Of a stretch of 64,000 nt of DNA, positions 1 through 64,000 are shown one piece after another. Both the position numbers and the translations under genes were made by a program. Each line of letters begins with the position of its first letter. Positions within the stretch are counted from its first letter, which is position 1. The stretch is taken from NCBI RefSeq assembly GCF_030684315.1, contig NC_081359.1:36900470-36964469 (forward strand), in the 5' to 3' direction. The DNA comes from Stegostoma tigrinum (lineage: Eukaryota). The notes below the pieces were generated by a model that did not search any database, was not told the DNA's origin, and saw only the letters and a program-made list of their open reading frames with translations.

Positions 1-389
1 ATATGCGAAAAGGCTGGAGATGACTACTAGATAATAGAACCAGCATAGCCATAACGGGGTTAATGGGCTCTTTCTACATCATAATGTTTCTACGAATCTG
101 AGTGTATGACATGTTTCAGACACACGCAAAGCCCCCTAACACACCCAGTTATAGTCTGCATTGCAAGGGGCTGAAGTGAAATTTCTCTAGTTTGAACATG
201 TCTGAATTCTTGAAGCATTGGCACCGATCTCATTATGGGACATTAATTTGTGGCAAATAATCTGAGTGACCATTTATTCTTTGCATTACAGGCACTTAAT
301 GCATCACATGCTTGAAACCTCCTAAATTATTCTACAAATTTAGCAAGTAAAACAATTTTTCTCCAAGGATCCCCATGGATTAGAAAGTA

Positions 390-700
390 GAGCATAGAAC
401 AACACAGCACAGAAACAGGTCCTTTGGCCCACAATATTGTGCTGAACATGACGCCCAATTAAACTAATCTCTTCTGCCTGCCCTTGGTTCATATCCCCAC
501 ATTTGTTGCATATTCATGTGCTTATCTAAAGGTATCTTAAATGTCCCTATCATATCTACCTCTACCACCACCGTGGCAAAGCATTTCACACTCTTACAAT
601 CTCTGAATAAAACACTTGCCCCTCACTCCTCCTTTGGACATTCCCCTCTCACCTTAAATGCATGCCCCCAAGATTTAGACAGTTGGGAACAAACATAAGC
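390..700 (-). mobile_element. CR1/HER1-type LINE 3' end fragment
   Basis: Starts with a (catagaac)-type tail, then cacagcacagaaacaggtcctttggcccacaat and ctctaccaccacc/ctcaccttaaatgcatgcccc. The same architecture recurs at 29596 and 62655. Confidence 0.7.
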
Positions 701-1367
701 CTCCTGATCAAGAAGCCAAAGGCAGAGAGATGAACAGGTTTGTTAATCTTGTGTCAGTTATAGAGAAAATGTTCATTCTTTTTTAAAGATGCGATAGCAG
801 GAGACATAAAAATTCATTACGTTATTGTGCAAAGTCAACATATGTTGATGAAATCTGGGACATTGCGCTAGACAAATCGTTTGGAGCTTTATGCACTTGT
901 AACCGGCAAGATGGATAAAGGTGAGCAAGGTGATCAAAGATCTAGTCTCAGATATAGAGGGAATGATTAAACTATTTACAGATGTGGGTGGCACTGGCTA
1001 AGCCAACATTTATTGTCCACCCTTACAGCATCTCAGGACTTCTCACTTGCTCTCTTAACATTCACTCACTGAAGTCCTTACTTCAATTTTCACAACCTTG
1101 CCTTGTCTTTTGACACTTTGACGCCTGATCCAGAGCTTAAAGGCTTATTCTATTTCTGTCTTGCCTTGCCATTCACCACGGTGGCAAAAGCAAACAGCTG
1201 TTATATTTGTCAGCAATCATCAGCCAAGGAGATATGTTATAATCATGTCCACAGAATAAATAACAACTTACACAGTAGACACACTGCATTCAACCAAATA
1301 TTTCCAAGTTTCAGCGGAGTAGCTCTCAATTTTGTCAAGTAGGCCTCCCACAAACACAGGGTACTTA

Positions 1368-1492
1368 AGAAGAGTCATTTTGGACAGGAAACATCAACAT
1401 TGTTTCATTTTCCCCAGTTGGTGCCAGACCTGCTGAGTTTCCCCGGCATTCTTTCTTTGTTTCAGATTTGCAGCATCTGCAATATTTTGCCT
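1368..1492 (+). mobile_element. Old PLE 3'-end (pLTR) fragment with degenerate hammerhead, family C
   Basis: gaagagtcattttggacaggaaacatcaac...gccagacctgctgagttt...tttcagatttgcagcatctgcaatattttgc matches the arms at 47990-48234 and 62910-63011. Confidence 0.55.
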
Positions 1493-2084
1493 TTTTATAA
1501 GGAGGCCTGCTGCCAGTGAGGGTTGCCTGGTACAGTAGGACTAGGGAATCATTTGATCTCTGTCAAAGGGGCTTGGACACAGTCTATCAATAACTTGGGT
1601 CAGAAGTGGGAAAGGGGTGGCAATCACTCCAATCCTGGGTGTGAGCCATGCTCAATCCTGCAGATCCAGTGCAAACAGATAGGGAATTGGCAGTTCTTCA
1701 GTTGGGGAGATGCCTATGCACCAGTCAAGAGCCCGGTCAATCAGTAGTTGAGGCTGTCCATCCAGGTTTGTTGAGGGGTGTACGATAGTCATTCCTAGAG
1801 ATCAGCTGAATGTAAATCAAGAGGGATTCCCAGGGGACAGTACTGTAGTAGGGCAGTTGTGAAACTCATTTCTGAGGATTAGAGGCAACCATTAAGGATG
1901 CAGACGAGACACAAATGATGAAAGGACACCTGTGTTTGCTTCCATATTTGGTTGACTCTTGAGTACATACTGCAAATAAGAAATGGCTGCCTCCCTGCCT
2001 GACGTGGGCATAGTCAGTTTTCTCTTTCTGGCTGAGCATGTGGTCTCCACTTCTTAGTGACATGAGCCCCTTCAAATTACAATA

Positions 2085-3101
2085 AAAGTGGAGCTGACAA
2101 AGCATAGCTGGTCAGACAGTATCTGAGGAGCAAGAAAGTCAACATTTGAGGATGAAACTGGATCGGGCAGGGGGACGGGAGCCCAGAGATAAATAGAGGG
2201 AGGTGGGTGGGGTTGGGGAACAGTAGGTGAGGTGGAGATAAGTGGATGTAAGTAGGCCATTATTATAGTTGGTCAGTGGGTAGGGTGGAGTAAATAAGTG
2301 AGTTAGAAGATGGACTGGTGGGGGAAGGAGAGATTTTGAAGTTGGTGAAGTCAATAATCATTGGGCTGTAAACTCCTAAGGCTTTGTTCCTCCAGTTTAC
2401 ATTTGGCCTCATGCTGACAGTGGAGGAGGCCCAGGCTGGACATGTCACAAGGGGAGTGGGAAGGTTGATGGCAACCAGAAGGTGGTGTTGATTGGTCTGT
2501 GCAGTGCACAGATGCTCCTCAAACTGGTCCCCGAGTCTGTGATTGGTCCCCACGATATAGAGGAGATCACATTAGAAGCAATGAGTACAGTAGATGAGGT
2601 TTACTGAGGTGCAGGTGAATCTCTGCTGAATTTGGAAGGATTGTTTGAGGCTTTGGATGGAGGTGAGAGGAGCAGGTATAGCGCCTCCTGCAGCTGCAGA
2701 GAAGAATCTGGGTATTGTGGAAGGGTTAGTTGGGAGTGTGGAGCTGACGATGGAGTTGTGGAGTGAATGGTCCCTGCTGAAAGTGGACAGGGTTGAGGAG
2801 GAAGAGAGATAGTAGGAACTGCAGATGCTGGAGAATCTGAGATAACAAGGTTTAGAGCTGGATGAACACAACAGGCCAAGCAGCAGCAGAGGAGCAGGAA
2901 AGCTGATATTTCAGGCCTAGAATGACAGCTTTCCTGCTCCTCTGATGCTGCTTGGCCTGCTGTGTTCATCTAGCTCTACACCTTGTTATCTAGGGTTTGA
3001 GGAGGGAAATATCTTTTTGGTGGTGGGGTCTAATTGTTAGTGGTGGAAATGTCGGAGGATGATGCATTATGTTTGGAGGTTGGTGGGGTGGTGCGTGAGG
3101 G
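2085..3101 (-). mobile_element. Decayed Penelope-like element (GIY-YIG region and 3' end), interrupted at 2804-2991
   Basis: Minus-strand ORF fragments RDHSLHNSIVSSTLPTNP, QRFTCTSVNLIYCTHC and RLGDQFEEHLC are homologous to the intact PLE ORF at 26204-27568. Confidence 0.85.
2804..2991. mobile_element. Miniature fold-back PLE 3'-end insertion
   Basis: Minus arm 2804-2920 (with tail) is joined to plus arm 2921-2991 (no tail). Flanked by agggttgaggaggaa (2789-2803) and agggtttgaggagggaa (2992-3008). Confidence 0.8.
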
Positions 3102-3959
3102 CCTCACATATATGTGACTACAATACATCAAATCAAATCATTGACTGTAAGATTATTGCTGCTTGTATGACAAGTGGCAATTTCAATTACAAAAGGCAAA
3201 TGCAGTTTTTTTTAACTTTTGTTTACTTTAGTTACTCCTGAATTAAAGTGAATGCTTTGAAGCTATTAATGGATATCTAATATATGATGATCCCACATTG
3301 AACATAAACAAGATGCTGAGCTACACTGGGACTTGGAAAAGGATGCAAATTACTTTGACTAAGATGGGATGTTGCGAAGGAAGGACATACTGTGAGACTT
3401 AATCTTAAAGAATCATAAATATAAGTCTATGAAATTGTACGTAGTCCCAGCCATGCCACCAATGTGCCTTGAGAAATGACCATTTGTGGTTGTTGTCCCA
3501 CTAAGTGCACAGTGAAGGGCAACCCTAGATTGCTAGTTCTTTGCTGGATGCTTGGCATAAATTCAAATATAAAACTGTCATCCTGAGATACTGGCAGTCA
3601 AAAGAATGTCTATTCACAATGAGCAGGGGAATACTATGGGAGACGTGCAGTATAGATGTGGTACATAGAAAATGAGGCACGTTTCAGAAAATAAAACAAG
3701 AAAACTCTTTAGGTCTCAAGGATAGAAACCTTTCAAAATGCATCACTTAACACTTGTCTGGATTAAACTCTGCCCAACTTTCCAACTGATCCATATCCTG
3801 CTGTATCCTTTGATAACCTTTCTCATTGCCCACAACTCCACTAACTTTTGTATTGAAAGTTTATGCTAGAGACAAAACAATGTCACTTCATCTATTAACC
3901 GTTTTATGGTAGTCCCAATAATTCACAAAATAGTAATGGTTTGTAAGAATATTTTGAAG

Positions 3960-5345
3960 TGGGGAAAACAGCCCATCACATTTTTCTCCCTTGCTGGAAA
4001 TGGTAACTGCCTAGCACCAGTTTGCCATAAATGCCAGCCTGCACCTAGCAGCCCAAGTCTGGATGGTGTCCAGATGTTGCCGCACACAGATACAGACTGA
4101 CCCAGTGTCTGAGAAGCCACAAATGGCATTGAGCGACATACTGTTACCAGTGACCAGTGACCAGTTATCCCACCTCTGACGGCGTGATGGAGGGAAGGCC
4201 TCAATGAAACAGATTGTTGCGCCCAGGACATCACACCAAGGAATGGCCACAGAGATGTGCTGGGATCAAAATGGCTGGTCTCTAAAAAACACAACCATCC
4301 TCCTCTTTGTGCTAAGTATGACTCCAAACATATCCCCTTGTTCCTATTGACTCCACTTTTGCTTGGAATCCTTGATGCCTTAGCTGGTTGAATGCTGCCT
4401 TGCTGTTTCGGACAATTATACTCACCTCATGTTGGAAGTTCAGTTCTTTTGATCATGTTTGGACCAAAGCTATAATGAGTTCAAGAGCTAAGCAATCATG
4501 ACAGAACCCAAACTTAGCTTAAGTAAGCAGGTTATTGCTTTGTAAGTGCCACTTGACAGCACTGTTGATTACTTCTTCAATCATTTTATTGATCATTGCG
4601 AATGTACTGATGAAGCAATAATTGACAAAGTCATGTTTTTGTGCAGAACATACCTGGGTAATTTTTGACATTACTGTGTTCATGCCAGTACTGTAGCTTT
4701 ATTACAGCAACTTGATCCTGGGGATGACTAATTCTGGAGCACAAGAACTATTGGTGAAATGTTTTCAGGGGCCATATTCTTTGCAGTGTCAAACATCTTC
4801 AGTAATTTCTTGATATAACATTGAAGTGAATCAATTTGTATGAAGACTGTCTTCATTGATTTTGTGGACCTCAGGATGGAGTTGAGATGGATTAACCACA
4901 CTATACGTCAGACTGAAAATTGTTACAAATACTTCAAAGTTTTTCTTCACAGCTAGCTCCTTTAGCATTTTCCATGTTAAGGGAGACTCCACCTCCTATC
5001 AGTTGTGGAATTGTTTACTGTCATTCTGAATAAAATATGATGGGGCTGAAGTGCTTAAATTTGATCCAGTGGCTGTGGGATAGCTTAGTCCTACCTATTA
5101 TTTCCACTGCTTGGCATTTGGGTAATTATATGTTGTATCTTCAGCAAGTTGAGCTATCAATTTTAGGTTTGCTTGGTGCTAAACCAAACATGCCCTCCAG
5201 TACTCTTCATTAAATCAGGTTTGATCTCCTGTGTTAATGGGCCACAAGGTTGCAGATGTGTTGAATTATGATTCTGCTCCTGCCGATGGCCTAGAGTGGC
5301 TCACAGATGCCCGGTTTTAAGTTGCTAGATCTATTCAAAGTCTAT
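3960..5345 (-). mobile_element. Old CR1-like LINE ORF2 remnant
   Basis: The minus strand gives degenerate RT motifs (PWCDVLGATIC resembling PQGSVLGPTIF; QHLDTIQTWA) and a PISL..I.KV.E..V.SA-like segment near 4540-4620. Confidence 0.6.
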
Positions 5346-5973
5346 TCCATTTGTCCGTTTTTAAATTCAAATCACAGATTAAAGCCCAGGAGTTGAAATT
5401 TCACCTGCTTTTATGATCAAACAAGTTTATTGCCAAATTACACAACAGCTAATCTGTTACTGGTCCATTTTCGTATAAAATAAAAACATTGGGCAAGTAT
5501 TTAGGATTGAACTGACTTTATTTTCTGTCACCTAATCATATCTTAAGCATGACCCAAGACACTTCAAGCATAACCAAACCCAATTCATAATTTATAAACT
5601 GCTTCTGCAGTGTAGTTATTGTTATGTGGACAGATACAGCATTTATTAAAGTAAGTTATTTCGAAAACATTATAGCAAATGATCTACTCAAGCAGTCATA
5701 ACCACAACCATTCAAAGCTGCAAACTTTATTGAAATTTGCTATTTTCTAACAATTTATTTTCCCTCAACTACTATTCCTATTGCTGGTAGTTTCTACAAA
5801 CAAAAGACAAATTGATTGAATAGAACATGTACATGGCGGCCACAGATCATATCGCGAATCTAGATTTCAGTCGCATCATTCAGTTTTTGCAGGCTTGTTT
5901 AATTCGAGAGCTTTGCATTGTGATGTTAAAGGTTTCGACTTTCTTTCCATTGCAAAGATGGCCAGGAGTTTCT

Positions 5974-6384
5974 TTGGAAGAGTCTTCACGGTAGAGTTAT
6001 AAGTCACTTGGAGATAGCAAGAACTGAGCAGGAGAGTGGATATTTTGGGCCTAGACCCTTCATCAGGAACCTTGCCCAGTCCTGATGAAGGGTCTAGGCC
6101 AGAAATGTTAACACTCCTGGTCGTCTGATGCTGCCTAACCTACTGTATTCCTCCAACTCTACACTGTATTGACTCTGGCTCCAGCATCTGCAGTTATTGC
6201 TATATTTGAGTGACTTATAACCCAACAGTGAAGGCTCTTCCATGAATGGCCCAGTCCTGAGGAATTATCCAGGCCCTAAATGTTGACCCTCCTGCTCCTC
6301 TAATGCTGCCTGACATGCTGTGTTCCTCCAGCTCCGCACTGTATCAACTCTGATTCCAGCACCTGCAGTTCTTTCTATCTCGCT
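5974..6384. mobile_element. Non-coding composite element of three hammerhead-bearing PLE 3'-end units (retrozyme-like)
   Basis: 16-bp TSD atggccaggagt(t/c)tct at 5958-5973 and 6385-6400. One inverted unit (5976-6068) plus two direct units starting gcccagtcctga at 6074 and 6249. Confidence 0.75.
6082..6110 (+). ncRNA. Minimal hammerhead ribozyme motif (slightly degenerate)
   Basis: CTGATGA-A-GGGTCTAGGCCA-GAAATGTT. Confidence 0.55.
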
Positions 6385-7817
6385 ATGGCCAGGAGTCTCT
6401 CTCACCCTTACCATCTTTTATTGGCATGTGTTGGAAAAACCTCCAGGTTGGTACCCAAATGGTTTGTCCATGTTACCAACTTCTGGGTTAAGACTTCAAC
6501 TAAGAGCTTCTGGTTCATGTAGCTACCTTGGCAAAAGACCTCCTTAAGGAGATATGCAAGGTCAAATAACTTACACCTTGATTTCAAAGCTAAGAGGTAG
6601 AAAATCCCATCAGGGCTGTTTTAATTTGTAGTAATGCAATCGTTATCCATTAAGTTCTTGTCATATGCTATACTGACCATATGGCATCAGAGTAAACCGT
6701 TGATCATTCTGACACAAAATCTAATTGTAATGAATTCAATTCAAAAGTTCTTTTACAGTCAAATGGATCATACTCTAATATTCAGAACTTGGCAATTAAT
6801 CTTTTTAAGAGTCATAATTAGTTGTGAGCTTGACTATCACAACTTATTAATTTAAAGCTTTTTTTAGATTTGGCATGTTTGAACGTTTACAGCATCATAG
6901 CTGTATAGATTCATACTGATAAGAGGTGAGAGAGATATCACTGGAGAAATGCTCTTTTTCCACAAACTCAGTGATTAAAACATTGCAGTCCATTCTATCT
7001 TCTTTGTTCTTTGTCTATATTCAAAAATAATTGGCTGCTGAACAGGTTTTCAACAAAAAGATATTCTTTTTCTCAACTGATCAAACCTGTCTATATCTAC
7101 TCCAGAAAAAAAAATTGAGAAAATATTCATAAATTTTAATACATTTCCTATAGTATTGCTCCCAGTAAATTGAACAATGTGCTGTTTTTTAATGGCGACA
7201 TCGTATACAATGCCTTATTTCAGTCCTAAGTTAGGCCCATATTTAAAATGGTCGATCATTTCAAATGTTGATTACTATAAAAAAACAGTTTGATTGCTTC
7301 GTTGTGAGAGCACTTTGATAACTTGAACGTGCTTCTCAATGACTAGCTGCAGCTCAAAAGCACTCACTGCTTTAATATTGCCTTGCAGTGGCAAAGCATG
7401 ATACCTAGAGCGTGATAATTATGCGCGGTACAATTACTAACCCCAAGTTTCCCTTTTATTTTGTTCAGTGCAATACAATCTGATCAATAATTTAAGACCT
7501 GTAGGCAATGCGTGTATCCATTCAGTTGATGAATAAATTGCAGCCAGACCAACAAATTGACTCTACTGTTAGAACAACACAGTTACCCCAAAGAAAATGC
7601 CTTTGCTACCCAACTATGTTGTCACCTGGACTCAAAACATTACTTGCCGTCTCTCCATGGATACTGCCTGATCCATTGTGATTTCCAGCATTTTTTTTGT
7701 CTTCAATATGCTTTTCATGGGATAGTTTCCAAGATGTGATAAAAGACTTGACAAACAGTAGCCAGTTTTCCATACTTATTTCATCAGGCACCTGGAGTTT
7801 TTTTTTCCTTCGGTACA

Positions 7818-9954
7818 TCATCATCAGGCAGATTCTTTGCTTGCGAAGATCAGTTGGGAAGAGATTCGTCAGCGATTTCGTTGGCACAACTGTTGGTGGC
7901 TGTAGAGTCCTATTCTGGACCTGCAGATCCTGGGGCAGTGCGGGCAGGGGAGTGCTCCGGACAGCAGGGCTTGAGATGAGGGCTTCTTCCTGCGTTTCCG
8001 TCTGTCCTCTGCAGCTGCTCTCCTCGAACATTCGAACTGCTCCGTCACCGTCGTAGTTTTCTTCCGCCATGCGTCCCTGTCAGAGGCCAGCTTTTGCCAT
8101 TCCGTTGAGATGATGCTGGCCTGAGACAGCCGTTGCTTCAGTTGGTCCTTGTAGCGCTTGCGCGGGGCACCGCGGTTTCTTTTGCCGTCGCTGAGTTCCC
8201 CGAAGAACACTGTCTTGGGTATTCTGGTGTTGTCCATCCGCGATACGTGACCCGACCATTGAAGTTGCTTCAGGAGAAGGGTTGCTTCGATGCTGGGGAG
8301 CCGGGCCTTTTCCAGCACTTCGTTGTTAGAGACGCGGTCCTGCCAGGTGATGCCCAATATAGAGCATTCCAGCAGCTGCATCTGTTTCCAATACAGAACC
8401 CAGGCCTCGGAGCCGTAGAGCAGTGTGGTGATGACCGCGGCCTTGTAAACCTGGATTTTCGTCGACATGCTTATCGAGTGGTCTCCCCATTCACGCTTCC
8501 GCAGTCGCCCGAAGGCGCTACTTGCTTTCGCAAGGCGATTGTCGACGTCTCCTGTGACTGTAGCATTGTTGGAGATAATGCTTACCAGGTACGTGAAACG
8601 TTCAACCGTGTTGAGGCAGTGGCCGTCGATCGAGATTCGTGGTGGGTTGTATGCGCTGCATGGTGGTTTCTGGTACAGGATCTCTGTCTTCTTCAGACTG
8701 ATCGTTAGCCCTAAAGCCTTTGCAGCTTTGGAGAAGTGGGTCACTGCAGTCTGTAGCGCATCTTCTGTGTGTGTGAGTAGGGCAGGATGCAGCCGTCCAC
8801 ATACAGCAGCTCCATGATGGGCTCCTGCGTTGTCTTCGTGCGAGCGAGGAAGTGGCGCAGATTGAAGATATTGCTGTCCGGGCGGAAGTGAATGTGGATG
8901 CTGTTCGTGATGCCCTCCTTTGCTTCCTGCAGCATCATGTTGAAGAAGATGGCGAAGAGCGTTGGTGCCAAGATGCAGCCCTGTTTCACGCCATTGCTGA
9001 TGGGGAACGGGTGTGATAGGTCACCGTTGTATTTCACCTTGCCGCCCTGACCTTCATGAAGTTGCTGCAGGATGGTTAAGAACTTAGGAGGGCATCCGAG
9101 CTTCCTCATGATTTTCCATAGACTGTCGTGGCTGACAGTATCAAAGGCTTTGGTGAGGTCAATGAATGCCACGTACAGTCCAACGTTCTGCTCACGGCAT
9201 TTCTCCTGAAGTTGGCATAGTGTGAAGATCATGTCAGATGTGCCTCTGTTCGCTCTAAAACCACATTAACTTTCTGCCAGGTTGTCCTCCGCAATGATGG
9301 GAATCAACCCATCCAAGAGGATTCTGGAGAGAATCTTCCTGGCCGTAGACAGCAGAGTGACACCTCTGTAGTTCGAACAGTCCGATTTCTCACCCTTGTT
9401 CTTATACAGGGAGACTATTACAGAGTCACGTAGATCAGCTGGTACCTCACCCTGTTCCCAACAGAGTGCAAATAGGTTGGTGAGTTCACTCAGGAGTGAA
9501 GCTCCTCCTAATTTGTATACTTCTGCAGGGATTCCGCTGATACTGGGGGGCTTTGTGGAGTTTCAGCTTAGAGATGGCGGATTGAACCTCATCCAGCGTT
9601 GGTAGACGGTCGAGTATGGATCTGATGTCCTGCTGCGGGATTCTCTTGATGGACACAGTTTGTACTTGGCAATTGTCCACGAAGAGGTTCACGTAGTGTT
9701 CTGTCCATCGCTCTATGATGGCTTCTTTGTCAGTAAGCAAACTAGCGCCATCAGCAGATCGCAACGTGGCCTGAAGTTGGCGGGTCAGTCTATACATCGT
9801 GCGCAGAGACTCATAAAAAGCTCTGGTGATGCCAGTGTCTGCATACTGCTGTGTTTGTTCTGCCAGTTTTGACCACCAGTCGTTTTGCATCATTCTGAGG
9901 TTGGCTTGCAGGGTACTGCATGCAGCTCTGTATTCTGCTTTAGCTGCTTTATCG
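7818..9954 (-). mobile_element. RTE-clade LINE, 5'-truncated, frameshifted ORF2
   Basis: ORFs 9486-10055, 8741-9232 and 7869-8744 contain FIDLTKAFDTV, GVKQGCILAPTLF, LLYGSEAW, WSGHVSRM and a C-terminal CPHCPRICRSRIGLYSH zinc finger. The 3' tail is (gat)n. TSD tccttcg(a)gtaca at 7806-7817 and 9955-9967. Confidence 0.93.
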
Positions 9955-12514
9955 TCCTTCGAGTACAGATCCCAGTGAAACTGATGCCCTTTGAAATATG
10001 ACTCCAATGACGTAACAATCAAATGGCACTCAAAGAGCTGAGGGCTTTCTGCCATCTGATGTCAAGCCCTTGATATTTAATTCTGAAGGGAAGAAAAATA
10101 ATAGATGAAATGTTGCCTGGAAAGGGTTTTTTTTTACAGATTTGAAGCCTCTCCAACTGAATGGTTTCTGTTGGGCAAGAAATTCATGTAGTTGTGCTGT
10201 TTTATATGAATAGCAATTTTCTGATGAAGTTGTTCATGTCGTTTACAGTTTACAACTGTAGGACCATTAGATGGTAGATGTTCCTATTTTCCATACCTGA
10301 GAAATATTGGATTCCAAGAAACAAATAAAAGGAATGACATCTAGTATTCCCATTCACTGCCTCTATATATTATCAAAGGATTTCGGGAAGAAATTGCAAC
10401 TCAAATCACTAGACTTCCATCTGGAGTAAATTGCGGCTAAGCAGAAGCATTTTAAAGAACCATGAGCCAATATTCTGGTTACTCTACCTCAGTTTCCACA
10501 GAGGAATTTTACAGACAGTGCATATTGTTATTGTCAAGTGAGAGGGAGGAATCAGCTCCCCCTTTTTAACCCCTCTTGATTGATTACAACAATCTTTTTT
10601 CCGTTTCAATATGCAGCAATCACACTTCAGTTGAAAAAAGAATATAATTAACAAGATCATAATGAAAATGCCAATTGTAAAGTTTTCTTGTAGGAAAGAA
10701 AGCGGAATTCTTCATACCTAACCCTGAAAAAGGCTAATGAGTGTAACATCAAACACATCCAAAAACACAGGCAATAGTTTTAAAATGGGAAAAGTGTTTG
10801 GTGCAGTCAGCAAACATAAAGACTGTGTAGTTTGAAGTTCTTTGCAGTCCTTGAGGTGCTAGATTTTTAATTTGAGACCACAATTGTTTAATTACTAATT
10901 GATATTCTCAGTGCTGACAACATTTGTAAATATTTCTCAGTAACTAGTCGCTGCTCAATTTGCTTTTTTATTGTTTTCATTGTGCTGACAGAAACAGGCA
11001 GGGAGACAAAGAGTCTTTCAATCCTTGCTGTTACCAATCCATGTTATTTTTGTCCTCTGCTGCTCAAAGCAATGGATTCTTGAGAATAACATCATTGCCT
11101 CTGCAAGCTGAATACTCAACAGGCAAATTTCACGTATTAGACAGGAAATGTTCATGGAAATGTGAATTGAAATAAAAATGCAAATTTGTCAGTGCTAACT
11201 TCATTGCTTGCTTGCAGAGTGTTTGAAAATAATGGTAATTTCACTGTAGGATGTTTTGCTTATTGTAAATGGGGTTCGTGGACTTGCTTGATTAAGACAG
11301 CCATTTTAGGTTAATATTGTCCTTTTCTAAAACCACTATTCTGTCCAGTAAATGTCTTAGGTATAAGAATCAGATGATCAAATTTGAAATTCAACAGTCA
11401 ATATCTACTACTATCATAACAAGATGAAAGCAGAGAGGTATGCAAAGGTATGATGGTTAATGCAGTGTTTTCCTGCCCATAGGAGTTATCCACATTAGAG
11501 TGGGCAGATAAGGGAGCAGCAAAGTTGCATACTCCCAGGCCTATTGAGGCCCTTAAATGGTGAAATAAAGGCCAATAGTTGAGGGCTTACTACGGAGCTC
11601 AGTAGCAATATCAGCTCTCACAGCAATTGGTAAAGGGAAATATTCAGAACAGCGTAAAATGTATTCAATCAGCCTTTTTTCAAAATGTGACTCAGCTTAA
11701 CTAGCACTTCTACATAACATCTTCATCAAGCGTTAATAGGTATGCTGTTCCAAATTCAAATTTCCCCAAGTCTATTGTGCTGATCGAGCATAAATGACGT
11801 TGGCATTGACTGGACTTAATAACTTTATATATTTGAGATATTCTGAATTCTTTGTAGAGCTGATGAGAGTTGAGACCCTCTTGGAAACATTAATGGCCTG
11901 AGGAATATGCAACACCATAAATGCACAAGTGAAATCAAAAATCAATTTGCTGAACATCATTCTTGTAGAAACTCAAATTGTCCACATCAAATCTGATTAT
12001 GCCTAGGTACTGCAAGAACATTTGAAACTCGTAGATTCATTCACATCCATTAACCAAATGCCAAAAGATGCTTACAAAGCTGTAAATGATGAGGCTTCTA
12101 CTTTCAAACAGCTTAAAGCTGACAAAACAAAACAATAGTATATATCTGCAGAAAGAACAATGACTAATCAGAGTTTGGCACCAAGCAATTTTCTTTCCGC
12201 GGTTTCTGAATTGCATTGTAATTCAGATTGCATATGCAGGGAGTGTGTTAGTTTGCTTCAATTTCAAAGTATTACTGCTTGTGTAATTTTGATCTTAGAA
12301 TGAAAGATGATTTGTTGATATTCAGTTACCTAATGGAGAAAATGTAGGTTTTTTTTATCATACATAACTCTGCTGCTTACTGTTTACTATCTAATCGAGA
12401 AATATAATTTATTTGTTTGTTCCATTTCTGCAAAGCCGGTACAGTTCAAAGGAATTTAATGACTGCAAGCTTAGTATTTTTAACAGTCGTACTAAACAAA
12501 CATTTTTGGGTATG

Positions 12515-12630
12515 CATTGAACTGAGACTCTGTCTGTGTTTTTAGTTGGATGCAAAAGATCATATGACACTATTTAAAGAAAGTCAATGATTCCTTCTTG
12601 ACCACTATTTAGACCTCAATAAATATCATT
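12515..12630 (+). mobile_element. Deu-core SINE fragment (SacSINE1/AmnSINE-like)
   Basis: ttgaactgagactctgtctg...ggatgcaaaagatcatatgacactattt resembles the Deu domain. Similar copies lie at 25200 and 49130. Confidence 0.5.
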
Positions 12631-12637
12631 TAAATAG

Positions 12638-12928
12638 GTAAGGAACATAGGAGCAAGAGTAGACTATTTATCCTTGTGGGCCTGTTCACCCATGTTAGAT
12701 CATGGCTGTTCATCTTCCTCAATGCCATCTTCATGGCCCATACTTATTCCCTTGATGTCATCAGTATCTAGATACCTATTGATCTGTGTCATTAATTTAT
12801 CCCACAATTGAACTTCTTCAACCCTCATGGGTAGAGAATTCCAATGATCCACCAACCTATGAGTGAAGAAGCTCCTCTTCATTCTCATCTTAAATGGCTT
12901 GTCTTTATTCGTCACCATTGTCCCCTGA
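12638..12928 (-). mobile_element. CR1-type LINE 3' end
   Basis: ORF 12700-12918 RSFFTHRLVDHWNSLPMRVEE...NRYLD is the CR1 ORF2 C-terminus. It is followed by the 3' tail. Confidence 0.8.
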
Positions 12929-13984
12929 AGTTGTGAAGGGTGAGTGAACTATATCAGAGTGGCAAAATGAGTGGATCTTGATTGGGACAGGAAAAGTTAT
13001 CCTGAAACTCTAAAATGTGCCATATAAATCCATTGAGTGAGCCTCGACAAAAAGGGAACAGTCAGAAGGGGCAGGATTTAATTAAAATTCTAATAATTTA
13101 ACTGAGATTGTATCAAATCTCTTTCTCTGCCTATTTCTCAAAAATAAATCTGTGAAATAATAAAAATTGTTACCCCTAATCCTATGCATATTTTGAGATT
13201 TTGACACAGCTCTTGACTTTAACCATCAGTAAAACAGTGTTATTTTCTCTGACCTTCCAAAGGTTGGTTTCTTTTATTTGAGTAGCTCCTTTGTGCACCA
13301 TAAGCCAAAATTCTGAAGTAATTTTGTCATTGAAAGAATATGAATCTTGGGTTAAATTTGGAATATACATGATCAGATTCTCTGAAGCTCTGAAATCAAT
13401 GAAAAAGGTTCTTGGCCGCTCAAAATTTCCAAATCAGTATACAATCTTTCTTGTCAGACACTTGAGTTTTCCATATTATCATCCTGTCAGATGCTTTAGG
13501 CATTTCTTAACAGAATGTCTGACATTAAAGTTTAAGGGCGTTCCTGTCAGATATACATGCCCTGTGCAAAGTTATGTGCCAAATACCAGTCTTTCTTTTA
13601 CTGCATTTTGGAAACTCAACAAAATTCAAGAAACTGAGAAGAATTCCACAGGCTGAGAAAATTACTACTTTCCTGATTATTGTTATAATCTTGGCATGAG
13701 GACACTGAAAGGTTTAGGCTATAACTCATTTTCATCAAGCCCTTAGAAAGTGTTGGGATTCCTAAGTGCTTTTTAATGTGTGGAGCCTCAAATGACCCCA
13801 AGCAAACCAGTGATACAAGTGCTGGAGGCTGGCATGTGAGTTGTGAACAATATGATTTCTTGCATTCTTCACTTTTCAGGGTTTGGTGAAGCTGAATGAA
13901 CCAAACTGTTAATTGTCAGATCTGTGCCCTACACCAAGCGCCATTCATAAAAGTAAACAAAAGAATAGAGGCAAGTTAAGCAGT

Positions 13985-14135
13985 ATCCTGGGAAGCACTG
14001 AAGACCAGAGAGACCGTGATGTGCATGTCCACTGGTCCCTAAAGTTAGCAGGAAGTAGAAGGTAAATTGGTTAAAAAGGCATTTTGTATTCATGTCTTCA
14101 TAAGCTGAGGCATAGAGTTTAGAAGCAGGGAGGTT
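13985..14135 (+). mobile_element. CR1 ORF2 internal fragment
   Basis: cagagagacc.tgatgtgcatgtccactggtccctaaag...aaaaaggcatt...gcatagagtttagaagcagggagg corresponds to the QRDLGV.VH.SLK...KKA...GIEYKS region. Confidence 0.55.
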
Positions 14136-14824
14136 TGTTTAAAGGGGAGGAAGAGCATTTACCCCATCATAGGTTACCCATCAGATCATAAAAAGTACTA
14201 TAAGGATGAATGAGCAGTGGACACTATACTTTAAAAAGAAAACAATATGGAATAATGGATGATGTGCCCTTACAAAATGGATTTGCTGGAGTGCTAGGTG
14301 TCTTCTGTTTGTGTTTTCTCAATAGAGACATAATTTTAATTCTATTGGAAAACATAACAAAATAACTGATTATTTAACTACTACAAGAACCAATTTCCAA
14401 TGTAGTAACATCCCATAAACACAACCCTCGAAAAGACAAAGTCATTAACATAGTTTGTCTCAAATGCAATTCCTAGAACAGGGGCAAAAAAACGCAAGCT
14501 TTTGGCTGTAATAGAGGGAGAGATGTGAAGGTTCCACAATCAGATTTAAAACCCCAGCAACTGCTAAAAGCTAAACTAAAACCCTGGTTCAGTGAGAGCC
14601 TGATTTCACATCTTCCTGTTGCTTCTACTGTTCTAAATTTTAAAAAAAGACCCCAAGGTGTCACAAATAGTTTACTATAAGGGCTTGAAAGCGACCAGCT
14701 ATCACCTCTGTCCCAAACTCTCTTAGGAAAAACAAGAACAAAATATGCATCTTAAAACCATAGTATTGTGACCATAAATTTAAAGAAACACTTTTACTAT
14801 TTAACCAAAGATAAAATGCAAGCT

Positions 14825-15345
14825 GCCAAAGTGGGAATTTGTCACTCTGCTCCTTGAACTTGCTCCATCATTCAACAAGATGAAGCCTGCTTTTCTAGCT
14901 CAGTCCTAATTCCTTATTTCCCTTAGTACTGGAAAAAAATTATAAAATTCAGTCCTGAATTTCTCAATGAGTAAACCCTCACACCTCTCTGAAGTAGATG
15001 ATTCAAAGACTCCGAAACATATTTATATTTGTCACAGTCCTAAATGGCCTTTCCCTTATTCTGTGAGTGTGATTGTGTGTTCTGAAATTTCCAGTCAGAG
15101 AAAAACATTATCTCAGTTTTTATCCCATCATGTCGCTGAAGAATCTTACATTTCAATTGGATTACTTCTCATAGCCCTAAATTATAGGGCTGTCTAGATC
15201 TAGTTTATGCATTCTTTCCTTATAGGGCAATACCTCTTTGCGGGAAGCAGTGCAGTAAATCTTCATTGCACACCCTTGAGTGCAAGAATGTCCTTTCTTA
15301 GGTAAGGATAATAAAAATGTACACAGCGCCATAGATATGGTTGGA
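14825..15345 (-). mobile_element. Degenerate CR1 3' region
   Basis: Similar by eye to the CR1 3' regions at 12638, 38495 and 51940. Confidence 0.45.
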
Positions 15346-15525
15346 TTCCATTGTCGTAAGATTTAAATGTTATTATAATTCAATCCTATTTCAACAAAAG
15401 CTAACATACAAAAATACTTCCATCCTTCAGGCTTACCACTCTCTTTTCCAATGTTATGTCTTTTACTTTCATCCATTGCAGTCCTTAATTCCTCGGAACA
15501 GCCCTGGGAGGATTACTTTCAGTGT

Positions 15526-17359
15526 AAGGCTTTTCCAAAGATCTGTAGCTCAGTTTGTGGATGAGGTTGTTGACTTGCTCGCCGAGCTGACTGATTTTCA
15601 TACAGATATTCCCACACAATGCTAGGTAACATCATCAGTGCAGTCTCTGATGAAGTGATGTTGTTCTACTCAACTTCGTATTTATGTGATCTGGTCGTTT
15701 ATGTTGGGTCGTGTTATTTCCGGTTCTGTTCTGCGTGGGTTTGTACATATGGTCTAATTCCACATGTGTGTTAATTGCATTACTGGTTGAAAACCACTCC
15801 TCTAGGAATGCCCATGCACGTCTGTGGTTGGCTTGAGCTAGGATGGTCACATTGTCCCCGTTAAATTAATGACCTTCGTTAACCAAATACACTGAAATAA
15901 GGGAAAGTTTGTCATGATGTTTTGCTGCTATTTAGTGTTTGTGTATCCTGATGGCTAGTTTCCTTCCAGTCTGGCCGATGTAACATTGGTTGCAGTCATT
16001 GCAGGTATTTTGTAAACTATGTTGGTCCTGCATGTCATGGGTTTGGGATCTTTGGTCCTTGTGAGTGTTTGTCATAATGTAGTTGTAGTTTTGTGTGCTA
16101 CCATGACCCTTCGTGGTTGTAGGAGTCTTGTTGTCAGTTCTGATACCTTCCTGATGTCCAGTAGTGTGACCAGTGCATTGGTACATACTGTATCCCTGCG
16201 GATGAAGCTTTTGGAGTATCTGTGTTAGCAAAGACCTTGTGTTCTTTCTCCTTCCTGTGTACGGCAGTGAGTTGTAGTCCATTTAAGTAGTGTCCTTACA
16301 TAGCTTTTTTTGTTGGACATTGGGGTGATTGCTGTGGAAATTGAGGATTTGTTTAGTGTGGGTTGCTGTCCTATATACTGTGGTTTGGAGCTCCTCATTG
16401 GTCATTCCTGGCATCCGGAAATGCAAATTGATTGCTGTCTTCCTCTCGTCTCATAAATTTGATCCCAATGAAAATGTTGTTGATGAGACGGTGTGTCTCT
16501 TCTAACTTGATGCATTTAATGATGACAAAGGTGCTGTCCACAGATCCCAGCAAAGCTGCATTAGGATACTATTCAAACAGGTCACAACCCACTGCAATAC
16601 GCCAGAACTATGCAGGAAGGAAGAAGGGCACCTATACAAAGTTTTTGCTAACAATGTATATACCAACAGTTTCATCCACAGGTGCCTACTAGATAGAAAA
16701 TGCCAAAAGGACACAGTATACCCCAATGGACTGGCACTCTTTATCATGAATATATAAGGACTGACAGAAACTTCTTGACCACTAGGTACCATGGTAACAC
16801 ACAAACCTATAGCTACTCTACAACAAACACGCACAAGGACCAAAGATCCCATATGCATGACATGCAGGACCAAAGTAGTTTACAAAATACCTAGTGATGT
16901 CTGCAACAAATGTTACATTGGCCAGAATGAAGGAAACCAGCCATCAGGATACATGAACACCAGCAGCATCAAAATGACACGATAAACTTTGCCTCATTTC
17001 AATGTACTCGGACAATGAAGGCCATTAATTTAATTGGGACAACGTGACCATCCTAGCTTAAGCCAACCACAGACATGCATGGGACTTCCTAGAGGCCTGG
17101 TTTTCAACCCGGAATGCAATCAACAAACATGTTGAATTAGATACCATACACAAACTCATGCAGAAGAGAGTCAGAAATAACACGACACAACTTAACAAAC
17201 TCTTATCTCTGATATTATTTTAACAAACTGAATTATATTAATACCAAATGGAGTAGAACAACATTGCTTCATTGGAGGCCACACCGAAGATGCTAACCCA
17301 GCATGGTGATGAAGTGTCTGGATGATAACCAGCCAGCTCAGCAAGCAAGCCAACAACCT
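15526..17359. mobile_element. Fold-back Penelope-like element, second family (family B)
   Basis: Minus arm ~15526-16520 and plus arm ~16530-17359 both encode GIY-YIG motifs (CNDCNQCYIGQTGRKLAIRIHKH; VVYKIPSDVCNKCYIGQ; RAWAFLEEWFS). CpG-decayed TSD gattactttcagtgt (15511-15525) / gattacttttggcgc (17360-17374). Confidence 0.85.
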
Positions 17360-18999
17360 GATTACTTTTGGCGCTTTTCTTTGAGTCTTAAGGGAATCTG
17401 CATTTATTGCAACTGTTAATTCTTTAAATGCTAACTATTACTTAGATATTGCCACATCTGTTAATGTATATTTGCGATTTAGTTTAACCTTGTAACTAAA
17501 CAGATTATTTTGTTTAAACTTAGTACCCACACTACAGACTTGAATAAATAACTTTCAGATCAAGAAATCCTTTTCAAGATAAGATTATTATTGAATCCTT
17601 TCTCATAGCACAATATTAATATTAATACTAACATAATCTGTTTCTGAATTGATTCCTAGACATAGTATTTTTGAGAATTTATATTTTTCTGTGAAACCAT
17701 CTCCAAATGTTTTTTTTTCCAAATCAGATTTGCCTTGATGATTGTAAAGTTTAAAATTCAAGTTGATAATAATTTTAATAGATCTAATAATTTTATTGTT
17801 TTCATCTTTGGATTCCTGATTTACATTCTGCCTTGCATTTCAAATACTTTTAGGCTACTCTTAAACAACGCAATCTAACATTTCCTGCACCTTACTGTTT
17901 CTTAGCTCCATGTAAATTGATTCTAAATCTTGATTTTCTGAACCAAATTAATTTTACATTACATGTTCAATCCCATCCTTTATTATCAGGGATATGGCTC
18001 CTCATTTTCCATATTTTCATGGTCACAGAAGAAGAAAAAGTATTCTCAAACCTTCTAAAATTAACATATCCTGGAATATTTAGCTCACAACATCAATCAC
18101 TTTGCAACCTTCAATCAAACTTATGAATTCATATCTATGGTTTTAACTGACCTAAATTGAGCTTTTTTTTTCCAATTTACACCGAAATCACATTAGGCAC
18201 TAAAATCCCATTAATGTTTTTGTTAATTTCTCTTCTTTTCTGACCTACTCAAGTTATTGTTATGCAAAACACTGGTCTGCTGCAAAACAATGATTTTATT
18301 TTTTCCCATACTTTCGGCTTTACTTTAAAGAAAGCATGGGAAAATGTTTTGATTCCAGAATTTTTTTTTGCCAGATATACTTATCTTTCAATCATAATTT
18401 GCCAACAGCCGTGATCTTTTAACACTTTCCAAGCAAGTAATGAGCCATTTAACCAGTAGGAATCTCCCAAACTTCATCAGTGCTGTTGTGGAGTGTGCAA
18501 TTGGAAGGAAGAGTGACAGAACACCAGCGGAGAAAAGCACATTTCAGCAAGGAACTACTCCAAGCCCCACTCGGTGTTTTAATGGAGTATCACAGTCATA
18601 ATTATGGTGGTTGAGGATAGAGGGCAATTAAGCAGAAAATGAGACATACATCATAGTCTATCTCCCAGATGGTAAACATAACTCTCAGGATTGAGAGGGG
18701 TTTAGGAAAAAAAAGATGGGTAACTTACAAGGTTAGACGTGAATTTTCATTCATGTTATCAACACTGAAAACATAATAGCAGCTTGGAAATTCATTCTTT
18801 AAAAGGAATCTGGGCAGACAAAGGCTTCCAATAAAATCAGTAAATTAGAATAGCAGACAGTGCTATACATGGCATTGTGGAAGACAGAATTGATTGAAAG
18901 GGAAGAATTCAGTGAGTCAAATGAGTACTATTATTTTCCCTTTTCTTTTGTTCAAAAGCAAATGGAAATAAATGCACCCCCACCCCACCCAGATGAAAA

Positions 19000-20090
19000 T
19001 TGTAGCACATTCTAAGGACCATGACTTAGACATGCTTAGAACAGGCTCATTGCTGACATCCAAGCCATTGGAAAGAAAATTTGTTGATGGAGTGCAACAA
19101 GTGGCTGATCTGCTATGGCCCTTTTATTAACCACATACCAAAATAGATGGCTTAGTTGTTCTATTGGAAAGTTGGACAAACATTCATAACTGATATATTC
19201 AAATCTATTTTTAGAAAAACAATACATAGCCCTGAAATTGTTGTTCAAAATTCAATAGTGCCACGAATTCAGCATTCTATCCTTTGTAGCCAATTTTCTC
19301 ATTCAGCATGATGTCATTCAGCATGCTGTGTTCATCCAGCTCCACACTTCGTTATCTGGGATCAGTAATGGCCTTGTACAATTTGGACCAGTTATGTTAT
19401 TTCAGATACCCTTGTCAGTATCCATGTATATGTTACTGGATTTATGAATTGCACTGGTTTGTCAAATTTGTAATTATATTCATTCTCTGTCTAATCGCTG
19501 GTCATCTGTCTGTTTCATTCTTCTCTGTCTTTGAAGAGGAATGCTCTGTGTTTCAAAATGGTTCAACAATTTGTTTTAAGGCAAGAAACTTTGCACTTGT
19601 CTTCTGAGTTAAAGTTGTGCTGGGGATTGTGGTCCAGTCTCCTAATTGAGTGCTCATGTGTTTCCTTGGAGGATTGATGAATATGGGTCCATCCTCCTCG
19701 GAATGCAATATTGCCTTTTCATGAAAATTATTGTTCATGCCAAATAAATCTAGGTAGATGCGTTTGACATTGCTGAATGATTCATTTGCATTATGCTTGG
19801 CCTGTTATACCACAATGGCCGTTGCTTGAATCTCATGAATGGTTACCAGATATTGAGATCTGTGCATAGTGACAGACATGCCACTGCTGGAGTATTAGTA
19901 TTTACTAGGTTAAAGATTTTTGGAAGCTAAGCAGAGCTTGTATATTGGCACTGCACGAGTGACTGTGATACCATATAGACTTAGTGATCTGTTTTATGCT
20001 GTGAGACAGTTTCTCCAAGGCTATACCGTGGAGCATCACTTTCTAGGATAGATGCCTTTTAGAATAAATAATAATAAAATATTTGTACTA
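19000..20090 (-). mobile_element. Ancient Gypsy-like pol remnant (part 2)
   Basis: Minus-strand HSEEDGPIFINPPRK resembles the pre-RT PR.VP region, and EFVALLNFEQQFQGYVL resembles the RNase H E.LA..G.E.F..Y motif. Very degenerate. Confidence 0.35.
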
Positions 20091-20094
20091 GCTT

Positions 20095-21510
20095 AGAGTC
20101 ATAAAGTAATAGTGTCTTACAGATCCATCGGCCCAAACTTGTCCATGCCGACCAAATGCCCATCCACACTAACCCCATTTCCGTGCAATTGGTCCATATC
20201 CTTCTAAACCTTTCCTATTTATGTGTTCATCCAAATGCCTTTTAAATGTTAATGTACTGTTGGCAACTCATTCCATATCTGTACCATTCTCTGTGTAAAA
20301 AACTTGCCCCTCAGGTTTCCATGCATTCTTTCCCCTCTTACCTTAAACTGATGCCCTCTAACCTTCAATTCCCCAAGCCTGGGAAAAAGACTGAGTGAAT
20401 TCACCCACTCCATGCCGCTCACGATCTTATAAGATACCTCCTCAGTCTCTTATGCTCTAAAAAAAAGTCCTAGCTAGTCCAAAGTCTCCCGATAACTCAG
20501 CCCCTTGAGGTCCTGGCAAAATCCTTGTAAATTTTTTTCTGTACTCTTTGCAGTTTAATAGCATCCTTCCTGTAGCAAGGTGACCAAAACTGAACACAAT
20601 TCTGTGCTCCTGAGATGCTGCTTGGCCTGCTGTGTTCATCCAGCCTCACATTTTATTATCTTACAATTCTCCAAGTGCGGCCTTTCCAATGTCCTGTACA
20701 ACTGCAACACAACTTCTCAACTTCTATACTCAATGCCCTAACTGATGAAGGCCAGTGTGCTAAAAGTCTTCTTCACTGGCCTGTCTACCTGTGATTCCAC
20801 TTTCAGAGAACCGTGCACCTGCACTCCAAGCTTCCTCTGTTCCACTATACTGCTTAAGACGCTATCATTCACGATGAAATGCTTACCCTGACTTGACTTT
20901 CCAAAGTGTGACACCTCACACTTGTCTATATTAGACTCCATTTGCCATTTCTCAGCCCACTTCCCCAGATGATCAAGATCCTGCTGAAATTTCTGATAAC
21001 CTTCCTCACTGTCCACGGTACCACCTATTTTATTGTTTTCTGTGAACTTACTAGTCGTGTCTCATCCAAATCATTGATATAGATAACAAACAGCAGTGGA
21101 TCCAGCACCAACTCCTGAGACACACCACTAGTCACAGGCCTCCAGTCCAACAAGCATTCTTCCACTATTACTGTCTGCTTCCTACCATCAAACAAATTGT
21201 GTACCCAGTTTACGAATTCTCCCTGGATTCCAGGTGACCTAACCTTCCAGATCAGCCCACACTGTGGAACCTTATCAAAGGCCTTACTGAAATCCATATA
21301 GCCAATGTCTACCATCCTGCCCTCATCAACCTTCTTGACCACTTCATCAAAAAACTTTAACAAATTTTTGAGGCATGATCTCTCATGCATGAGGTCACCC
21401 TGACTTCTAATCAAACCTCGTCTTTCTATATGCTTGTATATTTTATCCTTCAGAGCCTTCCTAAGTAACTTGCGTACCACAGATGTTAAAGTTATTGGTC
21501 TCTCATTCCC
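20095..21510 (-). mobile_element. CR1/HER1 LINE, 5'-truncated ORF2 to 3' end
   Basis: ORFs contain YMDFSKAFDKVP, VTSGVSQELVLDPLLFVIYINDLD and QQDLDHLGKWAEKWQM. A 3' tail is present at ~20095. Confidence 0.92.
20604..20662 (+). mobile_element. 59-bp PLE 3'-end micro-insertion inside CR1
   Basis: gtgctcctgagatgctgcttggcctgctgtgttcatccagcctcacattttattatctt matches the PLE 3' end near 33747-33805. 8-bp TSD acaattct at 20596-20603 and 20663-20670. Confidence 0.85.
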
Positions 21511-22300
21511 AGCTGCTGTGTTGATTTTGACCTTGAAGCTTTTTTTTGATTCATATGATGGTCACCGTTATACACGGTGACAGAGGTTGGCAATACAATA
21601 GGCATGGCCATCTTTCAAAACATGCTTTTGCTTTGTTGACTGTACTTCATTGATATGTTTGTGTACATTTAAACAGCTTCCCTTACTGTCAGGGAGATGG
21701 TGTTGTATCAGCTATGCCTTGTTCTGGGGTCTGGGTTACCATTTGAGACCAAATCTTCTGCACCCATGCACAATGTTATTTGATGCCATGTGTTTTACGA
21801 ATGTTTTGAGTAGATGCGACAAACTGCATCTGTGACAGATCTTAGTGGTTTTGTATACTTTGCTAACCATAGCAATAGTGCTTCTACATCTATTATGTAA
21901 TTTGTCTGCAACAACAGCTTCATGCCAGTATCCATCTTCTACAAAGGCATCAATGGTATGGACCCTTTTCATATTCAGAAGATCTCTCCTGAAGGTTTTG
22001 ATTAGTATAGAGATGTAGAAGTGACTACTAATTCAGTTCACCTCTGAGTTTTTATTTAAAGCAAAGCCTTTGCTGTGGCTTCTTGCAATCATTGTCTTCG
22101 TGTTTAATCTGCATGACATGCATTGCAGTGTGTGATTTTGGAATCTGATATTTGATATTCTTGAGCTGGTCTTCAATTGTTCTTCAGAGTTTCTCCCTGT
22201 TTCCAAAATTATACTTGGAAAGACTGGATGCACTTATTCTACGTAAATCCTCCTTGTCTATAGCATATAATATTTTCAGAGATCAGCTCTCTAGATCATT
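21511..22300 (-). mobile_element. Ancient Gypsy-like gag-protease remnant (part 1)
   Basis: ORF 21736-21972 has CHRCSLSH...HGCRRFG, resembling tandem gag zinc knuckles. Minus-strand FKVKINTAA near 21511-21540 resembles the protease motif FK.DTGA. Confidence 0.5.
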
Positions 22301-22557
22301 TATTAATTGATCTGTGAAATACAGGTGAATGCATTGCTTAAATAGCGATAGTTCAATGAAAGAAACACAATTTTCTATTAAAAATACATAATTAAGAGTT
22401 TGCCTTCATTTCTTGATGAAGATCTGTGGCTTTCTTTAACTTGGGTCATTTCCCATAATTTTCTTATCCCCTATTTTCACTTAATTCTTCAATGTAATAT
22501 TCCTCTAATGAGTATTGATGGCTTTGTCTTTAATAGCACTGTGCGGGGCACCAGTGG

Positions 22558-22830
22558 TGGGGCAGCATGGCGTCTCAGTGGTTAGCACTGCTACCTCACA
22601 GTGCTAAAGACTTGGGATTGATTCTGTGTGATGTTTGCACATTTGCTCCATGTCTGTGCGGGTTTCTTACAGGTTCTCTGGTTTCTTCCCACAGTCCAGC
22701 AATGTGAAGGGTGGGTAGATGGAAATGCAGGGATAGGGTAGGAGGTGGTCTGAGCAGGGTGATCCACAGAGGGTTGGTGTGACTCAGTGGGTCAAATGGC
22801 AACTTCCACACTGTTGGGATTCTAAGATTA
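22558..22830 (+). mobile_element. HE1-type tRNA-derived SINE
   Basis: ggggcagcatggcgtctcagtggttagcactgctacctcacag head, tgtgtgatgtttgcacatt V-core, and a HER1-like tail ending ccacactgttgggattcta. Confidence 0.8.
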
Positions 22831-23859
22831 AGGGCCATTGTAACAGGGTTTAGCCATTAATTTGAATTTGGATTAAATAAGGAGCAATGATGGAAGTACT
22901 AGATAATTTCAACAGATCTGGCAGAATCTGTGGAAATAAAAGTACTAACAGAGAGTTAACATTTTGGGTTTAATATGACATAATACAAGCTATCATGCTG
23001 AATTGGAGAAACAAAAAGCAAATGATCTTCGTAAAAACGTAAGATCGTTCAGTTCAGAAAATCACTTTTTTTCAATGCTTATAGATCTGCTTTCTTCAAA
23101 CAAGACGGCTCTGTATTTAATGTGGACCTACAAGAAGCCTTTGACTGCTTTCTGTTACTTTTATATGTGGAAGTAAGCTGAAGCTTTGATTGTTTTAGAA
23201 TAGAGATATAGAGTTTCAGATTTTTAATTTGCTGATTTGTACTTGCAGAAAACTTTTGCTTTAATTCATTTGAAGTTCTGTACTGTTGTCTAGCTGATCT
23301 TCAGAGTTGCTTTCAACATCAACAATTGAGATTTCAGAGTTTTCTATAGGCAGTTACTGCTCAATGCTACCACCATGAGATACGTTGGCTTTAGGAGTTG
23401 TTTCTTTAAAATGGATACCAAAGTTAAGCTTGACCTATTCTTCCCTCATGATCTGCTAGAGATGCAGTGACGAGTCAGTCAGGTATTCACATTTGGTAAT
23501 GTGATGCTTATTTAAGTTTCCGTACCTTAAGAACTAGATTTGAGTCTCATATTGCTGAAAAGGTTCAATAGATGTTTGTTACTGCTCCCGGTATCTACAT
23601 ATATTATAATCACAGGCACTGCTGTGTCTGAGCTAGTTCTGAACTATTCAGTTGTAAACTGTAGCTACCCTCCCATAGTGTGTTGTGCTGCAAGTGACCC
23701 CAGTAAGATGGAAATAGAGATTTTTATACCATCAGAACATATGCTGTGGTTCATTTGATTTATTATCGTACCATGCCCACAGGTACATGAAAATTTCTGT
23801 TTTTTTTAAACAAGCTACTTGACAAAACACATTCACACTGATTTTCTCCAAACTGCATC

Positions 23860-24132
23860 CCGCCCAGAATCACCCCCCTACCCTATCCCTGTATTCCCCA
23901 TGGCCAATCCACCTAACCTACACATCCCTGGACAGTAGGGGCAGTTTCGCACAGCCAATCCACCTAACCTGCACAACTTTGGACTATGGGAGGAACCATA
24001 GAACTCAGAGGAAACTCACACTAACAGAGGGAGAATGTGCAAACTCCACACAGATTATTACCCAAGGCTGGAATTGAACCTAGGTCCCTGGCGCTATGAG
24101 GTAACAGCACTGACTGCAGAGCCACCATGCTG
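23860..24132 (-). mobile_element. HE1-type SINE
   Basis: Reverse complement of the HE1 head and core (gggagaatgtgcaaactccacacaga...gaacctaggtccctggcgct...gagccaccatgc), with a duplicated ccaatccacctaacct. Confidence 0.85.
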
Positions 24133-24194
24133 TACAATACAGACAAATCATACCATACACTGTGCATCGGGTTAATAGAACAAAGCAAAGAGTA

Positions 24195-24890
24195 CATTGT
24201 TACACCATGCCACTAATAATTCTATCTCTTTCCTGCATTCTGCCTCATCATTTGAGATCCGCCCTGCAATAGTGGTTTCATCAGTGAATTTGCTGATGAA
24301 GTTAGGCCCGGAATTTGACCACAATGTCATGAGTGTGTAGGAGAATAGTAGGGGGATGAGTATGCAGCTTTGCAGGGCACTGGTGTTGAGGATTCTCATA
24401 GGAGATGTTGTTGTCTGTTCTCACTGATTTCAGTATGTGGGTCCAGTTCCAGAGGGTGGAACAGAGACTTAGGTTTCGGAGTTTGGAGATTAGTTTGGTT
24501 AGAATTATGGTGTGCAAGACAGAGCTATAGTCAACAATTAGAAGCCTGATGTAGGTATCCTTATGATCCAGCTGTTCCAGGGAGGAGTGTCAGGCCAGGA
24601 AGGTGGCATCTGCAGTGGACTTGTTGTGACAGTAGGCAAATTGCAGAGGATCAGGCATGCTGGAAGGGTAGAATTGATTTGAGCCATGATTAATGTCTCA
24701 AAGCGCTTCATAATTTTAGAGGTCAAAGCCACTGGATGGTAGTCATTGAGACACTCCGCATGAGTTTTCTTTGGCACCAGGATGATGGTGGTCTTCTTGA
24801 AGCAAATGGGGACTTCAGACAGTAGCAAGGAGAGGTTAAAGACATCAGCAAATACTCCTCCTAGCTGATATGTGCAGTTTCTGCGTGTCG
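24195..24890 (-). mobile_element. Rex1/Babar-clade LINE RT fragment
   Basis: ORF 24538-24897 QLGGVFADVFNLSL...CFKKTTIILVPKK...CLNDYHPVALTS.IMK.FE, plus ISKFTDETTIAGRIS. Confidence 0.85.
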
Positions 24891-25199
24891 AAATCATGAG
24901 TTTAACATTTTTTTAAGATATATTGCATACTAACTGTGAAACATTACATAACTGTCCCTGTGGCTCCTTGATCTTTATCTCCAAGTCACTTATGTGTTGT
25001 AACACTCCTTTATTAATATCTGTACATTATAAGTTATCAAATATAACTCTCCAGGGCAGTTTCAAAAGATTATGTCATCAAATTCTCATTGTTGACTGGT
25101 GATTTTTCTCACACTGATGTCAAAGTGATTTGATTATTTACAATATCATGATTTGCATGAATCTCATAACAGAACAATCAATATTCAGAGCACCATTGC

Positions 25200-25580
25200 C
25201 TAAAAATTCAAACATTGGCCCAGAAACCCAGAAATATACTCCGCTGCAGCACTTGAAGGAATGCTACCACATCTACAGTGCCGCATTTTATTTGAACTGT
25301 TAAACTGAAGTGTCATCTGACCCCTCAGGTAAATGCAAAAGATATCTCGGGAGTATTTTGAACAGCATGGGAATTATCATTCTCTGTTTTATCAACATTA
25401 ATCTAAAGTGTTTGATCTAATCAGAATCAGCTTGTTATTTCTAGGAGCTTTCCATGCTCAATGTGGGTTTGCTCTACAGACGATAGTTATTATACTTCAA
25501 AAGATGCATAATTGGCAACGAAAGACATTGGGAATATTGAGATTGTTGAAAAGTGCAAACACAAATGCAAATCTTTCCAA
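25200..25580 (+). mobile_element. Deu-core SINE (SacSINE1-like)
   Basis: gttaaactgaag...ctcaggtaaatgcaaaagat core and a 3' end aaaagtgcaaacacaaatgcaaatctttc. Confidence 0.55.
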
Positions 25581-25944
25581 TTTCCATCTTTTCAATGTCT
25601 AGTTGCCCACTTCATTTCGAAATTTGTCCCGACATTGATATGGAGTAGAAACTTATGCAATAGAAGTATATTGAATATTCGCTTCAGTCCTTTCATTGTT
25701 CTGTCAACTGTGCGTAATATTTGTTAGAAGCAGAAGAGCCTGACAATATATTGGCTCCTTTCTCCAGAGATCTGAAGTTAGATAACAATTTTTCCAACTC
25801 AGTTGAGTAACCTTAAGAACTGTCCACCATCACCTATGGATTGAACCATTTATATTTACACTAAAAACATGCTTCCAATTATTAGGTAATAAAATGTGAG
25901 GCTGGATGAATGCAGCAGGCCCAGCAGCATCTCAGGAGCACAAA

Positions 25945-25980
25945 AGCTGACGTTTCGGGCCTAGACCCTTCATCAGAGAG
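25945..25980 (-). ncRNA. Minimal type-I hammerhead ribozyme motif (best-preserved copy)
   Basis: The minus strand reads ctct-CTGATGA-A-GGGT-CTAG-GCCC-GAAA-CGTC-agct. This gives a full catalytic core, a 4-bp stem II, a loopless palindromic ACGT stem III and a GUC cleavage triplet. Confidence 0.75.
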
Positions 25981-26203
25981 GGGGATGGGGTGAGGGTTCT
26001 GGAATAAATAGGGAGAGAGGGGAAGGCGGACTGAAGATGGAGAGAAAAGAAGATAGGTGGAGAGGAGAGTATAAGTGGGGAGGTAGGGAGGGGATAGGTC
26101 AGCCCAGGGAAGACGGACAGGTCAAGGAGGTGGAATGAGGTTAGTAGGTAGCTGGGGGTGTGGCTTGAGGTGGGAGGAAGGGATGGGTGAGAGGAAGAAC
26201 AGG

Positions 26204-27568
26204 TTAGGGAGGCAGAGATAGGCTGGACTGGTTTTGGGATGCAATGGGTGGAGGGGAAGAGCTGGGCTGGTTGTGTGGTGCAGTGGGGGGAGGGGACGAA
26301 CTGGGCTGGTTTTGGGATGCAGTGGGGGAAGGGGAGATTTTGAAGCTGGTGAAGTCCACATTGATACCATTGGGCTGCAGGGTTCCCAAGCGGAATATGG
26401 GTTGCTGTTCCTGCAACTTTCGAGTGACATCATTGTGGCACTGCAGGAGGCCCATGATGGACATGTCATCTAAAGAATGGGAGGGGGAGTGGAAATGGTT
26501 CGCGACTGGGAAGTGCAGTTGTTTATTGCGAACCAAGTGGAGGTGTTCTGCAAAGCGGTCTCGAAGCCTCCGCTTGGTTTCCCCAATGTAGAGGAAGCCA
26601 CACCGGGTACAATGGATACACAATACCACATTGGCAGATGTGCAGGTGAACCTCTGCTTAATATGGAAAGTCATCTTGGGGCCTGGGATAGGTATGAGGG
26701 AGGAGGTGTGGGGGCAAGTGTAGCATTTCCTGCGGTTGCAGGGGAAGGTGCCGGGTGTGGTGGGGTTGGAAGGCAGTGTGGAGCGAACAAGGGTGTCACG
26801 GAGAGAGTGGTCTCTCTGGAAAGCAGACAAGGGTGGGGATGGAAAAATGTCTTGGGTGGTGGGGTTGGATTGTAGATGGCGGAAGTGTCGGAGGATGATG
26901 CGTTGTATCCGGAGGTTGGTGAGCTGGTGTGTGAGAACGAGGGGAATCCTCTTTGGGCGGTTGTGGCGGGGGCGGGGTGTGAGGGATGTGTTGCGGGAAA
27001 TGCGGGAGACGCGGTCAAGGGCGTTCTCGACCACTGTGGGGTGAAAGTTGCGGCCCTTAAAGAACTTGGACATCTTGGATGTGCGGGAGTGGAATGTCTT
27101 GTCGTGGGAGCAGATATGGCGGAGGCGGAGGAACTGGGAATAGGGGATGGAATTTTTGCAGGAGGGTGGGTGGGAGGAGGTGTATTCTAGGTAGCTGTGG
27201 GAGTCGGTGGGCTTGAAATGGACATCAGTTACAAGCTGGTTGCCTGAGATGGAGACTGAGAGGTCCAGGAAGGTGAGGGATGTGCTGGAGATGGCCCAGG
27301 TGAACTGAAGGTTGGTGTGGAAGGTGTTGGTGAAGTGGATGAACTGTTCGAGCTCCTCTGGGGAGCAAGAGGCGGCGCCGATACAGTCATCAATGTACCG
27401 GAGGAAGAGGTGGGGTTTGGGGCCTGTGTAGGTGCGGAAGAGGGACTGTTCCACGTAACCTACAAAGAGGCAGGCATAGCTGGGGCCCATGCGGGTGCCC
27501 ATGGCCACCCCCTTTGTCTGTAGGAAGTGGGAGGAATCGAAAGAGTAGTTGTTGAGGGTGAGGATGTG
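26204..27568 (-). CDS. PLE polyprotein, C-terminal part: RT (QTKGVAMGT, RYIDD), linker, GIY-YIG endonuclease; no true start codon
   Basis: About 450 codons with no stop. Motifs KGVAMGTRMGPSYA, LRYIDDC, FLDL, CNRRKCYTC and NVVLCIHCTRCGFLYIGETKRRLRDRFAEH. The ORF-track start codon lies in the TSD/flank. Confidence 0.85.
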   Translation of the reverse strand, partial: HILTLNNYSFDSSHFLQTKGVAMGTRMGPSYACLFVGYVEQSLFRTYTGPKPHLFLRYIDDCIGAASCSPEELEQFIHFTNTFHTNLQFTWAISSTSLTFLDLSVSISGNQLVTDVHFKPTDSHSYLEYTSSHPPSCKNSIPYSQFLRLRHICSHDKTFHSRTSKMSKFFKGRNFHPTVVENALDRVSRISRNTSLTPRPRHNRPKRIPLVLTHQLTNLRIQRIILRHFRHLQSNPTTQDIFPSPPLSAFQRDHSLRDTLVRSTLPSNPTTPGTFPCNRRKCYTCPHTSSLIPIPGPKMTFHIKQRFTCTSANVVLCIHCTRCGFLYIGETKRRLRDRFAEHLHLVRNKQLHFPVANHFHSPSHSLDDMSIMGLLQCHNDVTRKLQEQQPIFRLGTLQPNGINVDFTSFKISPSPTASQNQPSSSPPPTAPHNQPSSSPPPIASQNQSSLSLPP

Positions 27569-27804
27569 TTCCAATTATTAACCTATTTCCTATGGATTTC
27601 TGTATTTCATTTGCACCTCAAAAAACATTTTGATATTTTATTCAATTTTTTGATAACTCCCAGTTGTGAACATACAGTCCAAGTTGCAAAATTGCTGTTT
27701 AAATTTACTGAAGTAAACAGTACTGTTTAACTGAAACGTACTCTACTGTTTGGATCGTTGTCTTTTATATCAAAATTATGTTGCTACATAGTACACAAAA
27801 TGAC

Positions 27805-28045
27805 ATTATAGCTCAGTGGTTGGCACTGCTGCCTCAGATCACTTGGGACCAAGGTTCAAACCCAGCCTCGGGCAACTGTCTGTGTGGAGTTTGCACATTC
27901 TCCCAGTGTCTGTATGAGTTTCCTACCACAGTTCAGGGTTCTGCAGGCTCGGTGGGTCAGCATTATAGCATGGAATGGTCTTCAGAGGATCAGTGCAGAC
28001 CTCATAGGCTGAATGGCCTCTTTTAACACAGTCGGGACTCTATGA
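27805..28045 (+). mobile_element. HE1-type SINE (internally deleted)
   Basis: agctcagtggttggcactgctgcctcag...ggttcaaacccagcctcgggcaactgtctgtgtggagtttgcacattctccc. Confidence 0.8.
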
Positions 28046-29595
28046 ATTCAGCTTACTTACTGGAATAAAAAAAAAACAAGTTGATCTTTGATAGTGTTTA
28101 TTATGGATAGCTACTATTACAAAGCACAGGACATAAATTTGGTCTGAGGCAGTGAAGGAAAATGGATTTATAGAGAATCAAAAGCCTCTTTCAAATCTCC
28201 TTCTCTAATAACATTACGAAATTCCTTGTATTGATTTATTTTGCTCGTGTCTTTGCCTTGCATGTTTGCATTTTTGTCAAAGTGGTCTTGCATGTCCAAC
28301 TTTTTAATTCGTGCTCCTTTTGTTGTTTATTGCGTGAATAAATTGCTTCCATTTTGCTCTTCCATTTCAGTTCTGACTGGTTTGCTCACTTTATCACTGA
28401 CATATTGAAATCTCCCATGATAACTACATTTTCATTCTCTGATGCTTAAGCAACTTGTTATCTCTCTGTTCACCTTGAGCTGGAAGTCAAAATCAAATGC
28501 AAGTTGCCCCTTATCAATAATGACTTGTATTGCTTCAACCATCTGCTTTTGCTATTACTTGCAGTTTACTAACTGATGTTATGTCATCTGATACTAATAA
28601 CATCATTTCCCTGCCCAGACTGTTCATTTTATCTTTGCTGATTCTCTTTATCGTTTATGCTCATTTGTCACAACCAGTTCACTGCTGATGATCCCAAGAA
28701 GGCAATAATTGTAAAGAAGATATAACATATCAAGGTTTAGGCACCTCATGTTCCAAATGCACATTGAAAAATTGTCAGTACAAGTCTGTGTGAGTGAATT
28801 CACAAAATGTATCCTTTCCGCATCCAGCTTCAAGAGTTGACAGGATATTGAGAACTAAAGTTTTGCACCATATCAAAGTCAAGGGTCTGTTGAAAGTTCA
28901 TAGACCCGAAATGTTAACTCTTTTCCCTCCTTTGATGCTGCCAGATCTAAAGAGTATTTCTGACAGTTTCTGTTCTCATATTAGTAAACGATCACACTGC
29001 ATCCAGCTAACACCAGCCGAAAAAGATTTTATGTCACAAAATTACTTAAAAGTAGGCTTGGTGTGACACACATGACTATCATGTTCTTGTATCAGAGGTA
29101 TAAATGTATGTTATAAGCATATACTGTCAAGTATATTGTAATCTTAAAATCAACAATTAGTGAGTCCACTAGGTCTGACGTGATGTTGCTTATTGCTATG
29201 TGCAAGTAGAGTGCTGCAAATGATTTTCCTCCAGGGAAGAGGGACGAGAGTGTATAACCTTGCTGTAAAATTCCAGTTTACAACACTTACTTTTTGGATG
29301 TTAAAAGGTCTTGTTTCAAAATTGGTGTTTGTGGCTTTTAGGTACACAACTGCTATGAGTCACCTGGTGGCTTCTTCATCAAAATTTAAGTAAATTAAAT
29401 TGTAACCGATGTAGGCAGAGTGCACCAGCATGATATCAATCTGTCCAAGCTGTCGATTCAGCATCCTCACTTTCATTTTGGAACTTAATATTCCAGATGA
29501 TGGCCTCTGTTAGACACACACAATTAAGAATTTCTTCCGTACTAGTATTTTCTTTAAGAACTCATCCGTTTATTTCAAATTAGTTGCTAACTGGT

Positions 29596-29940
29596 TAGAA
29601 CATAGAACATAGAACAGTACGGCACAGTACAGGCCTTCACCACACAATGTTGTGCCGAACTTTTACCTTTATCCTAAGGTACATCTAACCTCCATCCTTA
29701 CATTATACTCTCATTCATATGCCTATCAAATAGCAGCTTAAATGCCCATAATGAGGTCAACTCCACTACCCTCTCTGGCAATCATTCCACGCCCCTAAAA
29801 CTCTCTGAGTAAAGAACTTACCTCTGATGTCTCACCTATATCAACCTCCATTCACTTTAAAACTATGTCCCCTCATAATAGCTACCTCCACCCTATGAAA
29901 ATGTCTCTGGCCGTCTACTCTGTCTGTACCTCTGATCACA
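29596..29940 (-). mobile_element. CR1/HER1 3' end
   Basis: (tagaaca)n tail, then cagtacggcacagtacaggcc...ctccactaccctctctggcaatcattccac. Confidence 0.8.
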
Positions 29941-32090
29941 ACTGGAAGGAGTTTCACTCACTCTATGTTCAGTGTGGCATATAACTATATGCAACAATTA
30001 ATGTAAGTCAATGCTGAGTTTCCTGATGTCTTTGTTATAGAATAAAATCATAAAATGCTTACAACACAATATAGGGCCAACAACAATTCAGATACACCGA
30101 CTTTTCCATTTATTAATACCAAAACCTGAAATTATTTTCTACTCAGGTGCTGAGCAATTCCTCGCTGAAAGCTACAACTGATTCTGCCTCCATTATCTTT
30201 TCAGGAAATTTGTTGCACAACATACCCACTCACTGTGTAAGCAAGAAGTCTTGCTTATGTCACCAAAGTTTCATTTGCCATTCACCTTAAATCTATGCCC
30301 TTTTCTAGTAAGACCCACATTTCAATGACTGCTTGTAGGTCTTATATGAGCCATGCAGTTCTGGAAATTTACAACAAAAGCTCACTCATGACAGAAGCAT
30401 CATTAGTTTCTTGGATAGGTTATCACTGGGCTTCTTCAATCAAAAGAGAATCCAACTCTCAAATGAGGAGCCCAATGAACACTGGACACAGAGGCTGAAA
30501 AAAAAGTGTTCAAATGGCATTATGTAGCAAAAATTCAACTGAATGCAGAATATTCTCAGAGCCTGTTGACTACCTAAAGGACAAGAAATCACCTGACCAG
30601 AGGAAACAGACCCCTCACGTAACAATATACCACATGTAACAACAATGTGAAACCCAAAACAATCTAATGTTACATTATCTTGTTATGGGTGTGATTCCAA
30701 AAACTCGTATCAGCCCAAACAAAACTATCCAGCCTCTTATGAGCAATACACTCATATTGAGGACAAGGAGGACACTTCTCATAGAAATGTAATAGTCTGA
30801 AAGTCATGTTGACCATTAAAACAAACCTGTTTCAAAGCTAACGTGTATATTCATGCTTTGGAATAGCATCTTGAAGAAGATTTCAACACTGCAAAGGAAC
30901 ATGTATTTTCATGAGGTGTAGCTACCTACAGAGAAGCTATATTACTCTTCTACAGGATGTTGAGACCAAAACATATATTTGTACTCAATATGAAAGATTA
31001 CTGGTTACTTATAACATGCGTTTTCAATGTGGTTTCAACATGCAACAGTCCGTTAAATATTTGAACTGCAGAAAGTTTCAGATCAGATGCTAAAACAGTC
31101 ATTTCTACTAAACATGGGGCATCATCTAAGATAACTGTGACACTGGCACCAGCATCCAGATTAAATCTGTGCAGATAACAGTTTACTTAGATGACCACTG
31201 TCAAAACAACTTCATGGCTGCCCTCATCTTCCTGCACAATGTGTATAAATTCACATTCACTATGAAATGTGATGTTCAGTACAGAAATCTCAAATTATTC
31301 ACCAGGCTAGGAAAGCTGGAAAAAACCTATTAAACTATTTTAAAGACTAATTCCAGACCAGTCGATCTCTTTAAACTGAGGAAGATCCTTCACTCATCAA
31401 CTGAAGAAAAAAGTACAGAAATAATTGAATAATTCGGCCGCTACTGAGTCATCACTCTGGTGGCTGAACCTACAGAATGACACAGGGATATGATTGCATT
31501 TCTCAAACTCGGCAACTCTATATGAATTTGAGTTGTTCTCATACAAATCTAGAAAGCAATTGGTTCAGTGTACATCCATTATCTACAGCTGTTAAAATCT
31601 GGATAAGTTTTGACCAATAGCATGTTGTCAATATTGCATGTCAATAATGGGTTTGGACAGCTCCCTATGGCTGAGACCCTTGAATCTCCACCACCTTAAT
31701 TTCCCTTATTGGATGATACTTTTTCAATAACATAGCTTTTGTTGTAGCTTTTGCCTTAAAGTTTTTCCAACTCATGTTGTCCGAAGCTTTACAACATGGC
31801 ATGATAAGCCACATAGATAATATACAATACATGCTGAAAGCTCCTAGTTCAATAACAGCACACAATGTTCTGTACATTTTACAAGCATCAAGTCTTACGT
31901 TGACTGACAAATGTGACTCTTCTTTTAATGTTATAAAGCCAGAGAGATGTACGGCACAGAACCAGATCCTTCGGTACAACTTGTCTATGCTGACCACATG
32001 TTCTAAAGTAATCTGGTCCAATTTGCTATAATAAAATGTGAGGGTGGATGAACACAGCAGGCCAAGCAGCATCTTAGGAGCACAAAAGCT

Positions 32091-32118
32091 GACATTTCGG
32101 GCCTTGACCCTTCATCAG
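32091..32118 (-). ncRNA. Minimal hammerhead motif
   Basis: The minus strand reads CTGATGAAGGGTCAAGGCCCGAAATGTC. Confidence 0.6.
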
Positions 32119-33711
32119 AGAGGGGGATGGGGTGAGGGTTCTGGAATAAATAAGGAGAGAGGGGGAGGCGGACCGAAGATGGAGAGAAAAGAAGATAGGT
32201 GGAGAGAGTATAGGTGGGGAGGTAGGGAGGGGATAGGTCAGTCCAGGGAAGACAGACAGGTCAAGGAGGTGGGATGAGATTAGTAGGTAGATGGGGGTGC
32301 GGCTTGGGGTGGGAGGAAGGGATGGATGAGAGGAAGAACAGGTTAGGGAAGCAGAGACAGGTTGGACTGGTTTTGGGATGCAGTGGGTGGAGGGGAAGAG
32401 CTGGGCTGGTTGTGTGGTGCAATGGGGGGAGGGGACGAACTGGGCTGGTTTAGGGATGCAGTTGGGGAAGGGGAGATTTTGAAACTGGTGAAGTCCACAT
32501 TGATACCATTAGGCTGCAGGGTTCCCAGGCGGAATATGAGTTGCTGTTCCTGCAACCTCCGGTTGGCATCATTGTGGCACTGCAGGAGGCCGATGATGGA
32601 CATGTCATCTAAAGAATGGGAGGGGGAGTGGAAATGGTTTGCGACTGGGAGGTGCAGTTGTTTGTTGCGAACTGAGCGGAGGTCTCCCGCATTTCCCGCA
32701 ACACATCCCTCACATCCCGCCCCCGCCACAACCGCCCAAAGAGGATCTCCCTCGTTCTCACACACCACCCCAACAACCTCCGGATACAACGCGCCATCCT
32801 GCGACACTTCCGCCATCTACAATCCGACCCCACCACCCAAGACATTTTTCCATTCCCACCCCATCTGCTTTCCAGAGAGACCACTCTCTCCATGACTCCC
32901 TTGTTCGCTCCACATTGCCCTCCAACCCCACCACACCTGGCACCTTCCCCTGCAACCGCAGGAAATGCTACATTTGCCCCCACACCTCCTCCCTCACCCC
33001 TATCCCAGGCCCCAAGATGACATTCCACATTAAGCAGAGGTTCACCTGCACATCTGCCAATGTGGTATACTGCATCCACTGTACCCGGTGTGGCTTCCTC
33101 TACATTGGGGAAACCAAGCGGAGGCTTGGGGACCGCTTTGCAGAACACCTCCGCTCAGTTCGTAACAAACAACTGCACCTCCCAGTCGCAAACCATTTCC
33201 ACTCCCCCTCCCATTCTTTAGATGACATGTCCATCATGGGCCTCCTGCAGTGCCACAATGATGCCACCCGTAGGTTGCAGGAACAGCAACTCATATTCCG
33301 CCTGGGAACCCTGCAGCCTAATGGTATCAATGTGGACTTCACCAGTTTCAAAATCTCCCCTTCCCCAACTGCATCCCAAAACCAGCCCAGTTCGTCCCCT
33401 CCCCCCACTGCACCACACAACCAGCCCAGCTCTTCCCCTCCACCTACTGCATCCCAAAACCAGTCCAACCTGTCTCTGCTTCTCTAATCTGTTCTTCCTC
33501 TCACCCATCCCTTCCTCCCACCCCAAGCGGCACTCCCATCTACCTACTAACCGCATCCCACCTCCTTGACCTGTCCGTCTTCCTTGGATTGACTTATCCC
33601 CACCCTACCTCCCCACCTATACTCTCTCCACCTACCTTCTTTTGTCTCCATCTTCGGTCCGCCTCCCCCTCTCTCCCCATTTATTCCAGAACCCTCACCC
33701 CATCCCCCTCT

Positions 33712-33739
33712 CTGATGAAGGGCCTAGGCCCGAAATGTC
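33712..33739 (+). ncRNA. Minimal hammerhead motif
   Basis: CTGATGA-A-GGGC-CTAG-GCCC-GAAA-TGTC. Confidence 0.65.
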
Positions 33740-36694
33740 AGCTTTTGTGCTCCTGAGATGCTGCTTGGCCTGCTGTGTTCATCCAGCCTCACATTTTATT
33801 ATCTTGGATTCTCCAGCATCTGCAGTTCCCATTATCTCTCGTCCAATTTGTTAGTTTTTTGCCCATATCCCTCTCAAACATTGCTATTCATATACCTATC
33901 CAGATGCCTTTTAAATGTTGTAATTGTGCCAGCCTCCACCACCTCCACTGGTAGCTCATTCCATACATGCACCACCTTCTGCGTGCAACAGTTGCCCCTA
34001 AGGTCCCTTTTAAATCTTTCCTCTCTCACCTTAAACCTATGCACCCTTGTTTTGAATTTCCCTACCCTTGACAATTCACCCTACCAATGCCTCTCATGAC
34101 TTTATAAACTTCTACAAGGTCATCCATCAGCTTCCAATGCTCCAGGGAAAATAGCCCCAGCCCATTCAGCTTCTTTCAATAGTTCAAATCCTCCAACCCT
34201 GGCAACATTCTTGTAAATCTTTTCTGAACTCTTTTGTGTTTCACAACATCTTTCCTATAGCAGGGAGGCTAGAATTGAATGCAATATTTCAAAAGGCATC
34301 TAATCAATGTCATATGTAGCCATAACATGATGTCCCAGCTCGTATACTCAATGTATTAACCAATAAAGGTAAGTGTATCAAATGCCTTCTTCACTATCTT
34401 GTCTAACTTGGACCCCACTTTCTGGTCCTCTCCTGATTTTCCCTACTAAACTGCAGCATTACCTAAATTAAACCCCTCTGCCACTCCTCAGCACATTTGC
34501 CCATCTGACCAACAGTGATTCCATTCATTTCCTAGATGACGTAGCCCACAAAAATGGGATACAAGCCGATCACCAGAAAATGAAGGCAGTCAAAGACTCT
34601 GCAATGTCACACATCAATGAATGAACTTCAACAATTTCTGGGTTTGATGAATCGATACTTTTACCAGAAATCTTTTCTGTCATAGAATCTTTATGAATCT
34701 CTTAAAGAAATCATAAGATTGGTATTGCTATACGCAACAATGGCTGGCATTTCAGAAGATTAAGGACATGCTAACCTCCACTGGTGTCTTAGCTCATCAT
34801 GTGCTATGGTTGTTGCAGCAGACATATCAACCACAGTTATTGGTGTGCACTTTTTTTCAGGAACGGAAAACATTATTGAAAACCCTGTACTATGCTTCAA
34901 GGGTGATAGCAGAAAGCCAAAACACCAGTGTTGAGAAAGAGGCATTAATAGTTATATGCTGTGTCTCAAAACAATAATTGCAACTGATCACAAAACCTTG
35001 GTCTCCCTGCTCGATGAAAATGACTTTTAAAAAACACCTCTTCATATATAAAACTTTTGCCTCAGATGCAAACAATTCTCAAGCAAGATTCAATATGTCC
35101 AAGACACATACCAATCATTGGCCAACACTGCTTTACGAATTATGGTTGATGCACCCACATAAAATGACTCTAATTTTGGGGTTGAAGCACTGTCTTCCCG
35201 TAGAGAATGTATAATCATGGCCAGTCTCTATAGAAAAACTTAATTAGAAAGGAACAAAGCAAGGATCTTGAGTGCTTTATTACGTAAAAGTATTGCATCC
35301 CAAAAAGACTTGGAGTTCAGCCCATGGAATGTATCATAAAGTCTTACTTTAAACACAGTTTTCAATTCTTTATTGTCATGAATTTATTGGTTTTCAATGA
35401 TCGACTGGTAATTTCCCCTTCAGTCTTTAAAACGTTCACCAAACATACTTAGGCATAACCAAGAGCAGGGTAAGAGCATGTGAGACCATCTGGTGACCTA
35501 GAATCTTGAAAGAGTTAGATGACCAATTTATCAATGAGATACATTTGCTATGTACAGTTATGAATGACAGGAACTTTTCATTCCTACTGAATTTCCTGAT
35601 AGATCTTGGATCCATTTGGGCATGGAACTACTTTTGTATATCCTTTAGAGAAGTATTTCCTTCCTTGATTTGGCCATGTTACTCCAGACCCAGAGCATTA
35701 TTGACAAGGTGAGCCCAGCATTCTGGTATTGGTGGATTCAAAGCAGGCAACAGTGAGGCAGTGGCTGTGGAGATTTGGCCTAATGGCATAAGATGGTGTT
35801 TGAAGAGTGGCATCTTTGATGTTGGTGGGGCCCAATGTAGATGATGGCAAGTCATTGGAGGAGGGATGGTGGTGTGGGTGTCGTTAATGAGCTGGCTTAG
35901 GGCTGATGGATTCTGTTTCAGCTGTGTCTTCCTAACTTTTCTCTTAGTCTTAAAACTGTTCAAAATGGCACAGGATTGTGGTGATATTGGAAAAGCTTTT
36001 CACTGTATCTTATTATTTTTCTCACTATAAAATACATGTGACAATAAAATCATTCATTCAAGGTGCTGTAAATGCTGTCAGGCATAGGTAACAAATACTG
36101 GCGTAATCAGCATACCGGCATCCTATGAACGTTTTCTTCAATTGTCAATGTGGTCAATTGTTACTTTAGATGGTTTGAAGCTAACAACTTGAAATCAGCA
36201 AACACTGAAAGGATTATCACAGCCATACAGAAGATGTTTGCCATTCACAGTATTCCAGATGCTGTTACTTCCGACAACAGACCATCGTTTGCTAATGAGA
36301 TATTTTAAACAATTGCAATGATTCTGGTCTACCAACAAATTACAAACATACCTAGCAGCTCTGCTGAAAATTTGTTGAAAGTAAATCATATTTTTCCTGC
36401 TCTTTTCTGCTCATTCACCACTCTAATCAAATTTCTTGTTCCCATCAAATCTGATGGTAGGGTACAAATTGAAAATTCAACTCCCTACTTTGTTCAGCAG
36501 CTTGATTCCAAGAAAACGAATAGAGTGATTCAGATTGTTTCTGAGAAAGAATGCTATTCCTGGAGTAAGCACCTGCGAGACTGCAATAATCATTTACACA
36601 TCTTAATGTTGGTTGTATCAGATCATAGCCAACTGGTCTAGATAACAGGAAGGCCACAGTCAGAGAGTAACTCTGTTTGGTCTGGAAGGCCATA

Positions 36695-36915
36695 CTGGAT
36701 GAATTAGCTTAGTTGGCTGGATGGCTGGTTTACGGCGCAGACTGATACAAATGGCATTAATTTAATTCCCACGCTGGAAGACATCACATGTACATCCTGC
36801 CTTCTCAATTTGACACCTTGCCTGACATGTGGTGACCATCAGGTTAAACTTGCCAGCAGTTGCCACTCTGTATCAGAGGACAGCCCTCTGGGACTAAGGC
36901 AACTTTACCTTTACC
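36695..36915 (+). mobile_element. Putative tRNA-headed SINE (family unassigned)
   Basis: tagcttagttgg A-box-like head, gtggtgaccatcaggttaaac core, and a 3' end ctgggactaaggcaactttacctttac. Confidence 0.4.
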
Positions 36916-38494
36916 ACAGCACCAGCTAGGAAGATTAAAAGAACTCAACAAGCAGATAGAACCGTCTTTTCCTCTTGTAACTATAAGTTAGAGAATATTA
37001 TATCTCTGATTGTCATGTGTTGCAGTGTTAGGGCAAAAACAAAATAAAAACTGAGGAATAAATTTGAGAAAAGAGACTACTGTTATTCCAAAAGTTTAAA
37101 ACAGCCACTTTACATTCCTTCCCAGACATAAACATTTCCCTCATTAGTGACACTCTATTATTCCTTCCCTTTGTAAGTGTTAGGGTGGCCCATGGTTCTT
37201 CATTAACATAAAATAGCTGTCCTTGGATCTTAGCTAGCAGAAGAATGGCTGATTAAAATTGCTGAAGTGGTAATTTACACAGTCTCAATTTGTCTTTGTA
37301 CTCATGGGAAGCAGTAAAGATATTAAAAGATAATGTCTTATAGAAATCACACAAAGGGATCTTATTAAGAAGAGGCAAAATGCTTCTTCTATCCACTGCT
37401 TGCACTGAGACAGTTTTTACAAGGGAATCACTGATAGCAGTCCTTTTTGCAAGCCAATTTAAATTTTGCCATTTAATGTGTGTGTAAGGGAAAAAAGACT
37501 TCACTCACATTGGTTAAGACCCTTTAGGTAAGCATAATCATTTATACCTAAACATGCGTCATTTTAACTCAGTCATATTGAGGGATTTAATTGGATTCCT
37601 TCAGGGTCAGCTTTAAACACAGATAAGGAAAACCCTTGAAAGAGGCCTCTTTCAATAGTTAGCCCAAAGTATGTTATTTCATAAAAGTCAGAAGATAAGG
37701 CTTTTTCCCACAATAACTAAGACTCTTTTGATAATTGTCACTACTTATAATATAGGCTTATACATATATACTAAAGTTCTAAATGCAATCAACAAACAAA
37801 CATTAAGGATCTTAACAAAATTCCTGTGGACAAACATAACTAGAAAGAAAGTGAAAGCCCCCATCCTGCTGGCAGGGAGGATTGAATAACAGATTCTGAA
37901 CTGAGCAATACTGGAATATGGTTAAATAAGATTCATTGTGAAAACTCAAGCACGGGTGATAAGGACATCTAGTAAACATCATGACACCATGGGAAGATCT
38001 GGAGTTGTCCATCCTTAACCATACAGTCACATGATTTGATGTGAATGTGATCAATTAATAACATGATTGGATTGTAACAGTCAAAAATAGTCTGAAAATG
38101 AATATATAAAAAAATTATCTTCCTTTTGTTTAGTGAAGAAGCTTCTGGACCCCCAGAGGTTTCTTCCTACTGGGAAAACATCAATACTCTCTTTGATGCT
38201 GGAAGTGGACTCCAGGTGTTGAGTGATTCATTTAGTCATTCCACCCCAACAGCAGCATTTGGTATTAATACTTATTGTACAGGATAAGGTGGTTGTCACG
38301 AGATGGTTGGCAAGTAAGAGGGTTATGATGACATAATCTGCAGCTTTGTGAATCAGAATAGATTGTGGAATGAGTGCAAAGTGATGAGACTTATATGGGA
38401 ACATATCATCATCTTTGGCCTAAATCATGATTATGGCCTGTTCTCCTCCATGGAAGTATGTATACAAGTCATATCTGTTCTCTGTTGTTAGAAT

Positions 38495-40255
38495 CCATAA
38501 GGCCATAAGAGCATAAGACATAGGAGTGGAAGTTAGGCCATTCGGCCCATCGACTCCACGCCGCCATTTAAATCATGGCTGATGGGCATTTCAACACCAC
38601 TTCCCTGCACTCTCCCTGTAGCCCTTGATTTCTTGTGAGATCAAGAATTTATGGATTTCACCTCGAAGGCATTTAATGTCCCGGCCTCCACTGCACTCCG
38701 TGGCAATGAATTCCACAAGCCCACCACTCTCTGGCTGAAGAAATGGCTCCTCATGTCCATTTTAAATTTACCCCCTCTAATGCTAAGGCTGTGCGCACGG
38801 GCCCCAGTCTCCCCGCCTAATGGAAGCAACTTCCCAGCATCCACCCTTTCTAAGCCATACATTATCTTGTAAGTTTCTATTAGATCTCCCCTCAACCTTC
38901 TAAACTCTATTGAATACAATCCCAAGATCCTTAGCCTTTCATCGTATGTTAAACCTGCCATTCCAGGGATCATCTGTGTGAATCTGTTGGACTCGCTCCA
39001 GCGCCATTATGTCCTTCCTGAGGTGTGGGGCCCAAAATTGGACACAGTATTCTAAATGGGCCCTAACTAGAGCTTTATAAAGTCCCAGAAGCACATCGTT
39101 GCTTTTATATTCCCAACTTCTTGAGATCAGCGACAACATTACATTCGCTTTCTTAATCATGCTCTCTACCTGCAAAGTAACTTTCAAAGAATCCTGTACC
39201 AACACTCTCAGATCCGTTTGTACTTCTGCTTTACAAATTTTCTCACCGTTTAGAAGATAGTCCATGCCTGCATTCTTTTTTCCAAAGTGCAAAACCTCGC
39301 ATTTGCTCACGTTGAATTTCATCAGCCATTTCCTAGACCACTCTCCTAAACTGTCTAAATCATTCTGCAGCCTCCTAACCTCCTCAGTACTACCTGCCTA
39401 TCTTCGTATCATTGGCAAACTTTGCCAGAATGCCCCCAGTCCCTTCATCCAGATCGTTTATATATTAAGTGAACAGCTGCGGCCCCAACACTGAACCCTG
39501 CGGGACACCACTTGTCACTAGTTGCCATTCTGAAAAAGAGCCTTTTATCCCAACTACCTGCCTTCTATCAGACAGCCAATCCTCAATCCAAATCGCATAC
39601 CTGACTAACTAAATCACCAGCGCAATTCATGACACCCCAACACTCACGGACCAACAATCTTTTATCATCATGACGTAAACCTAACACCCATATGTTTCAT
39701 GTGACTCTCGCACACCTAACACCGTTGTCAGCTTCACAATCAGATCTTAGGACCACACTGCCAACCTTTTATCTCTGGTAGCTATATCACTAAAAAACCT
39801 TGAACACCATGGGCCCTCGCCCTACTCATCAGCCTCCAATGGGGCACCTTATCAAAGGCCTTTTGGAAGTCTAGATAGATAACATTCACTGGGTTTCCCT
39901 GGTCTAACCTACTTGTTACCTCTTCAAAGAATTCTAACAGGTTTATCAGGCACGACTTCCCCTTACTAAATCCATGCTGACTTGTTCTAACCGACCCTGC
40001 ACTTCCAAAAATTTAGAAACCTTATCCTTAACAATGGATTCTAGAATTTTACCAACAACTGAGGTTAGGCTAATTGGACTATAATTTTCCATCTTTTGCC
40101 TTGATCCTTTCTTAAACAAGGGGGTTACAACAGCAATTTTCCAATCATCTGGGACTTTCCCAGACTCCAGTGACTTTTGAAAGATCACAACCAAAGCCTC
40201 CGCTATTTCCTCAGCCACCTCCCTCAGAACTCTAGGATGTAGCCCTTCAGGGTTC
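38495..40255 (-). mobile_element. CR1 LINE, 5'-truncated ORF2 to 3' end, containing a templated insertion
   Basis: ORFs contain GLHPRVLREVAEEIAEAL, WKIAVVTPLFKKG...NYSPISLTSVVGKILE, LEYCVQFWAP and RRLRGDLIETYKI. The tail is (cataaga)n. Confidence 0.93.
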
Positions 40256-40521
40256 TGGGTATTTGCCACTTTGTCCTACAAAGGAGAGGAATGTGAGCCT
40301 GAGGAATGGTTTTTTAATGATATAGCTACCAGAGATAAAAGGTTGGCAGTGTGATCCTAAGATCTGATTGTGAAGCTGACAACGGTGTTAGGTGTGCGAG
40401 AGTCACATGAAACATTTTGGTGTTAGGTTTACGTCATGAATGAAAAAAGATTGTTGGTCTGTGAGTGTTGGGGTGTCATGAATTGCGCTGGTGATTTAGT
40501 TAGTCAGGTATGTGATCTGGA
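39587..40521. repeat. ~213-bp inverted repeat (39587-39799 vs 40308-40521)
   Basis: Direct base-by-base comparison gives about 9 differences over ~213 nt. Confidence 0.92.
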
Positions 40522-41112
40522 AATGCAATCACTGATCTTGACCACACATGCAAGGTCACAACATTTCTTTCAATACTGCTTCTAGATCATCAATGTCACC
40601 TCTAAAAGCATGGATTTATTTACGACATTTTTTAAAAAGATCTATGGACATTGTCTGCATTCAGCTCATTATATGTGTTGATTTTACTATTCTATCACTC
40701 TTCTGCTTCCTTTAATTAATGATTTACCAACTAGGACAGATCCCAGGGGAGTTTTGACATAATGCATGCAGTGTCCTAGTTTTTGCCAAGTTGGATTAGC
40801 TAGTGTCTACATCAAGACCAGAATGATAGACACAATACAAAATCCATTATTACTCATGTCCCCACTGAGTAACTTCCTTTTGACATCCTTTCTGTCTTGA
40901 AAGATACAGATCTTAGCCGAAATACAACAATTTGTAGACAATTAAGTAGAATTGCTTCCATTCAAGACCTTAATAACTGCATTGTTCCCTTAGGGGTTAG
41001 TGAGTATTATGACTAAATGACCACAAATCGTGAATGGGGTTTTCAATATCAGGATTTAGATACCTTGTAAATTCTATCTGCCAGCAAGCAAATAAAATAC
41101 AGTGTTTTAGTT

Positions 41113-43330
41113 GAGACAACACAGTGTGGAGCTGGAGGATCACAGCAAACCAGGTAGCATTAGAGGAGCAGAAAAGTTGACATTTCGGGTTGGGACCCTT
41201 CTCCTGAATTGGGAGGGGGAAGGGAGCTGGGAGGTAAATAGTGGGAAGACGGGTGGAGCTGGGGAAAGGTAGGTGGGATGATAATAGGTGGATGCAGGTA
41301 GGGAGTGGTGAGGATTGGTCACTGTATGAATGGAGTGGATAGTTGGGAGACAAGGTGGATGGAATATGTCTGATCAAGGAAGTGGGAATGAGAGGGAGGT
41401 TTGGACATGGGATGAGGTCAGGGGTAGGGAGATTTTAAAACTGATGAATTCTACATTAAGGCCATCAGGCTGTAGACTCCCGGGGTGAAATATGAGGTGT
41501 TGCTCCTCCAATTTGTGTGTGGCATCTTTGTGGTACTGGAGGATCCCCAGAATGAACATGTCATCAAGGGAGTGGCACATGGAGTTAAAATGGTTGGTGA
41601 CTGGAAAGCATTGTCAATCATCTGTACAGAGCACAGATGCTCCACGAAACTATCCCTGAGTCTGCGCTTGGTCTCACCGATGTGGATGAGGCCACATTGG
41701 GAGCAACAGATACAGTAGACCAGATTGGATGTTGTGCAGATAAACATCTGTCAGAAATGAAAAGCTTTGGAACTTGGATGGAGGGGAGAGATATAGGGGC
41801 AGGTGTAGTGTTTTCTGCAGTTGCAGGGAAAGATGCCGAGTATGGTAGGGTTAGTTGGGTGTGTGGACCAGATGAGGGAGTCATGGAGTGAGCAGTCCCT
41901 ACAAAAAAAGCCAGATAGGGGTGCGGAGGGAAATATCTCCTTGGTCGTGGGGTCAGATTGTAAGTGACGGAGGTGGCGGAGGATGATATGCTGGATGCAT
42001 AGGTTGTTGGAGTGGTTAGTAAAGACCAGCAGGATTCTGTCTTTATTTTTGCTGGGGGAAGGGAGTTTGAGGGCAGAAGTGCGGGAAATGCAAATGATGT
42101 GGTTCAGGGCCTTTTTGATTCGAGGAGGGGAGATGTTGCTGTCCTTGAAATAGGCGTATATCCAGGATATCCAGGAGTGGGACACTTCATCTTGGGAGCA
42201 GATGCAGTTGAGGTGAAAGAATTGGGAATAAGAGATTACATTCTTGCAGGAAGATGGGTAAGAAGAGGTGTAGTCCAGGTAGCTATAGGAGTCGGTGAGC
42301 TTGAAATAGATGTCGGTGTTGAGGTGGCCACCAGAGGTGGAGATTTAGAGGCCCAGGAAGGAGAGCGAGGTATTGGAAATGGTTCAGATGAATTTGAGAT
42401 TGGACCGAAAGGTGTTAGTAAAGTTGGTGAACTGTTCAAACTCCTCATGGGAGCATGAGGCAGCATCAACATAGTCATCAATGTGGTGGAAGAAGAGGTG
42501 AGGAATGGTGCTGGTGTGACAGTGGAAAAGGGACTATTTTACATATCCTACGATGAGGCAGGCGTAGTTTGGACCAATACAGTTGCCCATAGCCACCCCT
42601 TTGGCTTGTAGAAAGTGGGAGGAGTTAAAGGAGAAGTCATTCACTGTAAGGACGAGTTCTATTAAGTGGATGAGGGTGTCAGCGGAGGGGGACTGATTGA
42701 GCCTCTGGGAGAGGAAGAAGCAGAGAGCTTTTAGGCCAGCTGCATGGGGGATACAATTGTGCAGGGATTGGATGTCTGTTGTGAAGATAAGGTTTTGAGG
42801 GCCAAACAATTGCAAGTCTCTGGTCATCAAAAATGCCTTAAAATCTCCCCACCCTTGGCCTCATCCCATGTCCAAATCTTCCTTTCATCCCCACGTTCCT
42901 GAACTGTCTATCTTCTTCCTCACCTATGCGCCCTACCCTGCCCACCAACCAATTCCCACTCATCCCCTACCTGCATCCAACCTCTCACCATCCCACCTAC
43001 CTCTCGCCAGCCCCACCCATCCTCCCTCCCACCACCTTGGCCTGTCACAACCTGTCCATCTTCTCTCACACTTATCTGCGCTACCCTTCCCACTTACCAA
43101 CCCCCACCACTCTCTACTTGCATCCGTCTATCACCATCCTACTTTCCTTTCTGACCTACCCCCCCCGCCATCTCTATTTACTTCCCAGCTCTTCTTTCTC
43201 CCCATTTCTGAAGGGTCACGACCCGAAACATCAACTTTCCTGCCCCTCTGATGCTGCCTGGCCTGCTGTGTTCCTCCATCTCCATCCTGTGTTGCCTCTG
43301 ACTCCAACATTTGCAATTCTTGCTATCTCC
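41113..43330. mobile_element. Older fold-back Penelope-like element (family A-related)
   Basis: Minus arm ~41113-42828 (QAKGVAMGNCIGPNYACL; NLVYCICCSQCGLIHIGETKRRL) plus plus-strand 3' arm ~42837-43330. Degenerate hammerheads near 41179 and 43208. Confidence 0.88.
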
Positions 43331-45553
43331 AATATTTTATCTAAGCCCTTGAACAAGATTTTAGAATATTAAAGTTGTGTATTTTCGACTTAATGGACTT
43401 TGTCAGTGTCATTATACAGCGCGTAGTTAACACTTTCTCAAATGGCAACACAAGCTCTTGAGAATTCAAAGTGAAACAAAACAGCCACTAGGGATATAAT
43501 TTTTTGATCTTTGACAAGCGCAAGGACTGGAGCATGAAGTGAGAAAAATAGAAAATCCTTGTTCTCACAGTTGGAAATAAAAGCATGCTGGGTGCAGTGA
43601 ACCAGTGTTTCTAATGTGCCACGTCTAGCTGCTAGCATTGCATTCTTATAAACATTAGAAAGAATGAGATAAATTAGCTCTCTGAATGTTTACTTTCTTA
43701 ATAAAAACACTTAATGAAATGTTCATTGAAAGAATTTCCAGATGTAGAGACAGAAATTCTCTCACATTTGTCGAAGGTGATTATATTCTCCATCCTCTTG
43801 GACTCTTTATATTAGTTAACTCATTCATTGAACAACGTAACTGTTTTAGCAATGTGGGCTGTACAATGTATCCTATCAAGTTCACATCATATAATTAAAA
43901 TATGCTGCATATAATTGCCACTGTCCCCCCAACCAATGATACTGAATATGCAAGTTAACATATCAACTCCACTCTACTTCTCACAACCTCTGACTAAATC
44001 CTCTCCAGGAGATTGGGAGTTCTTGATGATAAATGTCCTCTTAGCTTACCCATCGATGTTGTGCCGACCTGTGACCTAATCTAAGCCCATCCCCCGACAC
44101 TATCCCATCATTATCCATATGCTTATCCAAGAGAAAGATGGGAACAGATTATGAAACCAGGCAGAACAGCAACAGTTGCAACAGAAGAAAGAGACAAGAA
44201 ACCAAGCTGACAGAAAGTATAGATTTTCAACCTAGAGGTAGCCAACAGGAATCAGGGAAATTTCCTTGGTCAGTTCACCCTGTCTCAGATGAAAGTCTCC
44301 TGAGCATCGTAATTATCATTCCAGGGTGCTGGTGGTGACAGGGTGTGACTGCAAGATACAGCCAATCTTGCTATGCCAAGCTCTCACCATTCAAATCTCC
44401 TCACCCACTCAACAAGCTCCTTTCTCTATTAATGTCAAACTCATACCAAACCATGCTTCTACCAATCCCAGTGGCCTGTCATGTTCATGATGGCAAATCA
44501 TGACTCTCAACTCAACTCTGACATCTTTCATTTCTACTTCAAACCCATATCCCTCAACTTTTACCTCAAATCTTTCATGCCAATTCACTTAGTGTCTGTC
44601 ATGTGCAGATCACATGAACTATTTTTACTATATGTAAAATAAAGCTCAATGTGTTTTTTTACATATATATGTATATGCATACTGGACTTCAACGCATCAA
44701 AAATATTTTTGTTCAATACATTTAGAGTCCCTCAAACACTTAATATCTTTTAAAAATAAGCATTTGTATTTAAAATCAGCTAATTTTTCAATAACTTCTT
44801 GGAGCGGTTACTCAATCAGTGAACCTGCATCTACACCCTCACCTCCATTCTGATAATGACATGTTGGAGAAGCAGTCAATCCACAACGAAATTATCATAA
44901 TAGCCTTTACAGCCAAGTTAGCAAACATCAATTAAAACGAGGAGAAATTATTTATATTTGTCTCACAGACCACAGGCAGGACTTCTAATATTTAGACTGA
45001 AGTGGATTTAAATAGCTTGGCAATTTGACAGTTCTAAATGCTTTATCATTTCATGAGCATATACTGCTCCATAAAGCCATGGAATATTTTGCTTGTGTTA
45101 AGGCCAGGTTGGATCTATTTGCCATGTACACTTCACTTATAACACCCAACTGAATGCTTCATGCCCAGGCTCCTTTCCCTCAACAATGAAAATAATCAGT
45201 GCCAGATACAGTGTAAACATTATATATTTCTTAGTTTTCTACAGTTTTGATTGTAGACTGAAGGGTAAATAACACTGTTTAAAAATCAAGGATGGTAGAA
45301 GGCTAAACTGCACTTTTTAGGAAGAAGGTTACCGACACTTTGTTGCAAGTGTTATTAAGTGCTGTTTGTTCAAGGAGTGGGGAATTTATTATGGATGATT
45401 AGGGGCTACATATGATGGGGGATTCTGTTGACAACGGATAGTTGATTGCTCTGTGGCACGATTGCTAGTAGTCAATTACAGAGACCTTCTGCCCTCTAAT
45501 AACTATCTGATCCACTCCCAGATCGATGAACAACTTGAGTGTCTGAATGATTA

Positions 45554-45681
45554 TTTCTGAAGAAGGGTTTTGACCCAAAATGTTAGCTTTCCTGCTCCTC
45601 TGATGCTGCTTGGCCTGCTGTGTTCATCCAGCTCTACACCTTGTTATCTCAGATTCTCCAGCATCCACAGTTCCTACTATC
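45554..45681 (+). mobile_element. Solo PLE 3'-end unit (hammerhead plus tail)
   Basis: ctgaagaagggttttgacccaaaatgttagc...cctactatc, flanked by the perfect 12-bp TSD tctgaatgatta (45542-45553, 45682-45693). Confidence 0.85.
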
Positions 45682-47989
45682 TCTGAATGATTAGCCAAAT
45701 GCCTTTGGGCCTCCAGAAAGGAAGGTGTTGTCCTTTGTCTGCGGTAAAATCATCTAAATCTTGAAGGAAACAAATCCATTTTAATCTCATTAGTTGCTGT
45801 AAGCTGTGGTGTTTAACCAATGAGTCAGTGACCTTATAGTTTGTGAATGGGTTGCCCTGTGAACCCAGGATTGAAGTGAAAAGCACTTGAAGAGCGAAAG
45901 AGATCAATGAACAGCAAGTCCTGGCAAGCCAAAAAGATCATCTCAGTGAATCCCGTGGACTTGGTCAATTAACTGCCTCCCAGATTTGCTATTCTACCCA
46001 GAGCAACAATGCTTTTGCATCTATCTGTATATTTCTGTATGTGAGCATATGGGGCATTTTGTAAGTGGGTTACAATTTTAACTTGTGCAGTTCTATGTCA
46101 TTATTGCATAGTTTACATGTGTTAGAATCGGTTTATTTGTAATAAATAGTAATCCTTTTAAGTTCAGAAAACTGATTTGTGTCTTCTGTCAACCTGCATC
46201 CAATTTGGTGAATCTTAAATACTTTTTAAAAAAACTTTAAGTTTTGTCACAACTTCAGCATGTGGGGCTTGATTTCCAGTGTGCTACACCAGTGAGGTGT
46301 AACAATGGACTGCCAGTTTTTAAACAGCTAAAGATCTCTCTGATTCCATGAAAATCAAGCCTGGTCTTCCTTTGCTAGATTTCCTCTCGTGCCACATTTA
46401 AGAACTTCTTCTTCTCATCTTCCTGTGCCTTCCAACAGCTTGGACATTGTATATTAGAGAAAGTTTTCCACACTTCACCAGAAGCAGATGCAAGGAGTTC
46501 ATACTTAGTTGCCTCACAAAAATGGCATTCAATCAACATATTGGGTACTAAACCTTCAGATATCTAGTTTAGAACCTCCAGACAAAGTAGGCAATTAACA
46601 TTAGGACCAAACATTGGATGCTAAATCCAAATTTTTAAAGAGAAGTACTTTTACACAATATTTACCACCTGATTTCAAGAGAGAACCTGATAGCTTCAGA
46701 GGGTTAGGGAATGAAAGTATGTGTTAAATTGTGATGAATTCAAGTAAAGAAACGGGATCATTCTTTGTGCAAATCCAACTGTAACAGACAGCCAAACACA
46801 TAATTAATAAACCTTTTTGATGTTCAATTTTACACATTTTTCATTTTTTGTAAACAAAGTAATTGGCTAGAACACAAAGATGGCTGTCAAAATAGGACCC
46901 TGCACTTGCACAATAGACCCAGTAGTATCAGTTCCTCGTGACAGATGTCTCTCAGCAAGAATGTGTCTGTGTGTGTGCAGTCAACATCACTGCATCCTAT
47001 GCGTAATAACATTACTATCCATGCACTTGCCTTACTGAGGTGATATTTCCTTTTGTCCTGGGAGAATGTGACAGAGAATATCTGGGAATGGGGTATAGGC
47101 TGGAAGCAAAGCAAAGGCCAAAATTGAGGGTAAAGCTTACTAAAGTAGCATTGGCCATTGAGAGGTGTTCGCTCCTCATGGTGGGTGAGAGAGATATGGC
47201 AGCTTCACAATCAAAATCTCATGAAATAGGTTACCTTTCCTCTTGGTAGGCTGCTGCATCTGTCACTTACCAGCAGACATACCAATGCTTGGCAGCGTTT
47301 CTGTGCATGCCTCTTCTCATGCCAACCAGAAACAGGGTTTCTATGATAGACAGTGTTTCATTAATTGCTGGCTTTCTATGATAATTTGGTGTTAGAGGCA
47401 TGTTGAACATTAAGTAGCACCTGGATCAGAAGCTTTGGGTTTGGGTTTTTACTCCAAGATTTGGCAGCCGAGGATGTCGCCTTCAAAATATGGTCAATCA
47501 TGTGTATTACCAATCCCCAAAGTCTTACATCACATGGCCATGTCTGGCAGTAAGTTCCATGTGATGGAGAGAGCCTCTACCTTTATTATCCAAAGCTTTT
47601 GTCTATAAAAGTGTGTGTTGCCGCAACAACTTGAACTACCTGAATGGCAACTACATTCTAACATATGGATAATTTTCCCACAGAATCAATTCTTCAACAA
47701 TCTTATGACATTGATCATGAAGGCTGTGTTAATAGAGATCAAAGGTACTACAAAATGGTTATTTTTGATTTATTGATATGGCTGATTACTGTGATGTGGG
47801 CTGCAGATAGAACAAATGCAGGCATGTCAAAGAAGAAGCATTCTGTGAAAGATAAGAATGCTTTCTGCTGTATATTCATATTGATTACAAAAGAAAAGGA
47901 AGTATGTCTGACAAGTTCCCTTGGTGGGAAGTAAATTGATCCCTTATGACCTCTAGTGTATGTTTTAAAAACAGATTAATTTTGAAAGT

Positions 47990-48234
47990 AATGTAGAAAA
48001 TACTGGAGAAACTCAGCAGATCTGACAGCATTTATGGAAAGAGAAACAATTAATATTTTGAATCTGGTATGATTCTTTTACAGAGCTCTTCAAACTCTTC
48101 TAAAGATGCATCGTATTGGACACAACACATTAAGCCTGTTTCTCACTCCCTAAATGTTACCAGACCTGCTGAGTTTCTTCAACAACTTTTGCGCTTGTTT
48201 CAGATTTCCAACATCCGCAGTTTTGTGCTTTTAT
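47990..48234. mobile_element. Old miniature fold-back PLE 3'-end element (family C)
   Basis: ctggagaaactcagcagatctgacagcat (minus arm) mirrors gttaccagacctgctgagtttcttc (plus arm, with tail). Flanks ttaattttgaaagt (47976-47989) / ttaattttgtgagt (48235-48248). Confidence 0.65.
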
Positions 48235-48519
48235 TTAATTTTGTGAGTGTTTGAGCTTAAGTATTACAAGTACTGCTTAGATAATGACTGTTATTGCATT
48301 TCAGACTGAAAACACCCTTGATTTGTGACTCATGACAATGGAGGCATTGTCCATTTTAAGTACATTGTCAAGCCAACCATAAGTTCCTACAGCATGCATT
48401 AATTCTAGGGACACAAACACCTAATAACACAAACACCATGAGCAAAGATGGCACCCTTAAACTATTGGATCTCTTCCTCACAACCCAGTTCACCTTCAAC
48501 TGCAAGGCATTGCTGCTTC

Positions 48520-48785
48520 CATGACCTGTCTGTCTACCCCCCCCCCCCCCCACCACCACTTATTCACCCCTTCCACCTCACTGGCCAATACCCACCACTG
48601 CCTACCTGCACTCATCTATCACCACTTCACCTACCTTCCCCAGCCCCACCCTCGTCTATTTATTTCAAAGGTCCCTTCCCCCTCCCCCATTTCTGAAGCA
48701 GGGTTCCGACTGAAACGTCAGCTTTCCTGCTCCTCTGATGCAGCCTGGTCTACTGTGTTCCTCCAGTTTCACACTGTGCGATGTC
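48520..48785 (+). mobile_element. PLE 3'-end fragment with degenerate hammerhead
   Basis: C-rich 3' region, then ctgaagcagggttccgactgaaacgtcagctttcctgctcctctgatgc. Confidence 0.75.
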
Positions 48786-49129
48786 TTCCTGAAGGTGTGC
48801 TTTACTTTACCTATGAATACAGGCTCACAAATTACCCAAAATTTCTGGAGGAAATGTGGGATTATTCCATGATAAACAATGTTAATTTGAGAAATAATGC
48901 AACCACACCTGGTACATGTTTGTTCAATCTGCTCAAAATGACATCCCTACACAGATGAGCAAATAGGGGTTTTGGTAAGCCTAAGGCTGAGCTAAAGATG
49001 CACCTTCAAGTTTTGTAGGGCACCATTGTCACACTGCCAGAAGGTGTAGTTTGTCAATGCACCCAGGATGATTTAAGTAAGCAGGGTGGACATTACTTTT
49101 CAAAAGAGAAAAGATAATCTAAGCAAAGA

Positions 49130-49470
49130 CTTCATTGAAATGTTACAGAAGCACTTTAATGCTGGTGTCTTAGAAGAGACATTAAACTAAAGACCCACTT
49201 GCTTTTTCAGATGGAAATCAAATTTCATAGAGTATTCTTTGATAAAAGGGAAGGACGTCCTCCAAGTAACTTGGCCAAAACTGACTCCTGAACCAACATC
49301 ACTAAAAATGTAATAATTTATTCTATTGCTGTTATGGGACTTTGTTGTGGGCAATTTGACTGTTACACTTTCCAGTATTCAAGTTGTGATACTGTTTCCA
49401 AATTAGTTTATTGGCTGCAATATTCATCATTTGTATTGCTTTTATGAATATTGCTGTATAAATGCAAGAT
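49130..49470 (+). mobile_element. Deu-core SINE (SacSINE1-like), degenerate
   Basis: gagacattaaactaaagacccacttgc...cagatggaaatcaaa...ttggccaaaactgactcctgaaccaacatcact...tataaatgcaag. Confidence 0.5.
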
Positions 49471-51939
49471 CATTCAAACAGGAATTACTCCTCTGTAGAA
49501 AGAATGATTAACATTTAGAATGGACTACCACATATAGTGGTAGAGTTAGAAGCTCTAGAACTAATTTGGGAAGATTTAAATGCTCCATTGTTGAGGGAGA
49601 TATGTCCCAGTAAATACGTTACTTTGGCAAAATGAAAAGATTTATGAGCTGATAGTGATTGTAGGTAAATATATTTGATTAATCAAAATCTGCATATGTA
49701 GTGAAGTAATTATTTTGCCAGTATTTTAAGTCATTGGTAAACTTCATCATTTGATAAGAGGAACTTTAAGAGTTGAATTTAACAAAGGAATACTGCAGTT
49801 CACATTTCCACTAAAAAGATGCCACATTGTCTAGAAAATGAATCAGCATAAAAATGCAATGAAAGTTCGCAATTCAAACTCCCTGCCTCATCTCTAAACT
49901 TCTATATCGCTATCAGCTATGGACTGTCTTCCAACATCAGCAAACATTCCCTCTGAGACCCACCCCTCAAGGCTTTCCCAGTCGCATTACTCTTCCTGAA
50001 ATTTCTTCTTCCTGACAGAGCACCATCAACAGCACCATCTCTATAGGAATAACATTCGATATCTGTGAATCCTTGAACTTTTGTGCAGTGTGTATTGGCA
50101 GTCTTGTGGAGCAGTGAACAGTTCCCTGCTTCTGGATGAGAATCAATTACCTTTTGCCCTGTAAATGTGTCAATAAACGTCCAATCAGATTTATTAAAAA
50201 AATTATTTTGTTAATGCAAAGATGGACAGTAGTCATGAATTTCCAGGTAGAAATTTGCAAACAGTATATCTTAGCATGTTGTGCATAATACACCTTATGA
50301 GATTCAGTTTTTTTTTAAATTTTCTTCTCTTTTGGAGCTTGAAGAGTTTAATTGTTCATGTGGGAACAGCACAATTTAGTTTTATTTCAAAAATAAAGAA
50401 ATGTGTCCTTCCTTTTTTTTATATACAGAAGTGTTTATGTTGAAAGTTTTAAGCCTGGAAGTTTGGCAACAAACTTGCAGATAACTTAGTACCGTGCATA
50501 CTTGGGATATGAATCTGGTTTTCAGGATTTATGGATTTATAAACCTCTGGAGCCGTTTTAAACTTGGTGCACGCGGCAATAACTTGTTGAAGTCAAGGAA
50601 GTGCTGCTTTATGCTTTCATTAATGGAACTTATTGTGCTAAAACAACCAGTGCCAATATAATCATAATTGTCCTGTCAGTGTTTTCTATTACAGAAGACA
50701 AGTAGAAGGCAATATTTCTAAAAATGAATAATCCTCTGTATGTAATTAGAGAGATGCTTGTAAATTAATATACTTCTTAACTCTATTCCATTAATGTTGA
50801 AATATATTGCCTTAAAAAAGAAATTTGCAGCAAATTTCATAACAAATGAGCTCTTTGGTTGTAGCTTTCCATAAATATCGAGTCGTCACTTTTTGGCAAT
50901 ATTACTCAATCTATATTACTCTCTGAGGTACTTTGGGAACGATGCAATAGACATCCAAAAACCCCAAGTGAGTGTTTTGCAAGAGTTTATTGTACTAAGT
51001 CAGCAAACTGCATTGTGACATGTAAACTGTAATATGCTTGTCTCATCCAATTTGCTATGACAGAATTAAAGTTTTATTTATTAAGGTTATATTTCTTTTG
51101 TTTACTTGACATTGAAATTACACTTCAGCAAGGCCTGGAACATTTCCTTTAATATTTGAGGAATGTGTTCCACAGGGAATAATCAAAATGTACTCCCTTT
51201 TAAATGCCTGAATGAGTAGCCTCACTCATTTCATACATGAGCCATGTACCTACCAGCATAACTAATAAAATTTCATATTCCTAATCAGTCAACTCTTCCT
51301 TTTCTACCTTCAATTACTTTTGTGCCTTCTGATATTGCTATCCTTGCAACTTCAGCAAAAGAAAAGTGTAGCCATAATATTTAACTAAGGAAAGTCCATC
51401 TACACTGTAACACCTAGCAGCGTCAATTTAAACCTCATATCAAAATTGCATTTATCTAGTTATATTTATGATTCAGGAAAGAAAAATTAAAATTCAAGTT
51501 AGGTTGGGGCCATCAAATAATGAATTACCTATCCTGAGAATAGTAGATGTGAAACTGATCAGAAAGATCAAGTATTACAGTGTCAGCCCAGACGAAGATT
51601 AGGCTACTTGTATCAGTCAGAAGGCCTTGGGTGAGTCTTCTGATGGAAAAACACACATTTGTAGATATTTGGAGGAAGTAGGCTTGAACTTATTTATGAT
51701 ACACATGAAAGTTGGCATGCTTGCCAACACCCAGGTGTAGATTTTCATCTTTCTTACCTTAGTTGAATTCTAGCAGGTTGGCTTGATAATGCTGTGTTAC
51801 AATTGAATAATTTTTATTCAATTTAACTTGATAAAAGGAAATTTGAGGCAGGCAGTGGCATTGCAGATGATGTTGGAGGTGCTCATCCTAAAGTGGTTTC
51901 ATGGGCCACCGATTCATTCTAACAGTTGGTTGCCATAAC

Positions 51940-54560
51940 ACCATAAAACCTTAAAACACAGTAGCAGAAATTCTGCCATTTGGCCCATTGAGCCTGCTAC
52001 ACGATTCAATCATGGCTGATAGGTTTCCCAACCGCATTTTCCCGCTTTCTCCCTGTAACCCTTGATCCCTTTGACAATTAAGAACCTGTCTATCTCTATC
52101 TCAAATACTCAATCACCTGGCCTCCACAGCCTTTTGTGACAATAAATTCCACAGATTCACCATTCTCTGGCTGAAGAAGATTCTCCTTATCTCTGTTCTA
52201 AAGGGTCTTCCCTTGACTCTGATGTTGTGCCTAGGGTCCTACTCTATCCTATCAATAGTAACATCTTCCCAATGTCCACTCTGCCCAGGCCATTCAGTAT
52301 TCTGTAAATTTCAATTAGATCACCTCTCATCGTAAACTCTATCAAATATAAACCCAGAATCCTCAAATATTCCTCATATGTTAAGCCTTTCATTCATAGG
52401 ATCATTCTTACGAATCTCCTCTGAACCCACCCCAGGGCCAGTACACCCTTCCGGAGGTATGAGGCCCAGAATTGCTCACAGTACTCTGAATGTGGCCTAA
52501 CCAGAGCTTTTTGAAGCCTCAGGAGTATATCACTGCTTTTATTTGCTAGTCCACTTGAAATAAATACCAAAATTGTATTTGCCTTCCAAACTACTGACTC
52601 AACCTGCACGTTTACTTTAAGAAAGTCTTGGACAAGAACTCCCAAGTCTCTTTACTCTTCAGATTTCTGAATTTTTCTCCATTTCTTGCAATCCACTACC
52701 AAACTGATTTTCCCAGTCCACATGCTTGTTGAAATTCCCCATGATCACCGTAACCTTGCTTTTCTTACGTAACTTTTCTACGTCCTGGTGCATCTTGTGC
52801 CACAAATCCTGACTGTTTGAAGACTTGTCACATATCTCCCATTATGGTTTTTTTTTCAGCATTGCAGTTCCTCAATTTGACCCACACAGATTCTATACCA
52901 TCTGACTCTACTTTGTTTCTTACAATTAATTTAATTTCATTTCTAAGTAATAAGGCAACCTCAATGCCACTGTCTTTTTGATAAGATGTGTATCCTTGAA
53001 TATTCAGCTGCCAGATCTCCTTGCAGCCACATCTCCATGATGCTCCTCATTATTCCTATCAATTTCAATTTTCACCAGTAGCTTACTTATCTTATTTTAT
53101 ATCCTGCATGCATTCAGATATAACACCTTCAATCCTGTATTGACTGCCTCTCTTCTCTTTGTCATTTGATTATTCAGTGCGCTTGAAGTTTGATTCCTGA
53201 CCCTTTCCAAATACTCTGTTCTGTTTTGTGTGTTGGAAACTTTAATAAGCTCTGCTGAGTTCTCCTTTGTTTTCATTTCTTTCCTACTTTTAAATGTAGT
53301 TAAATTCACCCGCACAAATGTTAACCTGATGCTTTGATTCCCACTAGCCATTATGACTCTTGGAATTTTATCCTTCCCCTCTCCCTCACTTTCTAGTTCA
53401 AAGTCCTGTTGACCAACCTATTTACCTTTTTTGCTAGAACGTGGGTCCCATCTCAGTTTGGGCAGAGACTGTCCCAATGGTACAGTTCCACCCTATTCCA
53501 GTACTGATGCTAGTGCCCCATGAAAAGGAACCCCTCTTTCCTGCAACAGTCTTTCAGCCACTGTTTACTTCCCTTATTCTCGCATCACTACTCCAATTTG
53601 CATGTGGCTCGGGCAGTAATCCAGAGGTACAACGCATGAGGACATGCTGTTTCATTTAGTTCCTTCTTCCTGATAATCCCTAGACAGGTCATCTTTGCTA
53701 GTATTGCCTATGTTGTTTGCCCTGACATGGGCCACAACAACTGGATCCTCCGGCCTTCCCTCTCCCATAGCCGTTCAGGCTGGCCAGTGATGCCTGGTAC
53801 CGGGCAGGCAATATACCATGTGGGACTCTCGATCCTGTTTACAAACGATGCTATCTACTCCTCGAATTATAGAATCCCCTACAACAACCACTTGTCTTTT
53901 TGCTCCCTCCTCTAGAATGGCCTCCTGTGCCACAGTGCCATGGTCAGTTCACTCATCCTCCCTGCAGCCCTTTCTCCATCCATCCAGGGAACAAGTTTGT
54001 CATACCTGTTGAACAATTTCAAGAGCTGACGTTCCTCTGTTCCTCAATGCAGGACCCCTCTACCTGCCTCGCTTACAGTCATTCCCTGCTGTCCCTGGCC
54101 ACTGACTGAATTTGTGGTACTTAATCTACCAGATGTGACACCCCCGAAACAGAGCATCCAGGTAAATCTCCTCCTCCCAGATGTGCTGCAGCGTCTGAAA
54201 CTTGGCCTCCAGCTCATCAATTCTGAGCCAAAATTCCTCCAGCAATCAACACCTGCTGCAAATGCGGTCACTGCAGTTCGCAATGGGCTCCATCATACAG
54301 CTATAGCACATCACCTGCCCAGCCGTCTCTACTTAATTTATTAATATATTAAGTAGTTACTCCTTGGTTAGTTAATTAATAATTAATTAGCTTTACAGGC
54401 AGGTTTTTGTTTTCAAATTTAAGACAGATTTCTTACCAGCCAATCAGGTCACAGCCCTCCCATGATACCATTTTTTTCTGTTTGGTTTCAGTTACTCCAG
54501 AAACACCTCCCTCTGTAACTCTGCTCCTGGAAACATGGCCACGAATCTCTGAGGTAAGTT
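51940..54560 (-). mobile_element. CR1 LINE retaining 5' region and ORF1, with most of ORF2 internally deleted
   Basis: 3' part: ALVRPHSEYCEQFWA. ORF2 start: LKVLYLNACRI (~53100). ORF1-like DHICSRC*LLEEFWLRIDELEAKFQTLQH near 54180-54270 and an esterase-like IIGDSIIRGVD segment near 53850-53880. The endonuclease-to-RT junction is at ~52685. Confidence 0.8.
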
Positions 54561-55151
54561 ATTGGCCTTTTGGGGAAATGAAAATCTCCTAGGCAAAGTC
54601 TTCTTTCTTGTGCAGGGGGTCATCGTTCAACATTTTGGAGGGAAGTGAACATTTCTGGAGCTGTAGTGCCTCTCCTGAGGAAACAAGGATAAATTATAAT
54701 CTAAAGAGAATCAACAGATCTATTTTTTGAAGAACTTTTTTTTTCAGGATTTTGTGTGAATTGTGACGGCTTTTATTACGAAGGGGATTACTTCAGGAGT
54801 GTGAATCATTTTTTGAGATTATTTTCAAAATATATTGGTTTTATGACTTTTATAAAGTGTGTGCTTGGTATCAGAGGCACTCAATATGAAATTGTTAAGT
54901 GTTATCTGCCACAGTGGAAGGAGGTACGCCTGTCTGTATCTGTGGTGCTGAGGTGGAGGTGGTTCGGAGCATCACGTTCCGATAAGTAAATATCTCTAAT
55001 GATCTATCCTGGTCCACCCACGTCAGTGCTACAGTCAAGAAAGCACTTCAATGCCTCTACTTACTCAAACTTTAAGGAAGTATAACATGTCCACAGTGAC
55101 TCATAGCAATTTTTATAGATGCACCATGAAAAACATCCTATCTGGATGCAT

Positions 55152-57747
55152 GGTAACAAAGTGTGGAGCTGGATGAACACAGCAGGCCACGCAGCATCTC
55201 AGGAGCACAAAAGCTGACGTTTCGGGCCTAGACTCTTCATCAGAGAGGGGGATGGGGAGAGCGTTCTGGAATAAATAGGAAGAGATGGGGAGGCGGACCG
55301 AAGATGGAGAGAAAAGAAGATAGGTGGAGAGGAGAGTACAGGTGGGAAGGTAGGGAGGGGATAGATCAGTCCAGGTCAAGAAGGCGGGATGAGGTTAGTA
55401 GGTAGGAAATGGGGGTGCGGCCTGGGGTGGGAGGAAGGGATAGGCGAGAGGAAGAACAGGTTAGGGAGGCGGGGACAAGCTGGGCTGGTTTTGGGATGCA
55501 GTGGGGGACGGGGAGATTTTGAAGGTTGTGAAGTCCACATTGATACCATTGGGCTGCAGGGTTCCCAAGTGGAATAGGAGTTGCTGTTCCTGCAACATTC
55601 GGGTGGCATCATTGTGGCACTGCAGGAGACCCACGATGGACATGTCGTCTAAGGAATGGGAGGGGGAGTTAAAATGGTTCGCGACTGGGAGATGCAGTTT
55701 TTTATTGCGAACTGAGCCGAGGTGTTCTGCAAAGCCTCCGCGTCGTTTCCCCAATGTAGAGGAAGTCACACCAGGTACAATGGATACAATATACCGCATT
55801 TGCAGATGTGCAGGTGAACATCTGCATAATATGGAAAGTCATCTTGCGGCCTGGGATAGGAGTGAGGGAGGAGGTGTGGGGTCAAGTGTAACATTTCCTG
55901 CTGTTGCAGGGGAAGGTGCCAGGTCTGGTGGGGTTGGAGGGGAGTGTGGAGCAGAGAAGAGAGTCACGGAGAGAGTGGTCCCTCCGGAAGGCAGACAAGG
56001 GTGGGGATGGAAAAATGTCTTGGGTGGTGAGGTCGGATTGTAAATAGCGGAAGTGTCGGAGGATGATGTGTTGTATCCGGAGGTTGGTGGGGGGGTGTGT
56101 GAGAACGAGGGGGATCTTCTTTGGGTGGTTGTGGCAGGGGCGGGGTGTGAGGGATGTGTTGTGGGAAATGCGGGAGACGCGGTCAAGGGCGTTCTCAACC
56201 ACTTCTCGGGATAAGTTGTGGTCCTTGAAGAACGTGGACATCTGGGATGTGCGGGATTGAAATGCCTCATCCTGGGAGCAGATGCAGCAGAGGCAGAGGA
56301 GTTGTGAATAGGGGATGTAATTTTTGCAGGAGGGTGGGTGGGAGGAGGTGTATTCTGGGTAGCTGTGGGAGTCAGTGGGCTTGAAATGGACATCAGTTTC
56401 TAACTGGTTACCTGAGATGGAAACTGAAGGTCCAGGAAGGTGAGGGATGTGTTGGAGATGGCTCAGGTGAACTTGGGGTTGGGGTGGAAGGTGTTGGTGA
56501 AGTGGATGAACTGTTCGAGCTCCTCTGGGGAGCAAGAGGCGGCGCCGATAAGTCATCAATGTATTGGAGGAGGAAGTGGGGTTTGGGGCCTGTATAGGTG
56601 TGGAAGAGGGACTGTTCCACGTAACCAACACAGTGGTCAAGAACGCTTTTGACCGCGTCTGCCGCATTTCCGCAACACATCCCTCACACCCCGCCCCCGC
56701 CACAACCGCCCCAAGGGGATCCCCCTTGCTCTCGATTACCACCCCACCAACCTCCGGATACAACGTATCATCCACCGACACTTCGGCCATCTACAATTCG
56801 ACCCCACCACCCAAGACATTTTTCCATCACCAATCTTGTCTGCCTTCCGGAGAGACCACTCTCTCCACGACTCCATTGTCTGCTCCACACTCCCCTCCAA
56901 CCCCACCACACCCAGCACCTTCCCCTGCAACAGCAGGAAGTGCTACACTTGCTCCCACACCTCCTCCCTGACCCCCATCCCAGGCCGCAAGATGACCTTC
57001 CATATGAAGCAGTTGTTCACCTGCACATCTGTTAACGTGGTATACTGTATCCGCTGTACCCGGTGTGGCTTCCTCTACATTGGGGAAACCACGCGGAGGC
57101 TTGGCGACTGCTTTGCAGAACACCTCAGCTCGGTTTGCAATAAACAACTGCACCTCCCAGTCGCGAACCATTTTAACTCCCCCTCCCATTCCTTAGACGA
57201 CATGTCCATCATGGGCCTCCTGCAGTGCCACAATGATGCCACCCAAAGGTTTCAGGAACAGCAACTCATATTCTGCTTGGGAACCCTGCAGCCCAATGGT
57301 ATCAATGTGGACTTCACAAGCTTCAAAATCTCCCCTTCCCCCACTGCATCCCAAAACCAGCCCAGCTTGTCCCCTCCCCCCACTGCATCCCAAAACCAGC
57401 CCAGCTCGTCCCCGCTTCCCTAACCTGTTCTTCCTCTCATCTACCCCTTCCTCCCACCTCAAGCCGCACCTCCATTTCCTACCTACTACTAACCTCATCC
57501 CGCCTCCTTGACCAGTCCATCTTCCCTGGACTGACCTATCCCCACCCTACCTCCCCACCTATACTGTCCTCTCCACCTATCTTCTTTTCTCTCCATCTTC
57601 GGTCTGCCTCCCCCTCTCTCCCTATTCATTCCAGTTCCCTCTCCCCATCCCCCTCTCTGTTTGTGCTCCTGAGATGCTGCTTGGCCTGCTGTGTTCATCC
57701 AGCTCCACACTTTGTTATCTTGGATTCTCCAGTGTCTGCAGTTTCCA
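55152..57747. mobile_element. Fold-back Penelope-like element (family A)
   Basis: Minus arm 55152-~56626 (to the RT YIDD region) plus plus arm ~56627-57747 (GIY-YIG ORF 56836-57423). TSD ctatctggatgcat (55138-55151) / ctatttggatgtgt (57748-57761). Confidence 0.92.
55216..55243 (-). ncRNA. Minimal hammerhead motif
   Basis: The minus strand reads CTGATGAAGAGTCTAGGCCCGAAACGTC, with one stem II mismatch. Confidence 0.6.
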
Positions 57748-60700
57748 CTATTTGGATGTGTCACAGCTTGGTAGGGCTCCTGTTTTGCCCAAGCCCGCAA
57801 GAAATTACAGTCTGTTGTGGTAGTAGCCTGGACCATCTTGAAAACCAGCCTTCTTTCCATTGACTCTGTCTACACTTCCTGCTGCCTCATGAAAACAGCC
57901 AAAATGACTAAAGACCCCTCTCACCCCAGTTATACTCTCTTCCAACCTCTTCAACAGACAGAAGATACAAAAGATTGAAAACGTACCAACAGATTTCAGA
58001 CCGAATATCAGTATGTACCCTTTCGTTGGCCGTCGGCCATTTCTAAGTATCAGTCTTCTTGTTGCCTTCCTCATCTTCGATTTATGCACTACAGATTAAC
58101 CCTGTCTGATGTTTACCCAATAGACAAAACATGCTGAGGGAAGTGTAAAGCAGAAAGTGCTACATGTCAGCAAGTAGCACTTACGGGAAGTTTGAACATT
58201 ATGCACAACTGTTAACACACTGTTGAGTTCCTGCAGTTCTGCTGATGGTGGTTCCGACAAGCCTCACTATCTCTGACCATTTTCCTTGTCCTCCAGCTTT
58301 AACTGAACTGAGAAAGGCTCACAGTAAAAGTGGGGAGAAAGAGTAACAGAAATGAGGAAGAAGAGACTGGGTGCTGGAAAAGGTCAATAACAACTGGGAC
58401 AACAATCTGTATTTAAGTCATCCCTTTTAAAGCAGTAACATGTCACAACGTGCTCCACCAGCTTGTTATTCATCAAATCTTAACATTGGCCCACAATTGA
58501 CTCACATTTCACAACAGATGCTTAGCATTTCATCACTGGCTTATGAACTAAGAATTTATATGCTATTGTATGTAACCTGTATGTGCTCGTATGTAGCCCT
58601 CTTTTTGTTTTCAAGTGCTTTTGTCATTTAAACATGATTAAAAGTTTCATTATTTGTGTTTTTTGAAAGTTTTCTGTACGTTTAATTGCAGACTGAAATG
58701 AGAAAATTACTTTTCGAAAACAACAGATTGCCGGAAGATTGCTGAATGCTTTGAAAGCAAGAAACCTGACACTGATAATATGATTTACACAGCTGCTGAT
58801 CCCAGCAATGATTGAAATCTAGTTTGTGAATGAGCTGGAACCAAAGGATTGTGTACAAATGGAGTTTTAGTTGGTCACATGTAACTGATTGATCTATGGA
58901 CAAGTGGCTGGTTATTGATGGCAAAAGCCTTCTCCCTGTCAACAACTGTGCAACTGGTTCTCAGGTAGCTGAACAATTTTGGGCAGTGAATAAGATACAG
59001 AGAAGCTTTCAAACCTCCAACAGCTCAGGAACCGTATCTGTTCTCTGCTGCAAAACCAACTTTAAACCTGAAGGAAACCAGTCTAATTTTCCTTCAGCAG
59101 TTATATAAGCAGTGATTTTTAATTAATAAGTCCAATGCCTTTAATATTTGTTAACCAGCCACCCTGTGTCTCCTGTAAACCAATGTCGATATTCACAGAG
59201 GGAAGACTGAGAAGCACCATTCTGATCAGCAAAAGTGTCTCAGCAGATCCTATGAAAAGAGACCACTGAAATGCTTTCCCAATTTTCCCTTCATGCATAA
59301 CACCCATTTTGGTTTCTATTCTTTGTCTATCATTGAGTATGCGTGTAAGAGGAACTTAATATTTGGCCTGGATTTTCAACGAGTACATTTATATGCTGAC
59401 AGTTCATAAGTATTTACTTGCAGCGAGAATCTACTTACTTGTAATACAAGCTAATTCCTGTTAATTACAGAAACTTTGTCCATGATTTCTGTCAATGTTG
59501 GCCTGAAAATCAGATAAATTTTATGTATCTACTCTATGACCTTTTTAAAATCTTTAAATTTTATGTTGACCCAGGAAATAGTGAGGTTTGATTTCCAGTG
59601 TGCCAACCAAGTGAAGAGTAACAATTGCACATCTATTACTGAAAAGCATGTCACTAACTTAAAGAAAATCTACAGAGTTACAGTGGTTAAGAATAGAAGT
59701 TACATGTGAAGATGAAAATGAGACTAGTTCCTAATAGTGTTGCATACCCAGCATCCTTGAAGATTTTCTTTCTCAAGCAAAAGAGTTAAAACATGAAGTC
59801 ACATTTGGTATCTGTGATGGGTTCTCTAGTTGAATAGCTAGAGGATGCTCCCACATATAGACTTAGTGTGCAGAAGGTTCCAGGACTGAGGGAAGGTGCC
59901 TTTACTTCACTTTTGTGGCATTATGGGCTGTGACACTTCATTGCTTGGGTCAATGCAGCAGTTCATTAAGTGTGTTTTACTTTCTTGTTGCTTTCCACGG
60001 TTTCCCTGTCGAGCAGAAATTGCTGCTTCAAGTTGCCTTACTCATATTGGTCAACTGGTTCTTCTTTCATTGACTGCACTCAATCAGCTTCATCATAACC
60101 TCACACAATGGATGAAGATGTTAATTTTGATTGATCCTTGTTCCAGAAACAGCTGATGAGATGGGATTAAGTCAGAAATGCTCAGATGTATCAAACATTT
60201 GCCAGCAGTTATTCATGATAAAAGAGAAATTTGTAAGTGATTGAGACAATTAACAATGTTAGTTCATACTGATAAACCCAGCGTAGAAAGGACATTAGGG
60301 TGGTGGCAACACTCCAGCACAAGCATTAGCTAATAGCAGCTGATTCCACAATACAAACAGCAATCTTGGTCAATACTTTAACCCAGGGAAGTATTGAAGG
60401 AGTTATCTTTGTAGACCTGTTACACTTGGCTTGATGGTTAAGTGGCAATAAATGACTCAGAGGAAATAGGAAACAAAAATGGACATCCGACACAAAAATT
60501 CCTCTAGCTATTCAAATACTATTGAAACATTCAGCAGGTAACTTTACAGTGTTGTAGCTGACCCTTACCTGCCTTCTGAAATAGCCCAGCAAACCACTCA
60601 TGTCAAGGCTAATTAAGAATTATCAACAAGCACTGACTTTGCCAGTGACACACAAATTGTGAAAGAATGAAGTAATACACGAAGATTGAACAATGCTACA

Positions 60701-60842
60701 TATTTATTTTAGTTTAAGGATCCTTGCATTTGATATTGCTATGATAAATTTGGTGGATGGTTTTGCTCCAATATTACCATTTGGATTAGTTTAGCTAATT
60801 CCACTTTTGATGCCCAGCAGAAAAGATACTTCAGTGGCCAAT

Positions 60843-60935
60843 CTCCTGCTCCTCTGATCCTGCTTGGCCTGCTGTGTTCATTCAGCTGTACACCCTATTA
60901 TCTCAGATTCTCCAGCATCTGCGGTTCCTACTATC
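60843..60935 (+). mobile_element. PLE 3'-end fragment with tail, no hammerhead
   Basis: tcctgctcctctgatcctgcttggcctgctgtgttcatt...attctccagcatctgcggttcctactatc. Confidence 0.8.
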
Positions 60936-61899
60936 CAAGAAAATGGTTGCGCCTGTTTAAGGTTGTGCTGTGCCAGTTGGCTTCTCTGCGTAAATTTGAC
61001 ACATTAACTGACAAACTAATTTGTAACTAATTAATTGAAAAAAGGGCTCAATTTGACAATTTAGAGAACACCAACTTAGGGAAGACAATGAATTAACCTT
61101 GGGGAAAAATCTATGACCTGAGCAGTCCAAATTGGATCTGCCATGTTTGGTTCAAAAATATTATATAGAATCTATGTTTTCATGCATTCATGAGAAGAAG
61201 ACATTATTGCAGTGCTGGTATTTATTGCCCATCCCTAACTGCTCTGAAATGAGTTAAGAGTCATGAATTTTGCTTAAGTCTGCAGTTACATGTAACCCAG
61301 ATCGGATAAGGACAGCAGATTTTCTTTCTGAAAGGACATTAGCGAACCAGATTGATCATTTTTTACTGAGAATTGACCATGTTTATATGGCTGCGATTCA
61401 GCCAACTTTTTATTCTAAATTCTTAGCAAATTCAAATTTCACCACCTACCATATTTTGAGCACATTAGCCTAGGATTTTGGATCACTATTCTAGTGACAC
61501 TGTAATTATACCAATGCCTCCTTCTCAGACTCAGTATTAAAGACACAGCTTGTCCAACCTGCACGAGTGAAAGGGTTATAGACAATGTACTTGTCTACAT
61601 GTACAGCCATTATAATCAAATGAGTTCAAATATGTGCCACAATGTGCAAGTTTTAGTCGACTCACTATCCTGTGTCCAGTCCTCAGGAAATTTAACACAA
61701 AATTGAACCATTATGTGAAGTTGCTCAGGTCATTGAACAAGAGGACTGCATTGGTCCAACATCTGGAGGATACAATGACTGGCAAGTCTACCTTCATTAT
61801 CTTATACATCTTTTTCCTGTTGTTGAGGTACACATTCTTCCAGGTTATGACAATTTATTTATTGTAATATTGGCATGTCCACGTCGCTAGTATTTTTTG

Positions 61900-62560
61900 A
61901 AAATGTCACCTGATGTTTCAAATAACCAAAAGCAGAAGTCTTACGGTAGTGAGCGTTTTTGATGAACTTGGCTTCAAGCTTGTAGGTCCTACTGGAGCAC
62001 ACATAAACCTATTTCATGGGACAGGCTACATGGAGCAGCATCTTTCCTTATTTATTGGATTTGGGGAGATTAAGAGTACTATTATACCATTTTTGCGTCA
62101 GACATTGAAAGGATGCTTCAAATACTTGACAATGCAGTTGCCTGTGGAAGGAACAAAGCAGAACACTATTTAATTGTTGCCTGTGGTAACCAACTCGTCC
62201 AATAGAATTGACACTCTACAAGAACAAATGCATTTGCAGCATCCATGATACGGAGTAAGAGTAGTTGAAGTAAAATCAACACATGACAATTTCAAAGCCA
62301 TTCATGTACTTCTGACCCTAATGTGAATGAAGTTGTATGATTCCTCGGTGCTACCAAATTCTTTCTAATTACACAGAGATTGTGGACCATGTTCAACGCT
62401 ACTGCACAAAGGCATATACTGGGAATGGGCAATTGCACAGCAAATGATGTTTGATATGTTAACAGTGAAGATGCATTCCTTGCTCATTTTAACCCAGATA
62501 TGGAAATAAATATCACAATAGATGTATCATGAAATCCAGCTGGACCTGCTCTGTCGTTCA
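61900..62560 (+). mobile_element. Ancient Gypsy pol remnant (RT-connection/RNase H start)
   Basis: LLHKGIYWEWAIAQQMMFDML and LAHFNPDMEINITIDVS resemble LLKK..W.W...Q..F..L...LA.F.P......DAS. The upstream boundary is uncertain. Confidence 0.55.
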
Positions 62561-62654
62561 ACAGTGAAAGAAAATCAATCATTCGTATAGAAGCAAATTA
62601 TATGAGATGTTGTAGTTCAAAAATATAGACCGAAAATTCTAGTGTAATTCCACA

Positions 62655-62900
62655 GGCCATAGAGCCATAAAGCTGTACATCACAGAAACAGACCCTTTGG
62701 TCCAGCTCATCAATGTGGACCAGATATCCTAAATTAATCTAGTCTTATTTGCCAGTGATAGACACATATCCCTCTAAACTCATCCTATTTATGTAGCCAT
62801 CCAAATGCCTTTTAAATGTTGTAATTGTACCAGCCTCTGCCGCTTCCTCATTCCGTACATGCGCCACTCTCTGTATATTTTGTTTTCCCTTAGGTCCCTG
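62655..62900 (-). mobile_element. CR1/HER1 3' end
   Basis: catagagccataaagctgtacatcacagaaacagaccctttggtcc...aaatgccttttaaatgttgtaattgtaccagcctc. Confidence 0.8.
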
Positions 62901-62909
62901 TTAGATCTT

Positions 62910-63011
62910 GAAACAGAACAAAAATTGCTAGAAATGCTCAGCAGGTCTGGTAGCATCTATGAAGGAAAAAAACAGTTAATGTTTCGGGTCCGGTGGCCCT
63001 TCCTCAGAACT
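62910..63011 (-). mobile_element. PLE 3'-end fragment (family C) with hammerhead motif at 62974-63011
   Basis: The minus strand reads AGTT-CTGAGGA-A-GGGCC-ACCG-GACCC-GAAA-CATT-AACT, with a 4-bp stem I (AGTT/AACT). Confidence 0.7.
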
Positions 63012-63159
63012 AATGGTTCAAAATATGAAATGTGCTTCTCTGTCCATGGGTACTGCTCAAATGAGATGAGTTTATGCAGCATGCCTGTTGTGGGAAATTT
63101 AATGGAAACGCTGTACTGAAAAGTAAGAAATGGTTGACTATACCTACGCATGTGAACAT

Positions 63160-63335
63160 TGGCCATGGTATGCATGAGTCACAGGTAGACAGGATAGTGA
63201 AGAAGGTGTTTGGTACATATGCCCTCATTGGTCAGTGAGTAGATTACTGGAGTTGGGACGCCATGTTGTGGCTGTATAAGATATTGGTTAGGCCACTTTG
63301 GGAATACTGTGCTCAATTCTGATCTCCCTGTTATC
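63160..63335 (+). mobile_element. CR1 ORF2 fragment
   Basis: ESQVDRIVKKVFG...LYKILVRPLWEYCAQF. Confidence 0.7.
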
Positions 63336-63904
63336 ACTATGGTAAAAAGTTAATTCTCTGCACTGCTCACAGTTTTAAAATCTTGCATGGGATATAGGCA
63401 TCACTGGCAATGCCAGAATCTGTTCCCCAGCCCTAATTGCCCCTGAAATGAATGATCTACTAGTCTATTTCACATGGCAGTTAAGAGCTAATCACATTTC
63501 TGGAGTCTCATGTCAACTGTATCAGTTACAAATTACAGATTTCCTTCCTTAAATCATATAAGTAAACTAGATGGGCTTTCTGATCAATCATTATCTCGAC
63601 GCTTAGCTTCAGTTTCAGATAATTTAAATAATGGAAGGGTTTAGAAGGGCTGTTGGGTTACTGGCCTAATGACATTACCACTCTGAACTGCCTCTCTGCT
63701 AACCAGTAGTTCTTGTTTGCTGCAGTGGGATCTGGTCATCAAGCTCTACAGTCACACCATTTTTGTCAACCGAATTTCAAGGTCGAGTACCTTGTAGCTT
63801 CATGCAGTTAATAGCTGATATTACTACCTTTGACAGATCAGTGATAGTGAACTCGCTTACTGAACTGAAGACTATGTGACAGTGGTGACTTCAATGTGGC
63901 CAAA

Positions 63905-64000
63905 ATAGCACTTCGTTCAATGTAGTCTACTATACCTTGCTGCTCACAATGCGGTCTCCTCTACATTGGTGAGGCAAAATGGAGACTTGATGTTTGCTTT
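63905..64000 (+). mobile_element. PLE GIY-YIG fragment running off the window
   Basis: aatgtagtctac...tgctcacaatgcggtctcctctacattggtgaggcaaaatggagactt reads NVVY..CSQCGLLYIGEAKWRL. Confidence 0.7.

Follow-up and report, generated by a model that had tools for sequence, protein, structure and literature searches.

In L1 twin priming, the element RNA is primed from both nicks in the target, which produces an inverted arm within one target-site duplication (TSD); the internal priming is aided by microhomology at a variable site, and the two arms cover separate, non-overlapping stretches of the RNA, one of them started in the poly(A). The insertions described here are unlike this: one 3' unit is copied in both arms, from two fixed start sites, and poly(A) is absent, and an identity with L1-type twin priming was rejected on these grounds. 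The canonical unit of endonuclease-bearing (EN+) Penelope-like elements (PLEs) combines an inverted pLTR with an optional tail (Pen2a_Av, in the cited part of Arkhipova 2013, PMC3846280; Craig 2021 Fig. 2, PMC8557442), and a one-sided tail of 30–40 nt is given in the cited part of the latter, which also calls the origin of PLE tandem and inverted structures open. The passages cited from these two papers say "often" or "optional" and give no counts, whereas asymmetry was complete among the TSD-flanked pairs analyzed here. For the Poseidon element of Anolis carolinensis (PAc), both target strands were nicked and extended in vitro, and the tail corresponded to what lies between the two internal sites at which RT starts (Frangieh 2024, PMC11167929). 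Two start sites, the use of both strands, and AT-rich targets are common to PAc and the present elements. The PAc strands were read separately, so that their pairing was unaddressed, and the steps after first-strand priming were left unvalidated.

Since the one-sided tail and its two-start-site origin have been published, the elements are ordinary and both their anatomy and its basic cause are known (Craig 2021; Frangieh 2024). Our addition is strictness: each TSD-flanked pair carries exactly one tail, at a family-fixed distance. Once "often on one end" is replaced with "always exactly one", neither independent priming nor a fixed ruler can stand, nor, for long pairs, snap-back; the gain is a mechanistic constraint on PLE integration, not a new system.

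An earlier note on this DNA had described six fold-back insertions, each with one arm carrying the 3' tail (tail+) and one lacking it (tail−). Self-BLAST and end alignments of the window, the whole 64-kb stretch analyzed, confirmed all six: the 3' ends face outward, and one arm enters the tail while the other halts before it. Like EN+ PLEs, the fold-backs show 5' truncation, a tandem or inverted layout, and a TSD. To judge by sequence, the six are PLEs of Neptune type (five) and Poseidon type (one). The family A mini-insertion at 2804..2991 (left arm tail+, right arm tail−) folds at the hammerhead stem II palindrome and is nested in an older PLE copy, splitting an old family A relative (2081..3099, minus strand, tail− end at 2081); its 12-bp TSD contains 1 mismatch (p 0.002). 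The family B (Poseidon-type) fold-back at 15526..17359 (left arm tail+, right arm tail−) has a left arm extending to the RT catalytic motif, a junction near 16540, and a TSD of 9 exact bases (p 0.012). At 32029..33840, a tail− left arm (663 bp) and a tail+ right arm (1159 bp) of family A are 95.5% identical and meet near 32682-32685 with microhomology of about 2 nt (TSD 17 bp, 2 mismatches, p 0.002).

In the remaining three, the left arm is tail− and the right arm tail+. The fold-back at 41113..43330, an old family A relative, has a long left arm (RT+EN, to about 42850) and a short right arm; the one at 47990..48234 belongs to family C, which is homologous to family A across the whole 3' unit, tail included (TSD 14 bp, 2 mismatches, p 0.003); and in the family A fold-back at 55152..57747 the left arm is the longer (to 56636; TSD 11 bp, 1 mismatch, p 0.003). 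Scored against 1500 random flank pairs, TSDs were significant in five of the six (p 0.002–0.012) and fell short of significance at 41113 (p 0.055), in agreement with the five recognizable duplications and the weak one reported before.

The longest open frame lies in a family A insertion that has a single, tail− arm and a 12–13 bp TSD of its own (25884..27563, minus strand) and covers the C-terminal half of RT, a CX4CX2C linker, and a GIY-YIG domain with CCHH. This 456-aa frame (26204-27574, minus strand) gave a weak RVT_1 match (E 0.0059) below the cut-off, and had 86 longer relatives with up to 53% identity that carry RT and partly GIY-YIG Pfam domains; an RT followed by a GIY-YIG endonuclease at the C-terminus thus occurs in one ORF, as in EN+ PLEs. 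In alignment A4, C322, C325, and H344 of the CCHH motif were invariant and H360 was conserved to at least 90%, as were, invariantly, C279, C284, and C287 of the CX2-5CxxC linker between RT and EN. CCHH with both cysteines within the GIY-YIG motif defines EN+ PLEs in the cited part of Craig 2021 (PMC8557442). Family B runs from thumb motifs to GIY-YIG with no CxxC linker in the degenerate six-frame translation of 15526-17359, and one piece of this translation gave no Pfam match; the absent linker zinc finger suggests that it fits the Penelope/Poseidon clade. The CX2-5CxxC linker is a trait of the Neptune and Nematis clades; by their motifs families A and C are probably Neptune rather than Nematis, family C being placed through its 3' unit homology to family A only.

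A minimal type I hammerhead motif was predicted at 33712..33739 (plus strand), with its core and stem II visible in the 3' unit. Its predicted cut after 33739 recurs at contig joints, whereas no reads at the hammerhead cut site were reported for PAc (PMC11167929). The Rfam search returned no hammerhead match, only hairpin-shaped miRNA-type chance matches, and when eight 3' units and tails were folded, no structure reached significance (z −0.75 to 1.62). Neither the DNA patterns of the family A ends in viral or metagenome contigs nor the protein alignment in viral contigs yielded a match.

The quoted tails lay where they had been located: that of family A at 33802..33840 (plus strand), with both boundaries on one and the same 6-nt direct repeat, and that of family B at 15526..15563 (minus strand, 38 nt). 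Tails described as unrelated across three families reduced to two types, as the family B tail is unrelated to that of family A while families A and C are homologous. The arm offsets were 36 (2804), 38 (15526; 44 when the TSD is restricted to its 9 exact bases), 35–39 (32029), 32–34 (41113), 32–39 (47990), and 28–34 nt (55152), so that the former figure of about 32–39 nt widens to 28–39. Tails of 28–39 nt agree with the optional one-end tail of 30–40 bp in the literature. Genome-wide, the loose contig ends listed peaked at 33804 and 33839, the boundaries of the family A tail; the ends were bimodal there and in a second animal, not continuously distributed. Loose ends past 33839 started with identical few letters in three of four runs, and the 3' unit appears to continue beyond the tail, which does not bear out the claim that the tail+ arm runs to the true end of the unit.

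If the arms had chosen their ends independently, six one-tailed insertions of six would occur with p at most 0.016. We counted pairs in animal DNA inside genome G001, which comes from a second animal and not from the window's own genome. All 31 TSD-flanked PLE fold-backs there were asymmetric, with one tail+ and one tail− end each, and single ends were 47 tail+, 45 tail−, and 5 intermediate. At 50:50 the chance of 31/31 is 0.5^31, about 5e-10, so that independent choice of start site by each arm is rejected for G001, and with it the binomial outcome named beforehand as refuting a link between the arms. The first-pass pairs were chosen by hammerhead motif, blind to tails, and the pipeline did recover symmetric TSD-flanked repeats, none of which carried a hammerhead or PLE protein. 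Independent starts, or separate neighboring insertions with the 6/6 due to chance or reader selection, thus have next to no chance of being the explanation, even though PAc showed no strand difference in vitro (PMC11167929), the earlier reader overlooked a seventh fold-back, and one +/+ neighbor pair (L094) occurred with no TSD.

Asymmetry was also seen in five of five pairs at (TA)n sites and in L019, which belongs to another assembly. Of the 34 inverted pairs in L001-L080, only L019 was a PLE pair that had both a TSD and 3' units on the two arms; a TSD was missing from L064, and L075 runs off its contig. We left out of the count L131 (at a contig end), L091 (with no TSD and an arm that ends within EN), the L094 pair 3703/7745 (no TSD; 7745 has its own partner), and the asymmetric L083b, L107a, L188, L134b, and L120, which stayed unassigned. 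On visual inspection L125 and L129, which are 41-bp arrays sharing the same flanks, were taken for something other than PLE ends, and the symmetric repeats L099, L100, L146, and L118a/L195c/L202 were rejected as PLEs, having no PLE protein and no convincing hammerhead. Three G001 pairs with no TSD deviated from +/− and count against the reading that we prefer below: L086 and L137b were −/−, with flanks likewise duplicated in inverted form, and L128b was 3/14 nt.

The size of the offset bears on the proposal of the earlier note that one start lies at the RNA 3' end and the other a fixed 35–38 nt upstream, as a geometric constant of the RNP. Offsets of 28–39 nt in two unrelated tail families of the window and published tails of 30–40 bp (cited part of PMC8557442) speak for it. 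In G001, however, offsets ranged from 15 to 140 nt, only 8 of the 31 falling within 30–40, and recurred within families (52–60 in four pairs, 101–103 in two, 30–32 in two, 63–64 in two); tails of G001 families reached 52–112 nt, against the canonical 30–40 bp. Moreover, both PAc start sites are internal (PMC11167929), and the loose ends suggest a unit extending past the tail, which argues against priming at the RNA 3' end. The proposal is thus very improbable; a fixed offset is refuted as a general rule and could survive solely as a clade-specific value.

The 5' extents of the arms address another alternative, in which a single priming at the tail+ site is followed by fold-back of the cDNA, the copied-back strand ending short of the tail. 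Several short pairs, such as that at 2804, do fold at a palindrome near the hammerhead. This route requires the tail− arm to sit inside the tail+ arm, yet among 15 clean cases (20 examined) the arm reaching further 5' was tail− in 8, those at 41113 and 55152 included, and tail+ in 7. Snap-back is thereby excluded for long pairs and could still apply to some mini-palindromes; as a general account we give it hardly any weight.

Directly seen are head-to-head, 5'-truncated arms within one TSD, discrete tail+ and tail− ends, and either arm as the longer. On balance, we lean towards two-ended insertions of EN-bearing PLEs whose arms end at different family-fixed sites, likely with both nicked strands priming one RNA; the shared RNA and the order of priming are what we infer. 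The endonuclease would make a staggered cut about 12 nt apart, and the first 3'-OH would prime at the upstream (tail−) site, aided by 0–6 nt of microhomology, leaving the tail single-stranded. The second 3'-OH would then prime at the downstream (tail+) site, copy the tail and displace the first cDNA, after which both cDNA 3' ends would join. Were the first priming to occur at the tail+ site instead, the upstream RNA would be locked in a hybrid and a single-arm tail+ copy would result. Such an upstream-first order would forbid +/+ and −/− pairs with no need of a fixed ruler.

Two priming events at discrete sites, one per nicked strand, had already been proposed, and this part was supported by the bimodal ends and by the same base preference at both nicks. 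Both target junctions in G001 favored A/G at −2 (24/29 and 22/29) and C at −1 (12/29 and 17/29), with a median TSD of 12; these motifs failed to separate the first nick from the second. Microhomology at the tail− junction averaged 1.79 nt against 0.77 +/- 0.19 by permutation and was lacking in 10 of 28; this modest homology differs from PAc, for which none was reported at the start site (PMC11167929). That PAc shows neither a strand difference in start site nor homology there (PMC11167929) weighs against upstream-first priming. Two off-site starts fit "upstream first, downstream second": the short arm of L187 begins 116 nt further up, where there is a 6-nt microhomology, and the long arm of L133 extends 140 nt into the next unit, in short tandem hammerhead units with no ORF.

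The same 31/31 pattern would arise if two protomers of fixed role in an asymmetric dimer started both sites simultaneously on one or two RNAs, the single tail then following from the protein–RNA complex and not from priming order. PAc is predicted to dimerize (PMC11167929), and such a dimer would account for the divergent arms at 55152 and for the discordant sites described below. At 55152 the arms differ by 9.0% from each other and by 9.1–10.3% from other copies, with unequal copy numbers of a 39-bp array; that they are as divergent mutually as from other copies counts against one shared RNA. In G001, 18 variants in 8 of 23 pairs were private to both arms, in favor of one RNA, while at 11 sites in 5 of 23 each arm's allele also occurred in other copies, again contrary to one RNA; haplotype comparison revealed no consistent second donor for these discordant sites. 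Against a dimer, target preference is symmetric at both nicks, offsets of 15–140 nt and the starts in L187 and L133 speak against rigid geometry, and the frequent single-arm copies of both kinds demand an extra rule. We regard this arrangement as unlikely, if worth keeping in view.

Contig joints bear on a further route. At least 207 contigs of run X1 joined a tail− end to a tail+ end of the opposite strand, target DNA being absent from the joint, a class making up 5 of the 15 joints listed for this run. Such joined ends could belong to a hairpin or dumbbell, perhaps formed by self-priming, whose loop is the tail and which the endonuclease opens at the joint before it is attached to the target. 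Craig 2021 regards the tail as a product of EN-mediated resolution, and Arkhipova 2013 derives tail-to-tail repeats from sense self-priming, in the parts cited (PMC8557442; PMC3846280). Both target strands nevertheless prime cDNA directly at two sites in vitro (PMC11167929), the route requires RNA-to-DNA conversion of one arm, and no tail-to-tail joints were among those listed for X9, X15, and X20; we therefore hold it to be improbable. The joint counts are biased, since a symmetric tail-to-tail joint would form a perfect palindrome and be under-assembled. Double priming of one RNA makes no direct prediction for tail-to-tail joints. A more far-reaching version, which we put forward tentatively and at somewhat less than even chance, has obligate double priming of one RNA from two putative structure-defined sites, the second polymerization displacing the first, so that every two-ended insertion is exactly one-tailed and the same paired sites also yield tail-to-tail joints. 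If this is true, PLEs would transpose in a way that neither R2/L1 TPRT nor L1 twin priming covers, and their long-unexplained inverted repeats would be accounted for.

The overlooked seventh fold-back (5970..6384) is flanked by a TSD at 5958-5969 and 6385-6396, which matches exactly over 12 bases and over 16 if 1 mismatch is allowed (p 0.002). Its left arm consists of a unit with an internal deletion, the tail end, and a 38-nt spacer, and its right arm reads unit1-tail-spacer-unit2-tail with a period of 175 nt. Tail sequence thus occurs in both arms, the left running about 38 nt beyond the tail, which stands against exactly one tail per insertion; a symmetric pair to which an insertion was added later is another possible reading. 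Double priming of one RNA explains this fold-back and the frequent tail-to-tail contig joints only partly. Non-LTR retrozymes are defined by two or more consecutive units in tandem, each with a complete hammerhead (bioRxiv 10.64898/2026.07.22.740005; PMC4209133). The seventh fold-back and L133 resemble them in holding short ORF-less tandem hammerhead units, but differ in having only two units, in the degenerate second core of the seventh fold-back, and in both lying in TSD-flanked fold-backs.

Nine further single-arm 3' ends were found in the window (3 tail+, 6 tail−), three with their own TSD. Besides the copies at 25884 and 2081, they included, all on the plus strand, an old tail− copy at 48568..48782 (end alignment), a tail− stub at 20604..20662 with an 8-bp TSD read by eye, a tail+ stub at 60844..60935 with no TSD seen, and a tail+ insertion at 45555..45684 that starts just upstream of the hammerhead core and has an exact 12-bp TSD.

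Comparing the window with itself and aligning the element ends recovered six inverted pairs of Penelope-like element (PLE) copies, 3′ ends outward, at 2804 (I1), 15526 (I2), 32029 (I3), 41113 (I4), 47990 (I5), and 55152 (I6). In 6/6, one arm ran through the short 3′ tail (tail+) and the other stopped before it (tail−), as an earlier note had claimed (p ≤0.016 under independent arm choice). The offsets between the two stops were, in the same order, 36, 38, 35–39, 32–34, 32–39, and 28–34 nt, the ranges stemming from overlap of the element end with the TSD. Comparison with 1500 random flank pairs bore out the recognisable TSDs of five fold-backs (p 0.002–0.012) and the weak one at 41113 (p 0.055). 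A seventh TSD-flanked fold-back (I7; 5970–6384) and nine single-arm ends (three tail+, six tail−) had been overlooked. The left arm of I7 ends ~38 nt beyond the tail, and its right arm reads unit, tail, spacer, unit, tail; I7 reflects either a single event on tandem RNA or a symmetric pair followed by a later insertion. Its tandem measures 175 nt, and its 38-nt spacer occurs just twice in the window.

The elements are ordinary PLEs. The longest frame in the window reads from the C-terminal half of a PLE RT through a CX4CX2C linker into a GIY-YIG domain with CCHH, features kept across 36 aligned proteins, and by the criteria of PMC8557442 its element would be of the Neptune or Nematis type. Of the three families said to have unrelated tails, family B (I2) was non-homologous to family A (I1, I3, I6, and the older relative I4), and the homology of family C (I5) to family A extends across the 3′ unit and the tail. 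Since family B also has no linker, it would be of the Poseidon type. A minimal hammerhead core lies at 33712–33739, which received no score in an Rfam scan. At 57637–57660, the right arm of I6 is short of 29 nt, so that most of its hammerhead is missing.

Tail status was then counted in G001, a 12-Mb record filed as a bacterial genome (MAG) that contains PLE-rich animal DNA, which is host contamination, in hundreds of small contigs. In 120 stretches picked by endonuclease (EN) similarity or hammerhead pattern, a first pass blind to tails yielded 23 same-family pairs facing outward; 16 of these had a TSD of ≥10 bp and 16/16 were asymmetric, as were two pairs in (TA)n and one without TSD, and the remaining four (L131, L125, L129, and L137b) were put aside. 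Another 15 TSD-flanked PLE pairs (15/15 asymmetric) came from BLAST and family-library passes, giving 31/31, plus 5/5 in (TA)n and two without TSD; the tail in eight pairs was defined solely by the pair's own TSD. Ends overall were split nearly evenly (47 tail+, 45 tail−, 5 intermediate), so independent (binomial) tail status would give tail+/tail− in at most half of pairs and 31/31 with a probability of ~5e-10, which upholds the dependence between arms claimed earlier. Three pairs, all without TSD, departed from this pattern. Both arms of L086 and L137b were tail− and their flanks were duplicated in inverted form (downstream, ~690 bp for L086 and ~215 bp for L137), reflecting larger inversions, 3′ transductions, or assembly fold-backs; the values for L128b were 3 and 14 nt. 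Symmetric TSD-flanked repeats did turn up in the same pipeline, none with a PLE protein or convincing hammerhead. Selection against hairpins would act on the inner junction, and asymmetric outer ends should gain nothing from it.

The offset itself was not conserved. Offsets in G001 ranged from 15 to 140 nt, with 8/31 within 30–40 nt, and recurred by family (52–60 nt in four pairs; 101–103, 63–64, and 30–32 nt in two each), which refutes the proposed fixed ~35–38-nt ruler of RNP geometry. Start sites are determined by the RNA of each family; folding of the 3′ units and tails gave no significant structure. Among 15 clean cases (20 examined), the arm reaching further 5′ was tail− in eight and tail+ in seven, and the eight exclude the first cDNA as template for the second arm. 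Both target junctions shared a base preference and TSDs centred on 12 bp, as two like nicks would give. Microhomology at tail− junctions was modest (1.79 nt vs 0.77 nt expected) and absent in 10/28.

Both the one-sided tail and the two start sites behind it are already in the literature. PMC3846280 described an optional 31-bp tail on one inverted pLTR within the TSD and proposed self-priming; in PMC11167929, PAc nicks and extends both strands and begins at two internal sites, alike on both strands, the tail being the stretch between them. The idea of two start sites agrees with PAc. In the portions of the literature consulted, including PMC8969392, PMC4209133, and bioRxiv 10.64898/2026.07.22.740005, no tail-class count was found, and three older papers may contain one. 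New here are the completeness of the asymmetry among TSD-flanked pairs, by count, the refutation of the ruler, and a model open to direct testing.

We favour double priming on one RNA, in which the internal site would be primed first and the free tail second, with strand displacement; priming of the tail end first would yield a single-arm copy. Such an order accounts for the lack of tail+/tail+ and tail−/tail− pairs, free arm lengths, and family-fixed offsets, as well as for two off-site cases (L187, whose short arm starts 116 nt upstream, and L133, whose long arm runs 140 nt into the next unit) and, on one reading, I7. Arm haplotypes lean towards a single source, with 18 private variants common to both arms in 8/23 pairs; 11 discordant sites in five pairs and the divergent arms of I6 leave room for two templates. 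Two rivals to double priming are still live: a dimer that is asymmetric, and a tail-looped intermediate resolved by the EN.

Contigs from four runs of the window's species were aligned to 33500–33900, around the family A tail (33802–33840, forward strand). In run X1, the 3′-side loose ends peaked, among those listed, at 33804 (at least 617 records) and 33839 (at least 1311), both with unique flanks (agreement 0.37–0.38); family A 3′ ends are thus discrete rather than continuously distributed, in line with the earlier note. Loose letters past 33839 opened alike in three runs, which suggests that the unit continues and that the RNA does not end with the tail, contrary to the assumed priming at a true 3′ end. 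In five of the 15 X1 joints listed, 33801–33804 met 33836 or 33839 of the opposite strand (31, 26, 60, 36, and 54 contigs; at least 207 in total), with no letters in common. These five are suggestive of direct tail-to-tail joints of a tail− with a tail+ end, with no target DNA between, and only suggestive because symmetric joints, being perfect palindromes, could drop out in assembly. Several joints run to 33740, immediately 3′ of the predicted hammerhead cut, and the window contains two stubs that begin within a few bases of this point, hinting that cut RNAs act as templates in vivo. The family A tail carries the same short direct repeat at both boundaries (33796–33804, 33830–33837). The mid-tail of families A and C (33816–33823) has a complement upstream of the tail− site (33754–33764), with non-significant folding.

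Elsewhere in the window, 7869–10061, 21025–21561, and 38939–39397 hold what we take to be other non-LTR RT fragments, RTE-like and CR1/L2-like by motifs. A 214-bp inverted repeat pair (95.8% identity; 39587–40521), for which the searches made found no PLE relation, is probably a DNA transposon derivative. In G001, a tRNA-related repeat (L120:13890-14468, in G001:C275), which ARAGORN hits as tRNA-Thr, occurs as an inverted pair in a 12-bp TSD with a one-sided 46-nt extension, as if PLE machinery had moved it. One further, unassigned repeat family (L083:6060-6924, L107:1755-2381, L188:598-2561), with no recognisable hammerhead or ORF, is TSD-flanked with a one-sided extension of 32–53 nt. Two contigs (L112, G001:C448; L114, G001:C653) carry four to five PLE-like units arrayed head to tail ~3.8 kb apart, and the two in-frame TGA codons in each of their EN matches recall the selenocysteine-coding PLEs of PMC8557442.

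What the first reader, a model, noticed from the sequence alone, without database searches (positions are those of the whole stretch)
5958..6400. TSD-flanked non-coding element with three hammerhead units and a 175-nt tandem period (retrozyme-like)
Seen: a 16-bp TSD (5958-5973 / 6385-6400) brackets ~410 bp with no RT or endonuclease sequence. Two direct units start gcccagtcctga at 6074 and 6249 (period 175 nt), each hammerhead + PLE 3' unit + tail. Between them lies a ~40-nt spacer (gagtgacttataacccaacagtgaaggctcttcc) that I did not see in other PLE copies here. A third, inverted unit (5976-6068) includes the reverse complement of that spacer. It forms a perfect 21-bp hairpin with the first direct unit (6048-6068 / 6080-6100, 11-nt loop). 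Established: minimal hammerheads with a loopless stem III act as dimers, and metazoan non-LTR retrozymes are short tandem hammerhead repeats that yield small circular RNAs. Inference: this is a fossil of a PLE-derived, PLE-mobilised non-autonomous unit whose ~175-nt monomer could be released by cleavage at both ribozymes. The second core is now degenerate.
Basis: partly seen in the sequence, partly recalled or inferred. Interest (0 to 1): 0.7.

Follow-up and report, generated by a model that had tools for sequence, protein, structure and literature searches.

The report
Decayed mini Penelope retrotransposon insertion
This 411-base insert is an old, decayed scrap made of three short copies of the end of a very common jumping gene (a Penelope-like element), its 'spacer' is likely that family's well-known short tail, and its ribozyme motifs are damaged, so it is ordinary rather than a new circular-RNA element.

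Summary
The anatomy is real. A 15/16 target-site duplication brackets an inverted unit and two direct units 175 nt apart. All three units are 3' ends (pLTRs) of an abundant Penelope-like element (PLE).

The 'spacer' is not locus-specific. In public contigs it has about 13-125 times single-copy depth and directly follows the pLTR end. That fits the optional 30-40 nt PLE 'tail'. Depth falls to about 2-10 times at the spacer/unit-2 junction, close to the 3-6 times of the right flank, so no sizeable family of 175-nt tandem monomers is seen.

All three hammerhead cores carry lesions, two of them at G12, so the present sequence could not release a monomer. The 21-bp perfect stem is expected by chance (P about 0.16). 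A related species carries the insert at the same site, so it is old.

Inverted pLTR + direct pLTRs + tail + TSD is the published Penelope layout, and two other TSD-flanked head-to-head PLE insertions lie in this window. I could not show directly that the ORF follows the spacer in full-length elements.

Verdict: a minimal member of a known kind, not a retrozyme.

The parts
5958..5973 (+). left copy of the 16-bp target-site duplication
   Evidence: 15/16 with 6385-6400; chance 2 of 20,000 random pairs
5975..6010 (-). tail (the 'spacer') of the inverted unit, ending at the left TSD
   Evidence: 30/36 identical to 6207-6242; depth about 47-125x single copy at 5988-6010 and 8-24x at 5965-5987
6011..6068 (-). 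inverted pLTR stub with a 69-nt internal deletion (junction 6026/6027) and a decayed minimal hammerhead (G12>A at 6046)
   Evidence: alignment; sequence
6069..6079 (.). 11-nt loop at the head-to-head inversion centre
   Evidence: other genomic copies align across this centre with 1-5 nt shorter loops (table 4)
6074..6206 (+). direct pLTR unit 1; minimal type I hammerhead core at about 6078-6113 (C3 at 6082, predicted cut after 6109), with C11.1>A and a GUU triplet
   Evidence: majority letters C at 6101, 6106 and 6109 (table 3)
6207..6248 (+). tail (the 'spacer'), 6 nt longer than the inverted copy and ending in ATG (6246-6248); likely the PLE sequence that follows the pLTR
   Evidence: depth about 13-36x single copy at 6218-6240, falling to 2-10x at 6241-6263; the ORF-start reading is weak
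6249..6381 (+). direct pLTR unit 2 without tail; hammerhead core at about 6253-6288 with G12>T (6277) and altered stem II
   Evidence: 105/134 identical to unit 1; pLTR depth 1e4-1e5 x single copy
6385..6400 (+). right copy of the target-site duplication
25860..27574 (-). reference only (separate insertion): 5'-truncated PLE with an RT + GIY-YIG ORF followed by a related pLTR with an intact minimal hammerhead core
   Evidence: 53% identical to full-length RT proteins such as P0002; its pLTR matches unit 1 at E=2e-8

Best explanation
The insert is three short, decayed copies of the 3' end of a Penelope-like retrotransposon inside one target-site duplication, likely laid down in a single insertion event, with the 'spacer' likely being the family's ordinary 30-40 nt tail. 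Shown: the anatomy, the PLE identity of the units, the multi-copy nature of the spacer, the damaged cores, and the presence of the insert in a related species. Inferred from published PLE biology: the element's GIY-YIG endonuclease cut the target with a 16-nt stagger. Its RT copied a stub from a pLTR 3' end (unit 2) and stopped just upstream of the hammerhead. It re-primed at the internal start site behind a pLTR (the tail end), giving unit 1 plus tail. It then made the head-to-head inverted copy plus tail that is typical of the family. The copy was dead on arrival and has since decayed by about 10% per arm. The hammerheads are passengers, and no monomer cycle is needed. I put about 0.85 on 'ordinary PLE insertion, spacer = tail' and about 0.6 on this particular route.
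For: Units match 15 other pLTR pieces in the window at E<1e-4, one of them ending an RT + GIY-YIG ORF. Contig depth runs from 1e4-1e5x single copy in the pLTR to 47-125x in the proximal tail, 8-36x in the distal tail and 2-10x at the junction with unit 2: an optional extension. Majority letters at two spacer positions come from 10-27 contigs per run (table 3). Loose ends behind the pLTR end begin with the first letters of the spacer (141-229 contigs per run; agreement only 0.42 over 30 letters). Published layout: inverted pLTR + two direct pLTRs + 31-bp tail + 9-bp TSD (PMC3846280); 30-40 bp tail (PMC8557442); tail ends are RT initiation sites (PMC11167929). Of 3 other head-to-head PLE insertions tested in the window, 2 have TSD-like repeats (2790-3005, 11/12; 32012-33850, 13/14; none found at 55150-57755). 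Contigs align across the same inversion centre with shorter loops (table 4). Organism B holds both flank junctions and the centre at about 5% divergence (table 8).
Against: No full-length element of this subfamily was obtained, so 'the ORF follows the spacer' is not shown (searches gave none). Contig depth is not a copy number, and copies under 80% identity are not counted. No empty site was seen (15 of 118 joints were shown), so the TSD rests on sequence alone. No listed contig spans the whole insert. Both direct units begin with the same 12 bases, which a tandem template would also explain. A tail between two direct units is less often pictured than a tail at an insertion end.
Confidence: 0.6

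Rival explanations
1. A canonical longer Penelope insertion (inverted pLTR + pLTR + ORF + pLTR) that lost nearly all of its ORF, by a template switch during insertion or a later microhomology deletion, joining the ORF start to the 3' hammerhead. The spacer is still the normal sequence behind the pLTR.
For: Same layout as Pen2a of Adineta vaga, and internally deleted derivatives are described there. The direct spacer runs 6 nt beyond the inverted tail and ends in ATG. The following bases are 3 edits from P[SNT]L[KR][KRT]L, the N-terminal pattern of related PLE proteins (MP[SNT]L[KRT] in 25 of 67 N-terminal hits). Unit 2's clustered stem II changes could be ORF-derived.
Against: 56 of 2,749 window ATGs (2%) do as well, the plain hammerhead of unit 1 scores 4 edits, and the test was post hoc. 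Unit 2 aligns to unit 1 without gaps from its first base.
Confidence: 0.22
2. Fossil of a non-autonomous retrozyme-like family in which a 175-nt pLTR+spacer monomer was cut out by two hammerheads, circularised and re-inserted as tandems.
For: Two direct hammerhead-bearing units at 175 nt, within the 51-972 nt range of vertebrate non-LTR retrozymes, which are argued to derive from pLTRs (bioRxiv 10.64898/2026.07.22.740005). Both units share the same start. Non-coding and TSD-flanked.
Against: Junction depth is only 2-10x single copy, near the 3-6x of the right flank bin. Only 1.75 periods at 78% identity, no TRF call. The cores are minimal PLE-type and damaged. They fail the 'two consecutive complete motifs' criterion. 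A read-through RNA is predicted to bury hammerhead 1 in a long hairpin (MFE -170, z -7.1). PLE minimal hammerheads cleave poorly even as dimers and are dispensable for insertion in vitro.
Confidence: 0.07
3. Two successive insertions: a tail-bearing head-to-head palindrome (5975-6242) landed at the 5' edge of an older TSD-flanked stub (unit 2).
For: PLEs are said to insert into or next to existing copies (PMC6765202). The palindrome is a self-contained unit of a kind seen elsewhere in the window.
Against: No second TSD is evident around the palindrome. The three pairwise identities are alike: 78%, 82% and 81%.
Confidence: 0.07
4. The spacer is host DNA captured behind one donor pLTR (3' transduction) and spread with that donor's offspring.
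For: Capture of host DNA by PLEs is documented. Tens of copies would fit a small sub-lineage.
Against: Its length (36-42 nt) equals the canonical tail. Its first letters lead the loose-end consensus of 141-229 contigs per run. It is multi-copy in both organisms.
Confidence: 0.04

Closest known systems
Penelope/Poseidon-type EN+ PLE insertions with inverted pLTR, direct pLTRs, tail and TSD (Pen2a_Av, PMC3846280; Fig. 2 legend of PMC8557442)
   Same: Inverted pLTR adjacent to a direct pLTR, a second direct pLTR, a 30-40 nt extension, and one TSD around all.
   Different: No ORF between the direct pLTRs; the tail is present twice (inverted end and between the direct units); TSD is 16 bp rather than 8-10 bp; total only 411 bp.
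Minimal type I hammerheads (min-HHR) of metazoan PLEs (PMC4209133)
   Same: CUGAUGA, an extra nucleotide before stem II, GAAA and a loopless palindromic stem III; dual motifs on opposite strands 100-700 bp apart are described there.
   Different: All three copies here are decayed. The two opposite-strand motifs are only 11 nt apart.
PAc 'tail' from internal initiation of reverse transcription (PMC11167929)
   Same: A 30-40 nt extension behind the pLTR, with two end points a few bases apart in the two copies here.
   Different: In PAc the tail lies 111-118 nt inside the ORF and the hammerhead overlaps the start codon. Here the tail appears to end at or before a possible ATG (untested).
Metazoan non-LTR retrozymes (PMC7229834; bioRxiv 10.64898/2026.07.22.740005)
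   Same: Short non-coding direct units each bearing a type I hammerhead; pLTR ancestry.
   Different: No sizeable family of the monomer, only 1.75 units, minimal rather than canonical cores, cores broken, an inverted arm present, no RNA evidence available.

Membership tests
Penelope-like element insertion (EN+ PLE, pLTR stub) | Units homologous to the 3' end of an RT + GIY-YIG element | tested here: met
   Pfam itself gave no hit on P0001, so identity rests on homologs and visible YIDD and GIY-YIG-type motifs
Penelope-like element insertion (EN+ PLE, pLTR stub) | Direct and/or head-to-head inverted pLTRs | tested here: met
Penelope-like element insertion (EN+ PLE, pLTR stub) | Target-site duplication | tested here: met
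   15/16; 2 of 20,000 by chance; empty site not seen
Penelope-like element insertion (EN+ PLE, pLTR stub) | Optional 30-40 nt tail shared by a fraction of copies | tested here: met
   36-42 nt, multi-copy at far lower depth than the pLTR, in 4 of 4 runs
Penelope-like element insertion (EN+ PLE, pLTR stub) | Tail equals the sequence behind the 5' pLTR of full-length elements | tested here: inconclusive
   no full-length DNA obtained; ORF-start test weak
Minimal type I hammerhead of PLEs | Intact core (C3-A9, G12-A14, G10.1-C11.1, palindromic stem III, UH) | tested here: not met
   all three copies have lesions; the family majority and window copies at 25,976 and 55,243 are intact
Non-LTR retrozyme | At least two consecutive tandem units with complete hammerheads | tested here: not met
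   unit 2 has G12>T, unit 1 has C11.1>A; criterion; no TRF array
Non-LTR retrozyme | The monomer forms a dispersed or tandem family | tested here: not met
   junction bin at 2-10x single-copy depth against 13-36x for the spacer and 1e4-1e5x for the pLTR; rough measure, 80% identity floor
Non-LTR retrozyme | Canonical (not minimal) type I hammerhead with loop 1/loop 2 contact | tested here: not met
   motif is PLE minimal type; no Rfam hammerhead hit
Non-LTR retrozyme | Expressed as linear and circular monomer RNA; self-cleaves | not testable with these tools
   needs RNA data and a bench assay

The most novel reading that the evidence does not exclude
The locus is the last trace of an extinct small family of non-autonomous pLTR+tail units that were copied as 175-nt tandems: a retrozyme caught at birth from a Penelope end, older than the split of organisms A and B.
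Probability: 0.07. Interest if true: 0.5.

Novelty: new member of a known kind. Interest (0 to 1): 0.14.

Why it matters
It matters little alone. It is a compact example of the tandem, inverted and tail structures that PLE insertion is known to leave. It also warns that pLTR-tail-pLTR stubs can look like hammerhead retrozyme dimers in genome scans. A genome-wide census of such stubs could map where PLE reverse transcriptase stops and re-primes, which is still poorly defined. If the tandem monomer were a real family (about 7%), it would support the proposed birth of animal retrozymes from PLE ends.

Tried and rejected
No whole genome is held for this window, so the genome-wide search was replaced by one read-laying run.

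Rfam gave nothing at gathering score in 64 kb and only hairpin-type chance hits locally.

Searches for full-length DNA of the family failed. The metagenome scan with a spacer motif gave 58 loci, 0 of 58 with pLTR or PLE-protein similarity. Two viral scans and one prokaryote-genome scan with pLTR motifs gave 0 hits.

Protein searches gave no close full-length protein (best full-length hit 53%). One search used too strict a cut-off and returned 1 hit. One search gave only fragments at 65-72%. The N-terminal profile search returned only more distant families. No stored protein carried a spacer-derived peptide ahead of its Met.

No RNA holder was listed; this is no evidence either way.

No empty-site joint appeared among the 15 of 118 joints shown. 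The 'goes back' and 'skip' joints that I checked are in register with the 175-nt offset and look like mapping switches between units 1 and 2.

Rejected: special conservation of the 21-bp stem (P=0.16). Rejected: a miRNA or potC identity (far below gathering scores). The two direct units alone fold no better than shuffles (z +1.2).

Literature searches listed no paper on this family. The supplements of the 2026 bioRxiv paper, which include one cartilaginous-fish genome, were not seen and may bear on this.

Full report
OBSERVATION. The coordinates hold. A 15/16 direct repeat (5958-5973 / 6385-6400) brackets 411 bp. Such a match within +-10 nt of two chosen ends arose in 2 of 20,000 random pairs. 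The two direct units (6074 and 6249) are 105/134 identical without gaps. The inverted arm 5975-6068 pairs with 6080-6242 at 78/95, with a 69-nt deletion, and the two spacer copies are 30/36 identical. The perfect 21-bp stem is only the centre of that palindrome and is expected by chance (P=0.16). Tandem Repeats Finder reports no array here, and Rfam reports no hammerhead.

WHAT THE UNITS ARE. They match 15 other pieces in the window at E<1e-4. One of these ends a 5'-truncated ORF (26204-27574, minus strand) that is 53% identical to full-length RT proteins and shows YIDD and GIY-YIG-type motifs. Pfam itself returned nothing for it. The units are therefore pLTR stubs of an endonuclease-bearing PLE. 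The repeat resembles those of cartilaginous fishes; that is recalled, not tested. Head-to-head inversion is a family habit. I tested 3 other inverted PLE insertions in the window, and 2 have TSD-like repeats (2790-3005 and 32012-33850). In public contigs, other copies align across the same inversion centre with loops 1-5 nt shorter (for example 8-23 contigs per run for a 2-nt shorter loop at 6070, table 4). Truncation just upstream of the hammerhead is thus common, which explains why both direct units start at about the same point.

WHAT THE SPACER IS. No genome is held. I laid 4 of the 19 listed runs (two of organism A, two of organism B) on 5850-6510 at 80% likeness. I used locus-specific contigs as single-copy depth. 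Depth was about 9,000-175,000x in the two pLTR bins examined, 47-125x in the proximal tail (5988-6010), 13-36x (6218-6240) and 8-24x (5965-5987) in the distal tail, and 2-10x in the bin holding the spacer/unit-2 junction (6241-6263). The right-flank bin 6402-6424 gave 3-6x. The tool warns that depth is no copy number, so these are orders of magnitude, and copies under 80% identity are missed. Two spacer positions show a majority letter that differs from the window, in 10-27 contigs per run. Loose ends behind the pLTR end start with the spacer's first letters (141-229 contigs per run, agreement only 0.42 over 30 letters). So the spacer is a repeated, optional extension of the pLTR, while the tandem junction is rare. 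This fits the PLE tail: a 30-40 bp extension at insertion ends (PMC8557442, passages) whose ends are internal RT start sites (PMC11167929, parts 1-2 of 4). I could not show that the ORF follows it. Collection scans gave only chance hits or nothing, and protein searches gave no close full-length member. The direct spacer ends in ATG followed by bases 3 edits from the N-terminal pattern of related PLE proteins (25 of 67 hits), but 56 of 2,749 window ATGs do as well. That is only a hint.

AGE. Organism B carries the insert at the same site. Contigs cover the left junction (8/172 and 5/99 differences), the centre (4/107) and the right junction (8/158 and 8/138), about 5% in all. The arms differ from each other by about 18-22%. 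If they were identical at insertion, the event is several times older than the A/B split (inference). One mismatch in the TSD is compatible with this (P=0.10-0.19). No listed contig spans the whole insert, and no empty site was among the 15 of 118 joints shown.

RIBOZYMES. The family core is a minimal type I hammerhead with an extra base before stem II and a loopless palindromic stem III (PMC4209133, parts 1-2 of 4). It is intact in window copies at 25,976 and 55,243. Here, unit 1 has C11.1>A and a GUU triplet, the inverted unit has G12>A, and unit 2 has G12>T and an altered stem II. G12 as the general base is established knowledge (recalled; one search shows only a guanine general base and a reference title on G8/G12). 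In a dimer, each active site uses one unit's core and the other unit's cut site. The present sequence could therefore give at most one weak cut near 6284 and no monomer (inference). A transcript entering from the left is predicted to bury hammerhead 1 in a long hairpin. In PAc, hammerhead mutants still insert in vitro.

MECHANISM. The most likely history (inferred) is one PLE insertion event that strung together three short cDNA stubs: unit 2, then unit 1 plus tail after re-priming at the internal start site, then the inverted copy plus tail. Neutral decay followed. The main rival is a longer canonical insertion that lost its ORF. Both make the spacer ordinary PLE sequence; together they carry about 0.8-0.85.

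COMPARISON. The layout is that of Pen2a_Av: two direct pLTRs, an adjacent inverted pLTR, a 31-bp tail and a TSD, with internally deleted derivatives described (PMC3846280, passages; also PMC8969392, passages). Non-LTR retrozymes are tandem families with canonical hammerheads, expressed as circles (PMC7229834, passages). They are operationally defined by two consecutive complete motifs and argued to descend from pLTRs (bioRxiv 10.64898/2026.07.22.740005, parts 1-3 of 5; supplements not seen). This locus fails the tested retrozyme features, though it has the kind of structure from which one could arise. Two earlier unchecked notes of this scan on another genome reached similar readings for two-arm palindromes; they were a lead, not support.

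VERDICT. Real, old and ordinary: a new member of a known kind, interest 0.14. The retrozyme-birth reading keeps about 7%.

Noticed in passing
window 2790-3005: Head-to-head pLTR palindrome (no tail seen) with an 11/12 direct repeat at its ends, apparently inserted inside an older PLE ORF remnant.
   Followed up: partly
window 32012-33850: Young head-to-head inverted PLE insertion with endonuclease-region ORF parts in both arms and a 13/14 or longer TSD.
   Followed up: partly
window 55150-57755: Another inverted pair of PLE pieces; no TSD found within +-40 nt of my guessed ends.
   Followed up: partly
window 26222-26335, 32363-32474, 33356-33467, 57331-57413: A 39-nt tandem repeat (2-3 copies) at the 3' end of the PLE ORF, encoding a Pro/Ser/Gln-rich tail.
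   Followed up: no
window 5956-5969 and 6113-6126: The TSD and flank are 12/14 complementary to unit 1 just behind the hammerhead cut site (I8); this may be chance or target microhomology.
   Followed up: no
window 7869-10061, 21025-21561, 24538-24912, 38641-39397: Fragments that read like LINE reverse transcriptases of other families (family names would be recalled, not tested).
   Followed up: no
protein P0309: A protein from an unrelated record starts like a PLE ORF and within about 60 residues runs into what reads like a translated hammerhead region, hinting at internally deleted mini-PLEs in other animals.
   Followed up: no
protein P0001 (window 26204-27571, minus): No Pfam hit at E<=0.001 despite clear homology to RT + GIY-YIG proteins.
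   Followed up: no
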